Source of the DNA: Escherichia coli | Lineage (GTDB): Bacteria; Pseudomonadota; Gammaproteobacteria; Enterobacterales; Enterobacteriaceae | Assembly (NCBI RefSeq): GCF_050920415.1 | Contig: NZ_CP169309.1 | Reading direction: 5' to 3' (one strand) | Length of the DNA stretch: 64,000 nucleotides | Part shown: positions 1 to 64,000 of the stretch, piece by piece | How positions within the stretch are numbered: position 1 is the first letter of the stretch | How the letters are laid out: each line of letters begins with the position of its first letter | Program-made: the position numbers and the translations under genes | The notes under the pieces: model-generated | Seen by the model: only the letters and a program-made list of their open reading frames with translations | Databases searched by the model: none | What the model was told of the DNA's origin: nothing

Positions 1-753
1 TAAACCGGCTTCCGTGGTGGTTTGGGGTTTATATTCACACCCAACCCAACCGTTGTAGTCAGAATTTTCAATTACCGTAAAGAGATACTCATAATTAATT
101 TCTCCGGTTCCCGGTTCGCCGCGATGCGGATTATCGGCAATTTGCAGGTGGCCAATTTTATCGGCCCATTGAGTCATAGTGTTGGTTAATTCACCTTCCA
201 TCCGCTGCATATGATAAATGTCATACTGAATTTTCAAATTGCAGCAACCAACATCATCAATCAATTTCAGCGCCTGTTGAGTTCCGGTGAGATAGAAACC
301 AGGAATATCAAAATGGTTAATAGGTTCAATCAGTAATAAAATATCTTCTTTCATCAGCATATTCGCGGCATAACGCAGGTTTTCTACAAGCGTTGCGTGA
401 ATCTGTTCACTGCTGAAACCAGCCGGCGTTTTACCGACCAGACAGTTGATTTTTTTATTACCCAGCGCACGAGCATAACGAATCGCTGCTGCTACGCCAT
501 CCCGAAACTCTTCTTCACGGCCAGGAATACAAGCAATACCGCGCTCCCCCGCCGCCCAGTCACCCGCCGGTAAATTGTGCAGAGTATGTTCGAGTTTATT
601 ACTCGCCAGCACCTGTTTTAATTCTTCAATGTCGTAGTCATAAGGAAACATAAATTCAACGCCGCGAAAACCACACTGCGCTGCTTTCTCAAAACGGGCG
701 AGAAAATCATATTCACCAAATAACATCGATAAATTCGCAGAGAAACGTAACAT
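1..753 (-). CDS. hyi: hydroxypyruvate isomerase, partial (3' end runs off the window start)
   Basis: Minus-strand translation from the ATG at 751-753 reads MLRFSANLSMLFGEYDFLARFEKAAQCGFRGVEF..., matching my recollection of E. coli Hyi; lies immediately downstream of gcl as in the gcl-hyi operon. Confidence 0.85.
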   Translation of the reverse strand, partial: MLRFSANLSMLFGEYDFLARFEKAAQCGFRGVEFMFPYDYDIEELKQVLASNKLEHTLHNLPAGDWAAGERGIACIPGREEEFRDGVAAAIRYARALGNKKINCLVGKTPAGFSSEQIHATLVENLRYAANMLMKEDILLLIEPINHFDIPGFYLTGTQQALKLIDDVGCCNLKIQYDIYHMQRMEGELTNTMTQWADKIGHLQIADNPHRGEPGTGEINYEYLFTVIENSDYNGWVGCEYKPQTTTEAGL

Positions 754-765
754 TATTTATCTCCC

Positions 766-2547
766 TTATTCATAGTGCATGAAGCAGGTTTCAGTCGGTG
801 CATCCACTGCGTTATCGGCGATATCTTCAAATTCCATGACATTATCCAGTTCGCTGCCCATCGAAATATTGGTCACACGTTCGAGAATAACTTCCACAAC
901 TACCGGAACACGGTATTGATTCATTAATGCTTTCGCCTGTTCAAATGCCGGAGCAATATCTTCCGGTTTGAAAACACGAATCGCTTTACAACCTAAACCT
1001 TCCGCTACTTTTACGTGGTCTACGCCGTAACCGTTCACTTCGCTGGAGTTAATATTTTCGAATGCGAGCTGTACGCAGTAATCCATATCAAAGGCGCGTT
1101 GCGACTGACGAATCAGACCCAGATAGGCGTTATTCACCAGCACATGGATGTACGGAATGTTGAACTGTGCGCCAACGGCTAATTCTTCAATCAGGAACTG
1201 GAAGTCGAAGTCACCGGAAATCGCCACCACATTGCGCTCTGGATCAGCGGCACACACGCCCAGCGCTGCCGGAATGGTCCAGCCCAACGGGCCTGCCTGC
1301 CCACAGTTGATCCAGTGGCGGTCTTTAAAGACATGCAGCATTTGTGCCGCAGCGATTTGTGACAGACCAATGGTGGTGACATAACAAACATCGCGACCAA
1401 AGGCTTTGTTCATCTCTTCATACACGCGCTGCGGTTTCACCGGCACATTGTCGAAGTGGGTTTTGCGCAGCAAAGTGCGTTTGCGCTGCTGGCAGTCGGC
1501 GACCCATTCTTTACGACACGGCAGACGACCCGCTTTTTGCATCTCCTGCGCCACTTCAACCAGTAAAGTCAGGGCAGCTTTAGCATCAGAGACAATCCCC
1601 AGATCCGGGCACAGCACGCGGCCAATTTGCGTCGGCTCAATATCGATATGGACGATTTTGCGCCCTTCGGTGTATTTCTCTACCGAACCGGTATGACGAT
1701 TGGCGAAACGGTTACCGATACCAAACACCAGGTCGGACGCCAGCAGCGTTGCGTTACCGTAACGATGCGCGGTTTGCAGACCCACCATCCCGGCCATCAG
1801 TTCATGATCGTCCGGGATACAGCCCCAGCCCATCAGCGTTGGGATCACCGGAACGCTGGTCAGTTCAGCAAACTGTTGTAACAGTGCAGCTGCGTCAGCA
1901 TTGATGACCCCGCCCCCAGCAACAATCACCGGACGTTCAGCCTGGATTAACATTTCGACCGCTTTTTCAATCTGCATACGGCTGGCAGCAGGTTTATAGA
2001 CCGGCAGCGGTTCGTACATGTCAGGATCAAACTCGATTTCCGCCACCTGAACGTCGAACGGTAAATCCACCAGTACCGGACCCGGACGACCAGAACGCAT
2101 CAGGTGAAATGCCTGTTGCAGCACGCGAGGCACCAGCGCCGCTTCACGAACTGTAACCGCCATTTTGCTGACCGGTTTAGCGATAGCTTCGATATCTACG
2201 GCCTGAAAATCTTCTTTATGCAGACGGGCGCGCGGTGCCTGGCCGGTAATGCACAGAATAGGAATGGAATCAGCAGAAGCAGAATAGAGCGCGGTGATCA
2301 TGTCCGTGCCCGCAGGACCGGAAGTCCCCAGACATACGCCGATATTCCCTGCCGTTGCGCGGGTATAACCTTCCGCCATGTGCGAAGCACCTTCCACATG
2401 ACGCGCCAGAATGTGACGAATACCGCCGTGCTTACGCATCGCTGAGTAGAACGGATTGATTGCAGCCCCCGGAACGCCGAAGGCGGTGGTAATACCTTCT
2501 TTCTCCAGCACATACATTGCCGCGTCAACGGCTCTCATTTTTGCCAT
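766..2547 (-). CDS. gcl: glyoxylate carboligase (tartronate-semialdehyde synthase), TPP-dependent
   Basis: ORF track 766..2637; protein from internal start [34 protein letters not shown] gives the 593-aa length I recall for Gcl; start trimmed to 2547. Confidence 0.92.
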
Positions 2548-2567
2548 TTTATTCCTACCTCTATTAA

Positions 2568-2584
2568 TTGGAAAAATTTTCCAA
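2568..2584. promoter_or_regulatory. putative AllR operator upstream of gcl (palindrome TTGGAAAAATTTTCCAA)
   Basis: Perfect 17-bp palindrome seen directly in sequence about 20 bp upstream of the gcl start; a near-identical palindrome is in the allS-allA intergenic region. Confidence 0.6.
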
Positions 2585-2598
2585 CTTTCAAATTTTGT

Positions 2599-2624
2599 CA
2601 AAAAAACCCGCTCCGCAGAGCGGG
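2599..2624 (-). terminator. intrinsic terminator downstream of allR
   Basis: GC stem CCCGCTC/GAGCGGG followed on the minus strand by a run of 7 T, just after the allR stop codon. Confidence 0.65.
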
Positions 2625-2636
2625 ATGCGACAGACA

Positions 2637-3452
2637 CTATGGATGTGCTTTCAGTCCCAACGCCGTGCTGATATCGCGGGCGGTGTCTCTGACCAGCTCA
2701 CCCTGACTGACAAAACGATCTTCTGTCAGTCTTGATGAAGGCCCGGAGATGGAGATAGCGGCAACAACGCTACCTACATCATCGTAAATTGCTGAAGCTA
2801 TGCAATTCAGACCTACAACATGCTCTTCTTTATCTACGGTATAGCCCAGTTCACGCGCTTGTTCCAGGTCCTTCAGCAAGGTGGGCATATCCACAAGCGT
2901 AGTTGGCGTAAACTGCTGCAAACCGGTTTGCAGAATGATGCTCATCAACTCCTCTTCCGCCAGCGGATAAAGCAGCGCTTTGCCCGCACCGGAAGCATGC
3001 AGCGGCAGACGACTGCCCAGCGGCGCACACATCCTGACCATCGATTTACACTCTAATTGACCAATTAATACTGCTTCATTGCCGTTACGAATCGCGACAT
3101 TGACCGTTTCGCCGGAAAGTAACATCAGGCGGCGCATAAATGGCCCAGCGACGGAGAGGACATCGCGGTTATGGATGTACGCCGCACCGACGTTAAAGAC
3201 ACCTAATCCTATATGCCACCAGCCTAACTGACTGTCCTGATAGACAAAATCCGCTGCCTGTAAAACCTTCAGCAAGCGAAAGGTCGTGGAGAGCGGCAAA
3301 TCCAGATTGAGAGAAATATCGCTAACCGACGAACTTCCCCCACTTTTTTCCAGATATTGCAGAATCGCAATTCCCCGCTCTAACGCCTGTGCGCCCTTTT
3401 GTGCCACAGGCTCCGCCTGTCCTGGCCTGCCGCGCCGTCTAACTTCCGTCAT
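2637..3452 (-). CDS. allR: IclR-family repressor of the allantoin regulon
   Basis: 271-aa ORF with N-terminal HTH and IclR-type effector domain; position between gcl and allA. Confidence 0.9.
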
Positions 3453-3529
3453 ACCTACGTTAACTCCGACCTACAAGTGAGCATAAACAATGAACAATTA
3501 GTTTATCTTATGCAAGTCGGTTGCAGGCG

Positions 3530-4012
3530 TCACGCAAAACAGAGTTCCTGTTCAGGAATACTTTCAACATCACAGTTGTCACTGCCGCCGCGATCGATGG
3601 TCAGAAAATCGGTGACGCGCTGCCAGGCGAAAAGTGGGTGATGCCAGACGTTACGATGGTAATTCACTCCCTGTTCACCGTTGGTAATAAACGCCCGCAG
3701 GGTTGACAGGTCTGGTTTGTCGTCACCTAACGCCACGACCACCACAAACACTTCCCCTTTCATCGGAATAAAGGCCTGAGTGCCCAGCGGATGACGTTCG
3801 AGTTCGTGAATGGTCAGCGGCAGATTCGCCGGTTGCGCGCGGTTAATGCTGATAAGCGTACGGTCTTGCTCAAGAATCTCAACCAGCGCCAAATCGTGGT
3901 AACGCTCCACCAGGCCATTGTTAATATGGAAAAAATCCCGTTGCTGCGTTTCGATTACGTCGCCATAAGCACTAAAGGCTTCCTGACTTAACGGTAATAC
4001 CTGAAGTTTCAT
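3530..4012 (-). CDS. allA: ureidoglycolate lyase
   Basis: 160-aa [24 protein letters not shown]...; conserved neighbourhood with allR and allS. Confidence 0.88.
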
Positions 4013-4116
4013 CTTTTTGTCCTTGTAACATAATTCCGTTCAACCACCGCCGACCGGTCAATGTGGTTCAATAACAGGCAATCTAAAACCTTAAGAGAAC
4101 AACATCAATACAAATG

Positions 4117-4133
4117 TTGGAATATTTTTCCAA
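4117..4133. promoter_or_regulatory. putative AllR operator in the divergent allA-allS intergenic region (TTGGAATATTTTTCCAA)
   Basis: 17-bp inverted repeat seen in sequence, near-identical to the site upstream of gcl. Confidence 0.6.
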
Positions 4134-4240
4134 AACTAGATTTAGTCCACAAATCACACAGGGTTATCATGTAAAAATACTGATAAATCAGAGGATAAGA
4201 AAATCACGCAACTTGCGGATTTAAAAGGGGATACCTGAAG

Positions 4241-5167
4241 ATGTTCGATCCAGAAACCTTGCGGACTTTCATTGCGGTTGCTGAAACAGGAAGTTTTTCA
4301 AAAGCGGCAGAACGATTATGTAAAACCACGGCGACGATCAGTTATCGCATTAAACTTCTGGAAGAGAATACCGGAGTGGCGCTGTTTTTCCGCACGACTC
4401 GCAGCGTGACGTTGACAGCGGCTGGCGAGCATCTACTTTCTCAGGCCAGAGACTGGCTGAGCTGGCTGGAAAGTATGCCCAGCGAGCTGCAACAGGTGAA
4501 TGATGGCGTGGAACGCCAGGTGAATATTGTCATCAACAACCTGCTCTACAACCCCCAGGCCGTCGCCCAGCTGCTGGCGTGGCTGAATGAACGTTACCCC
4601 TTTACCCAGTTTCACATCTCCCGACAAATCTATATGGGCGTCTGGGACTCGCTATTGTACGAAGGTTTTTCACTGGCTATCGGCGTCACGGGAACCGAGG
4701 CGCTGGCAAATACCTTTAGTCTTGATCCCTTAGGATCGGTGCAATGGCGCTTTGTCATGGCGGCGGATCATCCGCTGGCGAAAGTTGAAGAGCCGCTAAC
4801 AGAAGCGCAGTTGCGGCGCTTTCCGGCGGTTAATATTGAAGACAGCGCCCGCACCTTAACCAAGCGCGTCGCCTGGCGTTTGCCGGGGCAAAAAGAGATT
4901 ATTGTTCCCGATATGGAAACGAAAATCGCCGCCCATCTGGCGGGCGTTGGCATTGGTTTTTTGCCAAAATCACTTTGCCAGTCAATGATCGATAATCAAC
5001 AATTGATCTGCCGGGTAATCCCAACGATGCGCCCTCCTTCGCCATTGAGTCTGGCATGGCGCAAATTTGGCAGCGGCAAAGCGGTAGAAGATATTGTGGC
5101 CTTGTTTACCCAGCGCAGGCCGGAAATCAGCGGATTTTTAGAAATTTTCGGCAACCCACGCAGTTAA
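4241..5167 (+). CDS. allS: LysR-type transcriptional activator of allantoin catabolism
   Basis: 308-aa ORF with N-terminal LysR HTH ([20 protein letters not shown]) and LysR substrate-binding domain; divergent from allA. Confidence 0.88.
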
Positions 5168-5220
5168 AAATCAAGTTTCCTTGCGCGTTGGCGCGTAAAA
5201 TAGCGTGCAAGCTGATTTGA

Positions 5221-6330
<1,110 letters not shown>

Positions 6331-6364
6331 TGAGGGACACGGTGCCTGTTTCATAAAGATCATT

Positions 6365-6783
6365 TATACCCGTCATACTTCAAGTTGCATATGCGTTGGC
6401 AAGTTATTCAGGGATAGCCGGATGAGTGACATCACCATCCGGCTTAAGATTCCATACTATAATAATTCGAGTTGCAGGACAAAACGCCAGTGGCGTTTTG
6501 AACAACGCTTGCGTTGACCCTGAAAGGGTGAGGCCTAAGGCCGAGTAACGCGACAGGCGAGTGACAAATTCGTCGGGAACGAATTTGACCAGCCTCTGGC
6601 TGGCCTTCGGTGAAAGGCATCCTGCCTTTCAGTCATCCCCAGTCACTTACTGGGGTGAGCGACAAATCCGCATGGAGCGGATTTGAACGCTGCTTGCAGC
6701 GGTCCCGTAAGGGGTGAGGCCCATGGATGGGCCGAATAACTCGCAGACGCAGCACATGCAACTTGAAGTATGATGGGTATATA
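6365..6783. repeat. composite ERIC/IRU-like intergenic repeat with terminal inverted repeats and an embedded REP-like hairpin
   Basis: About 30-bp terminal inverted repeats (TACCCGTCATACTTCAAGTTGCATATGCG at 6365-6395, reverse complement at 6747-6783); internal ACTGGGGTGAGCG and GCAACTTGAAGTATGA match the ERIC consensus as I recall it; hairpin GCCGGATGAGTGACATCACCATCCGGC at 6418-6444. Confidence 0.5.
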
Positions 6784-6939
6784 CACAATGAACTTCAAGA
6801 CACTTGCTTCGGTATCTGGAAATTATCATTAATTCTGGATGCGACCAGCCTTGCTATATCTGGCAATGTTTCTTCAAAAACGTCGATATTGTATCCCAGA
6901 AATCTCACACACTGCTGAACCGGCATGTTCATTAATTAT

Positions 6940-7351
6940 TTATCCAGGCCATTTGCAATCAGTACCATCACTATTATATGCCTCAATATTTTCTTCAAAC
7001 TCAGTTATTTTTCCACTTTTCGATTTATAGTAAGAGCTATTAAATCTTGCACCCTGCGTAGCAACAACATACAATCCGTTGACTTTACATCCTATAACCT
7101 CACTCCATGTATATGTAAACTCTGAAGGTCTATCATCGAAAGTCACTTCCAATTTTTTCGTAAATGCAAGAGGTATGAAATTTGAGGATATTCCATAAAC
7201 CACATAACCTAAAACAACATCACCAGAAGATACTTCAACAAATTTTAAATTTATCTTCCCGAAACTAAAACAGCCAACCGTAGTTTGTTATTTAGCAAAT
7301 AAGAAAAAGGGCATCAAACAAAAAATTAAAACAAATAATTTAACTTTCATA
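6940..7351 (-). pseudogene. small secreted-protein gene interrupted by an in-frame TAA after the signal peptide
   Basis: ATG at 7351 encodes MKVKLFVLIFCLMPFFLFAK then TAA; the same frame continues open into ORF 6940..7203 (…VVYGISSNFIPLAF…). Confidence 0.35.
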
Positions 7352-7703
7352 TCATTTACTCCAATTCAGTTATTCGCCTCTGTACAAAAGCACACACAGA
7401 TTTTGAATTAATGGCGTACAAAAACATAATCGGATGAAAATACCACACCGGAATATTACTGATATAGCGGGATCTTACTCATTCGCTAGACTGAAAATGC
7501 AATTGAACAGAAATTTCTTACTAGTGTTTTTATCAGATGATCGGAAAGGAAATCAACTCACTGGCAAGTATCATAAGCTCAAATTGGCATATTGTATATT
7601 CCCATAAATACTTTTATTTTTTGATTAACATACTCAATACTACACATCACTAATTGAGAGAAGATTAACTTCATCATCTTTGATTAGGTACGTTTTTTAA
7701 TTT

Positions 7704-7922
7704 TCAATGACGCATCATAAAAAAGGGCTTACCAAGTTTAACACTAATAACAGGATATAAAGAAAACATATTGCTATATGAATCCTTTGGCGATGTTTTG
7801 GTTATGGTAATCTTTCCTTCTTTCAAGTGCTCTGCTATTATATGAAATTGAATCGGTCTTGTTGCATCACTTACCCGCAATGGATTACCAGCGTAAGCTT
7901 CATATCCTCCACCATTATTCAT
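7704..7922 (-). other. gene fragment in AT-rich debris (open frame extends upstream to 8020 without a start codon)
   Basis: ORF track plus manual frame extension; no start or RBS, low-complexity AT-rich context. Confidence 0.2.
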
Positions 7923-8268
7923 ATGTAAAATAGTGTATTCGTCATTTAAAAATGACTGCTTACTATCGTAGACTTGGTAGTATATATTACTTATATCAAG
8001 ATAAATTACTATAGAGATATACTTAATTTTTCATTTAGCATTAATGATGTATCCATGGAATCTATACATCTTTCAATATCAGTTATTTTTTCTTCTATAT
8101 ACGTAGCATAATTTTTTGGCACTGGCGTGTTTAGCCCTCATATACCCTCATTAACTAAGACACCATTTTGCTTGCTTTTTACATTGTAATAAAGACAATC
8201 AATATTGAATTTATTATTTTTATATTTCAGTGTTGTATATACAGTAAAATCATGCAGCGAACGCCCAT

Positions 8269-8544
8269 CTAAAACAATTGCGGGCGTGTCAGAAAAAAGT
8301 CAAATGAATAAGATGGATTATTTTCATAATCAGTCATAAATTTCATCTTTCTTATTTCATGATCAACGATCGCATAGATCTCATGATTAGATTCATCATA
8401 TCCATAAATGATTTCACCACCAGTACTGGCAGTAGCAGTAGCACTACTACAAATCAACATAATTACAAGTACATATCTAGTCAAGTTGAAAATCCTTAGG
8501 GGCAGATGATGTTTTTTCCAAGATGGATTGAAATTTTTCAACAT
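8269..8544 (-). CDS. hypothetical small protein with hydrophobic N-terminal segment, possibly a degraded or orphan immunity gene
   Basis: ORF track; segment YVLVIMLICSSATATAS resembles a signal peptide; AT-rich context. Confidence 0.25.
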   Translation of the reverse strand: MLKNFNPSWKKHHLPLRIFNLTRYVLVIMLICSSATATASTGGEIIYGYDESNHEIYAIVDHEIRKMKFMTDYENNPSYSFDFFLTRPQLF

Positions 8545-8854
8545 AAGAATCCATTAATTGCTTCTGATATTTTTCATTAATTATTTTTCGCGTATTATTA
8601 TATTAAATTTTATCACTGTTAATATATGTGGGGATTTTTACTCGTAAAAATCCCCGCCTCAATTCCCCAAATCATAATTGATACAGGACACAACTCTAGC
8701 AATGGTATCGTGAATAGTTTTCTTTAATAAGGCACGTCTCAATTCTTGAACATAAATTCGAATTATTTAGTAAAAAAACATCATCCCTGGGAGTATTACC
8801 TATTTTTGTATAATGCTATATTTATAGTAAACAATTCACAAGAAAATATTATTA

Positions 8855-9805
8855 CTAATATTTATATTCCTCCCACTGAGCACCGTATCGATGCTTTAAC
8901 AGTTTAACTTTAATTTCATCATATGTTTTAACTTTACTACCATCAATCTTAAGGCGAATTTTATTCGAGGTGATATCAACATAATTTCTATTTTCCCCAC
9001 CCGCAGGGAAAAAATCAAACATAAAATTAGACATGTTTTGTTCTTTTTTCATGAGAGCTCCATACTCACACATGTCATTTATATTTTGTATGTATGGAGT
9101 GCCCCCCTGACATGATGGATAATGAAAATCAATTATAGTAAAAAGCGATTTATTGACACTCCTCTGAAAGAACCACTTATTATTTACAATACGATAGGTT
9201 AAAGATTTAAATGTATACCAGTGACTTCCTGGAAGAAAAGAGTAAGCTTCATTAAGATTGACAGTAAATACCTTAGTTTCTCCAGAGGAAAGCTTTACCC
9301 ATTCTGATTTTATATCACAATTATCGCCCATACCAAAATAAAGCTCATCATTGGCATCATCCTCAACAAAATCACATATATTGGTTGCGGAAGGACGGAA
9401 TTTCAGATAGAAACCACTTGTGGATATTAAAAAAGAATCCTCACATAAAGGAGAAAAAAAATAAGGCTCCGATGTGTGTGAGGAGATAGGTAATAATCGT
9501 CTATGAATGAAATTTTCGCTACCCCCCAAATTTGTAAAACTTATTTTTGCTAACACACGAGAGTCAATTTGCTTAACGGTTAATCTAACATCAACATCAA
9601 ACATATTACGATTTGGCAATTTTTCCTCGACTCCGTCAGTGTAATGTGATAACTCAAGTATATTGTCCTCAAGAGTCATCGAATTTAATTTTTGTTCGGA
9701 AACATATTGTGCAATAACCTCATCATTGCAGTATCCATGAAATGAAATAAACATTAGCACTGCAATCTTAACTAATCTCAAAATACTTTTCAATATTGTA
9801 TGCAT
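8855..9805 (-). CDS. putative periplasmic immunity protein (paralogue of 11491..12312) for the HExxH effector
   Basis: N-terminal signal-like segment MHTILKSILRLVKIAVLMFISF; shares SFLPGSHWYTFKSLTYRIVNNKWF with [24 protein letters not shown] of the other immunity candidate; start chosen at the internal Met. Confidence 0.5.
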   Translation of the reverse strand: MHTILKSILRLVKIAVLMFISFHGYCNDEVIAQYVSEQKLNSMTLEDNILELSHYTDGVEEKLPNRNMFDVDVRLTVKQIDSRVLAKISFTNLGGSENFIHRRLLPISSHTSEPYFFSPLCEDSFLISTSGFYLKFRPSATNICDFVEDDANDELYFGMGDNCDIKSEWVKLSSGETKVFTVNLNEAYSFLPGSHWYTFKSLTYRIVNNKWFFQRSVNKSLFTIIDFHYPSCQGGTPYIQNINDMCEYGALMKKEQNMSNFMFDFFPAGGENRNYVDITSNKIRLKIDGSKVKTYDEIKVKLLKHRYGAQWEEYKY

Positions 9806-10567
9806 TATTAAAAACCAGCGGGTCATGTTTTGATTTTAATTCTTTTGCATTGGCAATTTCTCTTTTTTTTCCCAAATCGTTACTGCTTAATCCACCATAA
9901 TACTGTTCTCCATCCCAGATAATAAAAAGGTGAGATAACTCATGGCATAATGTGGAGACTCGAGAGTTTTCTCCCGTTGGATTTTTACATGTGAAATTTT
10001 GTAAGATATCTATAGATATTCTTTCTCGATACTCTAACTTTAAAAGTTCAGCCTTCGACTTATTTTTATACTCACTACTTTGGTATTGGGGCCGATTTAG
10101 ATCTATATGAGTCGTCTGAGCAGCCGGTATACGGGCTGAACCATTGACTAAATTGGTATAATTTTTAAAATTGCCATATATTAGTTGTACATTATCTTGC
10201 GTTCGAGTTTCAATGATCAAGCTATCACAAATCATGATCATTCTGTAAACCCCCTCTTTTATAAAAGTATGTGCGTCAATATTCTTGGTTTGTGGAGTGA
10301 AGTTCCCATTATTATCTGACTTTTGACAAGGAGCATAGTGTTCCATTGTTATAATAGCATCACCTGGTAATCCAAATATATCTTCAAAATTTTTCTGATC
10401 TGCTGGTGTCCATGCTTCCAGATTTTTGCTCTGATATTCAATACTCGCTTTGTTTCTTCCAAAGCAGGCGTTATCATGTTGTAAAATTGATCAGTAACCT
10501 TTGCTTCTTTTTTACATATATTGCCTTTTTGAGTTACCCCTTGTGAACTTCCTTTGTTATTATTCAT
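9768..10567 (-). pseudogene. frameshifted paralogue of the vgrG-linked HExxH effector
   Basis: N-terminal part in ORF 10349..10582 (KEAKVTDQFYNMI versus KEQKITDHFKIMI in the intact copy), remainder in a different frame 9768..10346 carrying STLCHELSH and NNAYNIEKYFEI; frames differ at about 10346-10351. Confidence 0.5.
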
Positions 10568-10975
10568 AAACACCTCCCTCAATCATATCTATACTTTGAT
10601 GCAATAGCCTGACTTTTATCGTCAGCTCACTGTCAGTGATAAATATTTCCGTATACCCATCCTTATCCGTTTCCCCTCGCGCTTGTGTGCCGTCCTCAAA
10701 AAAGGCAATGTAGCGTGTTTCTGAATACGGTATCCCGTCATCGTCTGTAAAATGAAACTGGAGGGTGTATTTCTCAGGTTCATCCTTATCTTCATTGTCG
10801 TTCCCAGAATCATTTCCATCGCCACCACCGACCCCGCCATTGCCTTGCCCGCCCTCTGCACCACCATCTTTATCACTACCTTCATCCGTCAGTGCCTCCA
10901 GCACGCCCGGTTGCAGTGTCGGTACCGGAGTCCCCGGACTACCCCCACCATTCAGATTTATCTTCGGCCCCCAGG
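10560..10975 (-). pseudogene. vgrG 3' fragment (C-terminal about 135 codons of a second vgrG allele)
   Basis: Nucleotide-level similarity to the 3' end of the intact vgrG (for example CCGTCCTCAAAAAAGGCAATGTAGCG..TTTCTGAATACGGTATCCCGTCATCGTCTGTAAAATG), breaking off at about 10975 where the H-repeat fragment begins; encodes DEPEKYTLQFHFTDDDGIPYSETRYIAFFEDGTQ. Confidence 0.6.
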
Positions 10976-11340
10976 GAAAGATTACGAAAGCCCGCTCCCC
11001 GCAAGGACTGACGCCAGATACTTTCTGTCCATGGCTGCTTTTCGCATCTTACGTCTTAACCCTGCCTTGAATACCTTATCATTCGTCAAAATATTAATAG
11101 CGATGTGCCGTATCCCTGAAAATAATTCTGCTGCATTTCCTCTTCTTATTTTGCAGTCGTCTTCATTCATTACCACGTCCAGACGCCAGTGCAGCTTATT
11201 CTCCACGTGCCCGTGGTTTCGGATTGCTGTGGCGAACTTCTCTGCGGTTAAATCAGCAGAACTGATATAATATCTGACCGTCATTTCTGGCTCTTTCTTT
11301 TGTTCTGCTATTATGGACCGAAAGGAGACTGCCACGCATA
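10976..11340 (-). mobile_element. H-repeat (ISAs1-family transposase) 3' fragment
   Basis: ORF 10982..11335 encodes ...[71 protein letters not shown]..., which I recognise as the C-terminal third of the Rhs-associated H-repeat protein; no intact transposase. Confidence 0.6.
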
Positions 11341-11490
11341 ATTTCTTCAGCCCTTTCCATTCAAACGTGAAATCAATAAGTTCATCAGGGACATCGCAAA
11401 CAATATGAAGACGGATTTCTTCTCTGCCGTGACTAAAATGCGAATTATTTAGTACAAAAAAAGCGGCGCACCTTGTTCTTTCCCAGATTC

Positions 11491-12312
11491 CTAATATGGC
11501 AACTTTAAGTTATCGCCGTCTATACTTATAGAAATTTCATCAGGGGTGACGTAAATAGAATTTTTTTCATCCTCAATTGCCCATAACTGATTAATAAAAA
11601 AGTGTTTTTTTTCATCTAATAACAAATTATCACATGTAGTAAAATTATTAATATCAAAAAGATCATCAGCACAATTAATTTTTAAATTTAAAAAATAAAG
11701 AAAAATATTATTGATTGATTTGAGTGTAAACCACTTGTCATTAACAAATTTATAGCCAGATGATTTTATAAAATAATAATTATCTCCTGGTATAAAGGCA
11801 TACATATCATTTAAGGTTATACTCAACAAAAAACTACGACCTGGTTTAATAGTATTCCACCGTTCAGGATTCGTATTAATTTCAAAAGGACATGAACCAC
11901 CTAAGTAGTCCAACGTGATATTCCCAGAGTTGATTCTGAATGGTTTTTTGCATATTGCATCATATTCATCTCCTTTTCCATCTTTTACTTTCATAGGTAG
12001 ATAATATTTAGAAAAAAAATACGTGGTAGAGCTTTTGTTAGTAAAGGTTATGTTAGCAAAAATCCTGTTATTTTTTTTACTCATAGCTAATTGAGCATTG
12101 ACATCCGCTATATAATTTATATGATTACATTTTTTCTTACACTCATCATAATTTTCGATAGGATAAATTAATGGCCTTCCTTTGATATCTCTCTCAAGCC
12201 CAAACCCGTATTTTTTTATTAAAACCATTTCATCTGCAGTCGATTGAAAGGAATAGAAAAATATAATATTTACGATTGTCATTATTATGATTTTTTTTAT
12301 AGCTTGCAGCAT
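11491..12312 (-). CDS. putative periplasmic immunity protein for the adjacent HExxH effector
   Basis: 273-aa ORF directly downstream of the effector; signal-peptide-like N-terminus [26 protein letters not shown]; paralogous to 8855..9805. Confidence 0.5.
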
Positions 12313-12335
12313 TAATATATTTCTCGACTTATTAG

Positions 12336-13127
12336 TTAATGGAGAAGTGCTTTTTCTAATTCCGCTATTTTTTTCTTAACTAAATTGCTTAATATTTCAT
12401 CATTAATCGAGTCTATCTCACTTTCAATTAATCTTATTTCAAAATATCTTTCTATGTTATATGCATTCTCAAATATTTGATCTTTTTGTTTAGAGATCAG
12501 TTTAGTTGCAATACGGATATGTTCGTCATATGAAACTTCATCCTCTTTGCACGTTGAATATTTATCAGTAGTTGTATAATCCTGTGACCACATACCACCT
12601 TTTTTATTATCCCTATAATACCACTGAATATGAGACATTTCATGACATAAAGTAGCAACATGAGAATCCTTTCCCGTTACTGGATTTTTTTTGCCATCTC
12701 TATACTCAAATTTTGCGCCTATGTTAATTATATAGGGCATATCCTTACTTGGGCTGACGAATGCTGCAAATTCATTACAACCTGTATAATTTATAAAACT
12801 GCTCATTGTTAAATCATTAGCTATAATCATTAATCTTCTCACACCATCCATCATAAGAAATCTAGCATTCATGCGCCTGCCTGTATTATGTCCATATTTT
12901 CTTATATTAACTTCCTTATTTCCTTTAACACCAAAGATCTTACTGAAATCATATTCCTCCTGTGCTCCCCATCTCAAAAGATCATCTGCTCTTTTTATCA
13001 AAACCAACTTTTGTGCCTTACGAGCCTTATCAATCATTATTTTAAAATGATCAGTTATTTTTTGCTCTTTCACACATTCTTCTGGCTCTGGCTTTGGTTG
13101 TCCAGAAGTTTGATTATTATCGTCCAT
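12336..13127 (-). CDS. putative T6SS effector, zincin-like metallopeptidase (HExxH motif), vgrG-linked
   Basis: HEMSH in ATLCHEMSHIQWY; no signal peptide; probable start MDDNNQ at 13127 overlaps the vgrG stop by 11 bp; conserved C-terminal ENAYNIERYFEI shared with the paralogue. Confidence 0.55.
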   Translation of the reverse strand: MDDNNQTSGQPKPEPEECVKEQKITDHFKIMIDKARKAQKLVLIKRADDLLRWGAQEEYDFSKIFGVKGNKEVNIRKYGHNTGRRMNARFLMMDGVRRLMIIANDLTMSSFINYTGCNEFAAFVSPSKDMPYIINIGAKFEYRDGKKNPVTGKDSHVATLCHEMSHIQWYYRDNKKGGMWSQDYTTTDKYSTCKEDEVSYDEHIRIATKLISKQKDQIFENAYNIERYFEIRLIESEIDSINDEILSNLVKKKIAELEKALLH

Positions 13128-15522
13128 AGTGTCCTTCCATTGAGAGAAAATCATCATTCGCAAATAGCAACTTCACTTTAATTTCATGTTTGCTAGATAC
13201 AAAAAAACGCTCTGTATACCCCTCTTCATCCGTTTCTCCGCGGGTCTGCGTGCCATCCTCAAAGAAGGCAATGTAGCGGGTTTCTGAATACGGTATCCCG
13301 TCATCGTCTGTAAAATGGAACTGGAGAGTATATTTTTCAGGTTCATCCTCATCGTCACCTCGATCATCACCACCACTTCCGGTCACGCAGTTCCCTCCAG
13401 AGTTTTCATTTTCTTCTCCGGAATCACTGCCATCACCACTCTTCTCATCCCCCAGTGTCTTCAGCACCGCCGGTTGCAGCGTCGGTACAGGCGTCCCCGG
13501 ACTGCCTCCCCCGTTCAGATTTATCTTCGGCCCCACTATATCCACGCCCCCTGAATGGATGACCACAAACGAGCCACCCAACTTCAGGCTTATCCGGCTG
13601 CTGCTCTCCAGCACGATATCCCCGTCCACCTTTATCCCCAGCGCACCACTCACCTTCCTCGCCAGGTCGCCTTTCACCTCCAGGCTGTGTTTTCCCTCCA
13701 CCAGGCTGATGTGGTTTCCTGTCGTTTTGTGCTCCTGCTTCCCTTCCACCGTCACCTTTCGGTCGTTTCTGACGTACAGACCGTCATCGTGGCTGACGTT
13801 CACCCGCCGGTCGTTCGTCACCTTCAGCGTCTGGTCGTTGCGCACCGTGATGCTCCGGTCATGGGCCACCGTGATACTCTGGTCGTGGCCCCCTTCTTTT
13901 CTGGTGCCGACCTCAACCGTCTGCCCCTTCACCACCCTTATCTTCTGGTCGTTACCGATGGTCTCCGTATGGTCATGCTTCACGTCCGTCGTCCGGTCGT
14001 TAAGCACCTCCGTGTCCATGTTCTTCTGCGCGTGGATATACACCTGCTCACTGTCCGTCGCATCCTCGAAACGCAGTTCATTAAAGCCGCTTCCTTTATA
14101 GGTCTTCGAGCGGATGGTCATCTGCGTCCGCGTGCCCGGTAAATCCCCCGGTGAACGGTTATCTTCATGGTAGGTCCGCCCCGTCACAATGGGCTGGTCC
14201 GGGTCTCCGTTCAGAAAGTCCACTATCACTTCCTGACCCACACGCGGTATCGCCAGATTGCCGAACCCCGGTCCCGCCCATGCCTGCGACACCCGTATCC
14301 AGCATGAACTCTCCTCCGTCATCCCGTGATAACGGTCCCAGTGAAACTTCACCCGTACCCGGCCATGCTCGTCGCAGAATATCTCCTCGCCCTTCGGCCC
14401 GGTCACGATGGCACTCTGCGGGCCGTCCACCTTCGGCTTCGGCAGCGGCGCGTGACGCCACGTCCTGTCTGCCGGTATCACCTCAAACTGGTTACTCAGC
14501 GTCGTCCCTTCACCGTGACTGCCGTGCAGCGCCTGCGGCTGTTCTCCCCGCAGTGTGCTTCCCACAACCTGCCATTCCCGGTTCAGCGTATCCGACGGGT
14601 GACCCGACAGGGTAAACCGCGTTCCCGGCCACAGCCGCGCCGTGTTACACACCCCGCTCGCCGTCTCCGCCCCGTTCCGCCACCCTTCCGTCTGGTAACG
14701 CGCAAAATCCTGGCCATGCTGCTCATCCTTGAAACGCCCCGGATAATCAAATATCTCGTACTGCGTTCCCTGCCCGTTCAGGCTCTCCCCGTCATGGCTG
14801 TAGTACCCCGGCCACCCCGGCACTTTAAACGTATAATCCTGCGTCTCCACCGACGCCACGCTTATCTGCGCACGGTAACGAAACTCACTGATGTACTCCG
14901 TCGTTCCCCCGGTCGTCGTGTTCGGGTTAAACGCCAGCGCCCCCATTCCCGTCAGCCCCGCCACGTCATCACACACCGCCAGCTTCTGTTCCGGCCCGTC
15001 CTGACTGCAGCGTTCATAAAAGAAGATACCTTCCTCCGCCCACAGCCGGGTCAGGAACGCCAGGTCGCTCTCCCCGTACTGCACGCAGAACTCCCGCGCC
15101 GGATGGTCTTCATAAAACAGCGGCATCCACGCCGTCACCCCGTTCTCTCTCAGAAGCTGTGCTGATATCGTCCCGATGTCCTGCTGCTGGAAGATACGGA
15201 AGTTCTGCCGTAACCCTGCCCGCCACAGCGGCGGGCTGATGCTCAGGGAATAACGCATCTGCCAGTCGTTGTTCTCACCGAGCTGCACCTCCGTCACGAT
15301 ACCGCTGACGTAACGCTGTGCAGTGTCGCCCTGCCAGACCGTCAGCACCGCGCTTTTCTCCAGAAAATCCTCCGCCGTCAGGTCGGACAGCCCGCTGGCG
15401 ATATCCACATCCAGGATGAACGGTGTGCAGTGGTGCTGGTACAGACGGAAGCTCACCACCGCCGTCGCCATCTCCACGATGTCGTCCACCGACAGCGTGA
15501 AACGTAATCCTTCTGAGGACAT
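13117..15522 (-). CDS. vgrG: T6SS spike protein VgrG with C-terminal extension (Gly/Asp/Glu-rich linker plus TTR-like adaptor domain)
   Basis: gp27/gp5-like core (LRFTLSVDD..., octapeptide beta-helix repeats KIRVVKGQTVEVGTRKEGGHDQSITVAHDRSITVRND...); likely start MSSEGLRFTL at 15522 (ORF track begins at 15555). Confidence 0.85.
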   Translation of the reverse strand: MSSEGLRFTLSVDDIVEMATAVVSFRLYQHHCTPFILDVDIASGLSDLTAEDFLEKSAVLTVWQGDTAQRYVSGIVTEVQLGENNDWQMRYSLSISPPLWRAGLRQNFRIFQQQDIGTISAQLLRENGVTAWMPLFYEDHPAREFCVQYGESDLAFLTRLWAEEGIFFYERCSQDGPEQKLAVCDDVAGLTGMGALAFNPNTTTGGTTEYISEFRYRAQISVASVETQDYTFKVPGWPGYYSHDGESLNGQGTQYEIFDYPGRFKDEQHGQDFARYQTEGWRNGAETASGVCNTARLWPGTRFTLSGHPSDTLNREWQVVGSTLRGEQPQALHGSHGEGTTLSNQFEVIPADRTWRHAPLPKPKVDGPQSAIVTGPKGEEIFCDEHGRVRVKFHWDRYHGMTEESSCWIRVSQAWAGPGFGNLAIPRVGQEVIVDFLNGDPDQPIVTGRTYHEDNRSPGDLPGTRTQMTIRSKTYKGSGFNELRFEDATDSEQVYIHAQKNMDTEVLNDRTTDVKHDHTETIGNDQKIRVVKGQTVEVGTRKEGGHDQSITVAHDRSITVRNDQTLKVTNDRRVNVSHDDGLYVRNDRKVTVEGKQEHKTTGNHISLVEGKHSLEVKGDLARKVSGALGIKVDGDIVLESSSRISLKLGGSFVVIHSGGVDIVGPKINLNGGGSPGTPVPTLQPAVLKTLGDEKSGDGSDSGEENENSGGNCVTGSGGDDRGDDEDEPEKYTLQFHFTDDDGIPYSETRYIAFFEDGTQTRGETDEEGYTERFFVSSKHEIKVKLLFANDDFLSMEGHYGR

Positions 15523-15805
15523 ATAAACCCCATAGCTACCGCACTCATGGTGCAAACCCTACAGAATTATAAGAAAGACTTAAGTGAGATATCCGTCAGA
15601 TAGCAACTATTAGGAAAATATTTATATACATTTCATGAATACATTCATTAATACCGAGATGTTTTTGTCTATATAAACAGAGCAAGCTAACGTCCTCACT
15701 CCATGAAAGAAACTACGTAGGGGCCTTTCGGTCCATAACAACTTTTTCCCTGTTATATCCTGACGTTCTGGTCTACTGGTGTAGTCATGCATATTGCAAC
15801 GTTCT

Positions 15806-15915
15806 ACCCATGGAAAGATAAATAAAGCCAGCTCTCCGCAAGGACTGAAGCGAGGTGCTTTCTGTCCATAGCTGCTTTTCGCAACTTACTCCTTAACCCA
15901 ACACTGAATTTCTTA
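15806..15915 (-). mobile_element. short H-repeat (ISAs1-family) 3'-end remnant, direct repeat of 10976-11065
   Basis: About 110 bp about 85% identical to the 3' end of the H-repeat fragment at 10976..11340 (..CCGCAAGGACTGA..CTTTCTGTCCAT.GCTGCTTTTCGCA..); encodes ..[25 protein letters not shown]. Confidence 0.45.
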
Positions 15916-16055
15916 TGATTTGTCACAGTATGAACTTTTAATTTCATACATTGCTCTTTAGTCAATAGAAGAAAAATAAGCACCCTCTCCCAAACGACAC
16001 AAATAACCTGCAAATGGGAAATGACTTATTACTTAGAAATTTGCAGAGATATAAA

Positions 16056-16337
16056 TCACGAGATATATCCACCTTTTGAGTTAACAGTTACAGACGTTAT
16101 AACATTATCTTTTATCCAGATATCAACAAAAAAGTCCTTACCACAATAAAGACATTCACAATATCCTTCAGAGATAAAGTTGTCCTTAAGTTTATTTCTG
16201 GTTATATTAATAAGTTTATCGCCAGGATTGTAATGTACTAAATTTCCAGATGGCACAAACATCTCAATTTCACACTGTCCTGACGTTCCACATCGAGGGC
16301 AAACGCACCATGCTTTCAATAAATCATAATTCGACAT
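16056..16337 (-). CDS. hypothetical Cys-rich zinc-ribbon-like small protein
   Basis: 93-aa ORF with two Cys clusters (CVCPRCG and CECLYCG); located between ybbP and vgrG. Confidence 0.35.
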   Translation of the reverse strand: MSNYDLLKAWCVCPRCGTSGQCEIEMFVPSGNLVHYNPGDKLINITRNKLKDNFISEGYCECLYCGKDFFVDIWIKDNVITSVTVNSKGGYIS

Positions 16338-16387
16338 TATATTACCTTAATTTATTTCACATCAGCATCCCCCCTTGCAAACCACAA

Positions 16388-16744
16388 CTAAACTATTCCC
16401 ATAAAATACAACGAGATAATTTTACTGTTAAACGTACATTCACAAAACTCAGGGGAAGAAAAATGACCATCAGTCAAAAATAAAGATAGTTTGCTTAGTG
16501 CGTAATCAATTGAATCAAGCGACAAGTATAATTTTATTACTAGTGAGTTCTGTATCAGGACATCATTTTCATTGGGGGATTGTAAAAGTAATAAATTTTT
16601 ATACGCTACAGGTGATCTGTTTTCCAGTCTAATAGGTTTGCTTGCTTCCGTCTCCAATAAACTATAAAGAGCACAAACCATCTCATGAGCATCATCTTTC
16701 TCAAAATGTAAATGAAACCCGCCCAGAGATTTATTAGCAATCAT
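16388..16744 (-). CDS. hypothetical protein
   Basis: 118-aa ORF from the ORF track in the AT-rich island flank; no recognisable motif. Confidence 0.3.
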   Translation of the reverse strand: MIANKSLGGFHLHFEKDDAHEMVCALYSLLETEASKPIRLENRSPVAYKNLLLLQSPNENDVLIQNSLVIKLYLSLDSIDYALSKLSLFLTDGHFSSPEFCECTFNSKIISLYFMGIV

Positions 16745-16841
16745 AATACGTTTCTAAAGTTGATTTGAAATTTTGCATTTCATGCTCATCAAAAAAATAA
16801 ATATATTTTAACTACAAAGCAAACATCACAGCGCATAGCGG

Positions 16842-17057
16842 TTAATATTCTACCTTAACGACTTTCATTCCTCTTTCAATCATACCATTAATTAATTGAT
16901 AATACTCTTTATCCCCTACATCTACTATTAGAATATGTCCGGTAAGTTCATTGATGAATAAATACTCAGGTTCCTCATCTGTACCAGCATTTGAAATAAC
17001 CCAACCTGGATCAGTACCATCTATAAAAAACTCCCACTCTTTAAAATTAACACTCAT
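16842..17057 (-). CDS. hypothetical small acidic protein (possible orphan immunity protein)
   Basis: 71-aa ORF, compact acidic protein, AT-rich context next to a polymorphic-toxin island. Confidence 0.3.
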   Translation of the reverse strand: MSVNFKEWEFFIDGTDPGWVISNAGTDEEPEYLFINELTGHILIVDVGDKEYYQLINGMIERGMKVVKVEY

Positions 17058-17179
17058 TTAATCCTCCTTTTTATACTCGCAAGAAAAGGAGAGTATCGTT
17101 TCTAACTCTGAAATAAAAGTATGATAAAAGACAGGACCTGGCCTCATTGAATGTTATTTCTCAATTCTTGATAGTTTTT

Positions 17180-17280
17180 GCCGGATGCGGCTTGAACGCT
17201 TATCTGGCCTACACAATCTTGCAAAATCAATATATTGCACGCTCTTCGTAGACCAGATAAGCGTAGCGCATCAGGCAATC
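17180..17280. repeat. REP/BIME-type palindromic units downstream of ybbP
   Basis: GCCGGATGCGGCTTGAACGCTTATCTGGCCTAC and CAGATAAGCGTAGCGCATCAGGC are REP consensus-like hairpins. Confidence 0.55.
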
Positions 17281-17292
17281 TAACACCTGTCA

Positions 17293-19707
17293 TCACCCCG
17301 CAAACTGCCTGAACAGCGCCTTACCCTTAACCAGTCGCGCACCCAACCAGCCGCCGAAAAGCGACAGCAGCAGTGCACCGCTACAAGGCAGAACAATCCA
17401 CAATCGCCAGTCTGGCTCCCACGGGAAATCAAACACTTTTGATTGCAGTACCGCCAGTGCCGTTTCCGCACCAATTGCGGCCACCAGGCCGGAGACAAAC
17501 CCGAGCATGGCGAACTCACACCACAATGTCGTGCGCAGCAGTTTTTTGCCCGCACCGAGAGTGCGCCACACCACCAGCTCCTGATGACGCTGACGCATTC
17601 CCACCTGCACCTGTGCCAGCAACAGCAACATACCGCAGGCGGTGACCAGCACCACCATCACTTCCAGCGCCCGACTTACCTGCTCCAGCACCTGACCGAC
17701 CTGTTTTAAAATCGCGCCAATGTCTAACAGGCTAATGGTCGGGAACTGGCGGTTGAGTTGCGTCAACATGCCGTTGCCATTCTCCCAGCGGAAACTGGTA
17801 AGCCAGCTCTGCGGTTGCCCGTCTAATGCCCCTTCCGGGAAAATAAAATAGAAATTAGGCCGCAGACTTTCCCAGTCCACTTTGCGCAGGCTGGTCACTT
17901 TAGCGCGGAACTCCTGGGTATCGCCCATAAAGGTGACGGTATCGCCGAGGGTAACATTTAAGCGTTTCGCCAGCCCCTCTTCCATCGATACTTCATCGGC
18001 TTTTGGCGGCCAGTTACCAGCGACAATCGGATTATGATCGGGCCGCGTATTTTGCCAGGTGAGATTGAGTTCGCGGTTGAGCGCCTCATCTTCATTGCCT
18101 TCTGTCGGCTTGCCGTTAATCGCCGTCAGCCGCGCCCGCACCACCGGATAAAACGATTCCGGGACTATCTGATGTTCCGCGAGGAACGCTTTTAGCGGAG
18201 TAACCTGTTCTGTGGCGATGTTGATTAAAAAGTAGTTAGGACTTTCTGGCGGTAGCTGCTGTTGCCAGCGATCGAGCAGATCGCCACGCAACACCAGCAA
18301 CAGTGCCAGCAGCATAAAGGAGAGCGAAAATGCCGAAAGCTGGCTTAACGTTGACCACGGCTGACGTAACAGGCGGCTAACCGCCAGGCGCAGAGGCAGC
18401 GATTTCAGCGTCATGCGGCGAAGTACATTCAGCAGCATCCAGCCCAGGACACCGCACAGCAAAGCTAGTACTATCGCGCCCGCCAGCACCGCCCAGAGCA
18501 GCATACTGCCGCCCATCAGTCCGGCGAGCAGCAGCACAACCACCACACTGACAATCGGCAGATAAAACTTGAGCGGCCAGACGTTCGCTACCACATCATT
18601 ACGTAATACGCGTAAAGGCTGCGTTGCCAGCAACAAGCGGTACGGTCGTAGCCCCACCAGCAGCGAGATGACCGTCATGGTGCCAAGCGCCCACAGCCAT
18701 GGCCAGAGGCTGGCAGGCGGTAGTGCGGCAGGCAGAACGGGCTTGAGCAGTACCATCAACACGTTTTCGAACAACAGGCCTATCGCCCCGCCGGTAACGG
18801 CTGAAAGCGCCAGCACCATCAGCCACTGACCGACGATTAGCTTACGCAGTTGCGCTCGCCCAGCCCCCAGCGTTTTGAGGATCGCCACCAGATCGTAGCG
18901 ACTACGACAGTAATGATTCATCGCCACCGCCACCGCTGCCACTGCCAGCAGCAAGGTCAGAAGCGCCGAAAGCAGCAGAAACTGTTGCGAGCGTTCCATC
19001 GATCGCCCCAGCGCGCCTTCGTCCTGTTCCAGACCGTACCAGCGTTGTTCGGGTTTAAGCTGGGGTAACAACCATTTCTCATAGCCGTCGAGCTGGTTCT
19101 CGCTGCCGCCGAATTTATAGCGCCAGGTGACCCGACTCCCCGGCTGCACGGCTCCGGTTTTATCGACATCCGCCAGATTCATCATCAGACGCGGAGCCAT
19201 CTGGAAGGGGTTAAAACCGGAATCCGGTTCCTGAATCACTTCTCCGGCAATCCGCAAGGTGGCATCGCCCACGTCAATGGTGTCGCCTGTTTTCAGGTTA
19301 AGCAGTGCCATCAGGCGTGGGGCCAGCAATACGCTGCCCGCCTGCGGTTTCAGGCCAGGGGGATTGGTTTGCAGATCGCCATACATCGGGTAGATATCAT
19401 CCACCGCTTTAACATTCGCCAGCTGCGGCGTATCGCCCGCAAAAGTCATCGTGGCGAAAGTCAGCTGCTTGCCGACTTTCAGGCCGCGCTTTTGCGCTTC
19501 CTCCAGCCACGCTTGCGGCACTTCGCGTGAACTGCGCAACGCCCGATCGCCCGCCATAAACTCACGGCTTTGCTGGCTTAAGCCCTTCTCCATGCGATCG
19601 CTGATATTGCCCAGCGCCAGCACGCAGGCCACCGCCAGGCTTAGCGCCAGCCAGACAATTAATAGCGACGGCGAGCGCCATTCGCGCCAGAACCAACGTG
19701 CAATCAT
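17293..19707 (-). CDS. ybbP: ABC transporter permease (FtsX-like, two permease domains)
   Basis: About 804 aa from MIARWFWREWRSPSLLIVWLALSL; overlaps ybbA by 4 bp. Confidence 0.88.
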   Translation of the reverse strand: MIARWFWREWRSPSLLIVWLALSLAVACVLALGNISDRMEKGLSQQSREFMAGDRALRSSREVPQAWLEEAQKRGLKVGKQLTFATMTFAGDTPQLANVKAVDDIYPMYGDLQTNPPGLKPQAGSVLLAPRLMALLNLKTGDTIDVGDATLRIAGEVIQEPDSGFNPFQMAPRLMMNLADVDKTGAVQPGSRVTWRYKFGGSENQLDGYEKWLLPQLKPEQRWYGLEQDEGALGRSMERSQQFLLLSALLTLLLAVAAVAVAMNHYCRSRYDLVAILKTLGAGRAQLRKLIVGQWLMVLALSAVTGGAIGLLFENVLMVLLKPVLPAALPPASLWPWLWALGTMTVISLLVGLRPYRLLLATQPLRVLRNDVVANVWPLKFYLPIVSVVVVLLLAGLMGGSMLLWAVLAGAIVLALLCGVLGWMLLNVLRRMTLKSLPLRLAVSRLLRQPWSTLSQLSAFSLSFMLLALLLVLRGDLLDRWQQQLPPESPNYFLINIATEQVTPLKAFLAEHQIVPESFYPVVRARLTAINGKPTEGNEDEALNRELNLTWQNTRPDHNPIVAGNWPPKADEVSMEEGLAKRLNVTLGDTVTFMGDTQEFRAKVTSLRKVDWESLRPNFYFIFPEGALDGQPQSWLTSFRWENGNGMLTQLNRQFPTISLLDIGAILKQVGQVLEQVSRALEVMVVLVTACGMLLLLAQVQVGMRQRHQELVVWRTLGAGKKLLRTTLWCEFAMLGFVSGLVAAIGAETALAVLQSKVFDFPWEPDWRLWIVLPCSGALLLSLFGGWLGARLVKGKALFRQFAG

Positions 19708-20390
19708 GCTTCCTCCTGCAACTGCCCGTTCACCAGCCGTAAGCAGCGGTCGCAACGTGCCGCCAGTTGAAGGTCGTGGGTCACCATAATCAACGTGGTG
19801 CCATGTTCACGGTTGAGAGAAAACAGCAGGTCGGCAATTTTATCGCCTGTCTGGCGGTCAAGGTTGCCGGTGGGTTCGTCGGCAAACAGCACATCAGGCC
19901 GACCGTTAAAGGCACGCGCCAGCGCCACTCGTTGCTGTTCGCCGCCGGAAAGCTGTGCCGGAAGATGATCAAGACGTTTACCCAGCCCTAACTGTTCGAG
20001 CAACGCTTTCGCCCCATTACGACTTTCCACGCTACTCTCACCGCGCAGCAGCGCCGGAAGCTCGACGTTTTCCAGCGCGTTAAGGGTAGGAATTAACATA
20101 AATGACTGAAAAACAAAGCCTACGTGCTTCGCGCGCAACTTTGCCCGCGCTTCTTCGTCCATATTATGTAGCGGTTGTCCCACCAGATTTACTTCGCCAC
20201 TGCTGCCGTCATCCAGTCCGGCGAGGATCGCCAGCAACGTTGACTTACCCGATCCCGACTCGCCTACCAGCGCGATGGTCTCGCCACGTTTGACAACCAG
20301 CTCAACTCCGGTGAGGATGGAGAGTTCATGCTCCCCCTGACCGACGGACTTCTTAAGATGATGAACTTCAACAATGTTTTCCGCTGGCAT
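19704..20390 (-). CDS. ybbA: ABC transporter ATP-binding protein
   Basis: 228-aa ORF with Walker A GESGSGKST, signature LSGGEQQR and Walker B LFADEPTGNLD. Confidence 0.88.
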   Translation of the reverse strand: MPAENIVEVHHLKKSVGQGEHELSILTGVELVVKRGETIALVGESGSGKSTLLAILAGLDDGSSGEVNLVGQPLHNMDEEARAKLRAKHVGFVFQSFMLIPTLNALENVELPALLRGESSVESRNGAKALLEQLGLGKRLDHLPAQLSGGEQQRVALARAFNGRPDVLFADEPTGNLDRQTGDKIADLLFSLNREHGTTLIMVTHDLQLAARCDRCLRLVNGQLQEEA

Positions 20391-20984
20391 TTGCCCTTCC
20401 TGTTCCTGGTCCTGTTAACCTTCCGTGCCGCCGCAGCGGACACGTTATTGATTCTGGGTGATAGCCTGAGCGCCGGGTATCGAATGTCTGCCAGCGCGGC
20501 CTGGCCTGCCTTGTTGAATGATAAGTGGCAGAGTAAAACGTCGGTAGTCAATGCCAGCATCAGCGGCGACACCTCGCAACAAGGGCTGGCGCGCCTTCCG
20601 GCTCTGCTGAAACAGCATCAGCCGCGCTGGGTGCTGGTAGAACTGGGCGGCAATGACGGTTTGCGTGGTTTTCAGCCACAGCAAACCGAGCAAACGCTGC
20701 GCCAGATTTTGCAGGATGTCAAAGCCGCCAACGCTGAACCATTGTTAATGCAAATACGTCTGCCTGCAAACTATGGTCGCCGTTATAATGAAGCCTTTAG
20801 CGCCATTTACCCCAAACTCGCCAAAGAGTTTGATGTTCCGCTGCTGCCCTTTTTTATGGAAGAGGTCTACCTCAAGCCACAATGGATGCAGGATGACGGT
20901 ATTCATCCCAACCGCGACGCCCAGCCGTTTATTGCCGACTGGATGGCGAAGCAGTTGCAGCCTTTAGTAAATCATGACTCATAA
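20358..20984 (+). CDS. tesA: multifunctional acyl-CoA thioesterase I / protease I / lysophospholipase L1 (SGNH hydrolase)
   Basis: Start MMNFNNVFRWHLPFLFLVLLTFRAAAADTLLILGDSLSAGY (signal peptide plus GDSL motif); divergent from ybbA. Confidence 0.88.
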   Translation: MMNFNNVFRWHLPFLFLVLLTFRAAAADTLLILGDSLSAGYRMSASAAWPALLNDKWQSKTSVVNASISGDTSQQGLARLPALLKQHQPRWVLVELGGNDGLRGFQPQQTEQTLRQILQDVKAANAEPLLMQIRLPANYGRRYNEAFSAIYPKLAKEFDVPLLPFFMEEVYLKPQWMQDDGIHPNRDAQPFIADWMAKQLQPLVNHDS

Positions 20985-21783
20985 AGCAACGGAGATCCTG
21001 ACAGGTAAAGTTATGCAAAAATCGGTCTTAATTACCGGATGTTCCAGTGGAATTGGCCTGGAAAGCGCGCTCGAATTAAAACGCCAGGGTTTTCATGTGC
21101 TGGCAGGTTGCCGGAAACCGGATGATGTTGAGCGCATGAACAGCATGGGATTTACCGGCGTGTTGATCGATCTGGATTCGCCAGAAAGTGTTGATCGCGC
21201 AGCCGATGAAGTGATCGCCCTGACCGATAATTGTCTGTATGGGATCTTTAACAATGCCGGCTTCGGCATGTATGGCCCCCTTTCCACCATCAGCCGCGCG
21301 CAGATGGAACAGCAGTTTTCTGCCAACTTTTTCGGCGCACACCAACTCACCATGCGCCTGTTACCCGCGATGTTACCGCACGGTGAAGGGCGTATTGTGA
21401 TGACCTCATCGGTGATGGGATTAATCTCCACGCCGGGTCGCGGCGCTTACGCAGCCAGTAAATATGCGCTGGAGGCGTGGTCGGATGCGCTGCGCATGGA
21501 GCTGCGCCACAGCGGAATTAAAGTTAGCCTGATCGAACCCGGTCCCATTCGTACTCGCTTCACCGACAACGTCAACCAGACACAAAGCGATAAACCGGTC
21601 GAAAATCCCGGCATCGCCGCCCGCTTTACGTTGGGGCCGGAAGCGGTGGTCGACAAAGTGCGCCATGCTTTTATTAGCGAGAAACCGAAGATGCGCTATC
21701 CGGTAACGCTGGTGACCTGGGCGGTAATGGTGCTCAAGCGCCTGCTGCCGGGGCGCGTGATGGACAAAATATTGCAGGGGTGA
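20974..21783 (+). CDS. ybbO: short-chain dehydrogenase/reductase
   Basis: 269-aa ORF with the SDR glycine motif TGCSSGIG and a YxxxK active-site motif. Confidence 0.85.
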   Translation: MTHKATEILTGKVMQKSVLITGCSSGIGLESALELKRQGFHVLAGCRKPDDVERMNSMGFTGVLIDLDSPESVDRAADEVIALTDNCLYGIFNNAGFGMYGPLSTISRAQMEQQFSANFFGAHQLTMRLLPAMLPHGEGRIVMTSSVMGLISTPGRGAYAASKYALEAWSDALRMELRHSGIKVSLIEPGPIRTRFTDNVNQTQSDKPVENPGIAARFTLGPEAVVDKVRHAFISEKPKMRYPVTLVTWAVMVLKRLLPGRVMDKILQG

Positions 21784-21801
21784 GTTGAAGCGCGCGCTTA
21801 A

Positions 21802-22698
<897 letters not shown>

Positions 22699-22727
22699 TT
22701 TTCCGTTGAAATGCGATGCTGTGCTGG

Positions 22728-22878
22728 TTTGTAGGCCTGATAAGACGCGCCAGCGTCGCATCAGGCATCCGCGCATAGCCGCCGGATGCGGCGTGAACGC
22801 CTTATCCGGCCTACCAAACCGTGCTAATTCAATACATTGCAGGTGCCATGTAGGTCTGATAAGACGCATCAGGCATCG
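22728..22878. repeat. BIME cluster of three REP units between cnoX and fetB
   Basis: GTAGGCCTGATAAGACGCGCCAGCGTCGCATCAGGC, GCCGGATGCGGCGTGAACGCCTTATCCGGCCTAC, GTAGGTCTGATAAGACGCATCAGGCATCGC. Confidence 0.6.
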
Positions 22879-22880
22879 CA

Positions 22881-23660
22881 TTATTTCTTCTTCAATTGCG
22901 TCACCACCAACTGGTGGCGCGAATTATAAAACTTACGATAGGTTAAATAGCAGGCAATAATGGTCGACAAGCTGGCGGTGGAGAGCAGCATAAAGGTCAC
23001 CATAATCTGATATTTAATCGCCTTCACCGGATCAATCCCGGCAAATATCAGCCCGGACATCATTCCCGGTAAACTCACTAAGCCAACCGTTTTTGCTGAA
23101 TCGACCGTCGGAATTAAAGCCGCGCGAATACTGTCGCGAATCAATATCGCTGAAGCCTGTTTCGGCGTCGCGCCAAGACTCAGTTTCTCCTGAATCTGTT
23201 GTTGTTCGCTAATGACCCGTTGCCCTAAATTGTTGTAACACAGCCCTACCGCGACCATCGCGTTACCGGCAATCATCCCGGCAATAGGAATCACTTGCAT
23301 CGGGATAAACTCAATCGACCCTGAGAGTATCAGCACCGCCAGGGTAATTCCCGCCCCGACCGTAATAGCAATAAACGATGAAACAAAGGCTTTAGCAATA
23401 TATTTACTGCGTTTTTGCGCATTCCACGCCGCATTAAAGCAGATAAATAACACCATCAATAATGTCAGGCTGGCATCATCCACGCTGAAAATATACTTCA
23501 GCACATAGCCGACAATAATCAGCTGAATTATCGCCCGCCCGACGCTCCAGAGAATATCTTTCTCCAGCGCCAGTTTTTCTTTATGGCTAATTAAGATTGC
23601 TACCACCACCAGCATTAATGCCAGTGCCAATGATTCGTTAGTAATATTATGCGAGTTCAT
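22881..23660 (-). CDS. fetB: iron export ABC transporter permease
   Basis: Start MNSHNITNESLALALMLVVVAILI (259 aa); multi-TM protein; overlaps fetA. Confidence 0.85.
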   Translation of the reverse strand: MNSHNITNESLALALMLVVVAILISHKEKLALEKDILWSVGRAIIQLIIVGYVLKYIFSVDDASLTLLMVLFICFNAAWNAQKRSKYIAKAFVSSFIAITVGAGITLAVLILSGSIEFIPMQVIPIAGMIAGNAMVAVGLCYNNLGQRVISEQQQIQEKLSLGATPKQASAILIRDSIRAALIPTVDSAKTVGLVSLPGMMSGLIFAGIDPVKAIKYQIMVTFMLLSTASLSTIIACYLTYRKFYNSRHQLVVTQLKKK

Positions 23661-24324
23661 AGCGTGCTTCCTGCATTTCTCCGGCATGCGGTTGCAGTGT
23701 AATCACTTTATCCGCATGATTAATTTCGTCTTTATCGTGTGTCACCCACAGCACGGCAATATTTTGCTCGCGCACATAACGGTGGATCATCTCATTAACG
23801 TTATGTTTATTACTTTCATCCAGTGCACTGGTGATTTCATCCAGCAATAATACCTTTGGCATAAATTGCAGGTTACGAATCAATGAGATGCGTTGTTTTT
23901 CACCACCAGATAGCTCGGCGATATTCTTTGTCAAAATGCTGTCCGGCAAAGCGAAGCGTTCGAGAAAATCGAGAAAAATGGCTGGGTCAGGCTGCTGGTT
24001 ACGGATCTGCCAGGGAAAGATCAGATTATCGTATACCGTATCGCCAAACAGCGTCGGCGTCTGGGCGCAGTAAGATACTTGCTGGCGGTAGATTTCTGGC
24101 TTGAGTGTACTGACATCCTCACCTTCAAACAGCAACGTTCCGCTGGTTGGGCTGATTAATGAAGCAACAATTTTCAGCAGCGTACTTTTGCCACAACCGG
24201 AAGGGCCGGTAATTAACTTAAATTCGCCAGCACGTAGCGAAAAATTGATGTTATTAAGAATCTTCGTATCACCCGCCAGATATCCTACGTTTTGTAGCTG
24301 AAGCAAAGGACTATTTTCCTGCAT
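23647..24324 (-). CDS. fetA: iron export ABC transporter ATP-binding protein
   Basis: 225-aa ORF with Walker A GPSGCGKST, signature LSGGEKQR and Walker B LLLDEITSALD. Confidence 0.85.
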   Translation of the reverse strand: MQENSPLLQLQNVGYLAGDTKILNNINFSLRAGEFKLITGPSGCGKSTLLKIVASLISPTSGTLLFEGEDVSTLKPEIYRQQVSYCAQTPTLFGDTVYDNLIFPWQIRNQQPDPAIFLDFLERFALPDSILTKNIAELSGGEKQRISLIRNLQFMPKVLLLDEITSALDESNKHNVNEMIHRYVREQNIAVLWVTHDKDEINHADKVITLQPHAGEMQEARYELA

Positions 24325-24469
24325 CGCTGTTCCCTTTTTCTGATTTTTACTAAAAACAGTTTATCCTTCGCAGGAATAAGGGGGAACTCTCTTTCAGTAA
24401 TCAGGTATAATTTGTTTAATCAAGCAGCAATTTTGCTGATTATGGACGGTACAACAGGAGGTTTTTCCG

Positions 24470-25387
24470 ATGCTTATCTTTATCCCGATTCTCATTTTTG
24501 TCGCGCTGGTCATTGTTGGCGCGGGCGTCAAAATCGTGCCGCAGGGCTATCAGTGGACAGTAGAACGTTTTGGTCGCTATACCAAAACGTTACAGCCAGG
24601 GCTAAGTCTGGTGGTGCCGTTTATGGATCGCATTGGTCGCAAGATCAATATGATGGAGCAAGTGCTCGATATCCCTTCCCAGGAAGTTATCTCGAAAGAT
24701 AACGCCAACGTTACCATCGACGCCGTGTGCTTTATTCAGGTGATTGATGCCCCGCGCGCGGCTTATGAAGTCAGCAATCTGGAGCTGGCGATCATCAATC
24801 TGACCATGACTAACATCCGTACCGTACTGGGTTCAATGGAACTTGACGAAATGCTCTCCCAGCGCGACAGCATCAACTCACGCCTGCTGCGTATTGTCGA
24901 TGAGGCCACCAACCCGTGGGGGATTAAAGTCACCCGTATTGAAATTCGCGACGTGCGCCCACCGGCAGAGCTTATCTCTTCAATGAACGCGCAGATGAAA
25001 GCGGAACGTACCAAACGCGCTTACATCCTTGAAGCGGAAGGGATCCGTCAGGCGGAAATCCTCAAAGCCGAAGGTGAAAAACAGTCGCAAATCCTGAAAG
25101 CGGAAGGTGAGCGTCAGTCGGCATTTTTGCAAGCTGAAGCGCGTGAACGTTCCGCCGAAGCAGAAGCCCGTGCCACTAAAATGGTGTCGGAAGCCATCGC
25201 CTCTGGTGATATTCAGGCAGTGAACTACTTCGTCGCACAGAAATACACCGAAGCGTTACAGCAGATCGGTTCATCCAGTAACAGCAAAGTAGTGATGATG
25301 CCATTAGAGGCCAGCAGCCTGATGGGGTCGATTGCCGGGATTGCCGAGCTGGTGAAAGACAGCGCCAACAAACGGACTCAGCCATGA
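24470..25387 (+). CDS. qmcA: SPFH/band-7 (stomatin/prohibitin-family) membrane protein
   Basis: 305-aa ORF with N-terminal TM segment and SPFH domain, coiled-coil rich in EAEG/KAEG repeats. Confidence 0.88.
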
Positions 25388-25842
25388 TGGAGTTAATGGT
25401 CGTTCATCCACATATTTTCTGGCTCAGTCTCGGCGGGTTGTTGCTGGCAGCCGAGATGTTGGGCGGAAATGGTTATCTGTTGTGGAGCGGCGTGGCAGCG
25501 GTGATTACCGGCCTGGTGGTCTGGCTGGTGCCGCTGGGTTGGGAGTGGCAAGGGGTGATGTTTGCCGTCCTGACGCTGCTCGCCGCCTGGTTGTGGTGGA
25601 AATGGCTGGCACGAGGCGTGCGCGAACAAAAGCACAGTGACAGTCATTTAAACCAGCGCGGGCAGCAGCTTATTGGCCGACGTTTTGTGCTGGAATCTCC
25701 GCTGGTCAACGGGCGCGGTCATATGCGCGTCGGTGACAGTTCATGGCCTGTCAGCGCCAGCGAGGATCTCGGCGCAGGTACGCATGTTGAGGTGATTGCG
25801 ATAGAAGGGATAACGCTGATTATCCGTGCGGTCATCGCCTGA
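25384..25842 (+). CDS. ybbJ: NfeD-like inner membrane protein, partner of QmcA
   Basis: 152-aa ORF overlapping the qmcA stop by 4 bp; TM segments plus C-terminal OB-like domain. Confidence 0.85.
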
Positions 25843-25844
25843 CG

Positions 25845-25915
25845 CGTCTTATCACACCCGGAAATCTGTACTAAAAATCATGCCGGATAAGGCGTTTACG
25901 CCGCATCCGGCATAT
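25845..25915. repeat. REP palindromic units downstream of ybbJ
   Basis: ATGCCGGATAAGGCGTTTACGCCGCATCCGGCAT matches the REP consensus. Confidence 0.55.
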
Positions 25916-25933
25916 AGCCGAGTAGTGGCAAAA

Positions 25934-26296
25934 TTACTCTTCCCGGCCTTTCCCCATACTTTTTTGGTCTTCATCCGGATAGTGTTTTTTTAGATATTCC
26001 AGGACGTTTTTATTGACCTTGTGTTGCGTATACACCCACCCTTTCCAGTAATCAGGCTGGTCCAGATAAACTTCTGGCGGAATGGTGAAATCAGAAAGCG
26101 TTAACCATTCGGCTAACAGATCGGGGTTTCGCTTCTGGATCAACTGCAACAGCATGATCAGCGACATGGCAGAGGCAGGAGCCGTACTATCGCCACTTAA
26201 ATATTTCCACACCGTTGATCGGTTCGAACGAAAAAGGATGGGAAGCAGCGCCCGGTCCAGATTCATTTCATTAAAAATCTTCTCAAATTCATTCAT
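25934..26296 (-). CDS. hypothetical protein (strain-specific insertion between ybbJ and cueR)
   Basis: 120-aa ORF; not part of the K-12 ybbJ-cueR junction as I recall it; function unknown. Confidence 0.4.
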   Translation of the reverse strand: MNEFEKIFNEMNLDRALLPILFRSNRSTVWKYLSGDSTAPASAMSLIMLLQLIQKRNPDLLAEWLTLSDFTIPPEVYLDQPDYWKGWVYTQHKVNKNVLEYLKKHYPDEDQKSMGKGREE

Positions 26297-26661
26297 TTAA
26301 TTTTCCTGCCTGGCGTAAACCTCTTAAAAATTGAGATTTATCAAAGAAACGCATTTTAGCACACATCAGGAACTGCTTCACGTTTAGTCCAGAAACAGAA
26401 TTTATTTCGCTTATCAAAACAAGTCTTTACTCTTTTTTACATTGAAAGAGCACGAAATGATTTCCTTTTTTATTTATATGAGAAACCATTTTTGTTTCTT
26501 ATTGATGGCGTTTACGCTTACACCAGACAAAAATGCGCTTTACATCACACAAATGGCGGCGTAGATTTCGATTAAATTGCAACGTAGTTTATTTCTTAAA
26601 ACAATATTATTTGTTTCTTATAGAAACATTAATGCGACTTATTTTGAACAAGAGAAAATGA

Positions 26662-27678
26662 ATGAAAACTGTAAACGTAGCTTTACTGGCACTCATAATT
26701 TCAGCAACATCCAGCCCTATTGTTTTAGCTGGTGATACCATTGAAGCGGCGGCAACAGAGCTTTCAGCCATTAACTCTGGCATGTCGCAATCGGAGATTG
26801 AGCAGAAGATTACCCGCTTTTTAGAACGCACCGACAACAGCCCCGCTGCATATACCTATTTGACTGAACATCACTACATCCCTTCTGAAACACCTGATAC
26901 CACTCTGACTCCCCCTGTCCAGACAGATCCTGACGCAGGACAAAAAACCGTTGCCGCTACAGGTGATGTACAGACAACCGCCCGTTATCAGAGCATGATC
27001 AACGCCCGACAGTCTGCGGTAACTGATGCCCAGCAAACGCAAATTACAGAGCAACAGGCGCAGATCGTAGCCACACAAAAAACGCTCGCCGCGACTGGAG
27101 ATACGCAAAATACCGCGCATTATCAGGAGATGATTAATGCCAGGCTGGCGGCTCAAAATGAGGCTAATCAGCGCACTACCACTGAACAAGGGCAGAAAAT
27201 GAATGCGCTGACAACCGATGTGGCAGCACAACAGCAATATGAAAGGACTCAATACGATAAACAAATGCAAAGTCTGGCGCAGAAGTCTGTCCAGGCACAT
27301 GAGCAAATTGAAAGTCTGAGACAAGATTCCGCACAAACGCAGCAACAGTTAACCAACACCCAAAACCGGGTCGCTGATAACAGCCAGCAAATTAACACGC
27401 TCAATAACCATTTCGATTCGCTGAAAAACGAAGTTGAGGACAATCGTAAAGAAGCCAATGCGGGAACTGCATCTGCCATCGCTATCGCCTCACAACCACA
27501 GGTGAAAACCGGTGACTTGATGATGGTGTCAGCGGGAGCGGGAACGTTCAACGGTGAATCTGCGGTGTCTGTAGGAACATCTTTTAATGCCGGAACGCAT
27601 ACGGTACTTAAAGCAGGTATTTCTGCGGATACACAATCTGATTTCGGTACGGGTGTCGGCGTGGGATATTCGTTCTAA
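26662..27678 (+). CDS. mini trimeric-autotransporter-like protein (signal peptide, Gln-rich coiled-coil stalk with internal repeat, YadA-type C-terminal anchor)
   Basis: N-terminal signal peptide MKTVNVALLALIISATSSPIVLA; C-terminal AGTASAIAIASQPQ...GDLMMVSAGAGTFNGESAVSVGTSF...KAGISADTQSDFGTGVGVGYSF follows the YadA/Hia/Eib anchor pattern with terminal aromatic residue; repeat KTVAATGDVQTTARYQSMINAR / KTLAATGDTQNTAHYQEMINAR. Confidence 0.6.
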   Translation: MKTVNVALLALIISATSSPIVLAGDTIEAAATELSAINSGMSQSEIEQKITRFLERTDNSPAAYTYLTEHHYIPSETPDTTLTPPVQTDPDAGQKTVAATGDVQTTARYQSMINARQSAVTDAQQTQITEQQAQIVATQKTLAATGDTQNTAHYQEMINARLAAQNEANQRTTTEQGQKMNALTTDVAAQQQYERTQYDKQMQSLAQKSVQAHEQIESLRQDSAQTQQQLTNTQNRVADNSQQINTLNNHFDSLKNEVEDNRKEANAGTASAIAIASQPQVKTGDLMMVSAGAGTFNGESAVSVGTSFNAGTHTVLKAGISADTQSDFGTGVGVGYSF

Positions 27679-27731
27679 TTTTAACAGCAATTTCTTATTC
27701 GCAATTTTCCGTACATTATTTAAGGTTAACA

Positions 27732-28154
27732 ATGATGAATAGCTCCATTAAATCGTTTTCCCTGCTGGCGGTTATATTACTGGCTGGCTGTAGTTCACCC
27801 ACTTCCCGCATCGCAGATTGCCAGGCGCAGGGCGTCAGTCATGATACCTGTTATCTCGCAGAACAACAGCGTCAGACGGCTATTTTAAGTGCATCCGAGG
27901 CGCAGGCATTTAAAAATGCAGAAGCCGCACAACATGCCCAGGCGGCAAAGAAAGCCATTTATAAAGGATTTGGCATGACCTTTAGAATGAGCAGTAAGAA
28001 CTTTGCTTATCTCAATGATTCATTATGTGCAATTGATGAAGACAATAAAGATGCCACTGTTTATCAGTCAGGTCTTTATAACGTCATTGTTTATCACCAC
28101 ACGGGAAAAGTCGCCTTAATGAAGGAAGGTCAGTTTGTGGGTTATTTAAAATGA
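27732..28154 (+). CDS. putative lipoprotein
   Basis: Signal peptide with lipobox LLAGC (MMNSSIKSFSLLAVILLAGCSS); stop overlaps the next start (ATGA). Confidence 0.5.
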   Translation: MMNSSIKSFSLLAVILLAGCSSPTSRIADCQAQGVSHDTCYLAEQQRQTAILSASEAQAFKNAEAAQHAQAAKKAIYKGFGMTFRMSSKNFAYLNDSLCAIDEDNKDATVYQSGLYNVIVYHHTGKVALMKEGQFVGYLK

Positions 28155-28357
28155 AGGAGCAAAGGAAAATCCCCCTGACGCATATTATGATTATCGGTGC
28201 GTTTATTTTTGCCTTCTTACAAGTGGTGTTATTAGCCTCCCTGGTTCACGCTGTGAATGTTAACAACGAAATCCAGGAAGGCTTATTTCAGTCGGGGCGC
28301 ATTATGGTAGAAAGTTTGCAGCATATTCTGTCTGTGCAACCGGTGATTAACGGGTAA
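28151..28357 (+). CDS. small single-pass membrane protein
   Basis: 68-aa ORF with one hydrophobic helix IMIIGAFIFAFLQVVLLASLV; translationally coupled to the lipoprotein gene. Confidence 0.3.
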   Translation: MKEQRKIPLTHIMIIGAFIFAFLQVVLLASLVHAVNVNNEIQEGLFQSGRIMVESLQHILSVQPVING

Positions 28358-28439
28358 GAGCACCGCTTCCATTTATAGAGCAATAGTCACCAGCGTAATT
28401 TTCTGGCACAGTTCAGGGAACTGAAATTTTGGCTAAGGA

Positions 28440-29669
28440 GTGGCCATGCTTTTTCCCTTTCGAAAACCTGAAGTACGTCTGCTGAAAAATACCGCTGCGG
28501 GCGTCATTTTTTCGGTGAAGTCAGGTAAAGGATTTCTGCGTCAATGTGTGATTTACGATCCGCACCCTTATGGGCTTATCCGTTCGCTCTGCTGGCAGGA
28601 TGTCCCGTTAATACGTTTCTGGTCCGAGGCTGGCTGCCCCACCTGTGCGGAATTTGTCTACAGCGGTTTTGCGGATGATGAACAGGGAGCCGCCCGGTTT
28701 TTGTCTGCTCTCGAAAACTGGAATCGCCCGTGGTCTGGCATGACGGACGCTTTTGCCGCGCTGACACCGCTGTTCTCATGCATGGCTGATGGCTATTATC
28801 TGCTCGAAGATCGTGAACTTTACCCGACGGATGGCAACGGGCATTTCTTTTGGGCGGCAACGGACCATAGCGCCAGTAATCCGGCGACCGTTGCCGTCTG
28901 GGATCCTGAATATTGCTATTTCAGTGACACCGCCCCCTGTTTTCTTCTACCCGGCCAGCCGCCATCACATTTTAATCCTGAGCGTGCGACGTTTTATCGC
29001 GATAAACCGGACGCCCGCGCTCTGGCCTGGTATCTCCCTGATTCCTATCTCTGCGTTCTGCTCGACGGACACCATAAAGCAACAGCCGCCGCGCTGGAAG
29101 GGCGACCGCTCAAAACACTGGTGCTCAGCACGGCAACCCATTTTAATGATGAGCAACAAACCCTGGTATTTCCGGGCGGAGAATGTCTGCACAAAACAGA
29201 GCTACTGTGCCAGGTTCCCAAACTCACTGAGTGGAAAACATTACCGCCCGGCGCATGGGAGAGTTTCGGCCCTGATAAGCACATCAGCCCATCCGAAACC
29301 TGGTCAGAAGAGTTGCAGCAGAGCGTCAGTCGGTACCCTTCACTGGATCAAGCCTGGCAAATTGTTGAGGCCGGGAATTTGAGCGAAGCTCGTATTAAGC
29401 GCATGATCCAACAAGGTTTGGAGGGGGATGAAAAGGCTGATGTTATTTTGCAGGCACTGTTTTCCACATACTCGCCGCTTTTTGTTGACTTTGCTCGATT
29501 CGTTATCAGCCATCCGGCATACGCCATTTATCGCCCTCTCACCTTCCGGTTGATGGCGCAAAACCGAACGCCGCAAGCAGATGCTTTTTTTCTGGATTTT
29601 GCCATCAATGATGACGGCGAACGTCCGGAGTTGACGAAAATAATGGACGACTATTTTCGCAAGCCTTAA
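28440..29669 (+). CDS. hypothetical cytoplasmic protein (409 aa, Trp/Cys-rich), unknown function
   Basis: Long ORF with an SD-like AGGAG upstream; ends exactly at the cueR stop (convergent); no motif I can assign. Confidence 0.45.
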   Translation: MAMLFPFRKPEVRLLKNTAAGVIFSVKSGKGFLRQCVIYDPHPYGLIRSLCWQDVPLIRFWSEAGCPTCAEFVYSGFADDEQGAARFLSALENWNRPWSGMTDAFAALTPLFSCMADGYYLLEDRELYPTDGNGHFFWAATDHSASNPATVAVWDPEYCYFSDTAPCFLLPGQPPSHFNPERATFYRDKPDARALAWYLPDSYLCVLLDGHHKATAAALEGRPLKTLVLSTATHFNDEQQTLVFPGGECLHKTELLCQVPKLTEWKTLPPGAWESFGPDKHISPSETWSEELQQSVSRYPSLDQAWQIVEAGNLSEARIKRMIQQGLEGDEKADVILQALFSTYSPLFVDFARFVISHPAYAIYRPLTFRLMAQNRTPQADAFFLDFAINDDGERPELTKIMDDYFRKP

Positions 29670-30077
29670 TCACCCCGCTCGATGATGACAGCAGCCGGAG
29701 AGATTTTCGATAATTGGGCAGTCGGCGCTGTCATCACCGGGGCAGGCATTCGCCAGCGCCAGTAGCTGGTCGCGCATGGATTGCAGCTCCTCAATGTGCC
29801 GTTCGATCTCCGCTACCTTCTCCAGCGTACGACGTTTGACGTCGGCACTGTGACGCTGCGGATCGTTAAACAGATTCACCAGTTCGCCGCTCTCTTCCAG
29901 GTTAAAGCCCACCTGGCGCGCCTGGCGCAGTAAGGTCAGTTCGTTGAGATGCTGCTGCGTGTAGGTTCGATAACCATTTTCGCTGCGCATCGGCGGCGTC
30001 ACTAGCCCCTTTTCTTCATAGAAGCGAATGGCTTTGCTGGTCAGGCCGGTAATTTTTGCTACATCGCTAATGTTCAT
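29670..30077 (-). CDS. cueR: MerR-family copper-responsive transcriptional regulator
   Basis: 135-aa [29 protein letters not shown]... with C-terminal metal-binding Cys pair (CPGDDSADC), matching recalled CueR. Confidence 0.92.
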
Positions 30078-31249
30078 CGTTCGCGCAACGCCTCCTGTGC
30101 TTTGTTAAAGGGTTTCAACAGATAATCCAGCACGCTTTTTTTGCCGGTGCGGATATCGACCGTCGCCACCATGCCGGGAAATATCGGAAACTGCTGTTTA
30201 TGTTTATTTTCCAGATGGTTGCTGAAAGTGCGAATGTACACCCGATAGTAATAAACATCGCGTCGCACTTCATCCTGCACGGTGTCTGGTGATATCACCG
30301 CCACTTCCCCCGGCAGGCCGCCGTAGATGGAGTAGTCGTAAGCGGTTATTTTCACCAGCGATTTTTGCCCCGGATGGATAAACGCCACATCGCGGGGGGA
30401 GATTTTTGCCTCGATCAACAGTTGCTCATCCAGCGGCACGATAGTCATAAGTTTACCACCGGGGGCGATGACGCCGCCAACCGTGGTGACGTCAATGTCC
30501 TGAACAATGCCTCGCACCGGCGCAGTAAAGTTGAGCCGGGTGAGAGAATCTTCCCGCCCGCGGATCACCGAACGCTGGGTTTCCACTTCCGCATTGGCTT
30601 TCGCTAACTCTTCCCGCGCCTGTACGTAGTATTGCGTACGCACGTCGCTAAGTTTGTTTTCCAGTTCATTGGCCTGGCGTTGCAGGCGCAGCACTTCAAC
30701 GCTGCTCGCCGCCCCCTGTTTCACCAGCGGCTGGGTCATCGCCAGTTCGCGGTTGACCAGGCTGATCCCCTGCGTCAGCCCGGTGGTGGCTTTGTTCAAC
30801 CCGTCGCGGCGAGTGTTATATAACGCCGTTTCCGACTCGATAAGTTCGGGGAATTTATTCAGTTCGTCAGGAAAGACCAGCGGTTTATTGCTCACTTCTG
30901 CCCGCAGCCGCGCCGAGGTTGCCAGCGCCGCATACAGCCGCGACATCGCTTCCTGGACGTCGGATTCCGTTTTGGTGCGGTTAAGCTGCGCCAGCGGCTG
31001 CCCCTGTTCGACAATATCGCCAACCTTCACGTCGAGATGATACAAAATCCCGCCTTCCAGCGACTGCACCACCTGTTCGCGTCCAGAAGGTTCTACCGTG
31101 CCGCTGCCGGTGGTGACTTCATCAAGCTGGAAGTACCACGCCCAGCCGAGAAAACAGAGCAGCATCACAGCGGTAACGCGCACCGCCAGCGCCGAACGTG
31201 GCAGGCGGGGTTCAGTCAGGCCACGGTTGTATTGCAGTTGTCCGTTCAT
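30074..31249 (-). CDS. type I secretion periplasmic adaptor (HlyD-family membrane fusion protein)
   Basis: 391-aa ORF with N-terminal TM segment, coiled-coil and beta-barrel domains; overlaps the ABC gene by 4 bp. Confidence 0.85.
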
Positions 31250-33408
31250 GCGGCAGACCCCTTATTCTTCTCCTGCAACACCACGCGTCGCGTCGTGGGT
31301 TCGCCCTGTTCACGCAAAATGGTCTCTTTCGCGCCGTCCATCACAATGCGCCCCTGATCCATCACAATTATCCTGTCCACCAGTTGCAGCATTGCCGTGC
31401 GGTGAGTAGCGATGACCAGCGTGCGATGCCCAATCCACTGTTTTAGTTGTTCAATTAAATACGCTTCCGCCATTTCATCCAGCGAGGCACTGGGTTCATC
31501 GAGCAGGACGATATTGGGTTGAGAGATGAGCAGCCGCGCCAGCAGCAGCGTTTGCCGCTGGCCGCCAGAAAGACCAAATCCCCCTTCCTGAATCATGTAG
31601 TTAAGGCCGTTTTTCTGCTTCTGCACAAACGGCAGCGCCCCGCTGAGGGTCAACGCGCGTTCGATATCTTCATCGCTGGCTTCTGGCATCCCCATGGTGA
31701 GATTTTCCCGCAGCGAACCGAAGAACAGTCGCCCAGTCTGGCTCAGCAGCCCCATGTCGCGGCGCAGATCCGCCGGATCAAGTTGCCCGATGCTGATGTT
31801 ATCCAGCAGCACCTGCCCCTGCTGGGCGATACGCATTCCGGCGAGCATTTGCAGTAGCGTTGATTTACCCGCGCCGTTGCGCCCGAGAATGGCGATTTTC
31901 TCTCCGGCCTGAATGTTGAGTTTGCCGATCGCCACATCGGCAATCTTCTCTTCTTCGTCGTAATAAAACACCGCGTTGCTGAACTGATAATTTCCGTGCA
32001 GCACTGCTTTATGCACCAGTTTGCCGTGTTCCGGCTGATCCACCGGGCGCTTCATCAGTTCATCAAGGCCATTACGCGCCACTTTCGCCTGCTGCCAGCG
32101 CGAAAGCACGCCGGATATCTGCGACAGCGGCGCAATGGTGCGCGAAGCCAGGATCGTCGTCCCGACCAGCGCGCCGGTGGTCATGTCGCCGCTCATCACC
32201 ATAAAGCAGCCCACCAACAGCACCACCACATAGACGATGGATTGCACTTCCTGCGTCCAGGTGAGCAGCAGCCCGGTGAGAAAACGTTGCTTCATACTGA
32301 TGGACGAGGCCACGTCGTTGGTGTGATTCCACTGATTCTGGAAACGCTGTTCAGCACGCAGCAGTTTAATGTCTTCAATCGACTGCACGGCCTCGACAAG
32401 CGTAGCGTTGCGCACTGCCGATTCGCGCATCCCTTCGTTCGCCAGCCGCGCCAGCGGGCGTTGCACCAGCAGGCCGGGGATCACCAGCAACGGCAGCGCC
32501 AGCAAAACAACCAGCACCAGCCAGCCGCCGATCATCCACAGAATAAAAACAAACAGCAGGAAGAACGGCAGATCCGCCACCGCGCCAATGGTGGTGGAGG
32601 TGATCAGCTCCCGCACCGATTCCAGTTCGCGGATCTGTGAGATAAACGATCCGGTGGATTTCGATCGCACGTTATTTTTCAGCCGTAATGCGTGACCAAA
32701 CACGCGATCCGAAATACGCAGATCCGCCCGTTTGCCGATCACATCGGAAAGGTGTGTGCGCACCATGCGCATACAGAACTCAAACAGGATCGCCATCATC
32801 ACCCCGGCGAACAGCACCCATAGCGTCGGGTAGGACTGCGCCGGAACAACGCGGTCGTAAACCTGCATCGAGAAAATCATCGCCGCCAGCGCCAGCACGT
32901 TCGCCACCAGCGAGGCCAGCATAATATCGCCATAGCGCCGCCAGTCTTTTAGCGAAAGATTCCAGAACCAGTTAGCCTGATACGGGCGAATGTAGTCATC
33001 CACCCGCGCATCGGGGATGGCGCTGAGCGGGCGCAGTAGCGCCAGTTCAACGATTTTGTCTTCTATATCCGTGACGTTTAGCGTAGTTTCCAGCCCTTCG
33101 TCACCGCTGAACTGAACGCTGATATTATCGTGATTGTCGCGGCGGGTGATCACGCCAATCTGTTGATTATCAAACACCGCGATCAACGGCAGACGCCAGG
33201 GGTTAAGCGAATCAGTGGAAAACTCCACCAGCCGTAGCCCCATCCCCAACTGCCGCGCCATGTCGGTGAGCAACTCTTCCCGCTTGCTGTCGCGCTCCCA
33301 GTTGACGGTCGCGCGCACGTTCTCCTGGGAAAAATCGAGGCGGTAATAACGCGCCACGGCGATCATCGCCTCCAGCCAGGCTTCCACGGACTGGGCATTT
33401 TTTTTCAT
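31246..33408 (-). CDS. type I secretion ABC transporter (N-terminal C39-like domain, permease, ATPase)
   Basis: 720-aa ORF with Walker A GRNGAGKST, signature LSGGQRQ and Walker B LLDEPSASLD; about 130-aa N-terminal extension typical of HlyB-type exporters. Confidence 0.88.
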   Translation of the reverse strand: MKKNAQSVEAWLEAMIAVARYYRLDFSQENVRATVNWERDSKREELLTDMARQLGMGLRLVEFSTDSLNPWRLPLIAVFDNQQIGVITRRDNHDNISVQFSGDEGLETTLNVTDIEDKIVELALLRPLSAIPDARVDDYIRPYQANWFWNLSLKDWRRYGDIMLASLVANVLALAAMIFSMQVYDRVVPAQSYPTLWVLFAGVMMAILFEFCMRMVRTHLSDVIGKRADLRISDRVFGHALRLKNNVRSKSTGSFISQIRELESVRELITSTTIGAVADLPFFLLFVFILWMIGGWLVLVVLLALPLLVIPGLLVQRPLARLANEGMRESAVRNATLVEAVQSIEDIKLLRAEQRFQNQWNHTNDVASSISMKQRFLTGLLLTWTQEVQSIVYVVVLLVGCFMVMSGDMTTGALVGTTILASRTIAPLSQISGVLSRWQQAKVARNGLDELMKRPVDQPEHGKLVHKAVLHGNYQFSNAVFYYDEEEKIADVAIGKLNIQAGEKIAILGRNGAGKSTLLQMLAGMRIAQQGQVLLDNISIGQLDPADLRRDMGLLSQTGRLFFGSLRENLTMGMPEASDEDIERALTLSGALPFVQKQKNGLNYMIQEGGFGLSGGQRQTLLLARLLISQPNIVLLDEPSASLDEMAEAYLIEQLKQWIGHRTLVIATHRTAMLQLVDRIIVMDQGRIVMDGAKETILREQGEPTTRRVVLQEKNKGSAA

Positions 33409-33411
33409 TCT

Positions 33412-36400
33412 CTACACCACCATCAACTGATGATTCGCCAGTAAGGTGGCGAGGTCGGTATGCACGCCCGTCAGCGTGACCACGTTAGTTGTCGCAAAGC
33501 CGCCGCCCGTGCCGTCACGGTCGATCTGCACGATGGTGTCGCTGCCGCTCTGGGTGACTTTGACAAAATCACCGATGTTCCCGACCTGGGCATCCAGCGT
33601 TGCCACACCGTTGACATAGCTAGCTTTGCCGTTTCCGGTGTAGCCGCTGCCCTGTAACAGTTCACGAATATCAATGCGATCGGTGTCGGCGGTGCCTTCC
33701 CAGGTGCCTACCGTAAAGCCATTCACCACGTCCGAACCGTTGCCCCCGGTGGCGTCACTGGCGTTAAGCAGTTTATAGAGCAAGGTATCGTGGCCGCCGT
33801 TGCCGATGTTGAGCGTGTCGTTACCGCCGCGCCCTTCCAGTTGGTTATCGCCGCTGCTGCCGGTCAGAGTGTCATTAAAATTCGAGCCGGAAATCCCTTC
33901 GATATTGGTAAATGTCGAGGTATTAAAACCGGTGGCCTGTGCAGTGGTGACGCTTAAGTTAGCGGTGACGCCCACCGTTGAGAGACGGAAATCGACCACG
34001 TCCATGCCGCCGTTCGCCAGCCAGGTTCCTGTGCCGGAGCTGTACACCCAGCCGCCGGAACCGTCGTAGGTGTCGGTGCCTGCGGTGGCGAAGAAGGTGT
34101 CGTTATAGCCAGTGCCGACAAACTTGCCGTTGTTGCTCGCCGTACCCGCTTCAGCACTGAGATCGTAAGCGTGAGTAGCATCGGTGGCCTGTAAGCCGCC
34201 CCATGTGGTGTTTACCGTCTGGTCGATATTGCTGGCGGTAGTACCGGTGGATTTGATCAGCACCGCGTTGTAGGTTTCTCCCGCGTTAAGTCCGTAGAAG
34301 TTGACCAGCGCCGAGGTGTCGTTAACGCCCATTCCCGACTGCGGGTTGATGATTTGTGTCGCCACCAGCACACCCGCCGAGTTGTACAGCTTCACGGTAT
34401 TGCCGTAATAGACGTTAATACCGTTAGGATCGGTGATACGCAGGTGCAGCGAGGTGCCGTAGCTCACCGTGTTGGTGTTGCGGATCAGGAACACGCTGCC
34501 CGACTGTTTGGTCACCAGCACATCCACCGCGCCGTCCCAGTCGTAGTCCATTGCCGCCACGCCGCTGGTAGTGCCGCTCTGGCTGCCACCGAGTGCCGAT
34601 TGTGTCCAGTTACTGGCGTTACTGACGTTGGTATAAAGATACGACTGCCCGGTCTGGGCGATACGGGCGATGTCCATTAACCCGTCATGATCCCAGTCGA
34701 CGGCCAGGCTGAATTGACTGGCGTAGGTGGTTGCCGTCGCGCCGACCGCCACCGGGCTACCCAGCACGCCGTTGGTGTTGAATAACAGCGAGCCGTAGTT
34801 AGCTCTTCCCTGGCTGGCGGGCAGGAAGAGATCCATATCGCCGTCACCATCGAAATCGGCCCATGTCATGGAAACGGATGCCGAGTTTCCCCCCGAGCCA
34901 GGACTACTGAGGAAAGTATTGACGGTGTTTTGTCCCCAGACGAAGGTGCCATTGCCCTGACTTATCAACGATGAGAGGGTGAAGTTGTTGTTCAGGTTGA
35001 AAGTGTGCTGAACCAGATCAATTCTGCCGTCATTATTGAGATCGACACCGGAACCTTCGTTGAGTGACAGATAACCGGTTACCGCCCCACCGACCGTAGC
35101 ACTCCCCCCGTTATTAGCGGTGGTGGAGTTGCCTGTCAGGGTGCCGGCGTTGTTCCACAGGAAGGTATTAGAGTCCGGTCCACCGGCGTCGCCAATCCAG
35201 AAATCAAGATAACCGTCGCCCTCTTTATCGAACGCCACAATCGAGCCATACCACGTCAGGGTGCCAACGTTCACCTGGATGGCGCTGGAAAACGTACCAT
35301 CGCCGTTATTAGTAAAGCCGTTGATATACCCCGTGCCGTAGTCATCACGGGTAATAAACAGATCGCCCGTACCGTTACGGTTGTAATCGGCGATGGAGCT
35401 GGTGGCATAGTTGTTGCCACTTTGCACCAGCGTCAGGGCGGTTTTCGACCAGGTGAGCGGATCGGTGGATTGCATAATTTGCTGGTTGGCCAGCACTGTC
35501 CACATCCCGTGTGTGTCGAGGCCGTAGGTCAGCCCCCATGCGGTGGATTTGCTGGTGGTGGTCCAGGTCGGTGTGTAATCTATCGCCGCGTTAACCGTCA
35601 CCGTGCCAGTGCTGACGTTAGCGGTGTTACCGTTACCCGCCGAGCTTTTTACCTGCGCGGTGACGTTATAGGCGGTCGCAGACGCCGCCAGCGCGTCGGT
35701 ATCCGGCAGTTGCACATACCAGGTGTTGTGCGCCGGATCGACCACCACCGCACCGCCCGGTTGCGAGGTGTAAGTTTTGCCGTTGATCACCACTTCAACA
35801 TACTGCCCACTGGCAAGTGCCGCCGTGATTACGCCGCTGATAATCGGCGTGGTATCGCGTGTGGTTTGATTGGTGATTTGCGCAAGCGTGGTCGGAATAG
35901 AGGTATCGACAGTCAGGATAAAATCGCTGGAGGAGGTGATATTCCCTGCCAGATCCACCACTCGTGCGCTGTAGGTATAGGCACCGCTGACCAGACCACT
36001 GTCGCTGTAAGTCCAGTTCAGCGCGCCGACCATCGTTACCGCACCTAACAGCAGACCGTTACGGTAGAGGTAAACGACTTCACCGCTGGCAAGCGGCGCA
36101 GAGAGCACGCCGTTTAACAGCGGCGTAGTGTCGTCGGTGGCCTGCGAACTGCTTAATGTCCCCTGCCGCTGCCCGACATCATCGGTATACGACACAATGG
36201 TCGGCGTGGCGGTGGGGTTAATCGTATCGACCACCACCGTTTTCGATACCACCGGGCCTGTATTTCCCGCCAGATCCAGCACCCGTACCTGATAAACGTA
36301 GCTGCCGTCGGTCAGCGTGCGGCTGTCAGTGTAAGTCCACTGCGTACCGTTGGTGGTGAGCGTGGTCCAGGTCGCGCCGCCATCGAGGCTAATCTGCGCC

Positions 36401-39400
36401 ACTTCGCCGCTGGCAAGCCCCGCCCCCAGCGAACCGGTCAGCGTGAGCGTGGTATCGCTGGTGATAAAGTCGGTGGCCGAACTCCCCGTATCGGTGCTGA
36501 TGCTGGCGATGGTGAGCACCTGCGCCGGGTTAACGGTGTCAATCTGCGCCGACTGGCTGCCGGTTGCGCCAACGTTGCCCGCTAAATCAACCACCCGCAC
36601 CTGCCAGGTGGTGGTGCCGTTGGTCAGCGTACGCCCGTCCACATATGTCCAGTTCAGACCGTCTGCGGCAACGGTCACGTTCACCCAGGTTGAGCCGTTG
36701 TCGGTACTGATTTGCGCGAACTCATTAGCGCCGAGCGCCGCGCCCAGCACGCCGCGCACGGTAAGCGTGGTGTCGCTGGTAATAAAATCGCTGCTGCTGG
36801 CTCCGGTGTCATCGCTGATACCGGTAATAGTGATGCTTTTCGCCGCTTCCGGGATGATGGTGTCGACCACCACATTTTGCGTCGCGGTCTGCCCGACGTT
36901 CCCCGCCAGATCCACCACCCGCACCGTGTAGTTCCAGGTGCCGTCGGTCAGTGTGCGACCATCGGCATAGCTCCAGCTGGTGCCGATAACGGTTAACGTA
37001 GCCCAGGTAACGCCACCATCAAGGCTGATTTGCGCCCGTTCATCTGCCGCCAGCGCCGCGCCGAGCGTCCCGCGCACGGTCAGCGTAGTGTCACGGGTCA
37101 CAAAATCGCTGCTGCTTAACCCGGTGTCATCGCTGATGCCCGCAATGACGATGGTTTTGCTCGCCAGCGGCGCGGTGGTATCCACGGTGACTATCTGGCT
37201 GGCGGTCGCGCCGATATTTCCGGCGGTGTCGATCACCCGTACCTGATAGTTGTAGTTACCGTCGGTCAGCGTGCGCCCGTCAAGATAAGTCCAGGTTAAT
37301 CCATTTACCGCCAGATTCTGCCAGGTGGTGCCGCCATCGATACTGATTTGCGCGAACTCACCAGCAGAGAGCGCCGCGCCGAGCGTACCACTCACCGCAA
37401 GCGTCGTGTCGCTGGTGACAAAATCATTAGTAATCAGACCTGTATCGGTGGTGATCGCGCTAATGGCGATGGTTTTCACCGCGGGATCTGGCGCAGTAGT
37501 GTCGATCACCACATTCTGGCTATCAGTCGCCCCGACGTTGCCCGCCGCATCAATAACCCGCACCTGATAGAGATAGTTACCATCGGTCAGCGTGCGGCTG
37601 TCGTTATAGCGCCAGGTCGTGCCAGTAACGGTAAGCGTGCTCCAGGTTATACCGCCGTCGATACTGATTTGCGCCGTCTCGTTACTGGCAAGCGCGGCGG
37701 TGAGTGAGCCGTTGACCACCACCGGGCTGACGCTGGTGATAAAGTCGCTGGCGCTAAGGCCAGTGTCGGCTTGCAGGGAATCAATATTAATGCCCATCGC
37801 CGGGGCGCTGAGATCGACGGTAATGGTGTGATTGCTGCTACCGATGTTGCCAATGGCATTGCTCACCGAAGCGTTAATCACATAGGCATTGCCGTCCGCC
37901 AGCGCGGTGACATCGGCGCTGCCGAGGGTGTAGCTCCAGCTACCGCCGGTCTGTACCGTGGTGGTGTAGGTTTTGCCATTTAAGGTCAGGGTTAGCGTCT
38001 GCCCGACCGGTGCGGTCGTGGTGCCGCTGATAACCAAAGACGCGCCGTGTTCCGCCGCGTTCACTACATCATCGCCCGCAAAGGTGTTGATGGTGACGGT
38101 GGGCACGTCGCCATTCAACGTCACGCCACGGCTGGCGCTACCGGGGTTTCCAGCCTGATCGCTGACCGTCGCGCTGATGGTGTAGCTGCCGTCGCTTAAT
38201 CCGGCAAACTGCTGCGCCGGAATAAATACCGACCAGCTTCCGCCACTGCCGACCGTTGCGGTCCAGGTCTGTCCGTTAAAGGTGACGGTGACAGTCTGAC
38301 CTACTTCGGCGGTGGTGGTGCCGCTGATAGTCTGCCCGGCAAGCTGTTCGGCGTTGTTGATAATATCGTCACCCGCAACGGTGGCGATGGTGACCGTCGG
38401 CGCAACGGTGTCAACAGTCAGGGCGTGCGTGGTTTGACCGGGGTTACCGGCGCGATCGTTCACGCTGGCGGTAATGGTCTGCGCGCCTTGCCCGAGTGCT
38501 GCCAGATCCGCCGCAGGCACGTTCAGCGCCCAGGTGCCATTGGCGGCAACCGTGGCGGTATAGGTTTTGCCGCCAAAGGTGACAGTGACCGTCTGCCCCA
38601 CTTCCGCGCTGGTCGAGCCGTTAAGGGTTAACGGCTGCTGCTGTTCGGCGGCGTTGAGTCGGTCATCCGTCGAAACGGTATTAATGTTGATAACCGGTGC
38701 GGTGAGATCCACCGCCACGCTGCGCGAGGCCGTGGCGCTGTTTCCTGCGCTGTCCTGGGCGGAGGCGCTAACCGTGTAGCTGGTGCCATCCGCAAGTGCC
38801 GCGACGTCTGCCGCCGACACATTCACGCTCCAGCTCCCGTTGTTCTGAATGGTGGCGCTGTAGCCCTTGCCATTAAGCAACACGGTCACCACCGTGCCTG
38901 TCGCGAAATTAGTGCCAGTGCCGCTCAGGGTCAGCGCACTGCCTGCTTCGGCGGCGTTAATAATATTATCGCCACTGATGGTGCTGACTGAGAGCGACAC
39001 CACCGCCGTATTGACCTGCACGTTGTGCGTCTGCGTGCTGCTGTTGCCTGCGCTGTCGGTGATGGTGGCGCTGATGGTCACCGTGCCGTCTGCAAGGCCG
39101 GAAACCACGCTGGCTGGCACGCCAACGCTCCAGTTGCCGCTGGCATCGGTGCTGGTGACATACTGCAGCCCGGCGATGGTCACCACCAGGCGGTCACCCG
39201 CCACCGCGCCCGTGGCGGTGCCGCTGATAATCTGCGCCTGAGAGTGTTCGACGTTGTTAATCACGTCATCGCCTGCCACGGTGTTGAAGCTGATGACGGG
39301 CGCGGTGGTATCGACGGTGACGCCTTTGCTGGCGCTGCCAGGGTTACCCGCCAGATCGCTGACCGTGGCGGTCAGGGTGTAGCCGTTATTAGCAAGTGCG

Positions 39401-42400
39401 GTTAAGTCACTGGCAGGCAGCGTTAAGCTCCAGCTGCCGTCTGCCTGCACCGTGGTCTGGTAGTTAGTGCCGTTTAGCGTGACGGTGAGCGTTTGCCCGG
39501 TTTCCGCGGTGCTGGTGCCGGACACCGTGACGCCCGCCGCCGCTTCGCTGGCGTTGATGATGTTATCGCTGGCAATGGTGTTGATGGTCACCGTTGGCGC
39601 AGCGCTATCGATGCTGTATTCATGCGTTGCCGTGGCGCTGTTGCCGTTGACGTTAGTCACCCGTACCTGGGCGCTGGCATCGCCGTCACGAAGAGCCGCC
39701 ATATCCGCTGCCGGAACGGTGGTGCTCCAGCTACCGTTTGCCGCCACCGTGGTGGTGTAGGTTTTGCCGCCAAAGGTAATAGTAACGGTTTGCCCCGCTT
39801 CGACGCCGGACGTGCTGCCGGAAAGCGTTAGCGCCGCGCCTTTTTCGGCGGCGTTAATCACATCATCAGGGGTAATAGCGTTAATGCTGATGGCGACGGT
39901 AGTGAGATCAACGCTCAGCGGATGGGTAATGCTGGTTTGCGTTCCGGCACTGTTCGCGCCGCTAACGGTAATATTCAGCGTTCCCGCAGGCCAGTTACTG
40001 ACATCCGCCGCCGGAATGCCGACGCTCCAGGTGCCGTTCGCCAACACCGTGGCGGCATAAGTTTGGTTATTTATCACCACGGTCAGCGCCGTGCCTGCCG
40101 TAAAGCCGGAGCTGCTCCCGGTAATCACCTGCGCCTGAGCGTGTTCGATGATATTGACCACATCATCTCCTGCGACGGTATCCACCCGCAGACCGGGCAG
40201 ACTGGCATCGATGGTGATATCGCGCGTGCTGCTGCCGGTGTTGCCAACGGCGTTGGTCACCGAGGCATTAACCGTTAATTCACCGTTACCCAGCGCCTGC
40301 CAGTCGGCGGCAGGCACGCTCACATTCCAGCTTAAATCTGGCTGGACGGTGGCGGTGTAAGTTTTACCGCCCAGCGTAACGGTGACGGTGCTGCCCGCCG
40401 CCGCACCGGTTACCTGGCCGCTGATGGTTTGCGCGCTGCCCGCCTCTGAAGCGTTGATAATATCGTCCGTCGCCACCGGATTGATGGTGACGCCCGGCAG
40501 CGCGGTATTGACCTGTACGTTATGGCTGGCGGTGCTGCTGTTGCCCTGAGCGTTGGTAACGCTCGCCGTGACGCTGTAGGTGGCTTCGCCAAGCGCACTG
40601 ACCGCCGAGGCGGGCACGGTGACGCTCCAGTTGCCGGAGGCGTCGGTAGTGGCGCTGTAGTTTTGTCCATTCAGCGTGACGGTGATCGCCGTACCCGCAG
40701 GCTGATCGCTGGTGCCGGAAAGCGCCAGATCAGATCCTTTTTCCGTCGCGTTGATCACGTCATCGCCCGCGATGGTGTTGATGCTAATCGCTGGCGCGGT
40801 GAGGTTAACAGTGACGGTTCGGCTGGCGTCGTCGCTGTTGCCCGCCCTATCGCTAACGCTGGCGGTGATGCTCTGTGCGCCGCTACCGAGCGCCGTAACA
40901 TCCGCCGTCGGTACGCCAACGCTCCAGTTACCGGAGGCATCCAGCGTCGTGGTATACGTTTTGCCATTGAGCACAACGCTCACCACATCGCCCGCTTCCC
41001 CGCCCGTGCTGGTACCGGAGATCACCAGCGCCTGGGCGTGTTCGGCGTCGTTGATGATGTCATCGCCCGCCACGGTGTTAATGGTGAGAACCGGCGCGGT
41101 GGTGTCTACCGCCAGATTATGGCTGGCGCTGCCGGGATTGCCCGCTTTGTCGTTGACCGTGGCGCTGACGGTGTAATTGCTTGCAGTCAGAGCGCCCAGG
41201 GCTGAAGTGGGAACGCTGACGCTCCAGCTACCGTCCGCCTGTACATTGCCGGTGTAGGTTGCGCCGTTAAGAGTGACGGTCACCGTCTGTCCGGTTTCGG
41301 CGGTGCTGGTGCCGCTGATGGTGAGCGGGCTTCCGGCTTCCGTGGCGTTAAGAATATCGTCGCTGGCGATGGTGTTAATGGTGAGCGTCGGTGCGCTGGC
41401 GTCAACGCTATACGCATGAGTTGCCGACGCGCTGTTGCCGCTCGCGCTGCTGACACTGGCCTGCACGTTCGCCGCGCCGTCTGGCAAGGTTGCCAGATCT
41501 GCCGCTGGAACGTTCACGCTCCAGCTACCGTTAGCGGCGACGCTTGCGGTGTAGTTTTTGCCGCCAAAAGTGACGGTAACGGTTTGCCCACTTTCAATTC
41601 CGCTGGTGCTGCCAGAAAGGGTCAGATTGGTGCCTTTTTCGGCGGCGTTAATCACGTCGTCGCTGGCAACGGTGTTGATGCTGATTGCCACCGCCGTTAA
41701 ATCGACGGTGAACGGATGGCTGACGCTGACCGGGTTTCCGGCGCTGCTCTGGCCTGCCACCTCAACGGTTAACGGCCCCGCAGGCCAGGCGCTGACGTTT
41801 GCCGCTGGAATGCCGACGCTCCAGCTCCCGTCTGCCTGTACCGTGGCAGAATAAGCCACACTGTTGATGGTAACCGTCAGCACAGTACCTGCATTCAGGC
41901 CACTACTGCCACCAGTGATCACCAGTGCCTGACCATGCTCGATGCTGTTGACGATATCATCGCCCGCCACGGTATCCACCCGCAGCCCCGGCAGGTTGGC
42001 ATCAATGGTGATATCCCGCGTGCCGCTGCCGGTGTTGCCATTCGCGTTGGTGACCGAGGCGTTAATGGTCAAATCGCCATTTCCCAACGCCTGGAGATCG
42101 GCTGCCGGAACGGTGACGCTCCAACTTAAGTTGCCCTGTACCGTAGCGGTGTAAGTGTTACCGCCCAGCGTCACGGTGACTGTATCGCCTGCGGCGGCGC
42201 GGGTCACCACCCCGCTGATGGTTTGATCGGCCCCGGCTTCGGCGGCGTTGATAATATCGTCGTCAGCCACGGTATTGATGGTGACGCCTGGCAGGCCGCT
42301 GTCGACCAGTAAATTCGCCTGGCTGCTGGCGGTGTTGCCTGCCGCACTGGTGGCGCTGGCGCTGACGGTATAGTTAGCCTGACCTAAGGCCGCCAGATCG

Positions 42401-45400
42401 CTCACCGGTACGGTTAAGGTCCAGTTGCCTGCTGCGTCGGTGGTAGCGCTGTAGTTATGACCGTTGAGCGTGACGGTAACCTGTGCGCCGGTCGCCAGCC
42501 CCGTACTGCTACCGCTGATGGTCAACGGCTGGCCTTTTTCATCGGCGTTCAGGACGTTATCGCTGCTGATGGCGTTAAAGGTAATGGTCGGCAGCCCGGT
42601 ATTGACCGTCACCTGATGGGTGGCGCTGCCGCTGTTTCCGGCGGCGTCAGTGACGCTGGCGTTAATGGTCACCGTGCCGTTTGCCAGTGCCGAAACAACG
42701 CTTGCCGGGACGCCGACGCTCCAGTTGCCGCTGGCATCCAGCACCGTGGTGAAGGTATTTGTGCCGATAGTCACCGTCACGGTGTTACCGGTTGCCGCAC
42801 CCGTGGCGGAGCCGCTGATAATCTGCGCCTGGGCGTGTTCCGTCGCGTTGATCACATCATCACCCGCGACAGTGTTGATGGTGACGACCGGAACGGAAGT
42901 ATCCACCGTCAGGTTGTGGTTAACCGAGGTCGGGTTTCCGGCCTTGTCGCTCACCGCCGCGCTGACGGTGTAGATGCTGGCGGTCAGAGCGCTTAAGTCG
43001 GCTGGCGGTACGCTGATACTCCAGCTGCCGTCCGTTTGTACCGTGCCAGTATAGTTTGCGCCATTGAGCGTGACGGTCACCGTCTGCCCGGCTTCCGCCG
43101 TGCTGCTGCCAGTGATGGTCAGCGCCGCACCCGCTTCGGCGGCGTTAAGAATATCGTCGCCCGCAATGGTGTTAATGGTCACCGTTGGCGCGGTGGCATC
43201 GACGCTGTAAGCGTGGGTAGTGGTGGCACTGTTGCCGTTAACGTTGCTGACGCTGGCCTGTGCGCTGGCATCGCCATCACGCAGGGCCGCCATATCTGCC
43301 GCCGGAACCGTGGTGCTCCAGGAACCATTCGCCGCGACGCTTGCCGTGTAGGTTTTGCCGCCAAAGGTCACGGTGACCGTTTGTCCGGCTTCGACGCCGG
43401 AAGTGCTGCCGGAGAGCGTTAACGCCGCGCCTTTCTCAGCGGCGTTAATCACATCATCGGCGGTAATGGCGTTGATGCTGACCGCCACCGCCGAGAGATC
43501 GACAGTCACCGGATGGGTGACGCTGACCGGGTTTCCGGCAGTAGTGCTGCCGCTCGCCGTAATCGTCACCGCCCCCGCAGGCCAGGCGCTGACATCCACC
43601 GCCGGAACGCCGACGCTCCAGGTGCCATCCGCCAGTACCGCCGCAACATAGGTTTGCCCACTGATGGTCAGCGTGACGTTGCTGCCCGCTGCCAGACCGG
43701 AGCTGCTGCCGGTAATCACCAGCGCCTGATCGTGCTCGATAATGTTGACCACATCATCGCCCGTCACGGTGTCAATCCGCAGACCGGGCAAATTCGCGTC
43801 TATGGTGATTTCACGCGTGCCGTTGCCGGTATTGCCTACGCTGTTTGTCACCGAGGCCGAAATGGTCAGTTCACCGTTGCCCAGCGCCTGTAACGCCGGG
43901 GCCGGAACATCGACGCTCCAGCTAAAATCCGCCTGCACCGTGGCGGTGTAAGTCGCCCCGCCGAGCGTGACGGTCACCGTGTCGCCAGCCGCAGCACCCG
44001 TGACCAGCCCGTTGATAGTTTGATCTGCCCCTGCTTCGGCAGCGTTAATAATATCGTCCGTTGCCACAACGTTAATGGTGACGCCCGGCAGCGCGGTATT
44101 AACCTGCACGTTATGGCTGGCGGAACCGCTGTTACCATCGGTGTCAGTGGCGGAAGCGGTCACCGTATAACTGGCTTCACCGAGGGCGCTCACCCGTGAC
44201 GCCGGAACAGTCACGCTCCAGTTCCCGGAAGCATCGGCAGTGGTGGTGTAATTTTGCCCGTTGAGCGTAACAGTTACCTGCGTGCCCGCAGGCTGGTTGC
44301 TGGTGCCGGAAATCGACAGATCCGCGCCTTTCTCCGTGGCGTTGATGATGTCATCGACGGCGATGGTGTTAATGGCGAGTATCGGTGCACCGAGCGCCAC
44401 GCTGACAGTGTGCGAGGCCGTGCCGCTGTTGCCTGCGGAGTCGGTAACCGTGGCGGTAATGGTCACATCGCCCTGGGCCAGCGCGGAAATCACGCTGGCA
44501 GGCACACCGATGCTCCAGTTGCCGTTGGCGTCCAGCACGGTGGTGTAGGTGGTCGAGCCAATCGTCACGGAAACCGTGTTACCCGTCGTCGCGCCCGTTG
44601 CCGAGCCGCTGATAATCTGCGCCTGAGCATGTTCCGTGGCGTTAATCACGTCATCGCCCGCTACCGTGTTAATGGTGACGACCGGAGCGGCAAGGTCTAC
44701 CGTCAGGTTATGCGTTGCCGAGGCCGGATTTCCGGCTTTGTCGCTTACCGAGGCGTTGACGGTATACGAGCTGGCAGTGAGGTTAGCTAAATCGCCAGTT
44801 GGTACGCTGACGCTCCAGCTCCCGTCTGCCTGCACGTTGCCGCTGTAATTGATGCCGTTTAGCGTCACGGTCACTGTCTGCCCGGCTTCTGCGGTGCTGG
44901 TGCCGCTGATAGTCAGCGCCGATCCCGCTTCGGCGGCATTAAGAATATCGTTGCTGGCAATGGTGTTGATGGTGACGGAGGGCGCGGTGGCATCGACGCT
45001 ATAAACATGCGTTGCCTGGGCGTTGTTACCCGCGACGTTGCTGACGCTGGCCTGGACGTTTGCTGCGCCATCCGGCAAGGTTGCGAGATCGGCGGCTGGG
45101 ATCGTCAGCCCCCAGGTATTATCCGCGGCAACCGTGGTGGTGTAGCTTTTGCCACCGAAAATAACGGTAATGGTCTGCCCCGCTTCCACGCCGGAGGTGG
45201 TGCCGGAAAGCTGCAAATCAGTGCCTTTTTCGGCGGCGTTTATTACATCGTCAGTGGAGAGTGTATTGATGGTAATCGCCACGGCAGCGAGATTGACCGT
45301 GACCGGATGAGTAATGCTGGTTGTGGTTCCTGCGGTATTGGTGCCAGAGACGGCAATATTAACCGTCCCCGCAGGCCAGTCAGCCACGTCCGCTGCCGGA

Positions 45401-48400
45401 ACGCCGACGCTCCAGGTGCCATCGGCGAGTACCGTTGCGCCGTAGGTGACGTTGTTGATGACTACCGTCAACGCCGCGCCCGCCGCCAGTCCGCTACTGC
45501 TACCGGTGACCACCAGCGCCTGAGTGTGCTCAATGCTGTTAATCACATCATCGCCTGCCACGGTATCGACCCGCAGGCCTGGCAGATTGGCGTCTATCAC
45601 GATGTCGTGCGTTGCGGTGCCAGTATTATTTGCGGAATTAGTCACCGAGGCGCTGATGGTCAGTTCACCGTTACCCAGCGCCTGCAAATCTGCCGCAGGC
45701 ACGCTGACGCTCCAGCTTAAATCTGGCTGCACGGTGGCAATGTATTGATTACCACCAATAGTGACAATCACCGTATTCCCCGCAACCGCCGTCCCCGTAA
45801 CCTGTCCGCTGAGGGTCTGGTTAACGGCGATTTCAGCGGCGTTGATAATGTCATCACCCGCCACAGTATTAATGATTACCCCTGGCAGGAGCGATTCGAC
45901 ATTCACCGTATGGGTAGTACTACCGCTGTTACCCGCGCTGTCGGTGGCGCTGGCGCTAATCGAATAAACCGCCTCGCCCAGTGCGCCGACCGCCGAAGCC
46001 GGCACGGTAACGCTCCAGTTGCCGGAGCCGTCGGTGGTGGCGCTGTACGCCAGGCCGTTCAACATCACGGTGACCGTAGTGCCTGCCGCCAGGCCGCTGG
46101 AGACGCCGCTGATGATCAGATCCTGGGTTTTCTCCGCATTATTAATAATGTCATCACCGGAGACAGTGTTAATGGTCAGCGTCGGGCCACTGAGATCAAC
46201 GGTCACATCGTGAGTCGTGCTGTCGCTGTTGCCCGCGCGATCGCTCAGGCTGGCGGTGATGGTCTGGCTACCGGTTGCCAGTGCCGTGACATCCGCCGCC
46301 GGAATACCCACACTCCAGTTACCGGAGGCGTCCAGCGTTGTGGTGTAGTTTTTACCGTTCAGCGTGACGGTCACCACATCGCCTGCCGCCGCGCCCGTAC
46401 TGGTTCCGCTCACCACCAGCGCCTGCCCGTGTTCGATGGCGTTGATAATGTCATCGCCCGCGACGGTGTTAATGGTGAGATCCGGCGCGGTCACGTCCAC
46501 CGCCAGTGCATGATCCGCGCTTGCCGGATTGCCCGCTTTGTCGCTCACCGTGGCGGTCACGGTATAACTGCTGGCGGTTAATCCGCTTAAATCTGTCGCC
46601 GGAACGTTCACACTCCAGGTGCCATCGGCCTGGACGGTAGTCTGGTACGTGTTGTTATTGAGCGTGACAGTCAGCGTCTGCCCGGCCTGCGCCGTGGTGG
46701 TGCCGCTGATGGTTATCCCCGCGCCCGCTTCGCTCACGTTGAGAATATCGTCGCTGGCGATGGTGTTGATGGTCACAAGCGGCGCGGTGGCATCGACGCT
46801 GTACGCGCGATCGGCCTGGGCGCTGTTGCCGTAAATGTTGCTGACACTCGCCTGCACGTTGCCCGCGCCGTCCGGCAACGCAGCGAGATCGGCAGGCGGC
46901 ACATTCACCGTCCAGCTACCGTTGGTTTCCACAGTGGTGGTGTAATTTTTGCCGCCAAAGGTGACGGTCACCGTCTGCCCGGCTTCTACACCGCTGGTAC
47001 TGCCGCTCACCACCAGCGTTTCGCCTTTTTCGACGGCATTGATCACATCATCGCCGGAGAGAGTGTTAATGGTTATGGCGACCGCCGCCAGATCGACGGT
47101 AACCGGATGGGTAATGGTGGAGGTTGTTCCGGCACTGTTGGTGCCGCTTACCGTGATATCCACCGTACCCGCAGGCCAGTTGCTGACGTCTGCCGCCGGA
47201 ACGCCGAGGTTCCATGTGCCGTCGGCTAACACCGTGGCAGCGTAAGTGACGTTGTTAATCACGACCGTTAATGCCGTTCCTGCCGTCAGCCCGGTGCTGC
47301 TACCTGTTATCACCAGCGCCTGATTGTGCTCAATGCTGTTAATAACATCATCGCCCGCTACGGTATCGACCCGCAAACCAGGCAGATTGGCATCGATCGT
47401 AATATCGCGCGAGCCGCTGCCGGTATTACCAACGTCATTGGTGACCGAGACGTTAACTGTCAGGTCGCCGTTACCCAGCGCCTGAATATCCGCCGCTGGA
47501 ACGCTAACACTCCAGCTTAAATTAGCCTGCACCGTGGCGGTGTAGGTGTTGCCGCCCAGCGTGACGGTAACCGTATCCCCCTGCGCTGCGCCCGTGACCT
47601 GGCCGCTGATGGTCTGGGCGTTACCAGATTCAGCGGCGTTAATAATATCGTCAGTCGCCACTGCGTTAATGGTGACGGCAGGCAAGGCGCTGTTGACCAG
47701 CACATTATGGCTGGCGGAATTACTGTTGCCTGCCGTATCAGTGACGTTCGCGGTTACTGTGTAGTTAGCTTCACCCAACGCGCTAACCGCTGACACTGGC
47801 ACCGTGGCGCTCCAGTTGCCACTGCTATCGGTGGTAGCGGTGTAATTTTGTCCGTTCAGCGTCACTGTAATGGTGGTGCCTGCGGGCTGATTACTGGTGC
47901 CAGTAATTTGCAGATCCGCGCCTTTTTCTGTGGCGTTAATCACGTCATCGCTGGCGATAGTGTTGATGCCAATGGTTGGCGCGGTGAGATTTACGGTGAC
48001 CGTGCGGCTGGCATCATCGCTGTTGCCTGCCGCATCGGTAATGGCCGCAGTGATGGTTTGCGGGCCGCTGCCCAGCGCAGTGACGTCTGCTGCCGGAACG
48101 CCGACGCTCCAGTTGCCGGAGGCGTCCAGCGTGGTAGTGTAGGTTTTACTGTTTAACGTGATGGTGATGACATCGCCCGCTTCGCCGCCAGTGCTGGAAC
48201 CGGAGATCACCAGCGCCTGTCCGTGTTCGGCGGCGTTAATGATGTCATCGCCGGAGACGGTGTTAATGGTTAAAACTGGCACGGTGAGATCCACCGCCAG
48301 GCCGTGAGTGGCGGTCGCCGGGTTACCCGCTTTGTCGCTTACCGAGGCGCTGACCGTGTACGGGCTGGCGGTCAGATTGCTGAGATCTGTTGTCGGCACG

Positions 48401-51400
48401 CTGACGCTCCAGCTACCGCCCGCCTGAACGGTGCCGATGTAAGCCACACCATTAAGCGTGACGGTTACCGTTTGCCCCGCTTCGGCGGTGCTGGTGCCGC
48501 TGATGGTTAACGGATTTCCCGCCTCAGCGGCGTTAAGAATATCGTCGGTGGCGATGGTGTTAATGGCAAGCGTCGGGGCCGTGGCATCGACGCTATAGGC
48601 GTGGGTTGCCGAAGCCGTGTTGCCGTTAATATTGCTGACACTGGCCTGTACCGTGGCGTCGCCGTCACGTAACGCGCTGAGATCGGCGGTGGGTAGCGTA
48701 GTTGTCCAGCTACCATCGCCCGCTACGGTAGCGATATAGGTTTTGCCGCCAAAGGTGACGGTGACGGTTTGCCCCGCTTCCACGCCGGAAGTGCTGCCGG
48801 AAAGGGTTAAATCTGCCCCTTTTTCGGCGGCGTTAATCACATCATCGCCGGAAACGGTGTTAATGGAGATCGCCACCGCCGCCAGATCGACGGTGACCGG
48901 ATGGGTGATGGTGGAGGTTGTTCCGGCAGTGTTAGTGCCGCTTACCGTGATATCCACCGTCCCCGCAGGCCAGTTGCCCACATCTGCCGCCGGAACGCCA
49001 ACGCTCCATGTGCCATCGGCTAATACTGTCGCGCCATAGGTGACGTTATTGATCACCACCGTCAGCGCCGCGCCCGCCGCCAGCCCGCTGCTGCTACCGG
49101 TTATCACCAGTGCCTGACCGTGCTCGATGCTGTTAACCACATCATCGCCCGCCACGGTATCAACGCGCAGACCTGGCAGATTGGCATCTATCACAATATC
49201 GCGCGCACCGCTGCCAGTATTACCCACGCCGTTGGTTACCGAGGCGTTAACTGTCAGGTCGCCATTACCGATGGCCTGAATATCCGCCGCCGGAACGTCC
49301 ACGCTCCAGCTAAAATTGCCCTGCACAGTAGCGGTGTAGGTTTTCCCGCCAAGCGTCACGGTAACCGTATCGCCCGCCGCCGCGCCCGTCACCTGGCCGC
49401 TGATGGTCTGCGCCACGCCCGATTCCGCCGCGTTAATAATATCGTCGGTCGCCACCGGATTAATGGTGACACCCGGCAGCGCGGTATTCACCTCCACGTT
49501 ATGGCTGGCGGAATTGCTGTTGCCCGCGCTGTCGGTGACGTTCGCCGTCACCGTGTAACTGGCTTCGCCCAGCGCACCGACGGCAGAGGCTGGCACCGTG
49601 GTGCTCCAGTTGCCTGCGGCGTCCGTCGTGGCGGAGTAATTTTGCCCGTTAAGCGTCACCGTAATTGTGGTGCCTGTTGGCTGATTACTGGTGCCGGAAA
49701 TTTGCAGATCCGCGCCTTTTTCCGTGGCATTAATCACGTCATCGCTGGCAATGGGGTTGATGCCAATGGTCGGCGCGGTAAGGTTAACGGTGACCGTGTG
49801 CGTCTCGTTGTCGCTGTTGCCAGCCACATCGGTAACGGTCGCCGTCACGGTTTGCGGGCCGCTGCCCAGCGCAGAGACATCCGCAGCCGGAACGCCGACG
49901 CTCCAGTTGCCGGAGGCATCCAGGGTGGTGGTGTAGGTTTTATTGTTTAGCGTGACGCTGACGATATCGCCCGCCTCCCCGCCAGTGCTGGAACCGGAAA
50001 TCACCAGCGCCTGCCCGTGTTCGGCGGCGTTAATAATATCATCGCCCGCAATGGTGTTAATGGTCAGTACCGGAACGGTGAGATCCACCGCCAGATTATG
50101 CGTGGTGCTCGCCGGGTTGCCCGCTTTGTCATTAACCGTGGCGGTCAGGGTGTGGCTGCCATCCGTCAATGCCTCAAGGTCTGCCGCCGGAATAGTAATA
50201 CTCCAGCTGCCGTCGGCCTGTACCGTTGCCTGATAGGTCTGCACGGTCGGGCTATTGAGCGTTACCGTAACAATCTGCCCCGCTTCAGCGGTGGTGGTGC
50301 CGCTCACCGTCACACCCGCATCGGCTTCGCTGGCGTTGACGATATTGTCGCTGGCGACGGTATTGATAATGATGGTTGGCGCGCTGCTATCGACGCTGTA
50401 GTTATGCACCGCCGAGGCGCTATTGCCATTGATATTGCTGACGCTGGCCTGCGCGGAGGCGCTGCCCTCAGGTAATGCTGCCAGATCGGCGGCAGGAACG
50501 GTGGCAGTCCAGCTACCATCGCTCGCCACGCTGGCGGTGTAATTTTTCCCGCCAAAGGTGACGGTGACGGTTTGACCGGGTTCTACATTCGTGGTGGTGC
50601 CGGAAAGGGTTAAATCAGCGCCTTTTTCTGCGGCGTTAATCACGTCGTCCGTAGCGATGGTGTTGATGGTGATCGCCGCTGGCGTGAGATCGACCGTTAC
50701 CGGATGCGTAATGCTTATCGGATTTCCGGCGCTACTTTCCCCGGACACAGTAACCGTCACTGTTCCCGCAGGCCAGGCGCTAACCTGCGCCGCCGTGACG
50801 CCCACGCTCCAGCCACCATCGGCCAGCACCGCAGTGGTGTATTCCACATTGTTAATCATAACGGTAAGCGGCGTGCCTTCTGCCAGCCCCGAGCTGCTGC
50901 CGCTGACCACCAGCGCCTGCCCGTGTTCGATGATATTGACCACATCATCACCCGCCACCGTATCGACCCGCAGACCGGGCAGATTGGCGTCGATGGTGAT
51001 ATCCCGCGTGCCGCTGCCGGTGTTGCCGTTTTGATTGGTGACCGAGGCGCTCACCGTTAAATCACCATTACCCAGCGCCTGAATATCCGCCGCCGGAACG
51101 CTCACGCTCCAGCTTAAACCGGCCTGCACGGTGGCGGTGTAAGTATTACCGCCAAGCGTAACGGTTACCGCGTCGCCAACGGCGGCTCCGGTAACCTGCC
51201 CGCTGATGGTTTGCGCAACGCCCGCTTCGGCGGCGTTAATAATATCGTCGGTTGCCACCGGGTTAATGGTCACGCCGGGCAACGCGCTGTCGACCAGCAT
51301 GTTATGGCTGGCGGTGGCGCTGTTACCGATACCGCTGGTCACTGCTGCTGTCACCGTATAGTTGGCCTGGCCCAAGGCGGTTACCGCCGATGCCGGAACG

Positions 51401-54186
51401 GTGACGCTCCAGTTGCCGGAAGAGTCGGTCGTGGTGGTGTAATTTTGCCCGTTCAGCGTCACTGTGATGGCGGTATTGGCAGGCTGATCGCTGGTGCCGG
51501 TAATCTGGAGATCGGCTCCTTTTTCGCTGGCGTTGATCACATCATCGCCCGCGATAGTGTTAATGCCAATCACCGGCGCGGCGGTATCAACCGTGACGGT
51601 CAATGACTGGCTGCCGCTGTTTCCAGCGCGGTCAGTCACTGAAACGTTGATCGGATAACTGCCGTCCACCAGTCCGCTGACAACGGAGGCCGGAACGCCC
51701 AGACTCCAGTTGCCGGAAGCATCCACCACCGTGGTGTAATCCACATTATTCAGCGTCACGGTGACAATATCACCCGCCTGCGCGCCGGTGACCGTGCCGC
51801 TGATAATTTGCGCCTGAGTGTGTTCCGGCGTGTTAATGACGTTATCGGTTGCCACCGGATTAATGGTCACCACGGGCGGCGTGGCATCGACCAGCGCCAC
51901 CCGTGAGACGCTGGTCGGATTACCCGCGACATCGTTCACGCTGGCGGTCACCGTGGCGTTGCCGTCAGCCAGTACGCCAACGTTGGCGGCGGGAACGGTC
52001 ACGCTCCAGGTGCCATCTGACTGCACGACGCCCTGATAGGTCTGCCCATTAAGCGTGACGGTCACCGTCTGCCCCGACTGGGCGTCGGTGATGCCAGTGA
52101 TTTGCAGATCCTGACCACTTTCGGCGGCGTTGATGATGTTATCAGCCGTCAGCGAGTCAATGCTTAAGGCCGGGGCCTGGCTGTCGACGGTAATGGTGCG
52201 GGAGGTGTTGCCGGTATTGCCGCTGAGATCCGTCACTGAAGCGGTAATCGCCACCGCGCCGTCAGGCAGATTTCCCATCGCGGCGGCAGGTACCGTCAGA
52301 CTCCAGGAGCCATCGGCCTGTACGGTAGTGGTAAAACTCTGTCCAGCCAGGGTTACTGTGACAGTTTGTCCTGTCTCGGCCTGTTGAGTGCTACCGGTAA
52401 GGGTCAGTGGCGCACCTTTTTCTGCGCCACTGATAATGTCATCGCCGGAGACGGTGTTAATGGTGATCAACGGAGAAACACCGACCAGCGTGATTGCTCG
52501 AGACGCCGCGCCGGTATTTCCTGCAGCATCTGTCACGGTGACGAAAATCGTATTGGCTCCGCGATCCAGCGTGCGGGTTACCGCCGGGTCCAGTGCCACA
52601 TTCCAGCTGCCATCTGCCAGCACGATGCCCGTCAGGACATGAGTGCCCAATTTCACCGTTACCGTATCGCCTGGAGAAGCACCGCTGACTTGTCCGGAGA
52701 TGATCTGCGCGACGGCCTGCTCGGCATTATTAAGAATATCGTCGCCCGCCACGGTGTTAACGCTGACCACGGGTGCTGAGGTGTCTACCGTGAAATTCGC
52801 GCTGTTGCTGGTGGTGTTCCCTGCCCGATCGCTGACACTGGCATTGACAGCGTAGTTCCCCTCCGCCAGTGCCTGGACCTCCGTGGCAGGCAGCGTCACT
52901 TGCCAGGTTCCGTCGCTACCGACGGTTGCTGAATGGCTTTTCCCGTTAACGTTCAGTGTTACGGTTTGCCCGGCTTCTGCGTTCGAAGTGCCGCTCACTA
53001 CCAGCGCGGCGTTATGTTCTGAGGCGCTGACAATGTTGTCCTGAGCGATGGTGTTGATAGCAAGTGTTGGCGGCTGGGTATCGACCGTTAGCAGCTGCGC
53101 TCCGGTGACCGTATTGCCCGTGGCATCTTTCCCACTGACCAGCACCGCCTGATTCCCTTCGCCTAACGCTTGCGCGTCGGCGGTCGGCACCTGCACGCTC
53201 CACGCGCCGTTAGCGCCTACGCTGGTGGTGTAGGTTTTACCATTTAGCGTGACGGTGAGTTCGGTTCCCTGCGCCAGGTTGCTCGTCGTGCCAGAAAGCG
53301 TAAACCCGGCGGCCTGTTCGCTGGCGTTAATGATGTTATCGCCTGCGGTGGTGGCAACCTGTACGACAGCCTGACTATTGTCGATGGTTAACGTTATCGA
53401 CCCAGCGTTGGTAATGGTGCTGCCGACGATTTGCACCACTGACCAGGTATGTTCGCCCGCGCTTTGTGTGGGTAAATCGACGCTCCAGCGCCCGTTGCTG
53501 TCTACCTGAGTGCTGGCGATAGTATTGCCGTTACTGTCTTTGATCTGAATGGTCGCCCCCGCCTGACCGCTGCCGCTAAAGGTTGGCGTGGTGTCATCGG
53601 TGATATCGTTGGCGGAAAGAATACCGCGTTGATCGCCCTGATTATCGGTTACCAAAAACGATGGCGTGGCATTGCCGGGTTCGGCTGGCGGTGGGTTGTT
53701 AACCACTTCAGTTTTTGAGTCATCATCACCACCGCTTGCCAGTAAAGCGCCAAGCGCGCCACCACCTACCGCGGCACCCGCTAACCATCCCCACGGGAAG
53801 GCACTGGTCTGAGCGACGGTATCAAGATACGGCGCAATGCTTTCAATTGCGGTAGTCTGAGCGGTCAGCTCCACGGGCGCTAATCCACCCGCCGCGGTAT
53901 CGGCAAAGGTGACATGAGTCAGCTGTTGACCATCGGCAAACACCAGTTGAGATTGTTCGCTGGTATTTGCCGCTTGCAGGAAATAACCGTTGCAGCGGAT
54001 CACCGTGCCGTCTTGCATATAGATCAACAGGTCATTTCCGTCACGGACATAACGCACAACGGCAGATGCCTGAGCATGAACCTGCACTACAGAGGGCTCA
54101 TAAATGACAACCGTAACGTCGCCTGGATTAATCAGCGTTTGTTTGACGGATGTTTTTCGCGAAATAACATCAATAATCAGGCTCAT
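33412..54186 (-). CDS. giant T1SS-secreted repeat adhesin (6,924 aa; BapA/SiiE/LapA-like) with Ig-like repeat array, FG-GAP/VCBS-like region, RTX-like repeats and C-terminal secretion signal
   Basis: Single uninterrupted 20.8-kb ORF; dozens of about 100-aa Ig-like repeats (…TINTVAGDDIINAAEHGQALVISGS…GNWSVGVPAADV…); Asp-rich motifs DFDGDGDMDLF, DWDHDGLMDI and DYDWDGAVDV; glycine/aspartate nonapeptides GSSGDNQLEGRGGNDTLNIGNGGHDTL near the C-terminus; flanked by T1SS OMP, ABC and MFP genes. Confidence 0.9.
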   Translation of the reverse strand: MSLIIDVISRKTSVKQTLINPGDVTVVIYEPSVVQVHAQASAVVRYVRDGNDLLIYMQDGTVIRCNGYFLQAANTSEQSQLVFADGQQLTHVTFADTAAGGLAPVELTAQTTAIESIAPYLDTVAQTSAFPWGWLAGAAVGGGALGALLASGGDDDSKTEVVNNPPPAEPGNATPSFLVTDNQGDQRGILSANDITDDTTPTFSGSGQAGATIQIKDSNGNTIASTQVDSNGRWSVDLPTQSAGEHTWSVVQIVGSTITNAGSITLTIDNSQAVVQVATTAGDNIINASEQAAGFTLSGTTSNLAQGTELTVTLNGKTYTTSVGANGAWSVQVPTADAQALGEGNQAVLVSGKDATGNTVTGAQLLTVDTQPPTLAINTIAQDNIVSASEHNAALVVSGTSNAEAGQTVTLNVNGKSHSATVGSDGTWQVTLPATEVQALAEGNYAVNASVSDRAGNTTSNSANFTVDTSAPVVSVNTVAGDDILNNAEQAVAQIISGQVSGASPGDTVTVKLGTHVLTGIVLADGSWNVALDPAVTRTLDRGANTIFVTVTDAAGNTGAASRAITLVGVSPLITINTVSGDDIISGAEKGAPLTLTGSTQQAETGQTVTVTLAGQSFTTTVQADGSWSLTVPAAAMGNLPDGAVAITASVTDLSGNTGNTSRTITVDSQAPALSIDSLTADNIINAAESGQDLQITGITDAQSGQTVTVTLNGQTYQGVVQSDGTWSVTVPAANVGVLADGNATVTASVNDVAGNPTSVSRVALVDATPPVVTINPVATDNVINTPEHTQAQIISGTVTGAQAGDIVTVTLNNVDYTTVVDASGNWSLGVPASVVSGLVDGSYPINVSVTDRAGNSGSQSLTVTVDTAAPVIGINTIAGDDVINASEKGADLQITGTSDQPANTAITVTLNGQNYTTTTDSSGNWSVTVPASAVTALGQANYTVTAAVTSGIGNSATASHNMLVDSALPGVTINPVATDDIINAAEAGVAQTISGQVTGAAVGDAVTVTLGGNTYTATVQAGLSWSVSVPAADIQALGNGDLTVSASVTNQNGNTGSGTRDITIDANLPGLRVDTVAGDDVVNIIEHGQALVVSGSSSGLAEGTPLTVMINNVEYTTAVLADGGWSVGVTAAQVSAWPAGTVTVTVSGESSAGNPISITHPVTVDLTPAAITINTIATDDVINAAEKGADLTLSGTTTNVEPGQTVTVTFGGKNYTASVASDGSWTATVPAADLAALPEGSASAQASVSNINGNSASAVHNYSVDSSAPTIIINTVASDNIVNASEADAGVTVSGTTTAEAGQIVTVTLNSPTVQTYQATVQADGSWSITIPAADLEALTDGSHTLTATVNDKAGNPASTTHNLAVDLTVPVLTINTIAGDDIINAAEHGQALVISGSSTGGEAGDIVSVTLNNKTYTTTLDASGNWSVGVPAADVSALGSGPQTVTATVTDVAGNSDNETHTVTVNLTAPTIGINPIASDDVINATEKGADLQISGTSNQPTGTTITVTLNGQNYSATTDAAGNWSTTVPASAVGALGEASYTVTANVTDSAGNSNSASHNVEVNTALPGVTINPVATDDIINAAESGVAQTISGQVTGAAAGDTVTVTLGGKTYTATVQGNFSWSVDVPAADIQAIGNGDLTVNASVTNGVGNTGSGARDIVIDANLPGLRVDTVAGDDVVNSIEHGQALVITGSSSGLAAGAALTVVINNVTYGATVLADGTWSVGVPAADVGNWPAGTVDITVSGTNTAGTTSTITHPVTVDLAAVAISINTVSGDDVINAAEKGADLTLSGSTSGVEAGQTVTVTFGGKTYIATVAGDGSWTTTLPTADLSALRDGDATVQASVSNINGNTASATHAYSVDATAPTLAINTIATDDILNAAEAGNPLTISGTSTAEAGQTVTVTLNGVAYIGTVQAGGSWSVSVPTTDLSNLTASPYTVSASVSDKAGNPATATHGLAVDLTVPVLTINTVSGDDIINAAEHGQALVISGSSTGGEAGDVITITLNSKTYTTTLDASGNWSVGVPAADVTALGSGPQTITAAITDAAGNSDDASRTVTVNLTAPTIGINTIASDDVINATEKGADLQITGTSNQPAGTTITVTLNGQNYTATTDSSGNWSATVPVSAVSALGEANYTVTANVTDTAGNSNSASHNVLVNSALPAVTINAVATDDIINAAESGNAQTISGQVTGAAQGDTVTVTLGGNTYTATVQANLSWSVSVPAADIQALGNGDLTVNVSVTNDVGNTGSGSRDITIDANLPGLRVDTVAGDDVINSIEHNQALVITGSSTGLTAGTALTVVINNVTYAATVLADGTWNLGVPAADVSNWPAGTVDITVSGTNSAGTTSTITHPVTVDLAAVAITINTLSGDDVINAVEKGETLVVSGSTSGVEAGQTVTVTFGGKNYTTTVETNGSWTVNVPPADLAALPDGAGNVQASVSNIYGNSAQADRAYSVDATAPLVTINTIASDDILNVSEAGAGITISGTTTAQAGQTLTVTLNNNTYQTTVQADGTWSVNVPATDLSGLTASSYTVTATVSDKAGNPASADHALAVDVTAPDLTINTVAGDDIINAIEHGQALVVSGTSTGAAAGDVVTVTLNGKNYTTTLDASGNWSVGIPAADVTALATGSQTITASLSDRAGNSDSTTHDVTVDLSGPTLTINTVSGDDIINNAEKTQDLIISGVSSGLAAGTTVTVMLNGLAYSATTDGSGNWSVTVPASAVGALGEAVYSISASATDSAGNSGSTTHTVNVESLLPGVIINTVAGDDIINAAEIAVNQTLSGQVTGTAVAGNTVIVTIGGNQYIATVQPDLSWSVSVPAADLQALGNGELTISASVTNSANNTGTATHDIVIDANLPGLRVDTVAGDDVINSIEHTQALVVTGSSSGLAAGAALTVVINNVTYGATVLADGTWSVGVPAADVADWPAGTVNIAVSGTNTAGTTTSITHPVTVNLAAVAITINTLSTDDVINAAEKGTDLQLSGTTSGVEAGQTITVIFGGKSYTTTVAADNTWGLTIPAADLATLPDGAANVQASVSNVAGNNAQATHVYSVDATAPSVTINTIASNDILNAAEAGSALTISGTSTAEAGQTVTVTLNGINYSGNVQADGSWSVSVPTGDLANLTASSYTVNASVSDKAGNPASATHNLTVDLAAPVVTINTVAGDDVINATEHAQAQIISGSATGATTGNTVSVTIGSTTYTTVLDANGNWSIGVPASVISALAQGDVTITATVTDSAGNSGTASHTVSVALGAPILAINTIAVDDIINATEKGADLSISGTSNQPAGTQVTVTLNGQNYTTTADASGNWSVTVPASRVSALGEASYTVTASATDTDGNSGSASHNVQVNTALPGVTINVVATDDIINAAEAGADQTINGLVTGAAAGDTVTVTLGGATYTATVQADFSWSVDVPAPALQALGNGELTISASVTNSVGNTGNGTREITIDANLPGLRIDTVTGDDVVNIIEHDQALVITGSSSGLAAGSNVTLTISGQTYVAAVLADGTWSVGVPAVDVSAWPAGAVTITASGSTTAGNPVSVTHPVTVDLSAVAVSINAITADDVINAAEKGAALTLSGSTSGVEAGQTVTVTFGGKTYTASVAANGSWSTTVPAADMAALRDGDASAQASVSNVNGNSATTTHAYSVDATAPTVTINTIAGDDILNAAEAGAALTITGSSTAEAGQTVTVTLNGANYTGTVQTDGSWSISVPPADLSALTASIYTVSAAVSDKAGNPTSVNHNLTVDTSVPVVTINTVAGDDVINATEHAQAQIISGSATGAATGNTVTVTIGTNTFTTVLDASGNWSVGVPASVVSALANGTVTINASVTDAAGNSGSATHQVTVNTGLPTITFNAISSDNVLNADEKGQPLTISGSSTGLATGAQVTVTLNGHNYSATTDAAGNWTLTVPVSDLAALGQANYTVSASATSAAGNTASSQANLLVDSGLPGVTINTVADDDIINAAEAGADQTISGVVTRAAAGDTVTVTLGGNTYTATVQGNLSWSVTVPAADLQALGNGDLTINASVTNANGNTGSGTRDITIDANLPGLRVDTVAGDDIVNSIEHGQALVITGGSSGLNAGTVLTVTINSVAYSATVQADGSWSVGIPAANVSAWPAGPLTVEVAGQSSAGNPVSVSHPFTVDLTAVAISINTVASDDVINAAEKGTNLTLSGSTSGIESGQTVTVTFGGKNYTASVAANGSWSVNVPAADLATLPDGAANVQASVSSASGNSASATHAYSVDASAPTLTINTIASDDILNATEAGSPLTISGTSTAETGQTVTVTLNGATYTGNVQADGSWSVSVPTSALGALTASNYTVSATVNDKAGNPGSASHNLAVDTTAPVLTINTVAGDDIINDAEHAQALVISGTSTGGEAGDVVSVVLNGKTYTTTLDASGNWSVGVPTADVTALGSGAQSITASVSDRAGNSDDASRTVTVNLTAPAISINTIAGDDVINATEKGSDLALSGTSDQPAGTAITVTLNGQNYSATTDASGNWSVTVPASAVSALGEATYSVTASVTNAQGNSSTASHNVQVNTALPGVTINPVATDDIINASEAGSAQTISGQVTGAAAGSTVTVTLGGKTYTATVQPDLSWNVSVPAADWQALGNGELTVNASVTNAVGNTGSSTRDITIDASLPGLRVDTVAGDDVVNIIEHAQAQVITGSSSGFTAGTALTVVINNQTYAATVLANGTWSVGIPAADVSNWPAGTLNITVSGANSAGTQTSITHPLSVDLTTVAISINAITPDDVINAAEKGAALTLSGSTSGVEAGQTVTITFGGKTYTTTVAANGSWSTTVPAADMAALRDGDASAQVRVTNVNGNSATATHEYSIDSAAPTVTINTIASDNIINASEAAAGVTVSGTSTAETGQTLTVTLNGTNYQTTVQADGSWSLTLPASDLTALANNGYTLTATVSDLAGNPGSASKGVTVDTTAPVISFNTVAGDDVINNVEHSQAQIISGTATGAVAGDRLVVTIAGLQYVTSTDASGNWSVGVPASVVSGLADGTVTISATITDSAGNSSTQTHNVQVNTAVVSLSVSTISGDNIINAAEAGSALTLSGTGTNFATGTVVTVLLNGKGYSATIQNNGSWSVNVSAADVAALADGTSYTVSASAQDSAGNSATASRSVAVDLTAPVININTVSTDDRLNAAEQQQPLTLNGSTSAEVGQTVTVTFGGKTYTATVAANGTWALNVPAADLAALGQGAQTITASVNDRAGNPGQTTHALTVDTVAPTVTIATVAGDDIINNAEQLAGQTISGTTTAEVGQTVTVTFNGQTWTATVGSGGSWSVFIPAQQFAGLSDGSYTISATVSDQAGNPGSASRGVTLNGDVPTVTINTFAGDDVVNAAEHGASLVISGTTTAPVGQTLTLTLNGKTYTTTVQTGGSWSYTLGSADVTALADGNAYVINASVSNAIGNIGSSNHTITVDLSAPAMGINIDSLQADTGLSASDFITSVSPVVVNGSLTAALASNETAQISIDGGITWSTLTVTGTTWRYNDSRTLTDGNYLYQVRVIDAAGNVGATDSQNVVIDTTAPDPAVKTIAISAITTDTGLITNDFVTSDTTLAVSGTLGAALSAGEFAQISIDGGTTWQNLAVNGLTWTYLDGRTLTDGNYNYQVRVIDTAGNIGATASQIVTVDTTAPLASKTIVIAGISDDTGLSSSDFVTRDTTLTVRGTLGAALAADERAQISLDGGVTWATLTVIGTSWSYADGRTLTDGTWNYTVRVVDLAGNVGQTATQNVVVDTIIPEAAKSITITGISDDTGASSSDFITSDTTLTVRGVLGAALGANEFAQISTDNGSTWVNVTVAADGLNWTYVDGRTLTNGTTTWQVRVVDLAGNVGATGSQSAQIDTVNPAQVLTIASISTDTGSSATDFITSDTTLTLTGSLGAGLASGEVAQISLDGGATWTTLTTNGTQWTYTDSRTLTDGSYVYQVRVLDLAGNTGPVVSKTVVVDTINPTATPTIVSYTDDVGQRQGTLSSSQATDDTTPLLNGVLSAPLASGEVVYLYRNGLLLGAVTMVGALNWTYSDSGLVSGAYTYSARVVDLAGNITSSSDFILTVDTSIPTTLAQITNQTTRDTTPIISGVITAALASGQYVEVVINGKTYTSQPGGAVVVDPAHNTWYVQLPDTDALAASATAYNVTAQVKSSAGNGNTANVSTGTVTVNAAIDYTPTWTTTSKSTAWGLTYGLDTHGMWTVLANQQIMQSTDPLTWSKTALTLVQSGNNYATSSIADYNRNGTGDLFITRDDYGTGYINGFTNNGDGTFSSAIQVNVGTLTWYGSIVAFDKEGDGYLDFWIGDAGGPDSNTFLWNNAGTLTGNSTTANNGGSATVGGAVTGYLSLNEGSGVDLNNDGRIDLVQHTFNLNNNFTLSSLISQGNGTFVWGQNTVNTFLSSPGSGGNSASVSMTWADFDGDGDMDLFLPASQGRANYGSLLFNTNGVLGSPVAVGATATTYASQFSLAVDWDHDGLMDIARIAQTGQSYLYTNVSNASNWTQSALGGSQSGTTSGVAAMDYDWDGAVDVLVTKQSGSVFLIRNTNTVSYGTSLHLRITDPNGINVYYGNTVKLYNSAGVLVATQIINPQSGMGVNDTSALVNFYGLNAGETYNAVLIKSTGTTASNIDQTVNTTWGGLQATDATHAYDLSAEAGTASNNGKFVGTGYNDTFFATAGTDTYDGSGGWVYSSGTGTWLANGGMDVVDFRLSTVGVTANLSVTTAQATGFNTSTFTNIEGISGSNFNDTLTGSSGDNQLEGRGGNDTLNIGNGGHDTLLYKLLNASDATGGNGSDVVNGFTVGTWEGTADTDRIDIRELLQGSGYTGNGKASYVNGVATLDAQVGNIGDFVKVTQSGSDTIVQIDRDGTGGGFATTNVVTLTGVHTDLATLLANHQLMVV
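38000..52000. repeat. tandem array of about 1.8-kb super-repeats inside the adhesin gene (about 7-8 copies; approximate bounds)
   Basis: Antisense ORF-track artefacts with near-identical sequence recur at 1,794-1,797-bp spacing (39764, 41558, 43355, 46949, 48743); the motif LPGLRVDTVAGDDV recurs 7 times about 600 aa apart in the protein. Confidence 0.7.
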
Positions 54187-54294
54187 AATGGCATTCCTGA
54201 TAAATGGCGCACATCCTTAGCGAGTCCATTTATCTAAATAAGACAAAGGTAATCACTCAACAACGATGCATACCTGATATTAATAATGGCAGGA

Positions 54295-55650
54295 TTATTT
54301 CAAGTCGGGTAAGTCGTTGTATAAGCCCTGCTTAATTCCCGCTAATGGAATAAGGTTATTCACCGCAGCGGCATAATTCACAGCGGCAACCCAGCCATCA
54401 TAATTGACATTTATTTCAGCTGATTGCGCCTGAAAGACATCTTGCTCAACGGTTAAGAGATCGTTCAGGCTGCGTTTACCCAATTTATATTCATTTTGGT
54501 ACACATCTCGCGTTCTGTGCGCACTTTCAGATTGCGCTAACCCAGCCTCTTCACGACCCCGTGCCCCAGTCCAGTTGGCATACGCCACCGACGCCCGTTG
54601 CATAACATCTAATTTCGCCTGCTCAACCTGCGACGCGGATATTTTTTGTTGCCCTTCGGCTTGCTGAACCTGAGCCGAAACCGCGCCGCCCTGATACAAC
54701 GGCGCGTTGACGTTCAACTGTAACTGGTCGTCCCAGTACGAGCGGTCGCTGGTCTGGTAGCGTGTTTTGCCGCCCTGAATACTGAGCGTCGGCCAGTATT
54801 GCGCTTTCGTTTTTTCCACACCGTACTGTGCTGACTGGCGTAAGTTTTCTGCCGCCAGCACCAGTGGGATGGACTGGTAATCAATATTTTTCAGCGATAC
54901 CGGCTGCTCGGCTAATTCAGCAGGTGGCGCGGCTATCGCCTCCGGCTGTACGCCAGTAAGCACCGCCAGTTGCGCTTTGGCGCTCGCCATCTGCGCTTGA
55001 TATTTCTCCAGGGTTGAGCGCATTCCGGCAATACGCGTCTGGGCCTGTAATTCATCCGACGATGAGTTCAGGCCAGCGTTAGCGCGCAGCGCCGCCATGT
55101 TGTAGACGTTTTCCAGCGAGTGGATATTGCGTTGAGCCGCATCGCACAACGCCTGATAACGACTGACCTCCATATAGGCAGTCGCCGTTTTTTCGGCAAC
55201 ATCGGTTAAAGTTGCCATCAATTTAAAGCGGTAGCTGTCACGAGCGGCGGTTTGCAGTTTGATATCGTTATCTGTTTTACCGAAGTCATACACCAGCTGT
55301 GTCAGGGTTATGCCATACGAAACGTTGTTATCAAGCCTGCCGCTGGAGTCCGTTTGCCGTGACGGCCCCGCGTTGCTGGTTAATCCAACGTGTGGATACC
55401 AGGCACTTTTGGCTTCATCAATTTGCGCTTCGCCAATACCTATCTGCGCCGCCTGTTGAGTGACGTCGGGATTTCGCGCAAAGGCGCGTAATATACTTTC
55501 CTGTAAAGATAATCGGGCAACTGGCGTTACCGCTGGGGCGTTCGCCCATTGTGGCAGCGGTGCAGCAATTGTAGCTTCTCCCATCACCATAAAACTTATT
55601 AAAAAAATAAGTCCATTATTTTTACGGTTTTTAAACTGGAATCGCGCCAT
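54295..55650 (-). CDS. TolC-family outer membrane channel of the T1SS
   Basis: 451-aa ORF with signal peptide and two-repeat OEP architecture rich in Q/A coiled-coil segments; first gene of the apparent T1SS operon. Confidence 0.82.
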   Translation of the reverse strand: MARFQFKNRKNNGLIFLISFMVMGEATIAAPLPQWANAPAVTPVARLSLQESILRAFARNPDVTQQAAQIGIGEAQIDEAKSAWYPHVGLTSNAGPSRQTDSSGRLDNNVSYGITLTQLVYDFGKTDNDIKLQTAARDSYRFKLMATLTDVAEKTATAYMEVSRYQALCDAAQRNIHSLENVYNMAALRANAGLNSSSDELQAQTRIAGMRSTLEKYQAQMASAKAQLAVLTGVQPEAIAAPPAELAEQPVSLKNIDYQSIPLVLAAENLRQSAQYGVEKTKAQYWPTLSIQGGKTRYQTSDRSYWDDQLQLNVNAPLYQGGAVSAQVQQAEGQQKISASQVEQAKLDVMQRASVAYANWTGARGREEAGLAQSESAHRTRDVYQNEYKLGKRSLNDLLTVEQDVFQAQSAEINVNYDGWVAAVNYAAAVNNLIPLAGIKQGLYNDLPDLK

Positions 55651-55952
55651 AGATAAGTCACTTCCTTCCAGGTCATTATTTTAACTAGTTTTTACAACCA
55701 GTCTCATTTTATTAAGAAGGGTAATAACTTGTGCACCTCTTTTGTCGAACATTGAGATTGGAAAAGAAATGCAGTTAAAAAGCTTATACGTTATTTATTT
55801 AGAATACACTACGACTTTTAGATTACCATCATACGCATTAAGAATAATCCACAGCAATAAGTGATTAGCATCACAGATTTATCGCGTATATATCATTTTT
55901 TTGTGACTTATTTATTAAAGGAATAAGAAAGGAAATTTGAATTAAAGACAAA

Positions 55953-55978
55953 GGCGCAGTACAGAAAGTACTGCGCCC
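55953..55978 (-). terminator. putative intrinsic terminator downstream of ybaT
   Basis: Perfect 10-bp stem GGCGCAGTAC/GTACTGCGCC with AGAAA loop just past the ybaT stop; T-rich tract follows on the minus strand. Confidence 0.5.
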
Positions 55979-55987
55979 AGAGAGGTT

Positions 55988-57280
55988 TTATACGGCTTTA
56001 TTGCGCTTCATGACCATTGCCACAATAAGGCTGAGTAAGAGCGCGCCAATAATCCATACCAGAGCACGACTGCCCTGGGACCACAGACTGTAGATGAAGC
56101 CAACGATCACCAACAACATAACCAACGTGCCAACGATAAGAATCGGCAACGAGGCATGGATATCATGACGCAGGCGGATCGCCACCACAAACACCGCCAG
56201 GTAGCAGATCAAAAAGGTGGCACTGGCAACGCTGGCGAGTGAGCCTAAATTTAGCGCCGCCGTCATCAACATAATCAACACCACGACGATGATGTTGCCC
56301 CAGGTACTCTGCCGCCACAGAGATTTATTCATTAGCTTCGGCAGTTCGCGTTCGCTTCCCATGTTGTCCATGATGTTAAACACGGCGAACAGGTTCGCGT
56401 TGATGGCTGAAGCCGTCGCCAGTAAAGCACCGATGACAACGATCACATAACCCACATGCCCGAGGAGCGGAGATGCGGCCTGCGCTACGGCGGTATCGGC
56501 ATATTTTTCTAACTCTAATGCCGATACATCGCTAAGCAGTACCAGCGCCAGCGAGATATAAAGCAACGTGGTAACGCCAATCGCCACCAGAAACGCCCGT
56601 GGCATAATGACCGCCGGATCTTTCACTTTATCCGCCGCGTTCGCCATCATGCCAAAGCCCGCATAGGCAAGGAAGGTTATCCCGATACAGGAGAAGAACG
56701 CACCGGAGCTGGGAGGCGCAGAGACGGAAATATGCGCCGGTTGTAGCGACCAGACACCGGCAATAATCAGCAATAACAGGATCATCATTTTAATGCCGAC
56801 GAGGATCACTTCCAGCCGTCCTACCGCATGGTTGCTTAAGGAGTTGAATAGCGTCATCACCGCAATGATCCCCAACGCGTAGAGCAGAATAAGGTGCTCC
56901 TCCTGGCTGCCTTCATGCAAAAACTGCACGGCATAAGCGCCAAAAGCACGGGCGACCATGGCGATGCTTACCGCCAGCGTCAACAGGTACAGTAACGAGA
57001 GCGCCAGCGAAAAGACGCCGTTGCCTAATCCGCGACGAAAGAAGTCGATAATACCGCCATTGCTGGGATAGCTCGCCCCCAGACGCGCATAGGCATAACC
57101 AGAAAACATCGCCACAATACCACCAAAAGCAAAGGCGACCCAGGTCGAGGCTTCCATTAGCAACGCAGCCTGCCCCAGCAGCGCGAAGATCCCCGCCCCC
57201 ACCATTGCCCCAATGCCAATGGAAACGACGTTCCATAGACCGAGGGGTTTGTTACCGTTATTACCTTCCGTGTTCATCAT
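55988..57280 (-). CDS. ybaT: APC-family amino acid transporter
   Basis: 430-aa polytopic membrane protein; position next to glsA. Confidence 0.88.
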   Translation of the reverse strand: MMNTEGNNGNKPLGLWNVVSIGIGAMVGAGIFALLGQAALLMEASTWVAFAFGGIVAMFSGYAYARLGASYPSNGGIIDFFRRGLGNGVFSLALSLLYLLTLAVSIAMVARAFGAYAVQFLHEGSQEEHLILLYALGIIAVMTLFNSLSNHAVGRLEVILVGIKMMILLLLIIAGVWSLQPAHISVSAPPSSGAFFSCIGITFLAYAGFGMMANAADKVKDPAVIMPRAFLVAIGVTTLLYISLALVLLSDVSALELEKYADTAVAQAASPLLGHVGYVIVVIGALLATASAINANLFAVFNIMDNMGSERELPKLMNKSLWRQSTWGNIIVVVLIMLMTAALNLGSLASVASATFLICYLAVFVVAIRLRHDIHASLPILIVGTLVMLLVIVGFIYSLWSQGSRALVWIIGALLLSLIVAMVMKRNKAV

Positions 57281-57282
57281 GA

Positions 57283-58215
57283 TCAGCCCTTAAACACGTT
57301 ATAGCCGAGTTGCTTAGCGACCGATGCCACCATTTTTTGACCGCGAACACTATTGCCTTCTTCGTCCAGCGGTGGTGAGAACGCGGCAATTCCCATCACA
57401 CCAGGAACGACCGCCAGAATACCGCCACCTACACCGCTTTTGCCCGGTAAACCAACGCGATATGCCCAGTCACCGGAGCGACCATACAGCCCTTCCATCA
57501 TCATTTCGGCCAGAATGTACGGCACATTGTCGGCCTGAAGAACGCGTTTATGCGTCAGCGGATTCACTCCGCCCGCCGCCAGCGTCGCGCCAAGCGTTGC
57601 CAGTTCAATAGTATTGATGAGCGTGGAGCACTGACGGGTGTACACGTCACAGGCTTCCATTGCATCACAATAGAGATATCCGGCGGAGTACAGCAGCCAG
57701 GCAATGGCCCGGTTATGGAAGTTGGTTGTTTGTTCCGACTGGTTGACTTCATCAGAGAGCGCTACCTGCTCACCAGCCAGTTGTTGTTGGATATGTAAAA
57801 TTCGCTGCCAGCGTTGTTCGGCATTTTCAGCGTTAATCAGGCTGGTGGTGGCAATAGCGCCAGCATTTACCAGTGGCGAAAGCGGTTTGCCGCCATGCAA
57901 CTCTAAGGCGATAACCGAGTTAAAGGGCAATCCGGTCGGGTCAGCGCCAATTTTGTCCTGTACCGCCTGCGGGCCGACATCTTCTAACGCGAGGGCTAAC
58001 GTACAGACTTTTGAGATGGATTCCAGCGCAAAGCGGTAATCACTGTCACCCGCGCTAAAGACTTTACCATCGCAGGTCACGATAGCCACTGCCGCCAGTT
58101 GACTGGGCACATTCGCCAGAAAGGGAATGTAATCGGCATTTTGTCCGCCGTTAAGTGAGTGAAATTGGGTGTAAGCCTGATCCACTGCCTGCTGTAATGT
58201 GTTTGCATCTAACAT
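57283..58215 (-). CDS. glsA: glutaminase 1
   Basis: 310-aa ORF with serine-dependent glutaminase fold; adjacent to ybaT and copA. Confidence 0.88.
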   Translation of the reverse strand: MLDANTLQQAVDQAYTQFHSLNGGQNADYIPFLANVPSQLAAVAIVTCDGKVFSAGDSDYRFALESISKVCTLALALEDVGPQAVQDKIGADPTGLPFNSVIALELHGGKPLSPLVNAGAIATTSLINAENAEQRWQRILHIQQQLAGEQVALSDEVNQSEQTTNFHNRAIAWLLYSAGYLYCDAMEACDVYTRQCSTLINTIELATLGATLAAGGVNPLTHKRVLQADNVPYILAEMMMEGLYGRSGDWAYRVGLPGKSGVGGGILAVVPGVMGIAAFSPPLDEEGNSVRGQKMVASVAKQLGYNVFKG

Positions 58216-58406
58216 CTTTTGTTAACTCCTTTTTATAGATGCGGGAGGGGATTCCTCACCCTGGTGCCGATTTTCAGGCATCCTGATTTAACTTAGCACC
58301 CGCGACTTAACTACAGGAAAACAAAGAGATAAATGTCTAATCCTGATGCAAATTGAGCCGATTTTTTAATCTTTACGGACTTTTACCCGCCTGGTTTATT
58401 AATTTC

Positions 58407-58437
58407 TTGACCTTCCCCTTGCTGGAAGGTTTAACCT
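58407..58437 (+). promoter_or_regulatory. copA promoter with CueR (MerR-type) operator: -35 TTGACC, 19-bp spacer containing dyad CCTTCC-N7-GGAAGG, -10 TAACCT
   Basis: TTGACCTTCCCCTTGCTGGAAGGTTTAACCT seen about 40 bp upstream of the copA start; the 19-bp spacer is diagnostic of MerR-family promoters. Confidence 0.75.
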
Positions 58438-58476
58438 TTAACACAGTCAGTCAACACTGTCTTAAAGGAGTACGTT

Positions 58477-60981
58477 ATGTCACAAACTATCGACCTGACC
58501 CTGGACGGCCTGTCCTGCGGTCACTGCGTTAAACGCGTGAAAGAAAGTCTCGAACAGCGCCCGGACGTTGAGCAGGCGGATGTGTCTATCACTGAAGCAC
58601 ACGTTACGGGTACTGCCAGTGCAGAACAGCTGATCGAAACCATCAAACAAGCGGGTTATGACGCATCTGTAAGCCACCCAAAGGCTAAACCGCTGGCGGA
58701 GTCATCAATCCCGTCGGAAGCACTGACAGCGGTTTCTGAGGCGCTTCCGGCAGCAAACGCCGATGACGATGACAGCCAGCAGTTGCTGCTGAGCGGCATG
58801 AGCTGCGCCAGCTGTGTCACCCGCGTACAAAATGCGCTGCAAAGCGTACCGGGCGTCACTCAGGCACGGGTAAACCTGGCGGAGCGTACTGCGCTGGTGA
58901 TGGGCAGTGCCTCTCCACAAGATTTAGTGCAGGCGGTGGAAAAAGCGGGCTACGGCGCGGAAGCGATTGAAGATGACGCTAAACGCCGCGAGCGCCAGCA
59001 GGAAACCGCCGTCGCTACCATGAAGCGCTTCCGCTGGCAGGCAATTGTCGCTCTGGCGCTAGGTATCCCGGTGATGGTCTGGGGGATGATCGGCGATAAC
59101 ATGATGGTCACCGCCGACAACCGCAGTCTGTGGTTAGTTATCGGCCTGATAACGCTGGCGGTAATGGTTTTCGCCGGCGGGCATTTTTACCGTAGCGCAT
59201 GGAAAAGCCTGCTGAACGGTGCGGCGACAATGGATACGCTGGTGGCGCTGGGTACTGGCGTGGCGTGGCTCTATTCAATGAGCGTCAACCTGTGGCCGCA
59301 GTGGTTCCCGATGGAAGCGCGACATCTTTATTACGAAGCCAGTGCGATGATTATCGGTCTGATTAATCTCGGTCATATGCTGGAAGCGCGCGCACGTCAG
59401 CGTTCTTCAAAGGCGCTGGAAAAGTTACTCGATTTAACCCCGCCGACGGCGCGCCTGGTCACTGACGAAGGTGAAAAAAGCGTGCCGCTGGCAGATGTTC
59501 AGCCTGGTATGTTACTGCGCCTGACGACCGGCGATCGCGTACCGGTAGATGGTGAAATTACCCAGGGCGAAGCGTGGCTGGATGAAGCAATGCTGACGGG
59601 CGAACCTATCCCACAGCAAAAAGGCGAAGGCGATAGCGTTCATGCAGGTACCGTGGTGCAGGACGGTAGCGTGCTGTTTCGTGCCAGTGCGGTTGGCAGC
59701 CATACTACGCTGTCACGGATCATTCGTATGGTGCGCCAGGCCCAGAGCAGTAAACCGGAAATCGGCCAGTTGGCGGATAAAATCTCTGCCGTATTTGTGC
59801 CGGTAGTGGTGGTGATTGCGCTAGTCAGTGCGGCCATCTGGTACTTCTTTGGTCCGGCACCGCAAATTGTTTATACCCTGGTGATTGCCACTACGGTACT
59901 GATTATCGCCTGCCCGTGTGCGCTGGGGCTGGCAACGCCAATGTCGATTATTTCCGGCGTCGGGCGTGCGGCTGAATTTGGCGTGCTGGTACGGGACGCC
60001 GACGCGCTGCAACGCGCCAGTACGCTCGACACCGTAGTGTTCGATAAAACCGGGACGCTGACCGAAGGGAAGCCGCAGGTTGTCGCAGTGAAAACATTTG
60101 CTGATGTTGACGAAGCGCAGGCGCTGCGTCTGGCGGCGGCACTGGAACAAGGTTCCAGCCATCCGCTGGCACGAGCGATCCTCGATAAAGCAGGCGATAT
60201 GCAACTGCCGCAGGTCAACAGCTTCCGTACATTGCGTGGGCTGGGCGTGAGCGGTGAAGCAGAAGGTCATGCGTTATTGCTGGGTAATCAGGCGTTGTTA
60301 AATGACCAGCAAGTCGATACTAAAGCGATTGAAGCAGATATTTCAGCTCAGGCATCGCAAGGGGCAACGCCTGTGCTGCTGGCGATTGACGGGAAAGCGG
60401 TGGCCCTGCTGGCGGTGCGCGATCCGTTGCGTAACGATAGCGTGGCGGCACTGCAACGTCTGCATAAAGCGGGATATCGTCTGGTGATGCTAACCGGGGA
60501 TAACCCGACCACCGCCAATGCGATCGCCAAAGAAGCAGGGATTGATGAGGTGATAGCCGGGGTGCTGCCAGACGGTAAAGCCGAAGCGATCAAACGTCTG
60601 CAAAGTGAAGGACGTCAGGTGGCAATGGTGGGTGACGGCATTAACGACGCGCCAGCACTGGCCCAGGCGGATGTCGGTATTGCGATGGGGGGCGGCAGCG
60701 ATGTTGCCATTGAAACCGCGGCGATTACCCTGATGCGCCATAGCCTGATGGGTGTTGCGGATGCGCTCGCAATTTCCCGCGCAACGCTGCGCAACATGAA
60801 GCAGAACCTGCTCGGTGCGTTTATCTACAACAGCATTGGTATTCCGGTCGCCGCCGGTATTTTGTGGCCGTTCACTGGAACCCTGCTTAACCCGGTGGTT
60901 GCCGGAGCGGCAATGGCGCTCTCGTCGATCACCGTAGTGAGTAACGCCAACCGGTTGCTGCGGTTTAAACCGAAAGAGTGA
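58477..60981 (+). CDS. copA: Cu(I)-translocating P1B-type ATPase
   Basis: 834-aa ORF with two N-terminal metal-binding domains ([16 protein letters not shown]), CPC motif, phosphorylation motif DKTGTLT and [10 protein letters not shown]. Confidence 0.93.
58677..58683 (+). other. slippery heptamer CCCAAAG in copA at codon about 69 (candidate -1 programmed frameshift site giving the short CopA(Z) product)
   Basis: Heptamer seen in sequence at the end of the first metal-binding domain (…SHPKAKP…); recalled from published E. coli copA work. Confidence 0.5.
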
Positions 60982-61021
60982 TTGGTATTTACTTAATGCG
61001 TTTGTGAGATCCAGTTCTTGT

Positions 61022-61265
61022 TGCGCTCCTTTTATGAGTCATGCCATATAAAGTGACTGGCGCAAGGAGCGCGCAGGGGGCGGCCAATCGCCGCCGCCCC
61101 CTGCACCCCCGGGCTCTGGCGAACAAAATCGCCGCTGCGCGGTACCCTCGGCTTATCCCTTGCGGCTACCGGGTCGGGCGCGAGGTAACATCCCTGTAAA
61201 ACGCGCCCTCAGCCCACATCCATGTGGGCTGCCCCGGCCTTCAGGGAACGCCTCGGCGATTTTGA
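61022..61265. repeat. GC-rich palindromic intergenic element (multiple perfect hairpins) between copA and ybaP
   Basis: Hairpins GCAGGGGGCGGC/GCCGCCCCCTGC (61073-61104), AGCCCACAT/ATGTGGGCT (61211-61230), TGCGCTCCTT/AAGGAGCGCG (61022-61073) and long-range CAAAATCGCCG/CGGCGATTTTG; no ORF. Confidence 0.4.
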
Positions 61266-61409
61266 CGCCACCAACACCCGTGCAGTCTTTCGTTTCAAAG
61301 CAAAAACAATTTTTCGATCATATTTAAGCTACCACTGAACAAGCCTCATAACTCCATTTGCGCCATCCCTCACCGCGCGCTAGCATGATATTTCACAAAG
61401 GGAGGTCGT

Positions 61410-62204
61410 ATGGATCTGTTGTACCGGGTAAAAACGCTTTGGGCCGCGCTGCGCGGTAATCATTACACCTGGCCTGCTATCGATATCTCTCTTCCCGACC
61501 ATCGCCATTTTCATCTGATCGGCAGTATTCATATGGGTAGCCACGATATGGCTCCCCTGCCCACCCGTTTGCTCAAAAAGCTCAAAAACGCCGATGCGCT
61601 GATCGTCGAGGCGGATGTTTCCACCAGCGATACGCCTTTTGCCAATTTGCCTGCCTGCGAGGCGCTGGAAGAGCGCATTAGCGAGGAGCAACTCCAAAAC
61701 CTGCAGCACATTAGCCAGGAGATGGGCATTTCTCCGTCGCTCTTTTCTACCCAACCGCTGTGGCAAATCGCGATGGTTCTTCAGGCGACGCAGGCACAAA
61801 AACTGGGGCTGCGGGCAGAATATGGTATCGATTACCAGCTATTGCAGGTGGCGAAGCAACAACATAAACCCGTGATTGAACTGGAAGGGGCAGAAAACCA
61901 GATTGCCATGTTGCTCCAGCTCCCTGACAAAGGACTGGCGCTGCTGGACGATACGCTGACCCACTGGCACACCAACGCTCGTTTGCTGCAACAAATGATG
62001 AGCTGGTGGCTGAATGCACCACCGCAAAATAATGAAATAACGCTGCCTAATACGTTCAGTCAGTCGCTGTACGATGTGCTGATGCATCAGCGAAATCTCG
62101 CCTGGCGGGACAAATTACGCGCTATGCCGCCGGGGCGCTATGTGGTCGCGGTCGGTGCACTACACCTGTATGGAGAAGGGAATTTGCCACAAATGTTGCG
62201 CTAA
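61410..62204 (+). CDS. ybaP: TraB/GumN-family protein
   Basis: 264-aa ORF MDLLYRVKTLWAALRGNHYTWPAIDISLPDHRHFHLIGSIHMG...; followed by hairpin GGCCAATATCGCTATTGGCC. Confidence 0.85.
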   Translation: MDLLYRVKTLWAALRGNHYTWPAIDISLPDHRHFHLIGSIHMGSHDMAPLPTRLLKKLKNADALIVEADVSTSDTPFANLPACEALEERISEEQLQNLQHISQEMGISPSLFSTQPLWQIAMVLQATQAQKLGLRAEYGIDYQLLQVAKQQHKPVIELEGAENQIAMLLQLPDKGLALLDDTLTHWHTNARLLQQMMSWWLNAPPQNNEITLPNTFSQSLYDVLMHQRNLAWRDKLRAMPPGRYVVAVGALHLYGEGNLPQMLR

Positions 62205-62407
62205 AAAAATGGCCAATATCGCTATTGGCCCGTCAAAGAGGAATTTCATTTTTTTATTATTATGCCGTCACTTTAAGCGACGGTGTAACTCGATTGTCGC
62301 TCAATCTCACCATCCTGCCAATACTCTTAGGCAAGATGACTCTTTTTTTTGGACCGCCATCAGGCGTATGCTTGCTTCGTTTTTTTGTTTAAGGCAGGAA
62401 AATTACC

Positions 62408-62887
62408 ATGACACCCGCAGTTAAATTACTCGAAAAAAACAAGATTTCGTTTCAAATCCACACCTACGAGCACGATCCGGCTGAAACCAATTTTGGCGAT
62501 GAAGTCGTCAAAAAATTAGGTTTGAATCCGGATCAGGTCTACAAAACGCTGCTGGTGGCAGTGAATGGTGATATGAAACACCTTGCCGTGGCCGTTACGC
62601 CGGTCGCAGGTCAACTGGATCTTAAAAAAGTAGCAAAAGCGCTGGGTGCCAAGAAAGTTGAGATGGCCGATCCGATGGTCGCGCAGCGTTCGACGGGGTA
62701 TCTGGTTGGGGGGATTAGCCCACTGGGGCAGAAAAAGCGTCTGCCAACGATTATCGACGCCCCCGCGCAAGAATTTGCCACTATTTTTGTTTCTGGCGGC
62801 AAGCGCGGGCTGGACATCGAACTGGCGGCAAGCGACCTGGCGAAGATCCTTGATGCCACATTTGCTGATATCGCTCGTCGCGATTAA
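62408..62887 (+). CDS. ybaK: Cys-tRNA(Pro)/Cys-tRNA(Cys) deacylase
   Basis: 159-aa [27 protein letters not shown]... with YbaK/ProX fold hallmarks. Confidence 0.88.
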
Positions 62888-62910
62888 GTGATGCACACGG
62901 AAGATGAGAT

Positions 62911-63710
62911 GTGGAAAGGATTACAGAGACATTAAGTATCGCTTGTGCAGATGAGATACCGGATATCGCCTTACTTCGGCAAACATCGAGAGAGAAGGTA
63001 TTACATCTGCATTTTGCCAGCGAAGCAGAGAGGTATCGTGAGGAATTCGGGCTGGTGCTGAAAGCACAGCTCGATGAATTTGTTGTTGGCATGCATTCTG
63101 CCGACCCGGTTATCAGGATCGCCAGATTAATATCGCTTGAAGAGATTAACCGCCATCAGGATTTTTTCGAACACTGCGCGAAAGAATATCGTAAGCTGGC
63201 GACAGAGCTTATATTTGCATTGGCTGAACAACTGAATGTTGAGATGGCGGAAAATAACCCGCTAGTTACCTTTGCCCCCTTCAAATGCAACCGTAAGCGA
63301 AAAGGCAAAATGGGAAAGTGGCAGTATTGTTTTCACGGTTTTCATTGTGCATTTGAGAATAAAAAAACAGAGCAAAATATTGAAGTTCCCCTCGCCTACG
63401 GCTTTGATTTCGGCGATCTGGACCCGTATTTTTTTCCGGATTTATCAAATCGACCCCCGACTGGCAGCCTCTGCCAGTGGCTATTTACGATGATTACCAC
63501 GACGGCAGCAGGATCATTCAACAACTGCTGGCGCTGGGAAAGTTAGAAAAAATCCCTTCACCGATCCCACAATACACGGGGGTTGCTGCGGTAGATCGGT
63601 CCAATGTCGACATCGCAAATTTTCGCTCAACACTGGAGAGTCGCCTGCACCGATGTAAATTACGCTGGCTTTTGAAGCGTGTAAAAAATTCACAAAGGAG
63701 CGAAAGATGA
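62911..63710 (+). pseudogene. hypothetical gene apparently split by a +/-1 frameshift (frames 62911..63546 and about 63406..63710)
   Basis: Two overlapping open frames; homopolymers T7 (about 63427-63433) and C5 (about 63455-63459) lie in the overlap; the downstream frame ends in ATGA overlap with the next gene. Confidence 0.4.
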
Positions 63711-64000
63711 AATTTGACCATCTTGTTGATGTTAGCTTCCACAATTTTGTCTTTAACGGAAAATTAGATTTTGTCGAACCGGGGCAAACAATGGCATGGC
63801 TGGAACAAAACTTTGTTGAGCCGGACTCTAAAAATGATATGGGAAATGGTTTTTATATCTGGCTATTTGGCAATGTTGAGTTTCATTTCGAAAGCAACAA
63901 GCTATATATGATTTGGTGCGATTATTTGAGCCAAATCCATTTGGGCAAAGCGATCCGATTTGATAAAGGAATATTGAATAACGTCGCTGAGTTGAACGTT
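63707..64000 (+). CDS. hypothetical protein, partial (runs off window end)
   Basis: Open frame from ATG 63707 with SD-like AAGGAGCG upstream (MKFDHLVDVSFHNFVFNGKLDFVEPGQTMAWLEQNF...); no stop before the window end. Confidence 0.4.
   Translation, partial: MKFDHLVDVSFHNFVFNGKLDFVEPGQTMAWLEQNFVEPDSKNDMGNGFYIWLFGNVEFHFESNKLYMIWCDYLSQIHLGKAIRFDKGILNNVAELNV

Follow-up and report, generated by a model that had tools for sequence, protein, structure and literature searches.

In E. coli K-12 the genes cueR and ybaT are 124 bp apart, as the earlier note on this DNA had implied by calling them adjacent. In the 64,000-nucleotide stretch of E. coli DNA analysed here (the window), 25,787 bp without a K-12 counterpart (30173-55959) lay between them. 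What does this DNA encode, and was it gained here or lost in K-12? The locus was best read as an intact allele of EHEC O-island 28 (OI-28), an operon-like four-gene unit that encodes a single cargo and the type I secretion system dedicated to it, and we assign this reading a probability of roughly 0.85.

Gene content, export machinery and identity of the island

The ORF list and annotation of the window showed four intact, tightly packed genes between ybaT (55988-57280) and cueR (29670-30077, minus strand). The earlier note had described four co-oriented genes; its coordinates were exact, and all four are on the minus strand. They encode a TolC-family type I secretion outer-membrane channel (54295-55650; 451 aa, with a signal-peptide-like N-terminus), the RTX-type fibrillar adhesin SiiEA (33412-54186; 6,924 aa in a single uninterrupted ORF), an LssB-type type I secretion ABC permease/ATPase (31246-33408; 720 aa), and a HlyD-family periplasmic adaptor (30074-31249; 391 aa, with an N-terminal membrane anchor). 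The gap between the giant gene and the ABC gene was 3 nt, and ATGA overlaps were observed at the ABC/hlyD-like and hlyD-like/cueR boundaries. The cueR ATG overlaps the hlyD-like stop codon, which puts this backbone gene last in line behind the genes of the island.

Family membership was assigned when a score exceeded the curated NCBI cut-off. The TolC-like protein scored 411 bits against TIGR01844 (cut-off 225), the ABC exporter 836 bits against the LssB-type model TIGR03375 (cut-off 693), and the HlyD-like adaptor 328 bits against TIGR01843 (cut-off 209), with the match reaching its last residue. The cargo gave 509.7 bits against NF047714 (adhesin_SiiEA; cut-off 425), an N-terminal model of 229 residues that was covered at positions 1-229/229. 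All four proteins passed, and the earlier note's proposal of a type I secretion system complete in itself, with a giant adhesin as the presumed cargo, is supported. RefSeq names the gene siiEA, with a product name that agrees with NF047714, and the NCBI name of the cargo is "BapA-related adhesin". A literature search on the name SiiEA yielded one relevant paper, in which the protein is annotated by homology only.

The ABC exporter aligned with HlyB over its full length (residues 10-700, E=4e-81), N-terminus included, and its ATPase motifs were intact (Walker A at residue 509, LSGG at 613, Walker B at 633). The C39-like domain (residues 1-~140, nt 32989-33408, minus strand) contained no cysteine, the only two of the protein being at residues 212 and 401, and the Pfam Peptidase_C39 match was weak (E=0.029). 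By its alignment, the exporter belongs to the C39-like-domain group (HlyB/LssB/LapB) with the catalytic cysteine missing, so the C39-like domain proposed earlier was retained. An interrupted giant ORF and exporter pseudogenes were both looked for; the ORF was intact and the exporter genes were not pseudogenes. A PADLOC scan gave just generic ABC-ATPase similarities, and a reading as anti-phage defence was dropped. The exporter may engage the unfolded cargo through its catalytically dead C39-like domain, and we infer that it would act with the HlyD adaptor and the TolC-like channel encoded in the island to thread the cargo out C-terminus first.

An AT-rich, island-specific regulatory spacer (55651-55959, minus strand; 32% G+C) was located 5' of the TolC-like gene. 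It held an RstA-box-like motif, TAATTCAAATTTCC (55931-55944, minus strand), with 13 of 14 bases identical to the box mapped in O157:H7 OI-28, whose reference sequence was taken from PMC12758282. The motif occurred once in the window and 0 times in 100 shuffles. RstA binds upstream in O157 OI-28, and the system responds to Ca2+ (PMC12758282). No promoter is proposed 5' of the TolC-like gene or within the 3' part of hlyD, since shuffled sequence gave promoter-like matches at least as often. Transcription would begin upstream of the TolC-like gene and would likely be RstA/Ca2+-responsive, by analogy with the O157 reports.

The island is EHEC O-island 28 (Sakai ECs0540-0544). The earlier note had pointed to such an island near this position, and the O157:H7 L003 annotation showed the same genes, order and ybaT/cueR flanks. 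DNA identity to OI-28 was ~94-97% (93.9% in the TolC-like region). The ABC and HlyD genes were ~97% identical in the other island-bearing genomes listed, O157 not being among these. The island was present in 958 of 5,426 complete E. coli genomes. The order giant gene-ABC-hlyD, with ~70% ABC identity, was found across many Enterobacterales. The present allele is rare, with the TolC-like gene >95% identical in just 8 other genomes, and the whole window was 100% identical to E. coli MFDS1022581 (NZ_CP169399.1).

As a discovery the island carries limited weight: it has been on record since the O157 genomes of 2001, NCBI maintains a curated protein family for it, and a functional paper on it has appeared (PMC12758282, Dec 2025). 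This paper corrects the statement that functional characterisation was not known, as it reports RstA binding and the Ca2+ response together with lower early Caco-2 adherence and mouse colonisation after single-gene deletions in OI-28. The phenotypes were measured in strains of O157 and O145, and the paper treats the pieces of the O157:H7 adhesin as two proteins, RtxA28 and RtxB28. In the sampled O157:H7, O55:H7 and O145 genomes the adhesin gene was annotated as a pseudogene. Because the gene is split or annotated as a pseudogene in sampled genomes of the phenotyped serotypes, transfer of these phenotypes to the intact protein is indirect. The cargo is best read as one giant fibrillar adhesin rather than two RTX toxins, and studies of its secretion, its retention and its ligand should be based on intact alleles such as this one, not on the split allele of O157. 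The present analysis itself shows that the genes are intact, which families they belong to, the domains and predicted folds of the adhesin, the distribution of the island among genomes, and the scar in K-12. To what was on record it adds the adhesin architecture (BapA-type N-terminus, 60 MpIBP-type extenders, propeller, beta-roll), the probable polarity of the event at this site, and the contrast between the intact copy here and the copies annotated as pseudogenes elsewhere.

Architecture and proposed role of the adhesin

Residues 1-125 (53812-54186, minus strand) formed a BapA-type N-terminal prefix domain (PF22783, E=1e-18; NF033677, E=3e-18), predicted as a compact beta-rich fold with pLDDT above 90 over residues 1-122. 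With the first 180 residues as query, a word-indexed search of proteins returned E. coli and Shigella fragments only, and an exhaustive search was needed; in the latter, the BapA_N-family domain was always found near residue ~1 of giant proteins. The N-terminus gave chance-level sequence matches only against the PDB, and the domain had no significant match among solved structures, retention modules included. We propose that residues 1-125 act as a retention plug.

The next segment, WGWLAGAAVGGGALGALLASGG (residues 130-153; 53728-53799, minus strand), is hydrophobic and Gly/Ala-rich and is followed by an acidic, Pro-rich linker. Its character was conserved in 56 aligned relatives, and it was predicted to be disordered. 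A transmembrane helix was considered, but AlphaFold2 assigned no structure to the stretch, which was kept as a candidate linker. We propose that it occupies the channel or the envelope.

Residues 177-6186 (35629-53658, minus strand) consisted of 60 tandem Ca2+-binding Ig-like extenders of ~100 aa each (Ca_tandemer), so that ~87% of the adhesin is Ig-like extender. The extender domain profile matched 4P99 (MpAFP RII) at E=2e-76. A super-repeat of 6 domains (~1.8 kb) was evident from 65% identity at lags 6, 12 and 18, compared with ~44% elsewhere.

Beyond the extenders, residues ~6216-6666 (34189-35541, minus strand) comprised a CRTAC1-like FG-GAP beta-propeller plus beta-sandwich, with three FG-GAP_3 repeats. 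The model of this region had a pLDDT of 83 and a pTM of 0.88. Its best structural match was CRTAC1 (9ETN, E=2e-13), followed by integrin alpha propellers. We propose this part of the protein as the putative distal ligand-binding region.

The C-terminal part (residues ~6667-6924; 33415-34188, minus strand) carried an RTX nonapeptide beta-roll and an uncleaved type I secretion signal, with 31.7 bits against TIGR03661 (cut-off 17.6). The RTX block was short, with a single Pfam match (HemolysinCabind, E=2e-4). The region also matched CyaA RTX, and structurally the serralysin and CyaA beta-rolls. [quoted passage not shown]

Once outside, extracellular Ca2+ would lead the beta-roll, the CRTAC1-like propeller and the 60 Ig-like extenders to fold and stiffen into a long stalk, and the propeller at its far tip would bind a ligand. 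The BapA-type domain, foldable without Ca2+, may be too bulky for the channel, which would keep the protein tethered while the Gly/Ala-rich segment sits inside the conduit. The mode of retention and the ligand-binding role of the propeller are what we infer.

What such a stalk holds on to can be read in a second way, namely that the cargo is chiefly a BapA-like adhesin for biofilm, cell-to-cell or abiotic-surface attachment, not for host epithelium, with the gut phenotypes secondary. The prefix domain is of the BapA type, and the nearest solved relatives of the extenders come from the environmental adhesins MpIBP and Lap. Close homologues of the whole system occurred in Enterobacterales associated with plants, insects or water, among them Rahnella, Rosenbergiella, Erwinia, Pantoea and Lelliottia. 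Against this stands the published loss of early adherence to Caco-2 cells and of mouse colonisation in OI-28 mutants (PMC12758282), and the two roles are not mutually exclusive. We consider a chiefly biofilm role possible, yet clearly the less probable assignment.

The K-12 junction and the less probable readings

The second half of the question concerns direction. The earlier note had the island inserted precisely into a K-12-like site, and several observations would suit a recent horizontal insertion between cueR and ybaT. The G+C content of the island was 58.7% and that of the giant gene 59.9% (GC3 70%), compared with 48.5% in the rest of the window, so the G+C richness that the note had judged by eye held when the profile was computed; the TolC-like gene had just 51.6%. 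The island is in merely 958 of the 5,426 genomes, and Pseudocitrobacter faecalis DNA was 85% identical over 13.3 kb.

The junction itself, however, argues for the opposite polarity. The K-12 ybaT-cueR spacer aligned with the 3'-terminal ~97 nt of the hlyD-like gene (30074-30172, minus strand), which survive there with a 1-bp frameshift. That these nucleotides are real, conserved coding sequence of HlyD is shown by the TIGR01843 match, which extends to the final residue, and by the presence of the same 3' end in Pseudocitrobacter, where cueR does not come next. On the other side, a terminator-like hairpin of ybaT (55952-55978, minus strand; 11 bp stem and T-rich tail) forms the island's left border. 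Homology to K-12 ended at 55960, within the 3' arm of this hairpin, and K-12 keeps only part of it. The identical K-12-type junction was present in 4,458 of 5,426 complete genomes (~82%), the E. whittamii island is at the same site, and no integrase, tRNA or direct repeats were annotated at the island ends.

The hlyD remnant and the truncated hairpin imply that the K-12 site descends, by deletion, from a locus that carried the island. Judged from the sequence, insertion is probably the wrong polarity and the K-12 gap looks like a deletion scar; the reading as a recent insertion is largely refuted. We hold it somewhat probable that the island is ancestral at ybaT-cueR in Escherichia, that the K-12-type site arose by one deletion, and that the ligand and role of the intact adhesin may differ from those reported for O157 and O145, serotypes whose sampled genomes carry a broken adhesin gene. 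The island would then have a foreign G+C signature yet be old at its site. The deletion would have spanned the DNA between a point within the terminator of ybaT and one 97 nt short of the hlyD stop codon, so that cueR in K-12 would now lie after a damaged terminator and the fossil end of hlyD. In comparative genomics, presence or absence of OI-28 would accordingly be scored as loss rather than gain, and the question is raised of whether cueR transcription is altered in K-12.

Two further lines on the history of the locus were set aside. A divergence gradient was sought as evidence for an ancient haplotype, but the flanking genes, all 94.4-97.1% identical to those of K-12, showed no clear trend. 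Introgression from E. whittamii was unsupported, as its island was just 87-91% identical in DNA.

Control of surface display by a LapG/LapD-type switch, with a protease of the periplasm cutting at a di-alanine site (TAAG, residues ~97-100) to release the adhesin, is improbable, to about the same degree as recent insertion or slightly more so. The sequence TAAGG (~97-101) lies as far from the N-terminus as such a site should, and the closest relative from E. coli has it too. It was, however, not conserved in the other 55 aligned relatives and was rejected as a family feature. Moreover, the first 1,200 residues gave no match to a LapA-type retention-module model at E<=1e-5, and no lapG- or lapD-like gene was annotated within the 64-kb window.

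The original annotation of EDL933 and Sakai ("RTX family exoprotein") would make the cargo a toxin or exoprotein of the RTX type that is secreted; this is very improbable. The weak RTX nonapeptide block and the type I secretion signal are consistent with it, but the predominance of Ig-like extender is not; Pfam/NCBIfam scans of the terminal regions showed no pore-forming hydrophobic or other toxin-type domain, the island of only four genes has no acyltransferase, and the architecture fits the fibrillar RTX adhesins of 10.1101/2025.09.30.679566.

Equally remote is an assembly artefact, by repeat mis-assembly or a truly broken gene: the gene is highly repetitive, split or annotated as a pseudogene in several other complete genomes, and just ~6.6 kb long in a short-read E. 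whittamii assembly, but errors break ORFs rather than preserve them (chance of a 6,924-codon open frame ~1e-99, from the gene's own base composition), intact genes were found in independent complete genomes (20,775 bp in strains 746 and MS14384; 20,727 bp in NCTC10444), and protein identities of just ~44% between neighbouring repeats and ~65% between super-repeat copies limit collapse.

Comparison with known adhesin systems

The intact allele of OI-28 shares its site, four genes, gene order and an RstA box with O157:H7. There the adhesin gene is split into ORFs of 1,461 aa and 5,188 aa and is a RefSeq pseudogene, whereas here it is one intact 6,924-aa ORF.

Comparison with Salmonella, as the earlier note had suggested, gave a divided result. 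The prefix domain of BapA matched, and BapA/BapBCD shares with the present system the Ig-like repeats and a dedicated TolC-like, ABC and HlyD set; SiiEA nevertheless has a separate NCBIfam exception model. BapA is about half the length of SiiEA, and its genes are ordered bapA-bapB(OMP)-bapC-bapD, compared with OMP-adhesin-ABC-MFP here.

The likeness to SiiE of SPI-4 was loose. SiiE is also a giant Ig-repeat adhesin with type I export and a role in epithelial adhesion, but the extender profile matched 2YN3/2YN5, which we take to be SiiE BIg50-52, at E=4e-13, far weaker than the MpIBP type. No MotAB-like siiA/siiB genes were found in the four-gene island (ORF list and annotation), and the gene order of SPI-4 differs from the order here. 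Judged by these matches, the gene name siiEA overstates kinship with SiiE.

Pseudomonas fluorescens LapA/LapEBC has the same LssB-type ABC class with a dead C39-like domain, a giant surface-held repeat adhesin, and an RTX/VCA0849-type signal. SiiEA differs in that it gave no LapA-type retention match and its di-alanine site is not conserved, and neither lapG nor lapD is annotated within the window.

With vertebrate cartilage acidic protein 1 (CRTAC1) and integrin alpha heads, SiiEA shares an FG-GAP Ca2+-binding propeller and an adjoining beta-sandwich. The TM score against 9ETN was 0.59, normalised to the target, at 14% sequence identity. In the model this is a fold resemblance, and nothing in it points to a shared ligand.

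The closest solved relatives of the extenders were found in MpIBP of Marinomonas primoryensis and the Lap proteins of Marinobacter and Aeromonas (MpIBP RII, 4P99; 5IRB; 6XI3). The overall plan is shared, with an N-terminal anchor (putative in SiiEA), extenders, a ligand-binding region (proposed in SiiEA), and a beta-roll plus signal. The N-terminal domain of SiiEA differs in being of the BapA-prefix type, without a confident solved-structure match. In place of ice-, sugar- or peptide-binding modules, SiiEA has the CRTAC1-like FG-GAP propeller.

Gene content and composition of the island

The ORF scan found exactly four co-oriented genes on the minus strand between ybaT (55988-57280) and cueR (29670-30077), as the earlier note had claimed. 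They encode a TolC family outer membrane protein (451 aa, 54295-55650), the BapA-related adhesin SiiEA (siiEA; 6,924 aa, 33412-54186), a type I secretion system permease/ATPase (ABC; 720 aa, 31246-33408), and a HlyD family adaptor (391 aa, 30074-31249). All four are also annotated in RefSeq, with names taken from E. coli MFDS1022581 (NZ_CP169399.1), to which the window is 100% identical. The island of a type I secretion system and a giant adhesin is real and complete, and each of its proteins passed an NCBI curated cut-off (TIGR01844, NF047714 (adhesin_SiiEA), TIGR03375 (LssB type), and TIGR01843, respectively). Interruption of the giant gene, which had been named as grounds for refutation, was not seen; siiEA is one open frame, and the chance probability of 6,924 open codons, computed from its own base composition, is ~1e-99. 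The TolC-like gene is followed by a 108-nt spacer, siiEA and the ABC gene are 3 nt apart, and the ABC/hlyD and hlyD/cueR junctions are ATGA overlaps.

The ABC protein aligned over residues 10-700 with HlyB of the solved HlyB/HlyD complex (E=4e-81) and contained the Walker A, LSGG, and Walker B motifs. Its first 140 residues held no cysteine and its Pfam C39 match was weak; therefore, the C39-like domain, guessed earlier from the sequence, is borne out as a catalytically dead one.

Computed G+C confirmed the richness judged previously by eye: the island has 58.7%, siiEA 59.9% (GC3 70%), and the remainder of the window 48.5%. This enrichment was not common to the TolC-like gene (51.6%) or its upstream spacer (32%), which hints at a mosaic origin of the allele. 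The island allele at 54187-55987 is rare; its TolC-like region was ~94% identical to that of 949 of the 957 other island-bearing genomes and 95-99% identical in only eight.

The island is already known and named, as EHEC O-island 28 (OI-28), and we take the SiiEA label in the literature as homology-based. Functional work, of which the earlier note was unaware, has been published (PMC12758282, Gut Microbes, Dec 2025). Deletion of OI-28, or loss of any single gene of it, lowered Caco-2 adherence and mouse colonisation, RstA bound to a box preceding the TolC-like gene, Ca2+ raised OI-28 expression, and the phenotype was seen again in other O157 and O145 strains (PMC12758282). An RstA-box-like sequence with one mismatch to the published box lies at 55931-55944; the window has no second one. 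Among 5,426 complete E. coli genomes, 958 had the TolC-like gene, always chromosomal and single-copy, so the island was counted in the same 958. What is still useful here is the reading of the K-12 locus as a deletion scar, the contrast between intact siiEA and the pseudogenes of the studied EHEC strains, and a full-length domain map.

The K-12 junction and decayed copies

Precise insertion into a K-12-like site, as proposed earlier, did not agree with the junctions. Homology with K-12 restarts at window position 30172, still inside hlyD and 97 nt short of its stop codon. The K-12 ybaT-cueR spacer matches the hlyD-like 3' end of this strain, O157, Escherichia whittamii, and Pseudocitrobacter faecalis base for base, differing by a 1-bp deletion within an A7 run. 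The TIGR01843 match extends to the last HlyD residue, so the encoded tail is the family's conserved C-terminus. In P. faecalis DSM 27453 (locus L006, 1-13328), island homology stops exactly at the hlyD stop codon, and cueR is not next. On the other side, the ybaT terminator hairpin (11-bp stem) is complete in the window (55978-55952) and interrupted inside its 3' arm in K-12. A 221-bp probe over the K-12 junction had full-length matches in 4,458 of 5,426 genomes. The hlyD remnant, the cut terminator, and the common junction therefore indicate that the K-12 state derives from an island-bearing locus. It is probably the product of one deletion, now the majority allele.

The earlier suggestion of horizontal acquisition held in part. 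The G+C signature suggests that the island is of foreign origin, but older; recent gain disagrees with the K-12 scar and with E. whittamii, where the island occupies the same ybaT-cueR site. Because the hlyD stop and the ATG of cueR share the sequence ATGA (30074-30077), cueR stands at the tail of the island gene string. On the gene strand, the hlyD 3' end yielded no promoter-like site. The same ATGA overlap is kept in K-12 (locus L002, 8990-8996) behind the fossil hlyD tail and the truncated ybaT terminator.

Eight of the 958 island-bearing genomes were sampled for the state of siiEA. This strain, 746, MS14384, and NCTC10444 carry the gene intact (20,727-20,775 bp). It was broken in O157:H7 ATCC 35150 (locus L003, 11527-31686; ORFs of 1,461 and 5,188 aa), O145 RM9154 (internal stop), O55:H7 DEC5E (frameshift), and ETEC1701 (three pieces). 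In the EHEC lineage of that sole functional paper, siiEA is annotated as a pseudogene or split in two ORFs (L003, and also loci L086, L087, and L089). The O157 pieces were named RtxA28 and RtxB28 and handled as separate proteins (PMC12758282); both are fragments of a single gene, siiEA.

Two further loci showed reduced forms. In E. coli SCPM-O-B-8794, from the species-representative set (locus L078, 8383-12238), the island is internally deleted and independently decayed. What remains is a portion of the TolC-like gene, the N-terminal part of the adhesin, an ABC fragment, most of hlyD, and cueR, and the deletion differs from that of K-12. E. whittamii Sa2BVA5 (locus L004, 3362-9994) has an adhesin gene of only ~6.6 kb at the ybaT-cueR site, which could be a truly short allele or a short-read repeat collapse.

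Besides the island, the ybbJ-cueR stretch (25841-29664) lacks a K-12 counterpart, so cueR has non-K-12 DNA on both sides. This stretch carries a hypothetical gene (120 aa, 25934-26296, minus strand), a YadA-type trimeric autotransporter (338 aa, 26662-27678), a lipoprotein-like ORF (140 aa, 27732-28154), a small ORF, and a 409-aa ORF without family match (28440-29669); the segment also occurs in O157:H7 and ETEC1701, where the 409-aa ORF is absent. The mnmH-ybbP region (6273-17057) is variable, with an IS2 transposase, an ISAs1 remnant, and an orphan tssI/vgrG (13117-15522, minus strand) followed by a run of hypothetical genes. The copA-ybaP spacer (60982-61409) is 428 bp long with no annotated gene, compared with 795 bp including ybaQ in K-12, so by annotation comparison ybaQ appears missing. 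The minus-strand RNAs naRNA4 (22734-22811, 83.6 bits) and sroB (62203-62286, 82.1 bits; annotated as chiX in K-12) scored above the Rfam gathering score and are ordinary backbone sRNAs.

Domain map of SiiEA and proposed mechanism

SiiEA starts with a BapA_N prefix domain (residues 5-131, PF22783), followed at residues ~130-153 by a hydrophobic Gly/Ala-rich stretch and then an acidic and Pro-rich linker. AlphaFold2 with 31 relatives gave a confident beta-rich domain for residues 1-122 and disorder for 125-185. An exhaustive search returned 133 relatives of the N-terminal module; the full-length matches begin at residue ~1 of very large proteins, and the aligned subset has the Gly/Ala-rich stretch in common. 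A LapG-type release switch found no support, since the family does not conserve the TAAG at residues ~97-100. Residues 177-6186 form 60 tandem Ig-like domains of ~100 residues. Domain pairs separated by 6, 12, or 18 positions share ~65% identity and pairs at other distances ~44%; the array therefore reflects amplification of a six-domain block (~1.8 kb). The model of the last 738 residues (pLDDT 83, pTM 0.88) showed an FG-GAP beta-propeller with an adjoining beta-sandwich (~6216-6666; Pfam FG-GAP_3), whose best PDB match was CRTAC1 (E=2e-13), with integrin alpha propellers next. The C-terminal end (~6667-6924) consists of an RTX beta-roll with a VCA0849-type secretion domain.

From this architecture and established knowledge of type I-secreted adhesins, we infer the following mechanism. 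The C39-like domain of the exporter would engage unfolded SiiEA, which would leave C-terminus first through the ABC, HlyD, and TolC-like conduit. External Ca2+ would then fold the beta-roll, propeller, and extenders into a rigid stalk. The N-terminal BapA-type domain may be too large to pass and would hold the adhesin in place, with the small-residue Gly/Ala stretch a good candidate for the channel-seated segment and the propeller at the tip a candidate ligand binder. MpIBP RII extenders span 4-5 nm each; at that span, the SiiEA stalk would reach ~0.25-0.3 µm.

Relatives and comparison with known adhesins

The arrangement of giant gene, ABC, and HlyD is common among Enterobacterales such as Enterobacter, Citrobacter, Lelliottia, Pluralibacter, Cedecea, Rahnella, and Rosenbergiella, whose ABC proteins are ~70% and C-terminal modules ~50% identical to those of the island. 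Outside Escherichia, Pseudocitrobacter comes closest, with 95% identity in the ABC protein and 85% in DNA across 13.3 kb, and may point to the donor lineage.

Comparison with Salmonella, proposed earlier, was justified for the BapA-type N-terminal domain and is loose for SiiE. The name SiiEA implies kinship with SiiE, but its repeats, putative anchor, and accessory-gene content point to the BapA/MpIBP/Lap group. The Ig-like domain profile scored E=2e-76 against the MpAFP RII tetra-tandemer, whose structure is solved, 1e-53 to 1e-18 against other RTX/Lap adhesins, and only 4e-13 against 2YN3/2YN5, which we take to be SiiE BIg50-52. Neither siiAB-like genes nor lapG or lapD are annotated in the 64-kb window. 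In its overall layout, SiiEA, with its proposed anchor and ligand-binding region, follows the canonical plan of fibrillar RTX adhesins, namely anchor, extenders, ligand-binding region, and beta-roll with signal (10.1101/2025.09.30.679566).

Follow-up and report, generated by a model that had tools for sequence, protein, structure and literature searches.

RTX adhesins of the MpIBP, LapA and FrhA type have several features in common with SiiEA, the E. coli giant adhesin described here: a type I secretion system (T1SS) operon, an N-terminal retention-type domain and a long Ca2+-stiffened extender of Ig-like repeats. In both, non-repetitive domains directly precede an RTX block of small size, and the chain ends in a secretion signal of the TIGR03661 family. 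The tip of LapA is a vWA domain. The tips of these proteins are described as sugar-binding, peptide-binding, vWA or ice-binding modules, whereas SiiEA carries a propeller. [quoted passage not shown] Neither "propeller" nor "FG-GAP" is mentioned in a recent survey preprint of RTX adhesins. Salmonella SiiE is likewise a giant T1SS adhesin, with 53 BIg domains compared with 53 stalk repeats in SiiEA, and the name siiEA derives from this resemblance, but SiiEA is not a SiiE ortholog. SiiE has a different N-terminus and uses SPI-4 accessory proteins, and it is not known to contain an FG-GAP propeller or an RTX block. Salmonella BapA has its N-terminal BapA_N domain in common with SiiEA by profile. 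In EHEC, deletion of O-island 28 (OI-28) or its genes reduces adherence and mouse colonisation, and Ca2+ raises both (PMC12758282). The locus is reported to be required in the early stage of EHEC adherence. The same O157 paper names only "RTX" and "Ig-like" domains, without a propeller.

The window analysed, a 64,000-nucleotide stretch of the Escherichia coli chromosome, contains a single intact open reading frame of 6,924 codons on the minus strand (33412-54186; all features below are on this strand). The product is named "BapA-related adhesin SiiEA" in RefSeq (siiEA, WP_000052497.1), and siiEA is also the annotation of the gene in E. coli MFDS1022581, in which the window is 100% identical. 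The N-terminal 229-residue NCBIfam model NF047714 (adhesin_SiiEA) scored 511.5 bits against a curated cut-off of 425. The protein is the known SiiEA giant adhesin of OI-28. Its locus, positioned between ybaT and cueR together with TolC, ABC and HlyD genes, is common to O157:H7. The T1SS genes adjoin the adhesin gene with tight spacing. The ABC transporter gene (31246-33408; ABC_membrane and ABC_tran, annotated in RefSeq as a type I secretion system permease/ATPase) starts 3 nt past the adhesin stop codon and is followed by a membrane-fusion gene of the HlyD family (30074-31249; HlyD_3, HlyD_D23 and RefSeq annotation), while a TolC-family outer-membrane gene (54295-55650; OEP 158.9 bits and RefSeq annotation) lies upstream of the adhesin. 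A secretion domain, an RTX β-roll, adjoining ABC/HlyD/TolC-like genes and an Ig-like extender, features of T1SS-exported RTX adhesins, are thus all present.

The N-terminal end (residues 1-187, 53626-54186) resembles a BapA prefix of the retention type (Pfam BapA_N, 70 bits; NF033677, 66.5 bits) and includes the short motif TAAG at residues 97-100, a candidate di-alanine LapG site. Neither lapG (Peptidase_C93) nor lapD, the genes associated with the locus in LapG/LapD-regulated adhesins of the LapA type, was found among the scanned ORFs of the window or in the annotated 44-kb region. The term "LapA/SiiE-type", applied in a preliminary description of this region, is loose: the family is that of SiiEA, a BapA_N-prefixed RTX adhesin.

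The stalk is composed of 53 tandem, Ca2+-stabilised Ig-like repeats of ~100 aa and of the MpIBP type (residues ~188-5464, 37795-53625). An HMM of the stalk repeat recovered 53 copies at 80-150 bits (residues 190-5462, period 98-102 aa), but the seven Ig-like units that come after them reached no more than 6-23 bits. Ca_tandemer scored 104.7 bits on one stalk unit, and the stalk matched the MpIBP RII tetra-tandemer (PDB 4p99) with an E-value of 3.6e-51. The change from stalk to distinct repeats, which the preliminary description had noted, is sharp. It falls at nt 37794 (residue 5465), so that the boundary of 37900 given there was some 100 nt too far into the stalk. The last ~1,460 of the 6,924 residues follow this switch and are arranged as seven Ig-like domains, a propeller, a small β-sandwich and two RTX β-rolls, with a T1SS domain at the C-terminus.

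Five of the seven Ig-like domains are near-identical 106-aa repeats with the pattern DTG...ISxDGGxTW...VRVxDxAGN (residues 5465-5994, 36205-37794), on which an HMM built from the repeat itself scored 158-172 bits; DTGLSASDF and DTGLSSSDF, motifs of the kind quoted earlier, begin at residues 5474 and 5687. The sixth is divergent (residues 5995-6099, 35890-36204; Big_13 42.9 bits and a β-sandwich in the AF2 model), scoring 47 bits with the same HMM (6006-6099), and the seventh is very divergent (residues 6100-6199, 35590-35889), with 4 bits (6105-6199), and is predicted with confidence by AF2 to be a β-sandwich. Scanned alone, the seventh domain gave no Pfam match, with Ca_tandemer at 30.4 bits falling under its cut-off. 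The earlier count of about six repeats of ~105 aa was a fair one. The repeats are Ig-like, belong to one superfamily with the stalk repeats and do not represent a new fold. The Big_13 profile was matched at E 6e-81 in 8 stretches, well above chance like the other profile matches of this region, and the five close copies scored 53.9 bits with Big_13 compared with only 20.3 bits with Ca_tandemer. Among solved structures, they match SiiE BIg50-52 best (PDB 2yn3, E 8.9e-6). Modelled together by AF2 (pLDDT 94.7), the last three Ig domains also match SiiE BIg50-52 best (PDB 2yn5, E 1.4e-11 over 307 columns).

The Ig-like domains are followed by a seven-bladed FG-GAP β-propeller (residues ~6201-6573, 34468-35586). 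FG-GAP_3 scored 81 bits on the tip (E 7e-23, 6 stretches), and the AF2 model of the tip shows seven propeller blades and then β-rolls (pLDDT 88.2, pTM 0.91). Six Ca2+-loop motifs of the Dx[DN]xDG type start at residues 6267, 6320, 6382, 6444, 6497 and 6547, and the Asp-rich sequences that had been listed for this region are among them or beside them (LNNDGRIDLV at 6383, DFDGDGDMDLF at 6444, DWDHDGLMDI at 6497 and DYDWDGAVDV at 6547). Profile searches and structure prediction of the C-terminal tip, the two computational checks that the preliminary description had put forward for an integrin-like, Ca2+-binding propeller followed by RTX repeats, recovered both, so that its observation is confirmed and its interpretation supported.

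A small β-sandwich follows the propeller (residues ~6574-6659, 34210-34467), at the position of the UnbV/ASPIC domain in the animal protein CRTAC1 (cartilage acidic protein 1/ASPIC; PDB 9etn). In the AF2 model, the propeller and β-sandwich together have the shape of CRTAC1, with a superposition that takes in the β-sandwich (533 columns, 432 residues). SiiEA and CRTAC1 have in common an FG-GAP β-propeller with Dx[DN]xDG Ca2+ loops, but their sequences are only 15% identical, and the UnbV_ASPIC profile (PF07593) found no match in SiiEA or across 36 relatives; when the post-propeller segment alone was compared with UnbV_ASPIC by hhalign, the result was E 0.044 with Prob 1.2%, and the UnbV/ASPIC assignment does not hold in sequence. 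Unlike CRTAC1, SiiEA carries Ca2+ motifs in six of its seven blades, and its tip is not known to have an EGF domain. In contrast to CRTAC1 and the bacterial CRTAC1-family proteins with FG-GAP plus UnbV_ASPIC, the SiiEA module is not a free-standing secreted protein but lies at the far end of a T1SS substrate of 6924 aa. The integrin α propeller is also built of seven FG-GAP blades with DxDxDG-type Ca2+ hairpins, and integrin headpieces matched the tip model significantly in Foldseek (E ~2e-8), but scored under CRTAC1. The Ca2+ loops of integrins occupy only three or four blades. Integrin α further differs in having a β-subunit partner, an I-domain and thigh/calf legs. The SiiEA propeller is followed by a β-sandwich, RTX rolls and a T1SS signal, and a gene like that of a β-subunit was not found in the SiiEA locus by Pfam scan or RefSeq annotation. 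This class of adhesin, the siiEA gene and its part in adherence have all been published; only the likeness of the tip to CRTAC1 seems to have gone undescribed.

The RTX-like region consists of two short β-roll segments (residues ~6660-6818, 33733-34209) and is short and degenerate, with one strict GGxGxDxUx nonapeptide, three relaxed and approximately four degenerate ones, and none in SiiEA before residue 6600. HemolysinCabind exceeded its cut-off of 23 when the tip was scanned alone (25.2-30.5 bits) and fell under it on a 1695-aa fragment (21.1 bits). The AF2 model shows a strand periodicity of ~9 residues, and the region matches the RTX blocks of CyaA (E 5e-5) and, by Foldseek, serralysin PrtC (PDB 1k7g, E 2.2e-6). 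The glycine/aspartate nonapeptides noted previously are thus borne out, as is the secretion signal proposed for the C-terminal tail. The last ~105 residues scored 32.1-32.7 bits with TIGR03661 (T1SS_VCA0849), against a cut-off of 17.6, and correspond to a curated T1SS target domain that spans residues ~6819-6924 (33415-33732, with the stop codon at 33412-33414).

Between E. coli alleles, strong purifying selection acts on the tip, with dN/dS below 0.1: in comparison with the O157:H7 allele, dS is 0.2-0.6 and dN/dS 0.00-0.08 in every tip domain, and protein identity is 92-100% (100% in the ASPIC-like domain). The propeller protein, at 93.8% identity, hardly differs from one E. coli allele to another and thus gives no sign of diversifying selection, a point against a ligand-recognition role. 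Variability within the tip is highest in blades 1-2, and the ASPIC-like and RTX parts are the most conserved, as would be expected if a conserved scaffold carried a recognition surface. The allele in the window represents a minority lineage (18/958 genomes) and has five near-identical DTG repeats, compared with four in O157. In the O157:H7 genome examined, the 6720 codons of siiEA are interrupted by a stop at codon 1462, and the gene carries a pseudogene flag. The "two RTX proteins" of O157 are the two parts of this single broken gene, a point that bears on the reading of the published mutant and complementation data. Given this internal stop, an intact tip may be dispensable in the O157 lineage. 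The unit from propeller to C-terminus has relatives with 36-58% identity in Enterobacter, Pluralibacter, Acinetobacter and Pseudomonas, and also ends BapA_N/Big_13 giant ORFs of Diaphorobacter and Limnobaculum. Salmonella proteins were absent from the homologs of the tip and N-terminus in a database consisting mostly of fragments of giant proteins.

The explanation that best fits these data, to which we assign a probability of roughly 0.7, is that this region is the distal, first-exported end of SiiEA and that the propeller, possibly with the seven distinct Ig domains, forms a putative ligand-recognition end for attachment to host or other surfaces. By analogy with established RTX proteins, the C-terminal domain would engage the ABC transporter and the chain would leave the cell unfolded, C-terminus first. 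Extracellular Ca2+ would then fold the RTX rolls, followed by the propeller and the Ig domains, blocking back-sliding and stiffening the stalk. With the BapA_N end predicted to stay at the outer membrane, the CRTAC1-like module would be held roughly 0.3 micrometre off the cell. The tip is a candidate "ligand-binding end" by its position and by analogy with other RTX adhesins. The biochemistry of the CRTAC1 family is poorly defined, so the fold match predicts no ligand.

The seven SiiE-like Ig domains might instead constitute a lectin-like binding region, with the propeller/ASPIC module serving mainly as a Ca2+-dependent folding nucleus and export cap, an arrangement that we consider unlikely. 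[quoted passage not shown] In published O157 work, constructs that had only two Ig-like domains partly restored adherence (PMC12758282), which at face value points to the Ig repeats over the propeller, and six Ca2+ loops with RTX rolls would make a strong Ca2+-folding unit. However, SiiE BIg domains match the stalk better (62.5 compared with 28.9 bits), so resemblance to SiiE is not special to the seven, and a copy number that differs between alleles, like that of the DTG repeats, typifies spacer domains. A two-domain module of 460 residues that is conserved in both β- and γ-proteobacteria also exceeds what a folding cap requires, since RTX rolls alone suffice in other T1SS substrates.

It is also improbable, in our estimation, that the tip makes bacterium-to-bacterium or matrix contacts in biofilms or aggregates, as in the BapA/Bap family, rather than binding a host receptor. 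The N-terminus and curated name of SiiEA belong to the BapA/Bap/LapF prefix family, the tip is also found in environmental genera without a common animal host, among them Diaphorobacter, Acinetobacter, Pseudomonas and Limnobaculum, and near-invariance of the protein between E. coli alleles would fit a conserved self or matrix ligand; against this, Caco-2 adherence and mouse colonisation are lost in O157 OI-28 mutants. Propeller enzymes are found among the fold matches (aldos-2-ulose dehydratase, 4a7y; virginiamycin B lyase, 2z2n), and annotations link bacterial FG-GAP/ASPIC proteins to biosynthesis, for example as "enediyne biosynthesis protein E4", but a catalytic propeller on the adhesin stalk, such as a polysaccharide lyase or hydrolase that remodels the surface, is very improbable.

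Many pathogenic E. coli have no protein larger than SiiEA. The domain map for the putative ligand-recognition end selects ~460 residues (~6201-6659, propeller and β-sandwich) for expression in screens of binding to glycans, extracellular matrix or cells, and for the development of ligand mimics or blocking antibodies. We tentatively suggest, as a possibility short of even odds, that the CRTAC1-like propeller and β-sandwich represent a previously unrecognised class of RTX-adhesin ligand-binding module and act as the receptor-recognition head of the OI-28 adhesin in early EHEC adherence. If so, the module would be a well-defined target open to blocking, and the CRTAC1 fold, whose biochemistry is still obscure, could be approached through a bacterial protein.

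The C-terminal region of the giant adhesin (nt 33412-37900) is 100% identical to that of E. coli MFDS1022581, the window being E. coli chromosome, and in that strain the gene of 20,775 nt is annotated as "siiEA, BapA-related adhesin SiiEA" (WP_000052497.1). The siiEA ORF (33412..54186, minus strand) encodes 6924 residues and lies between ybaT and cueR, with a TolC-family gene upstream (54295-55650) and, downstream, an ABC transporter gene (31246-33408), which starts 3 nt past the adhesin stop, and an HlyD-family adaptor gene (30074-31249). The locus is O-island 28 (OI-28) of EHEC O157:H7, described in 2025 as a T1SS/RTX adhesion system that is switched on by RstA and Ca2+, with early adherence and mouse colonisation depending on the island (PMC12758282). 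ORF coordinates and RefSeq annotation both give a 4-nt overlap (ATGA, 30074-30077) between the stop codon of the HlyD-family gene and the start codon of cueR; as the island runs into cueR without a gap, the two may be co-transcribed. Between ybbJ and cueR lies a second insertion (25934-29669), encoding on the plus strand a 338-aa protein that bears a YadA membrane anchor (26662-27678) and a 409-aa ORF without a Pfam match (28440-29669), and also holding small hypothetical ORFs. Within window 8000-15555, vgrG/tssI (13117-15555, minus strand) is followed by a low-GC stretch (32-41% GC) that contains five ORFs of 172-323 aa without Pfam matches; this stretch may hold cargo of the T6SS effector/immunity or Rhs type. 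Two long plus-strand ORFs inside the adhesin gene (35422-36048 and 36350-36931; 208 and 193 aa) are most likely antisense artefacts of GC-rich repetitive coding DNA.

All of the motifs quoted in the preliminary description were found at the C-terminal end of the protein, and the switch it proposed from an Ig-like array to distinct repeats is real and sharp, since the scores of two repeat HMMs split at residue 5465 (nt 37794). The stalk-repeat HMM detects 53 copies, at a period of 98-102 aa, across residues 190-5462 (80-150 bits) and gives just 6-23 bits on the seven further units, while an HMM of the unit DTG...ISxDGGxTW...VRVxDxAGN scores 158-172 bits on five close copies (residues 5465-5569, 5571-5675, 5677-5782, 5783-5888 and 5890-5994) and at most about 10 bits anywhere within the stalk. 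With a sixth copy at 47 bits (6006-6099) and a seventh at 4 bits (6105-6199), the earlier count of about six is reasonable. Stalk units are of the Ca_tandemer type (104.7 bits) and match the MpIBP RII tetra-tandemer (4p99, E 3.6e-51); the distinct unit matches Big_13 at 53.9 bits and Ca_tandemer at only 20.3 bits. An AF2 model of residues 5890-6210 (pLDDT 94.7) contains three β-sandwiches, and therefore the weak seventh unit is predicted to be an Ig-like domain as well. Every 106-aa repeat (window 36205-37794) carries an Asp-box-like S-x-D-x-G-x-T-W motif (ISLDGGVTW), with Pfam BNR/Asp-box reaching 30.9 bits summed over the fragment; the repeat domains are Ig-like, not sialidase-type propellers.

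Beyond the repeats, Pfam FG-GAP_3 (PF13517), formerly named VCBS, covers residues 6190-6555 in six stretches (81 bits). This Asp-rich region holds six Ca2+-loop motifs, DYNRNGTGD (6267), DKEGDGYLD (6320), DLNNDGRID (6382), DFDGDGDMD (6444), DWDHDGLMD (6497) and DYDWDGAVD (6547), all of them acidic at position 9. We gathered 117 tip homologs, aligned 35 of them with the query (alignment A1) and modelled residues 6190-6924 (mean pLDDT 88.2, pTM 0.91). The model places 29 strands at model residues ~12-384, forming seven four-stranded blades and one extra strand, with each Ca2+ motif in the strand 1-2 hairpin of blades 2-7. A six-strand β-sandwich follows directly (model 385-470), then runs of short strands with ~9-residue periodicity that form β-rolls (~498-534 and ~567-614), and a small α/β C-terminal domain ends the tip. 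The top match in a Foldseek search against the PDB is murine CRTAC1 (9etn_A, E 1.9e-14, 533 columns, TM 0.61 on the target), followed by BBSome propellers, integrin alpha headpieces (E ~2e-8), ITFG2 and UmbA4; the RTX part matches serralysin PrtC. The suggested integrin-like propeller is right in kind, with CRTAC1 the closer relative.

Distant sequence relatives of the tip are bacterial proteins with FG-GAP and UnbV_ASPIC (PF07593), some of them named "CRTAC1 family", and a profile-profile comparison of A1 with 14 such proteins aligns tip residues 70-466 with the Ca2+ loops in register (Prob 99.5%, E 5.5e-23). PF07593 was absent by Pfam from the sandwich segment, from the tip and from all 36 aligned members (query and relatives), and hhalign of the sandwich segment by itself against UnbV_ASPIC was not significant (E 0.044), so that UnbV_ASPIC is rejected at the sequence level. 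Because these tests failed, the ASPIC label is one of position and fold: the modelled sandwich is best described as "ASPIC-position, CRTAC1-like by fold", not as a Pfam-defined member.

The RTX-like block with glycine/aspartate nonapeptides (residues ~6660-6818) is borne out by both profile and pattern and, like most such blocks in RTX adhesins, is short. HemolysinCabind (cut-off 23) reaches 25-30 bits in scans of the tip or of its last third, falling to 21.1 bits on a 1695-aa fragment; a pattern scan recovers one strict GGxGxDxUx nonapeptide, three relaxed and about four degenerate ones, and none upstream of residue 6600. Among solved sequences the tip matches CyaA RTX blocks only (E 5e-5). 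The expected C-terminal secretion tail is also present, the last ~105 residues matching TIGR03661, "type I secretion C-terminal target domain" (32 bits, cut-off 17.6). Judged by sequence, the protein carries every sequence-testable feature of an RTX adhesin and is matched by the curated SiiEA model (511.5 bits, cut-off 425).

We compared the tip codon by codon with the O157:H7 allele of the locus. Synonymous divergence is large (dS 0.2-0.6, locally saturated), yet dN/dS stays below 0.1 and protein identity is 94-100% despite the DNA divergence of the island. Values of dN/dS are 0.07 for the five near-identical repeats, 0.01-0.06 for repeats 6-7, 0.07 for the propeller, 0.05 for the RTX block and 0.08 for the tail; the ASPIC-like domain is 100% identical in protein (dN/dS 0.00). 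We count low dN/dS despite large dS as a sign of a functional tip, and the overall propeller value of 0.07 leads us to reject diversifying selection there. The most variable propeller patch between E. coli alleles, residues 6400-6439 (window 34869-34988, 9 of 40 differing), comprises the outer strands of blade 4 and a long lower-confidence loop into blade 5; because dS is saturated there, it looks like older or mosaic divergence, not positive selection. Of 5426 complete E. coli genomes, 958 carry the C-terminal region, and the window allele (31246-37900) is a minority lineage, with tip DNA at least 95% identical in just 18 of the 958; most of the 958 are 86-87% identical to the window in propeller DNA and ~94% in ABC gene DNA. 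This island divergence speaks for old allelic lineages or for the island having been acquired more than once. At 36841-37794 the alleles also differ in copy number of the 106-aa repeat, five in the window versus four in O157:H7, a clean 106-residue gap at residues 5612-5717. The O157:H7 allele, flagged as a pseudogene, has one internal stop (codon 1462 of 6720) that parts the retention end from the secreted end, and because of this stop the two RTX proteins published for O157 are most simply read as halves of one siiEA gene.

Among 34 relatives from outside E. coli, identity to the query is lowest in blades 1-2 (22-23%) and highest in the ASPIC-like and RTX parts (54-57%). Tip homologs stop exactly at the C-terminus of the query, the tip module recurs after giant BapA_N/Big_6/Big_13 ORFs in Diaphorobacter and Limnobaculum, and N-terminal relatives share genera with tip relatives (Enterobacter, Pluralibacter), which together we take as evidence for a modular tip. 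In Limnobaculum, T1SS-type genes adjoin the tip-bearing adhesin ORF. No Salmonella entries occurred among the tip and N-terminal homologs, the matches being fragments of at most ~1270 aa, and the window adhesin is not an ortholog of Salmonella SiiE; a survey of Salmonella T1SS offers no domain-level description of the BapA C-terminus. The window adhesin also differs from LapA-type adhesins, at least within the window: neither lapG nor lapD was found among the ORFs scanned or the annotated flanks in the 64-kb window, and LapG/LapD control is rejected on that scope. A TAAG at residues 97-100 (window 53887-53898), inside the BapA_N prefix-like domain, resembles the di-alanine LapG site of LapA-type adhesins.

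Already public are the gene and the name of its family, an FG-GAP/VCBS annotation on relatives, and the effect of the locus on adhesion. A reading of the tip as two CRTAC1-like domains seems not to have been published: the OI-28 paper names RTX and Ig-like domains only (PMC12758282), and neither propellers nor FG-GAP come up in a recent survey preprint on RTX adhesins. The mentions of "SiiEA" found in the literature are at annotation level.

RTX proteins are exported with the C-terminus leading, and in CyaA and HlyA the folding of RTX rolls under Ca2+ works as a ratchet. SiiEA has its domains in the order stalk, distinct repeats, propeller, sandwich, RTX block and tail, with T1SS genes adjacent; by analogy its tail would engage the ABC transporter and its RTX rolls would fold first outside the cell, followed by the sandwich, the six-Ca2+ propeller and then the 60 Ig domains, with the BapA_N end predicted to stay at the outer membrane. 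Ca2+ stiffens the Ig domains of SiiE (PMC5466336) and, according to PMC5550230, Ig extenders more generally; there MpIBP, with more than 130 domains, is put at 0.6 micrometre; scaled from MpIBP, the 60 domains would hold the tip ~0.3 micrometre out.

Binding might be done instead by the SiiE-like Ig domains. The best solved match of the modelled last three Ig domains is SiiE BIg50-52 (2yn5, E 1.4e-11, 307 columns), and by sequence the distinct repeats match 2yn3, also BIg50-52, at E 8.9e-6 (28.9 bits). The stalk repeats match 2yn3 better (62.5 bits), which removes a special SiiE kinship of the distinct repeats as a sequence argument and assigns all 60 Ig domains, by sequence, to one BIg superfamily. 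Alternatively, the ligand might come from bacteria or matrix instead of a host, or, much less probably, the propeller might act as an enzyme. We infer that the propeller is the candidate ligand-binding head of SiiEA because it sits at the distal end, because of the parallel with other RTX adhesins, and because it sets variable blades on a scaffold that is conserved.

Follow-up and report, generated by a model that had tools for sequence, protein, structure and literature searches.

A diverged six-domain higher-order repeat in the stalk of the Escherichia coli giant adhesin SiiEA

Among described systems, the closest to the locus analysed here is the OI-28 RTX adhesin of O157:H7 strain EDL933 (Z0609 and Z0615, or rtxA28/rtxB28). 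Early adherence and colonisation by O157 have been shown to depend on this locus (PMC12758282), in a paper that uses neither "tandem" nor "copy number". Together with ECUMN_0527 of strain UMN026, the OI-28 adhesin represents the same gene, at the same site and in the same operon, as siiEA in the window, by which we mean the whole 64,000-nucleotide stretch of E. coli DNA that was analysed. The O157:H7 allele carries TAG at codon 1462 and is without one stalk domain (D26 in the numbering below) and one distal domain, whereas the window allele is intact and encodes 6,924 amino acids. The two "RTX proteins" that have been studied in O157:H7 are halves of a single gene.

In overall architecture SiiEA is likened to BapA and SiiE of Salmonella and to LapA of Pseudomonas, which share with it an N-terminal retention or prefix region, a long BIg extender, RTX repeats and a dedicated type I secretion system (T1SS). 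Its individual domains are homologous to those of region RII of the Marinomonas primoryensis protein MpIBP (also MpAFP; PDB 4P99, 4KDV), and the motifs DDxINxxE and WSV are common to both. RII is the Ca2+-stiffened rod extender of a T1SS RTX adhesin, with a described rod geometry and Ca2+-dependent rigidity (PMC4083281), and SiiEA is compared with it by homology. The two arrays differ in composition: in RII a single 104-aa repeat recurs about 120 times without even a DNA difference between copies, whereas SiiEA contains six domain types in units that are 67–80% identical in nucleotides. The accessible passages of a long-read survey of RTX adhesin extenders describe adjacent near-identical domains, serial dissimilar pairs, complex blocks and fully diverged arrays (bioRxiv 10.1101/2025.09.30.679566). 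The relatives of SiiEA show the same spectrum of patterns as these passages; they mention neither a six-type period nor any pattern shared between genera, and SiiEA of E. coli does not figure among the species analysed in them.

The gene is flanked by cueR and ybaT, at the same chromosomal site as OI-28 and with the operon order TolC–adhesin–ABC–MFP. RefSeq names its product "siiEA: BapA-related adhesin SiiEA" (WP_000052497.1, a 100%-identical record). The gene, its secretion genes and the parts of the protein outside the Ig-like array are as follows.

33412..54186, minus strand: siiEA, giant T1SS-secreted adhesin of 6,924 aa (predicted), one intact open reading frame.
53794..54174, minus strand: BapA_N prefix (retention-module) domain, residues 5–131 of SiiEA (Pfam PF22783, E = 7e-18).
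34513..35388, minus strand: FG-GAP-like repeat region, candidate ligand-binding region (three Pfam FG-GAP_3 matches, E = 4e-8 to 3e-7).
33784..34122, minus strand: RTX nonapeptide (Ca2+-binding) repeats (HemolysinCabind, E = 2e-4; GGNDTL and GGHDT motifs).
54295..55650, minus strand: TolC-family outer-membrane component of the T1SS (TIGR01844, 411 bits against a cutoff of 225).
31246..33408, minus strand: T1SS ABC permease/ATPase of the LssB type (TIGR03375, 836 bits against a cutoff of 693).
30074..31249, minus strand: HlyD-family membrane-fusion protein of the T1SS (TIGR01843, 328 bits against a cutoff of 209).

All three secretion components scored above the curated cutoffs of their models. 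A TAAG motif lies within BapA_N at residues 97–100, and the RTX repeats precede a predicted C-terminal secretion signal. With the prefix domain, the Ig-like array, the RTX repeats and the T1SS genes all present, SiiEA is by its predicted domain content a T1SS-secreted giant RTX adhesin of the BapA/LapA class.

Ig-like domains were called with a self-built hidden Markov model, which identified about 60 of them, each roughly 100 residues long; multiple Pfam matches to Big_13 and Big_6 also fell across this array. Domains D07–D48 (window positions 39322–51897) form seven tandem units in which six distinct domain types follow one another in the constant order a–f. Units range from 1,794 to 1,803 bp in length, and one degenerate unit stands at either end of the array. 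In order from the N-terminus, the map reads:

51898..53673, minus strand: U0, degenerate leading unit of diverged domains D01–D06 (38–40% aa identity to U1–U7; Big_13/Big_6 Pfam matches).
50095..51897, minus strand: U1, D07–D12, 1,803 bp (67–72% nucleotide identity to other units).
48301..50094, minus strand: U2, D13–D18, 1,794 bp (closest unit pair with U3, at 80% nucleotide and 82% aa identity).
46507..48300, minus strand: U3, D19–D24, 1,794 bp (the query that matched PDB 4P99, E = 7e-66).
44707..46506, minus strand: U4, D25–D30, 1,800 bp (marker D26 single-copy, 567 genomes).
42913..44706, minus strand: U5, D31–D36, 1,794 bp (from domain and unit identity comparison).
41116..42912, minus strand: U6, D37–D42, 1,797 bp (marker D38 single-copy, 946 genomes).
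39322..41115, minus strand: U7, D43–D48, 1,794 bp (marker D48 single-copy, 955 genomes).
37498..39321, minus strand: U8, degenerate trailing unit, D49–D54 (42–46% aa identity to U1–U7).
35629..37497, minus strand: D55–D60, distal diverged Ig-like domains (hidden Markov model and Pfam).

Within U8, domain D49 remains recognizably type-a-like, at 59–66% identity.

The match of U3 to the MpAFP RII tetra-tandemer (4P99) extended over several consecutive domains. The DDxINxxE motif is almost invariant among the 42 domains of the array, and at the positions equivalent to the Ca2+ and linker ligands of RII, D or N predominates in all types, type d included. By this homology, which settles their fold, the array domains belong to the MpIBP RII-type BIg extender family, and by analogy with RII they would be stiffened by Ca2+ and rod-like.

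The higher-order period was detected by several measures. Tandem Repeats Finder, which is limited to periods of 500 bp, returned nothing on siiEA, whose domains have moreover diverged too far for it; autocorrelation and the domain model were used instead. Nucleotide autocorrelation of the gene peaked at an offset of 1,794 nt, with 44% identity over the whole gene versus about 27–33% off-register, and at offsets of 1794, 1797 and 1800 local identity reached 65–86% between gene nucleotides ~3,900 and ~13,500. Cognate domains six apart shared 55–91% of their residues, compared with 33–55% for other pairs. Shuffling the domain order 10,000 times gave 0.483 ± 0.018, against an observed mean identity of 0.715 at lag 6 (z = 13). 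This excess beyond chance, combined with the cyclic order of the types, establishes D07–D48 as a higher-order (super-)repeat.

These results bear out most of what a preliminary description of this DNA had proposed, namely a long higher-order period within the adhesin gene, for which it had asked for a long-period diagonal on self-comparison, and units of six Ig-like domains, here resolved as types a–f. The seven to eight copies that it placed at about 38000–52000 correspond to the seven units plus a degenerate eighth. The peptide that it saw recurring every ~600 residues is LPGLR[VI]DT, which occurs seven times in SiiEA at spacings of 598–601 residues. Its recurring antisense reading frames are also real:

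39764..49039, plus strand: five antisense 98-aa open reading frames, at 39764, 41558, 43355, 46949 and 48743, spaced by 1794, 1797, 3594 and 1794 bp (open reading frame list).

We rejected these frames as genes and regard them as by-products of the repeated coding strand, which is rich in GC at third codon positions (GC3 = 0.70). Separately, an offset of 897 nt gave an apparent sub-period of three domains; amino acid identity rose by just two points at lags 3, 9 and 15, and the signal is weak.

The units had also been described as near-identical, and here the preliminary description did not hold. Pairwise identity among U1–U7 was 67–80% in nucleotides and 64–82% in amino acids, and comparisons of unit with unit gave dS of 0.73–1.31 and dN/dS of 0.14–0.24. 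The longest exact repeat inside the window gene was 35 nt, and in none of seven E. coli alleles did it exceed 38 nt; long near-identical DNA tracts, a trait of hypervariable (contingency-type) repeat genes, were thus not found in siiEA. Between orthologous alleles, dS was 0.20–0.30 and dN/dS 0.08–0.09. For each of the domains D07–D48 the best match was its counterpart of the same number in strain JNE21-009, with 86–96% nucleotide identity versus 63–86% for the best paralog. Since every domain is far closer to its positional ortholog than to any paralog, the units have not undergone concerted evolution. Domain maps of six other alleles showed the same order as the window except for deletions, and a few domains in them were matched best by their cognate in an adjacent unit (e.g. 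D13 to D19).

Copy number was followed across 5,426 complete E. coli genomes, 959 of which carry siiEA, 535 of these with at least 80% query coverage in one place. In 29/29 sampled full-coverage genomes the locus spanned 21,547–21,604 bp, within 54 bp of the 21,601-bp query. Marker domains covering five units (D12 for U1, D23 for U3, D26 for U4, D38 for U6 and D48 for U7) were found in 957, 944, 567, 946 and 955 genomes, respectively. D12, D26, D38 and D48 never occurred twice in any genome, and D23 was present in two places in one genome of 944. No unit expansion was identified. Unit-scale deletions were found at two junctions only. One removes D24–D29 (1,800 bp, a single unit), in register and with the reading frame intact; its junction was present in 86 genomes and is fixed in that lineage. 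The other removes D30–D41 (3,591 bp, two units), again in register and with an 8-nt junction ambiguity, in one genome, CDC#03-98 (NZ_CP022689.1), where it could be an assembly error. Breakpoints were also scanned against two parents, which is informative only for allele pairs without other indels; comparisons of alleles L004, L001 and L005 with L007 or the window allele were discarded. By spans, markers and junctions, isolates did not differ frequently in copy number. The earlier proposal of copy-number variation through unequal recombination therefore survives only for the rare in-register deletions, and the array is not freely variable.

The same organization was found in other genera. Matches from a word-indexed protein search did not exceed about 1,300 aa and were in many cases partial, which made them unusable for comparing whole arrays, and a representative search was used instead. 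Independent best-hit typing recovered the cyclic order abcdef in Enterobacter cloacae (WP_129995849), Jejubacter, Dryocola and further relatives. A DNA period of ~1,797 bp was present in E. cloacae, at 55–89% identity, and in the homologous array of Jejubacter sp. L23, where units are 95–99% identical and exact repeats reach 295 nt. Across relatives the array has a period of 1, 2, 3, 4, 5, 6 or 11 domains, or none. Orthology of units between genera is partial, being collinear for the distinctive a and b subtypes and ambiguous for many domains, and the adhesin cassette occupies different chromosomal sites in other genera; for both reasons the age of individual units is uncertain. Within this family spectrum E. 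coli stands at the diverged end and Jejubacter at the near-identical end, an arrangement that is useful for studying how higher-order repeats age.

Anatomy, divergence, population stability, conservation of the hexad across genera and RII homology are directly supported by these data, and, as a higher-order repeat in the stalk of an already known adhesin, the hexad of SiiEA is both ancient and ordinary. The explanation that we favour, and consider probable, is that this ancient array has units that diverged and a copy number that became nearly fixed in E. coli. According to this model, the ~1.8-kb block would go back to an ancestor shared by several lineages of Enterobacteriaceae, in which a unit of six domains underwent segmental duplication, and the E. 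coli copies would since have diverged to synonymous saturation under purifying selection. Long identical tracts on which homologous recombination could act are now missing from these copies; with the loss of such tracts, each unit would have become identifiable by its position, and the number of copies would have become nearly fixed. Remaining change would consist of rare in-register deletions at microhomologies of 8–15 nt. The homology requirements of RecA provide the general basis for linking divergence to stability, and we infer that sequence divergence caused the stability of copy number; the constancy could equally well reflect selection for one given length of the stalk. By homology, the Ig-like stalk is expected to form a stiff rod of about a quarter of a micrometre (an extrapolation from ~4.7 nm per RII domain) that keeps the distal FG-GAP/RTX region off the cell.

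For a clinically relevant adhesin, SiiEA/OI-28, that is needed for adherence of EHEC, this means that the stalk is a stable array of hexads with addressable positions rather than a slippery repeat. Owing to their positional identity, individual siiEA units can be typed, targeted by PCR and cleanly deleted, and the natural length variants (seven units, six units and shorter) can be used to relate stalk length to adhesion.

It is unlikely, though conceivable, that the hexad is itself a selected functional module, with a structural or binding period of ~28 nm in which type d would serve as a variant linker, as another specialised junction or as a surface for interaction. Despite saturated dS, other genera have kept both the types and the order in which they follow one another, and the surviving intact deletion allele drops exactly six domains. 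Type d has 21 type-specific conserved residues, including LPGLR[VI]DT, which is periodic in E. cloacae too, and the RII alignment to U3 skips this type. However, common ancestry combined with purifying selection on each domain (dN/dS 0.08–0.24) suffices to explain the conservation of types, in-register deletions are expected anyway from homology-guided recombination, and relatives with a period of one, two, three, four or five domains, or with none, evidently work. Nor was there a clear hinge signal, given that the ligand-equivalent positions are mostly D/N in all types. We had considered type d as a periodic hinge without the hairpin Ca2+ ligand and dropped this idea, since alignment to the RII repeat places N, S or T at the equivalent position of type d, where the other types have D or N. 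In titin and nebulin of eukaryotic muscle, distinct Ig-type domains are likewise arranged in higher-order periods of constant order, with cognates more alike than neighbours, and the period of titin matches a partner filament. The resemblance to SiiEA is one of analogy only, the lineages being unrelated, and we know of no partner for the hexad period of SiiEA. If the hexad were such a module, it would be the unit of stalk-length evolution across the Enterobacteriaceae and would parallel, in bacteria, the super-repeat of the titin type.

An array that remains dynamic, with unequal homologous recombination between near-identical units adjusting stalk length from strain to strain, we regard as improbable for E. 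coli. Exact in-register deletions of one and two units do exist, and the six-unit allele with its intact reading frame has become fixed in 86 genomes. Against this, the E. coli units have the low identity and short exact tracts (longest 35–38 nt) described above, the domains are positional orthologs between strains, markers are single-copy in all carriers but one, the span is constant in the sampled full-length genomes, and no expansion was identified. The near-identical units and long exact repeats of Jejubacter sp. L23 suggest that such a model probably applies elsewhere in the family.

That the repeat number here is an artefact of assembly collapse or expansion is very hard to credit, even though short-read contigs of siiEA are fragmentary and two O157 contigs of ~3.5 kb contain one 12-domain block in cyclically permuted form (as would fit a 38-nt exact repeat recurring 3,591 nt apart), because hundreds of independent complete assemblies agree on locus length and domain order, unit markers are single-copy bar the one genome with two D23 places, and ordinary reads place units that are 20–33% diverged uniquely. 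The suggestion that the locus is liable to collapse in short-read assembly drew weak support from the ~3.5-kb contigs that are permutations of a two-unit block, whereas the complete genomes were in mutual agreement.

The super-repeat array lies inside a single intact ORF of 6,924 aa, named 'siiEA: BapA-related adhesin SiiEA' in RefSeq and flanked by a complete T1SS. The adhesin gene, the three T1SS genes (all above the curated NCBIfam cutoffs) and the parts of the protein are as follows.

33412-54186, minus strand: siiEA
54295-55650: TolC-family protein
31246-33408: LssB-type ABC transporter
30074-31249: HlyD-family adaptor
SiiEA aa 5-131: BapA_N prefix domain
Many across SiiEA: Big_13/Big_6 Ig-like domains
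Near the SiiEA C terminus: FG-GAP-like repeats and RTX repeats

The island sits between cueR and ybaT/glsA/copA, which in O157:H7 is O-island 28, a locus needed for early adherence and colonisation (PMC12758282); the siiEA gene and its role are already known. Window positions 54000-62000 and 33000-54600 are 100% identical to the chromosome of E. coli strain MFDS1022581 (NZ_CP169399.1). Within the N-terminal prefix domain, a TAAG motif at window 53887-53898 (aa 97-100) resembles the site at which LapG cleaves LapA-type adhesins.

Nucleotide autocorrelation of siiEA peaked at 1,794 nt, and local identity at offsets of 1794, 1797 and 1800 was 65-86% over gene nt ~3,900-13,500, compared with ~30% elsewhere. 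An HMM made from SiiEA itself delineated 60 domains of ~100 aa (D01-D60). Domains six apart shared 55-91% amino acid identity versus 33-55% for other pairs, and the mean lag-6 identity of 0.715 exceeded that of all 10,000 domain-order shuffles (mean 0.483, sd 0.018, z = 13). Therefore, D07-D48 constitute seven units (U1-U7) of six domain types (a-f, together a hexad) at window 39322-51897, with lengths of 1803, 1794, 1794, 1800, 1794, 1797 and 1794 bp and a degenerate unit on either side. The ~1.8-kb period, the six domains per unit and the bounds proposed in a preliminary description are thus borne out by the autocorrelation, the domain map and the shuffles. The peptide LPGLR[VI]DT marks type d and occurs seven times, 598-601 aa apart. 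The recurring antisense ORFs reported previously were also recovered, as five ORFs of 98 aa spaced by 1794, 1797 or 3594 bp; they are real as ORFs and were rejected as genes, being by-products of the repeated coding strand (GC3 0.70).

One siiEA unit matched the crystal structure of the region II (RII) tetra-tandemer of Marinomonas MpAFP/MpIBP (PDB 4P99) with E = 7e-66, and a DDxINxxE motif is near-invariant across all 42 array domains. In RII, every four domains make up ~190 Å of a rod stiffened by Ca2+ (PMC4083281). By extrapolation, the SiiEA stalk of roughly 60 domains would be ~0.25-0.3 µm long. According to this model, the N-terminal prefix domain would hold SiiEA at the T1SS outer-membrane pore and the Ig-like array would act as a Ca2+-rigidified extender, projecting the distal FG-GAP/RTX region.

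The units had been described as near-identical, and this did not hold. Unit pairs share 67-80% nucleotide and 64-82% amino acid identity, and the longest exact repeat is 35 nt in siiEA and no longer than 38 nt across the seven E. coli alleles compared. Between units dS was 0.73-1.31, near saturation, with dN/dS of 0.14-0.24, whereas between orthologous alleles of different strains dS was 0.20-0.30 with dN/dS of 0.08-0.09. The much higher dS between units than between alleles, together with low dN/dS, indicates that the unit duplications are several times older than E. coli allelic diversity and that all unit copies are under purifying selection. For each domain from D07 to D48, the nearest sequence was the domain of equal number in strain JNE21-009 (86-96% nucleotide identity; best paralog just 63-86%), and domain order was unchanged in the maps of six other alleles, deletions excepted. 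The E. coli units thus show no concerted evolution. The closest paralog differs between domain types within one unit, which points to an old, mosaic history of duplication and conversion, and the lack of long identical tracts argues against recent conversion.

Selection might also keep the hexad as a module in its own right, as the presence of type-specific conserved residues (21 in type d) and the omission of the type d part from the RII alignment could suggest. However, equivalents of the RII linker Ca2+ ligands are kept as D, N, S or T in every type, and the conservation of types is accounted for by shared ancestry and purifying selection, making a selected module improbable. Separately from this comparison of types, siiEA alleles of different strains (33412-54186 versus comparison alleles L007 and L002) are unusually diverged, at ~8% of nucleotides and dS 0.20-0.30, yet strongly constrained (dN/dS 0.08).

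Among 5,426 complete E. coli genomes, 959 carry siiEA, chromosomally in every case; alleles at least 95% identical to that of the window occur in only ~16 of these carriers. All 29 full-coverage loci in a sample spread across ranks spanned 21,547-21,604 bp; the query spans 21,601 bp. Copy number was tested with distinctive marker domains for five units, each searched separately: D12 (U1) was matched in 957 genomes, D23 (U3) in 944, D26 (U4) in 567, D38 (U6) in 946 and D48 (U7) in 955. The maximum was one copy per genome for all five markers, except for one genome with two places matching D23 (query window 46804-47103), which may reflect either a fragment or duplication of the unit to give an eight-unit allele. 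The freely variable copy number anticipated among isolates was therefore not observed, and no unit expansion was identified among the E. coli carriers surveyed.

Deletion of D24-D29 (1,800 bp) leaves the ORF intact at 6,324 aa, and because its junction is common to 86 genomes at ≥99% identity it is a single inherited event. Deletion of D30-D41 (3,591 bp) was found in one O157-lineage genome, with a junction seen in no other of the 5,426 genomes, an ambiguity of 8 nt and a surrounding paralog identity of ~74%. In-register unequal deletion therefore occurs, rarely. Efficient RecA-dependent recombination in E. coli requires roughly 25-30 bp of perfect identity and drops steeply with divergence owing to mismatch repair. 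To block recombination in E. coli, the authors of the MpIBP study purposely recoded the RII repeats down to ~70% DNA identity (PMC4083281), a level at which the natural siiEA units already lie. In O157:H7, D26 is missing as a single domain, as is one distal domain. Some other, scattered alleles are pseudogenised or shortened. A shortened E. coli SiiEA as assembled (WP_247155312.1, 3,651 aa, from a 36.9-kb contig) joins D25 to D58, with ~32 domains absent.

The O157:H7 alleles L001 and L006 contain TAG at siiEA codon 1462, on the boundary between D13 and D14; the window (~49801-49803) has ACG there, and PGAP marks the O157:H7 gene as a pseudogene. The 'RTX proteins' rtxA28/rtxB28 (Z0609/Z0615) of PMC12758282 appear to have been a single siiEA gene ancestrally, of which each is one half.

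Complete genomes are mutually consistent at siiEA; many database siiEA fragments derive from 2-4 kb contigs. Two O157 short-read contigs of ~3.5 kb (P0013 and P0038) show the order D44-46 then D35-43, a cyclically permuted two-unit block. O157 allele L001 has a 38-nt exact repeat at gene nt 10450 and 14041, 3,591 nt apart, which fits this permutation; the contigs are probably the artefact of a de Bruijn graph cycle. Short-read assemblers run at small k can thus become tangled at siiEA. The predicted assembly liability is weakly supported, as local tangling; the units have diverged too far for the whole array to be expected to collapse.

When 1.84 billion representative proteins were scanned in full with a one-unit query, 4,308 relatives emerged. 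Per-lag domain identity profiles showed a six-domain period in the closest of these; others had near-identical lag-1 arrays, periods of 2, 3, 4, 5 or 11 domains, or were aperiodic. Independent best-hit domain typing recovered the cyclic abcdef order in Enterobacter cloacae WP_129995849, Jejubacter sp. L23, Dryocola and further relatives. E. coli and E. cloacae have their distinctive a and b subtypes in collinear order, a sign of partial orthology at the level of units, and the hexad is judged from these comparisons to predate E. coli. The TolC-adhesin-ABC-MFP cassette is kept in E. cloacae and Jejubacter, at chromosomal sites that differ between the two genomes.

CP138199.1 7001-24796: Jejubacter sp. 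L23 adhesin
CP035738.1 7001-25006: E. cloacae adhesin

An unannotated gene of ~290 aa directly follows the MFP gene at both loci.

The E. cloacae adhesin DNA has a ~1,797-bp period with 55-89% identity, and its exact repeats reach 41 nt at most. Jejubacter keeps the ~1,797-bp period, and its array looks recently amplified or homogenised, since adjacent units share 95-99% identity and contain exact repeats as long as 295 nt. Given the period and order shared across genera, the hexad is the amplification unit of the clade. The recombination model of the preliminary description thus fits Jejubacter but not E. coli, where units share 67-80% of nucleotides. Patterning among the extenders of RTX adhesins has been described in a general way in a preprint (bioRxiv 10.1101/2025.09.30.679566); no published account of this six-type super-repeat shared across genera, or of its stability in populations, was found within a limited literature coverage.

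Several neighbouring features of the window were also recorded.

28446-29669, plus strand: 409-aa hypothetical protein WP_000898666.1, between small hypothetical genes and cueR
26662-27678, plus strand: small 338-aa protein with a YadA-like trimeric autotransporter C-terminal domain, adjoining the island
~6300-16800: low-GC stretch (32-41%) with several hypothetical genes and an ISAs1 remnant
13117-15555: T6SS VgrG/TssI gene, within the low-GC stretch

WP_000898666.1 had no Pfam match at E ≤ 0.001 and no NCBIfam match, and its gene is missing from the same position in the five loci fetched with that stretch (L001, L002, L003, L005 and L006). The YadA-like protein is conserved in the other strains for which its flank was fetched. 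An otherwise identical RefSeq record carries an IS2 (~1,337 bp) upstream of the low-GC stretch, which the window lacks.

What the first reader, a model, noticed from the sequence alone, without database searches (positions are those of the whole stretch)
53700..54186. Adhesin N-terminus has a LapA-like retention module signature with a TAAG di-alanine motif, but no lapG/lapD in the island
Residues 97-100 are T-A-A-G (nucleotides 53887-53898), about 30 residues upstream of a Gly/Ala-rich hydrophobic stretch (FPWGWLAGAAVGGGALGALLASGG). In LapA-type adhesins a di-alanine motif near residue 100 is the cleavage site for the periplasmic protease LapG, whose activity is controlled by the c-di-GMP receptor LapD. 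No lapG or lapD homologue flanks this T1SS, so either they are encoded elsewhere, or the adhesin is retained by another mechanism or is constitutively surface-anchored.
Basis: partly seen in the sequence, partly recalled or inferred. Interest (0 to 1): 0.55.

Follow-up and report, generated by a model that had tools for sequence, protein, structure and literature searches.

The report
Chance TAAG in BapA-type adhesin N-terminus
The T-A-A-G tetrapeptide is real, but it lies in a variable loop of the already-annotated BapA-type N-terminal domain of the E. coli giant adhesin SiiEA and is very unlikely to be a LapG cleavage site, so the finding is largely ordinary.

Summary
The window is E. coli chromosome. 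The gene at 54186..33412 (-) is the 6924-aa "BapA-related adhesin SiiEA". It sits in a four-gene type 1 secretion (T1SS) island (TolC-like, siiEA, ABC, MFP) between ybaT and cueR, present in 958 of 5426 complete E. coli genomes.

All sequence facts in the finding check out: TAAG at residues 97-100, the Gly/Ala-rich stretch at 130-153, and no lapG/lapD in the 64 kb.

The LapA-like reading fails every test I could run:
- The N-terminus matches BapA_N (PF22783, NF033677, NF047714). It does not match the LapA retention-module model NF033682, which scores 80-151 bits on positive controls.
- Profile-profile probability against LapA/MpIBP modules is 0.3%.
- In a high-confidence AF2 model, TAAG lies in a loop inside the folded beta domain, preceded by a strand and "AD". 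LapG sites have a targeting helix plus "DP".
- The motif occurs at that loop in only 2 of 86 other homologue clusters.
- Six homologous loci show no LapG/LapD.

What is conserved (72 of 77 homologues) is the beta domain followed by an uncharged Gly/Ala segment. I infer a LapG-independent stopper or anchor. Whole-genome absence of LapG/LapD could only be tested weakly.

The parts
33412..54186 (-). siiEA CDS, 6924 aa giant T1SS adhesin
   Evidence: ORF list. NF047714 adhesin_SiiEA scores 451 bits against a cut-off of 425. PGAP names it 'BapA-related adhesin SiiEA' in the 100% identical record NZ_CP169399.1.
53809..54186 (-). Residues 1-126: BapA prefix-like all-beta domain
   Evidence: Pfam BapA_N PF22783 matches residues 5-132, E = 4e-19. 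NF033677 scores 70 bits against a cut-off of 35. The AF2 model built with 52 sequences has pLDDT mostly >90 over residues 1-126 and 11 strands. The AFDB50 top 50 hits are BapA prefix-like domain proteins or unnamed fragments.
53887..53898 (-). T97-A98-A99-G100 tetrapeptide, in the loop between strands 89-94 and 105-107
   Evidence: Coordinates. Loop position. The motif is present at the aligned loop in only 3 of 87 representative homologues, one of which is the E. coli SiiEA cluster itself. It is kept in 5 sampled E. coli alleles.
53827..53844 (-). Residues 115-120, S-I-A-P-Y-L, the family-conserved 'S-I-x-P-L-L' motif at the end of the domain
   Evidence: Alignment A1 consensus is '...PLL'. 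The strict motif is found in 42 of 88 sequences.
53728..53808 (-). Residues 127-153: uncharged Gly/Ala/Leu-rich segment TSAFPWGWLAGAAVGGGALGALLASGG
   Evidence: It is the longest uncharged run in the protein. Kyte-Doolittle 19-residue maximum is 1.4, and 8 of 24 residues are Gly. AF2 pLDDT is <50 here. An uncharged run of >=18 aa starting near residue 128 is present in 72 of 77 homologues.
53653..53727 (-). Residues 154-178: acidic and Pro-rich linker DDDSKTEVVNNPPPAEPGNATPSF
   Evidence: Translation. Homologues carry poly-Gly or acidic sequence at the same place.
53437..53649 (-). Residues 180-250: first Ig-like extender domain
   Evidence: Pfam Big_13 matches residues 180-250 and Big_6 matches 193-246.
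33784..33888 (-). C-terminal RTX nonapeptide repeats, preceded by Big_13 and FG-GAP_3 domains
   Evidence: Pfam HemolysinCabind, E = 1.7e-4, in the last 999 residues.
54295..55650 (-). Dedicated TolC-family outer-membrane protein of the T1SS
   Evidence: TIGR01844 scores 411 bits against a cut-off of 225. PGAP annotation agrees.
31246..33408 (-). T1SS ABC permease/ATPase of the LssB/LapB class
   Evidence: TIGR03375 type_I_sec_LssB scores 836 bits against a cut-off of 693. The HlyB model scores 390, below its cut-off of 726.
30074..31249 (-). HlyD-family membrane fusion protein
   Evidence: TIGR01843 scores 328 bits against a cut-off of 209.

Best explanation
The 5' end of siiEA encodes the standard N-terminal module of BapA-family type-1-secreted adhesins. 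It has four parts: a ~125-residue all-beta 'BapA prefix-like' domain, whose core resembles the HCBP_related modules found next to RTX repeats; a conserved S-I-x-P-L-L motif; a ~25-residue uncharged Gly/Ala-rich segment; and a Gly/acidic/Pro linker that leads into the Ig-like extender array.

The TAAG tetrapeptide is a lineage-specific sequence in a variable surface loop of that domain, not a LapG site. This adhesin is not under LapG/LapD control.

Inferred mechanism, not shown: the protein is exported C-terminus first through its own LssB/LapB-class ABC transporter, MFP and dedicated TolC-like pore. The N-terminal domain and/or the Gly/Ala segment are the last to enter and stall translocation. 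This would leave the adhesin threaded through, or lodged at, its dedicated pore without a dedicated release protease.
For: Identity of the gene and its N-terminus:
- NF047714, NF033677 and PF22783 all match.
- The AFDB50 hits are BapA prefix-like domain proteins from Enterobacterales and Acinetobacter.

Not a LapA-type module:
- NF033682 retention_LapA is silent on SiiEA, even at E<=10. It scores 80-151 bits on the MpIBP 5IX9 segment, two Marinomonas homologues and a LapA N-terminus.
- SiiEA does not hit 5IX9 by sequence, whereas the LapA N-terminus does at 7e-11.
- hhalign of alignment A1 against A3 gives probability 0.3%.

Context of TAAG:
- It sits in the loop between strands 89-94 and 105-107 of a domain modelled at pLDDT >90.
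- It is preceded by a strand and 'AD'. LapG sites have a targeting helix plus 'DP' and lie between the module and the conduit-spanning segment (PMC13090378).

Conservation:
- The motif occurs at the aligned loop in 2 of 86 non-E. coli clusters. The loop is 5-18 residues long and variable.
- The uncharged segment is present in 72 of 77 homologues.

Linkage:
- No PF06035 or LapD-type gene lies within 10 kb of six BapA_N adhesin genes, nor in this window.

Plausibility of stalling:
- The ABC transporter meets the TIGR03375 cut-off and a dedicated TolC-like gene is present.
- These are the features that Smith et al. (bioRxiv 10.1101/198937) associate with adhesins retained in their pore.
Against: - TAAG is strictly kept in the five sampled E. 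coli alleles at 89-94% nucleotide identity. All of the surrounding residues are kept too, so this is uninformative rather than contrary.
- Exact TAAG near residue 100 has only a 1-2% chance expectation.
- Absence of LapG/LapD from the rest of this genome was not shown at protein level. I only have a DNA-level null against 5426 E. coli genomes and a plasmid tblastn in which Escherichia is not among the ten commonest of 26 genera.
- No experiment on SiiEA retention was found in the literature searched. The stopper or anchor role of the module is inference by analogy.
- Salmonella BapA is, to my knowledge (Latasa 2005, not read here), only loosely cell-associated.
Confidence: 0.72

Rival explanations
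1. TAAG is a genuine LapG-type scissile site. LapG and LapD (or analogues) are encoded elsewhere in the chromosome and release SiiEA when c-di-GMP falls.
For: The exact canonical tetrapeptide lies near residue 100, as in LapA (10.1101/198937). The ABC transporter is of the LssB/LapB class and the pore is dedicated. The motif is kept in sampled E. coli alleles.
Against: - There is no LapA-type module by HMM, sequence or profile comparison.
- There is no targeting helix or DP motif.
- The site lies inside the folded domain.
- It is not conserved in 84 of 86 other clusters.
- No LapG/LapD lies in the window or at six related loci.
- Pseudomonas lapGD DNA finds nothing in 5426 E. coli genomes.
Confidence: 0.05
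2. The Gly/Ala segment is a true membrane anchor. It partitions into a membrane and tethers the adhesin, rather than the beta domain acting as a plug.
For: It is the longest uncharged run in the protein at 27 residues, with a WGW interfacial-type start and GxxxG-like spacing. It is conserved in 72 of 77 homologues.
Against: Hydropathy reaches only 1.4 and the segment is one-third Gly. There are no flanking basic residues; both sides are neutral or acidic. AF2 gives no confident helix. No route for lateral release from a T1SS conduit is known.
Confidence: 0.13
3. There is no specific retention. SiiEA is fully secreted and only loosely associated with cells or matrix. The N-terminal module then serves folding or secretion (an HCBP_related-like cap) or matrix interaction.
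Against: A dedicated TolC-like gene and an LssB/LapB-class ABC transporter accompany these adhesins. The N-terminal module is under strong purifying selection: about 11% nucleotide but about 5% amino-acid divergence. Current descriptions of RTX adhesins treat N-terminal domains as retention-domain variants (10.1101/2025.09.30.679566).
Confidence: 0.1

Closest known systems
Salmonella enterica BapA with the BapBCD T1SS, and the wider 'BapA prefix-like domain' adhesins (Acinetobacter Bap/BLP, Enterobacterales homologues)
   Same: They share the same N-terminal family (PF22783, NF033677). They share the same order of parts: beta domain, uncharged Gly/Ala segment, Gly/acidic linker, Ig-like repeats. 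They have an adjacent TolC-like/ABC/MFP operon, with the ABC transporter 46-69% identical in related loci.
   Different: SiiEA is much larger at 6924 aa. It is an E. coli-specific allele family with its own NCBIfam exception model, inserted between ybaT and cueR. The TAAG loop sequence is peculiar to the E. coli alleles.
LapA/MpIBP-type retention module (NF033682; PDB 5IX9) with the LapG/LapD c-di-GMP release circuit
   Same: The general layout is shared: a giant T1SS adhesin with an N-terminal non-repeat beta domain, a Gly-rich linker, an LssB/LapB-class ABC transporter and a dedicated TolC-like pore (10.1101/198937). A [T/A/P]AAG tetrapeptide lies near residue 100.
   Different: - No sequence, HMM or profile similarity.
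- No targeting helix or DP motif.
- TAAG lies within the fold, not after it.
- The motif is not conserved.
- No LapG/LapD is linked.
Salmonella SiiE (the namesake) with SiiA/SiiB
   Same: It is a giant Ig-repeat T1SS adhesin of an enterobacterium encoded in an island. The gene name derives from it ('adhesin for cattle intestine colonization').
   Different: The SiiE N-terminus is a coiled-coil flanked by beta-sheets, and its retention involves the MotAB-like SiiAB (PMC6272769; PMC12607715). The E. coli island has no siiA/siiB, and SiiEA has a BapA_N start and a C-terminal RTX repeat.
HCBP_related (PF06594) modules and RTX-block capping structures

Membership tests
LapA-type retention-module adhesins (LapG substrates) | N-terminal retention module recognised by NF033682 / homologous to MpIBP RI-N (PDB 5IX9) | tested here: not met
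   There is no NF033682 hit at E<=10, while the controls score 80-151 bits against a cut-off of 50. phmmer against the PDB finds no 5IX9 hit, whereas a LapA N-terminus hits it at 7e-11. hhalign gives probability 0.3%.
LapA-type retention-module adhesins (LapG substrates) | [T/A/P]AAG scissile motif near residue ~100 | tested here: met
   TAAG lies at residues 97-100. Its chance expectation is 1-9%, and it is not conserved in the family.
LapA-type retention-module adhesins (LapG substrates) | Targeting helix plus conserved 'DP' turn immediately before the motif, with the site lying between the module and the conduit-spanning segment (PMC13090378) | tested here: not met
   The preceding residues LTHVTF form a beta strand followed by 'AD'. 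Strands 105-107 and 109-114 of the same domain follow the motif.
LapA-type retention-module adhesins (LapG substrates) | LapG (PF06035) and LapD encoded next to the adhesin/T1SS | tested here: not met
   The PGAP annotation lists none. tblastn of LapG and LapD against the window gives a best E of 0.58. The neighbouring 409-aa ORF has no Pfam hit.
LapA-type retention-module adhesins (LapG substrates) | LapG and LapD present somewhere in the genome | tested here: inconclusive
   Only weak tests were possible. blastn of Pseudomonas lapG-lapD against 5426 E. coli genomes finds no match. tblastn of LapG against 72,556 plasmids hits 128 records, and Escherichia is not among the ten commonest genera. 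A protein-level scan of the chromosome was not possible with these tools.
LapA-type retention-module adhesins (LapG substrates) | LssB/LapB-class ABC transporter and a dedicated TolC-like pore | tested here: met
   TIGR03375 scores 836 bits against a cut-off of 693. A TolC-family gene is adjacent.
BapA-family / SiiEA adhesins | BapA prefix-like N-terminal domain | tested here: met
   PF22783 E = 4e-19. NF033677 scores 70 bits against a cut-off of 35, and NF047714 scores 451 against 425. The AFDB50 top hits agree.
BapA-family / SiiEA adhesins | Uncharged Gly/Ala segment after the prefix domain | tested here: met
   It spans residues 127-153 and is present in 72 of 77 homologues.
BapA-family / SiiEA adhesins | Ig-like repeat array, C-terminal RTX/T1SS region and an adjacent T1SS operon | tested here: met
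   Big_13 and Big_6 domains, FG-GAP_3 and HemolysinCabind all match. TolC-like, ABC and MFP genes are adjacent.

The most novel reading that the evidence does not exclude
The BapA prefix domain plus the conserved WGW-Gly/Ala segment is a distinct, protease-independent class of T1SS adhesin retention device. It is unrelated in sequence to the LapA/MpIBP module and widespread in Enterobacterales and Acinetobacter. The Gly-zipper-like segment would lodge in or beside the dedicated TolC-like pore. E. coli SiiEA would then be constitutively anchored, with release, if any, by a route other than LapG.
Probability: 0.35. Interest if true: 0.5.

Novelty: already known. Interest (0 to 1): 0.2.

Why it matters
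The practical value is a caution. A [T/A/P]AAG tetrapeptide near residue 100 of a T1SS adhesin is not enough to call a LapG substrate. The retention-module HMM, the targeting helix plus DP context, and linkage to LapG/LapD are all needed.

The residual open question is how BapA-type adhesins are held on, or released from, the cell. These adhesins are present in about 18% of complete E. coli genomes and in many Enterobacterales and Acinetobacter. The conserved uncharged Gly/Ala segment after the prefix domain has no described function in the literature I could search, and it is a direct target for deletion experiments.

Tried and rejected
- Single-sequence AF2 gave a poor model (pLDDT 52). It was replaced by a 52-sequence alignment run.
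- Word-indexed protein searches were too shallow or too crowded. The SiiEA N-terminus found only E. coli fragments. The 5IX9 segment found 4 hits. The LapG query listed only the best 120 of 5628 hits, those named all Pseudomonas or a metagenome, so it could not show whether E. coli has a homologue.
These supplied real LapG and LapD sequences. They held no LapA N-terminus, because lapA is convergent and too long.
The remembered LapA N-terminus is used only as a control and is validated by its NF033682 and 5IX9 matches.
- Foldseek against the PDB gave nothing significant.
- The FEBS J 2018 and J Bacteriol 2018 retention-module papers are not held.
- Literature searches for 'SiiEA' or 'BapA prefix' found only annotation-level mentions.
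- I considered whether the 409-aa ORF beside cueR could be a cryptic protease or receptor. It has no Pfam or NCBIfam match and no signal peptide.

Full report
**What the window is**

A 2.6-kb piece around the finding is 100% identical to the chromosome of E. coli strain MFDS1022581 (NZ_CP169399.1). It matches 958 of 5426 complete E. coli genomes, always once and always chromosomally.

PGAP annotates the 6924-aa ORF at 54186..33412 (-) as 'siiEA: BapA-related adhesin SiiEA'. It is flanked by a TolC-family gene upstream and by a T1SS permease/ATPase and a HlyD-family adaptor downstream. The four genes sit between ybaT and cueR.

NCBIfam agrees:
- NF047714 adhesin_SiiEA scores 451 bits (cut-off 425).
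- TIGR01844 TolC scores 411 bits.
- TIGR03375 LssB-type ABC scores 836 bits (cut-off 693), while the HlyB model scores 390, below its cut-off.
- TIGR01843 HlyD scores 328 bits.

The C-terminal 1000 residues carry Big_13, FG-GAP_3 and an RTX nonapeptide match. [quoted passage not shown] I found no functional study of it.

**Check of the observation**

Translation gives ...LTHVTFAD-TAAG-GLAPVELTAQTTAIESIAPYLDTVAQTSAFPWGWLAGAAVGGGALGALLASGGDDD....
- TAAG is residues 97-100, nt 53887-53898.
- The Gly/Ala stretch is residues 130-153, nt 53728-53799.
- No lapG or lapD lies in the 64 kb. The annotation lists none. tblastn with real Pseudomonas LapG and LapD and Legionella LapG gives only noise (best E 0.58), against 1e-130 on control loci. 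The unannotated 409-aa neighbour has no Pfam hit.

On chance: from composition, the relaxed motif [TAP]AA[GV] is expected in residues 70-150 in 6-9% of such proteins and exact TAAG in 1-2%. The relaxed motif occurs eight times along this Ala/Gly/Thr-rich protein.

**What the N-terminus is**

- Pfam places BapA_N (PF22783) on residues 5-132, followed by Ig-like domains from residue 180. NCBIfam gives NF033677 'BapA prefix-like domain'.
- An exhaustive HMMER search of 1.84 billion cluster representatives found 126 relatives. Most match from their own residue 1 through to about residue 160.
- With a 52-sequence alignment (A1), AF2 models residues 1-126 as an all-beta domain with pLDDT mostly above 90. 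Residues 127-152 fall below 50.
- Foldseek against AFDB50 returns 477 hits at E<=0.001. The top 50 are overwhelmingly annotated 'BapA prefix-like domain-containing protein', the rest being unnamed or generically named fragments. They come from Enterobacter, Citrobacter, Hafnia, Pantoea, Pectobacterium, Cronobacter, Halomonas and Acinetobacter.
- Consistently, residues ~43-116 match internal repeats of other proteins. In the one such protein scanned (P0064), Pfam calls those repeats HCBP_related, PF06594.

**Tests of the LapA-like reading**

(a) Family model. NCBIfam has a dedicated model, NF033682 'retention_LapA'. It scores 80-151 bits (cut-off 50) on the MpIBP fragment of PDB 5IX9, on two Marinomonas homologues and on a LapA N-terminus. 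It gives nothing on SiiEA residues 1-175, even at E<=10.

(b) Sequence. The LapA N-terminus finds 5IX9 at 7e-11. SiiEA finds nothing relevant in the PDB at E<=10.

(c) Profile-profile. A1 against an alignment of LapA/MpIBP modules (A3) gives probability 0.3%.

(d) Context. According to PMC13090378, LapG cleaves between the retention module and the conduit-spanning segment. The optimal site is a targeting helix, a conserved DP turn, then [T/A/P]AAG. The MpIBP sequence shows exactly this (...IDALQNAILAGDDPTLIQDAPAAG). In SiiEA the motif follows beta strand 89-94 and 'AD'. It is itself followed by strands 105-107 and 109-114 of the same confidently modelled domain. It is therefore a loop within the fold.

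(e) Conservation. I aligned 87 representative N-termini, each standing for a cluster at 50% identity. Only three have [TAP]AA[GV] in the loop aligned to residues 92-108, and one of those is the E. coli SiiEA cluster itself. The nearest non-E. coli relatives read NADAAVG, DTGEASG, DAGEVAG and DAADTVG. The loop varies from 5 to 18 residues. Within E. coli the motif is kept in five sampled alleles at 89-94% nucleotide identity. However, the whole module is 95-96% identical at protein level, so this carries no specific signal. One database cluster reads AAAG and a singleton reads TEAG.

(f) Linkage. Six loci encoding BapA_N adhesins from different lineages show no PF06035 and no LapD-type gene within 10 kb. 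Four of them have the orthologous TolC/ABC/MFP set. In the Pseudomonas locus examined in detail (L035), lapG and lapD lie directly beside the 3' end of a large convergent ORF that, by my knowledge of the Pf0-1 gene order, is lapA.

**What I could not settle**

I could not scan the rest of the chromosome at protein level. Only weak tests were possible:
- Pseudomonas lapG-lapD DNA finds nothing in 5426 E. coli genomes. blastn detects roughly 65-70% identity or better.
- LapG tblastn against 72,556 plasmids hits 128 records, dominated by Vibrio and rhizobia. Escherichia is not among the ten commonest of 26 genera, though PLSDB, to my knowledge, holds many E. coli plasmids.
- The E. coli pangenome was reported to hold 35 GGDEF/EAL genes (PMC5052742). 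To my knowledge none is LapD-like and K-12 has no BTLCP gene, but that rests on memory.

**What is conserved, and the likely mechanism**

An uncharged run of 18 or more residues starts near residue 128 in 72 of 77 homologues, and it is Gly-rich in 53 of them.

In SiiEA this run is the longest uncharged stretch of the whole protein (27 residues). It starts with WGW and is one-third Gly. Its hydropathy is only moderate (Kyte-Doolittle maximum 1.4). It has no basic flanks and is followed by DDD and a Pro-rich linker.

- Shown here: the family assignment, the architecture, its conservation, and the absence of LapA-type features.
- Inferred: that the module stalls export and holds the adhesin at its pore without a release protease.

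The alternatives are a true membrane anchor, or no retention at all as has been described for BapA. Neither is excluded.

**Verdict**

The tetrapeptide is real but is best explained as a coincidental, lineage-specific loop sequence in a known domain of a known, curated adhesin. The LapG/LapD hypothesis is improbable (about 5%). The modest residual interest is the uncharacterised role of the conserved prefix-domain/Gly-Ala module in BapA-type adhesins.

Noticed in passing
window 25934-29669: There is a second small insertion between ybbJ and cueR, which are adjacent in K-12 to my knowledge. It holds a 120-aa ORF (-), a YadA C-terminal-anchor protein (26662-27678), a lipoprotein-like 140-aa ORF, a 68-aa membrane ORF, and a 409-aa ORF (28440-29669) with no Pfam or NCBIfam match.
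   Followed up: partly
window ~6273-16744: Next to ybbP lies an IS2 copy, an ISAs1 transposase fragment and an orphan T6SS vgrG/tssI (13117-15522, -), followed by several hypothetical ORFs. This is probably an orphan VgrG-effector island.
   Followed up: no
L091 (E. coli O157:H7 7.1_Anguil) and L094 (O55:H7 DEC5B): siiEA is annotated as a pseudogene (frameshift, internal stop) in the O157:H7 strain. It lacks its N-terminus in the O55:H7 strain, so the adhesin is decaying in that lineage.
   Followed up: partly
window 53695-54186: The first 492 nt are only 80-90% identical in 773 of 958 genomes. The sampled alleles are nevertheless 95-96% identical in protein. This indicates strong purifying selection on the N-terminal module across deeply diverged alleles.
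   Followed up: partly
[not shown]
   Followed up: partly
L003 28183-36041: In the closest non-E. coli locus (adhesin N-terminus 57% identical), two EAL-domain genes, one of them GerE-EAL, lie just downstream of the T1SS genes. This hints at a c-di-GMP link of a kind other than LapD/LapG.
   Followed up: no
L088 1-9925 and L087 21716-31553: One BapA_N adhesin is flanked by two T1SS gene sets, one of which has a Peptidase_C39-bearing ABC transporter. Another sits beside TraI/TraD/TraG conjugation genes with no T1SS within 10 kb.
   Followed up: no

Follow-up and report, generated by a model that had tools for sequence, protein, structure and literature searches.

The copA promoter of an Escherichia coli chromosome in which O-island 28 lies between the promoter and cueR

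Is the short element upstream of copA in this Escherichia coli chromosome a promoter that is switched by the copper sensor CueR, even with the gene of the sensor lying beyond a type I secretion (T1SS) island, and does the island itself come under the same control? These questions concern a stretch of 64,000 nucleotides of the contig NZ_CP169309.1 (assembly GCF_050920415.1), the whole of which is called the window here. In our study, we established the sequence anatomy of the element, the identity of the element and of its regulator to the K-12 counterparts, the extent of its conservation, the fact that it occurs once in the window and its distance to cueR; the mechanism was taken over by analogy from the structures and the biochemistry published for the identical sequence. 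We found that the element is almost certainly the native CueR-dependent copA promoter (PcopA) of an E. coli chromosome. The features of the locus are given in Table 1.

Table 1. Coordinates of the copA promoter, of cueR and of the DNA between them in the window
Feature	Position	Strand	Remarks
cueR, trans-acting Cu(I) sensor/activator	29670..30077	-	K-12 identity and NF007590
hlyD28, HlyD-family adaptor	30074-31249	-	
O-island 28, absent from K-12, separates cueR from PcopA	30173..55959	-	BLAST of the K-12 locus against the window; 25.8 kb
T1SS ABC transporter, LssB-type	31246-33408	-	
siiEA adhesin, 6,924 aa	33412-54186	-	RefSeq annotation
tolC28, TolC-family	54295-55650	-	
RstA box homologue TAATTCAAATTTCC, the island's own regulatory input	55931..55944	-	1 mismatch to the published box; -294..-281 of the tolC28 ATG
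Intrinsic terminator after ybaT, intact here	55952..55978	-	11-bp stem, 7 G-C pairs, T tract
ybaT	55988-57280	-	
glsA	57283-58215	-	
CpxR-box consensus GTAAAAGTCCGTAAA (GTAAA-N5-GTAAA), perfect, predicted site	58372..58386	-	21 nt 5' of the copA -35
-35 hexamer TTGACC of PcopA	58407..58412	+	5/6 to consensus; K-12-identical
CueR operator, perfect dyad ACCTTCC-N7-GGAAGGT, centre 58420	58410..58430	.	Pattern search and published core box/binding fragment
Spacer TTCCCCTTGCTGGAAGGTT, 19 nt	58413..58431	+	Direct read; 19-bp spacer also in PMC8169799
-10 hexamer TAACCT	58432..58437	+	2 bp 3' of the CueR box
copA Shine-Dalgarno AAGGAG	58465..58470	+	6 nt 5' of the ATG; direct read
copA, Cu(I)-exporting P-type ATPase, regulated gene	58477..60981	+	NCBIfam equivalog NF007952

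The 31 nt at 58407-58437 were read directly from the window as TTGACC, a 19-nt spacer and TAACCT. The final two bases of the -35 hexamer are shared with the left arm of the CueR dyad. The -10 hexamer agreed with TATAAT at three of six positions, retaining A and T at positions 2 and 6, respectively, and the spacer is 2 nt longer than the optimum for sigma-70. The core CCTTCC-N7-GGAAGG was found as an exact match at 58411-58429, inside the spacer and overlapping the -35 hexamer, with arms that extend to 7 nt; the nucleotides 58430-58431 (TT) separate GGAAGG from TAACCT and form the 2-bp gap between the box and the -10 hexamer. The 31-nt promoter, the 19-bp spacer and the dyad had been claimed for these positions by a sequence-only reading, and all of them were read exactly there. 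A generic sigma-70 scan of 58150-58550 with spacers of 16-18 nt did not call PcopA, which is expected because the spacer is 19 nt, and is not counter-evidence. An Rfam scan of the whole window found no RNA family in the promoter, in the copA leader or close to either of them. Elsewhere in the window the same database gave the ChiX/sroB sRNA (82 bits, 62203-62286, minus strand), adjoining ybaP, and a REP-derived naRNA4 element (84 bits, 22734-22811, minus strand) between cnoX and fetB.

The ATG of copA at 58477 follows the -10 hexamer after 39 nt (58438-58476). Six of these 39 positions of the 5' UTR differ from K-12, the differences from K-12 being clustered in this leader, so the transcription start of copA, at about 58443-58445, and the behaviour of the mRNA are what we infer for this strain. 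The reading frame at 58477-60981 scored 1748 bits against the CopA equivalog NF007952, whose cutoff is 1316. The programmed -1 frameshift site of copA was conserved at 58677-58689 (plus strand), where codons 67-69 contain the slippery heptamer C-CCA-AAG, after which the -1 frame reads GGC TAA; the K-12 site yields the 70-aa CopA(Z) chaperone. In the copA-ybaP interval, ybaQ and its flanking REP elements (727 bp, positions 1153-1879 of the K-12 locus L003) were replaced by about 360 bp (60978-61337) carrying no annotated gene.

The K-12 copA promoter was reportedly found by Outten in 2000 and by Stoyanov in 2001 to be activated by CueR, a regulator of the MerR family. Activation by distortion of the DNA was elucidated on this promoter, the model promoter of the MerR family. 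In alignment, the glsA-copA intergenic region was 98% identical to K-12, and the 117 nt at 58324-58440, with both hexamers, the spacer and the dyad, equal K-12 at every base. The 27-bp duplex TTGACCTTCCCCTTGCTGGAAGGTTTA, used as "copA promoter DNA" in EMSA and EPR experiments with CueR (PMC9004249), was found to be exactly the sequence of 58407-58433. A cryo-EM and functional study described PcopA as having a 19-bp spacer, a CCTTCC-N7-GGAAGG core box and a 2-bp gap from the box to the -10 hexamer, and reported that activation is impaired once the CueR box is displaced by 1 bp, whichever the direction (PMC8169799); all three features were found in this window. The earlier description of the element as a MerR/CueR-type promoter of copA is borne out by this agreement, of the core with K-12 PcopA and with the published fragment, and of the geometry with the published one. 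The CueR of this strain was identical to K-12 CueR at 135 of 135 residues and scored 308.6 bits against NF007590 (cutoff 244). Both the cis element and the trans factor are thus the same as the experimentally characterised K-12 pair.

Conservation of the element was high within the species. Of 5419 complete E. coli genomes, 5003 contained the 50-bp core (58390-58439) with 100% identity and the remainder had one or two changes in it, and the 501 bases around the promoter were matched in 5,422 of 5,426. The same 501 bases were 100% identical to the strain MFDS1022581 (NZ_CP169399.1), where they are annotated between glsA and copA. Identity of 99% or more over 58200-58700 was found in just 12 of the 5,422 genomes, so the lineage is sparsely sampled. 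A comparative scan with the pattern TTGACCTTCC-N7-GGAAGG-NN-TA, in one genome per bacterial species, gave at least 120 loci and at least 122 sites. Among the 122 sites listed, 46 were located no more than 700 nt upstream of a same-strand CopA homologue and 30 upstream of CueR/MerR-like genes, and 9 had an adjoining divergent cueR. E. albertii contained an identical PcopA core (locus L023), together with a second site, TTGACC-TTCCCGTAAGGGGAAGGAC-TATCCT (locus L024), directly 5' of a gene that scored 979 bits as CueO. Judged from these comparisons, the architecture of PcopA is a conserved operator-promoter class and not a local accident.

CueR binding and activation dependent on Cu(I), Ag(I) or Au(I) are experimental for the identical K-12 sequence (PMC8169799, PMC9004249). 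By analogy, a CueR dimer, acting in trans from a gene 28 kb off, would occupy ACCTTCC-N7-GGAAGGT in the over-long 19-bp spacer. In the absence of Cu(I), sigma-70 RNA polymerase would meet the -35 hexamer TTGACC and the weak -10 hexamer TAACCT out of register, and CueR would keep the promoter off; CueR bound by Cu(I), or also by Ag(I) or Au(I), would bend and under-twist the spacer, by which the hexamers would be realigned and copA turned on. CueR also contacts the sigma non-conserved region (PMC8169799). The distance of cueR would be immaterial because CueR is a diffusible regulator. Nothing in the sequence counts against a CueR-dependent copA promoter. PcopA is already known, ordinary and entirely textbook, and the promoter itself adds nothing new; here it serves as a positive control, in which a reading of the letters located the site of a regulator exactly.

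The dyad might also, or instead, serve the glsA-ybaT operon as a bidirectional element, which would make the glutaminase and the permease directly CueR-dependent. The intergenic region of 261 bp is shared by copA and the divergent gene glsA (57283-58215, minus strand), ybaS and ybaT were proposed by comparative genomics as possible members of the CueR regulon (PMC1526738), and ybaST was found to be induced by copper (PMC9628877, PMC10903455). However, about 205 nt separate the glsA ATG from the dyad centre, which is located within the promoter that faces copA, a review describes the induction of ybaST by copper as having no direct association with CueR (PMC10903455), and the documented direct regulators are GadE, GadW, and GadX. 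We therefore consider a direct role of CueR at glsA-ybaT improbable, and retain the reading of the dyad as the operator of copA. For copA itself, CueR is probably not the sole input, since a CpxR box is present just 5' of PcopA. The CpxR-box consensus was matched twice in the window against 0.13 matches expected, and CpxR is reported to regulate copA, in a statement cited in PMC11005409; the box at 58372-58386 is a probable second input to copA. The second CpxR box (26426-26440, minus strand) was intergenic, 5' of a YadA-like gene.

The island between ybaT and cueR raises the second question. On the minus strand the order of the genes was glsA, ybaT, TolC-family, siiEA, LssB-type ABC, HlyD-family, and cueR; the TolC-family, ABC and HlyD-family components scored 411 bits (TIGR01844), 836 bits (TIGR03375), and 328 bits (TIGR01843), respectively. 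RefSeq names the product of siiEA (33412-54186, minus strand) the BapA-related adhesin SiiEA. The cluster of a TolC-family outer membrane protein, a giant adhesin, an ABC transporter and an HlyD adaptor, all on the same strand between ybaT and cueR, matches the gene order and the locus of O-island 28 (OI-28). From the start of cueR (30077) to the dyad centre (58420) the distance is 28,343 bp, and it is greater than in K-12 because the segment 30173-55959, absent from K-12, is present. The sequence-only reading had given this distance as about 28 kb, owing to the T1SS island, and both statements stand; its figure of about 3 kb for K-12 was slightly generous, the distance there being about 2.56 kb.

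The frequency of the dyad was examined with all 14 positions against 200 block shuffles of the window. The real window contained one perfect match, none with one to three mismatches, and 22 with four. The shuffles gave no match with zero or one mismatch, and on average 0.12 with two, 2.4 with three, and 19 with four mismatches per shuffle. The 22 matches with four mismatches are thus at the level of chance, and nearly all of them were intragenic. Relaxed scans, which allowed up to four mismatches in 14 over the whole window and gaps of N6-N8 in each intergenic region of the island, found nothing above chance. The scan of the whole window with the CueR dyad had been proposed as a check together with the reading itself, which further dyads upstream of the T1SS operon would have contradicted, and outside PcopA it gave no match with three or fewer mismatches in 14.

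Control of the secretion island by CueR through a degenerate or non-canonical site, which a consensus scan would miss, deserves consideration, as cueR belongs physically to the island operon, with a 4-nt overlap with hlyD28, and regulators so embedded often act on their neighbours. The scan is against it: the best match upstream of tolC28 had six mismatches and that in the tolC28-siiEA gap had seven, even with N6-N8 allowed, and the matches at four mismatches elsewhere are nearly all intragenic and as frequent as chance predicts. No CueR dyad in a promoter with a spacer of 19-20 bp, as is looked for in members of the CueR regulon, was found upstream of the operon. The published regulator of the island is another one, since RstA with Ca2+ activates OI-28 by way of a box that spans -294 to -280 relative to tolC28 (a 2025 paper, PMC12758282, which makes no mention of copper or cueR), and a homologue of this box was found here. 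We consider control of the island by CueR very unlikely. The earlier statement that no similar dyad lies upstream of the island genes agrees with our result, the best intergenic matches of the island having five to seven mismatches in 14 with N6-N8 gaps allowed, and its view that the island is probably outside CueR control is consistent with the dyad scan, with the published RstA/Ca2+ control (PMC12758282) and with an RstA box at the published position. A simple dyad scan correctly excluded CueR control of the neighbouring secretion island.

That the PcopA dyad is a chance palindrome in an ordinary constitutive promoter lacking metalloregulation has a negligible probability: the 12-base pattern was indeed not enriched in the window at two or fewer mismatches (3 matches against 1.9 expected), but the exact match occurs once in the window and was never reached by the shuffles, the element is conserved in essentially all E. 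coli, a like architecture is present 5' of copA and cueR homologues across phyla, and the identity to the experimentally characterised K-12 element already refutes this explanation.

With PcopA read as the CueR-dependent promoter of copA, the surroundings of cueR are the less ordinary part of the locus. The ATG of cueR overlaps the stop codon of hlyD28 by 4 nt (ATGA), and the Shine-Dalgarno sequence of cueR is inside hlyD28. The ATGA overlap was also present in a strain 96% identical over the region. The spacings between the genes from siiEA to cueR were +3, -4, and -4 nt, respectively. No consensus promoter or terminator was found directly upstream of cueR on the hlyD28 side, and a search for a cueR-specific promoter in the final 400 nt of hlyD28 gave only weak 8/12 matches on the cueR strand. 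A literature search for a mapped transcription start or operon of cueR returned just an in-silico ybaS-ybaT-ybbI operon and an intragenic sigma-54 site in K-12 ybaT. This site, CTGGCACTGGTTTTGCT, was mapped by ChIP-seq 679 bp upstream of cueR in K-12. Its counterpart inside ybaT here (56536-56552, minus strand) is CTGGCGCTGGTACTGCT, with three changes that hit both the -24 and the -12 elements, and it was dropped as a source of cueR expression in this strain since it is degraded.

From this arrangement, cueR in island-bearing strains appears to be the last gene of the secretion operon. Because cueR is embedded in the island operon by the 4-nt overlap, the regulatory link of interest would run from the island to cueR and not from CueR to the island. 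We tentatively suggest, as a possibility that we rate below even chance, that in OI-28 strains cueR is expressed as the last cistron of tolC28-siiEA-hlyB28-hlyD28, its dosage being coupled to RstA and Ca2+, whereas in K-12-type strains a frameshifted 94-nt remnant of hlyD28 and read-through from glsA-ybaT would take this place. If this is true, engineered deletions of OI-28 or hlyD28 could disturb copper homeostasis, a possible confounder for mutants in which the island is deleted. The surroundings of cueR suggest a possible coupling of adhesin expression to copper sensing; in K-12, the region upstream of cueR is the relic of a type I secretion gene.

By sequence comparison, the K-12 layout around cueR is a derived state, a deletion scar. 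The 124 nt that count as "intergenic" between ybaT and cueR in K-12 consist of 28 nt of ybaT trailer and about 94 nt that show homology to the hlyD-like gene at its 3' end. This hlyD28 remnant translates as 11 residues, a 1-nt deletion and 19 residues, and the intact C-terminus compared here has 33 residues; in the PGAP annotation of a K-12-type genome the remnant is a pseudogene, frameshifted and truncated at the N-terminus. One identical deletion junction was found in 4,458 of 5,426 E. coli genomes and the intact hlyD-cueR junction in 959; O-island 28 is kept in roughly 18% of E. coli. The remnants of island-negative strains (6897-6993 of the K-12 locus L003, corresponding to 30070-30180 of the window, minus strand) shared four substitutions and the 1-nt deletion relative to island-positive strains, and the final 55 nt before cueR were invariant. 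A recent, strain-specific insertion of the island was ruled out, as K-12 has the frameshifted hlyD28 remnant and 4458 genomes have one junction. The K-12 deletion ends inside the ybaT terminator and has removed its 3' arm; the loss of this terminator could allow glsA-ybaT transcripts to read through into cueR in K-12-type strains, and not in this one. Elsewhere in the Enterobacterales, cueR directly adjoins PcopA and is transcribed divergently from it (our comparative scan; PMC1526738). Escherichia has therefore gained the DNA in between, the bulk of which was subsequently lost from the majority of lineages.

On the other side of cueR, K-12 lacks a second segment (25834-29664, 3.8 kb). It contained a gene for a protein with a YadA C-terminal domain (26662-27678) and three hypothetical ORFs, and the stop codon of cueR abuts that of a convergent 409-aa ORF in this segment. 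The 3' end of K-12 ybbJ is fused at the point of the segment, and the island-negative strain Ecol_743 retained a frameshifted piece of it. In the mnmH-ybbP interval, a variable region (about 6330-17290) contained a T6SS VgrG/TssI gene (13117-15555, minus strand) and several hypothetical ORFs, together with remnants of IS2 and ISAs1 transposases according to the matching RefSeq record.

Compared with known systems, the promoter is closest to K-12 PcopA, which has the same -35 hexamer, 19-bp spacer, dyad, 2-bp gap and -10 hexamer base for base, a 100% identical CueR protein, copA downstream and glsA divergent; the two differ in the six of 39 positions of the 5' UTR and in the distance of cueR, 2.6 kb in K-12 and 28.3 kb here. 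The second CueR-dependent promoter of Escherichia, PcueO, as found in E. albertii (L024), shares TTGACC, a 19-nt spacer with CCTTCC-N7-GGAAGG, the 2-nt gap and a -10 hexamer beginning with TA, but its central 7 nt are CGTAAGG instead of CCTTGCT and its -10 hexamer is TATCCT instead of TAACCT; it drives the periplasmic multicopper oxidase and is located outside this window. The copA-cueR divergon of Salmonella (PMC1526738) and of Superficieibacter, Enterobacter, and Photorhabdus (loci L026, L039, L075, L098, L057, and L091) has the same operator and promoter architecture 5' of copA, whereas its cueR starts about 10 nt from the -35 hexamer on the opposite strand. The cueR of Escherichia is separated from the promoter by glsA-ybaT, either alone or together with OI-28. 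The island itself resembles OI-28 of EHEC O157:H7 (tolC28-rtxA28-rtxB28-hlyB28-hlyD28; PMC12758282) in its locus between ybaT and cueR, its gene order, its TolC, LssB-type ABC and HlyD parts, and its RstA-box homologue, which is one base off the published string. It differs in the adhesin, for which EDL933 has two RTX genes, z0609 and z0615 (PMC12758282), and this strain one uninterrupted ORF of 6,924 aa, so that the EDL933 copy may be a split form of the siiEA adhesin.
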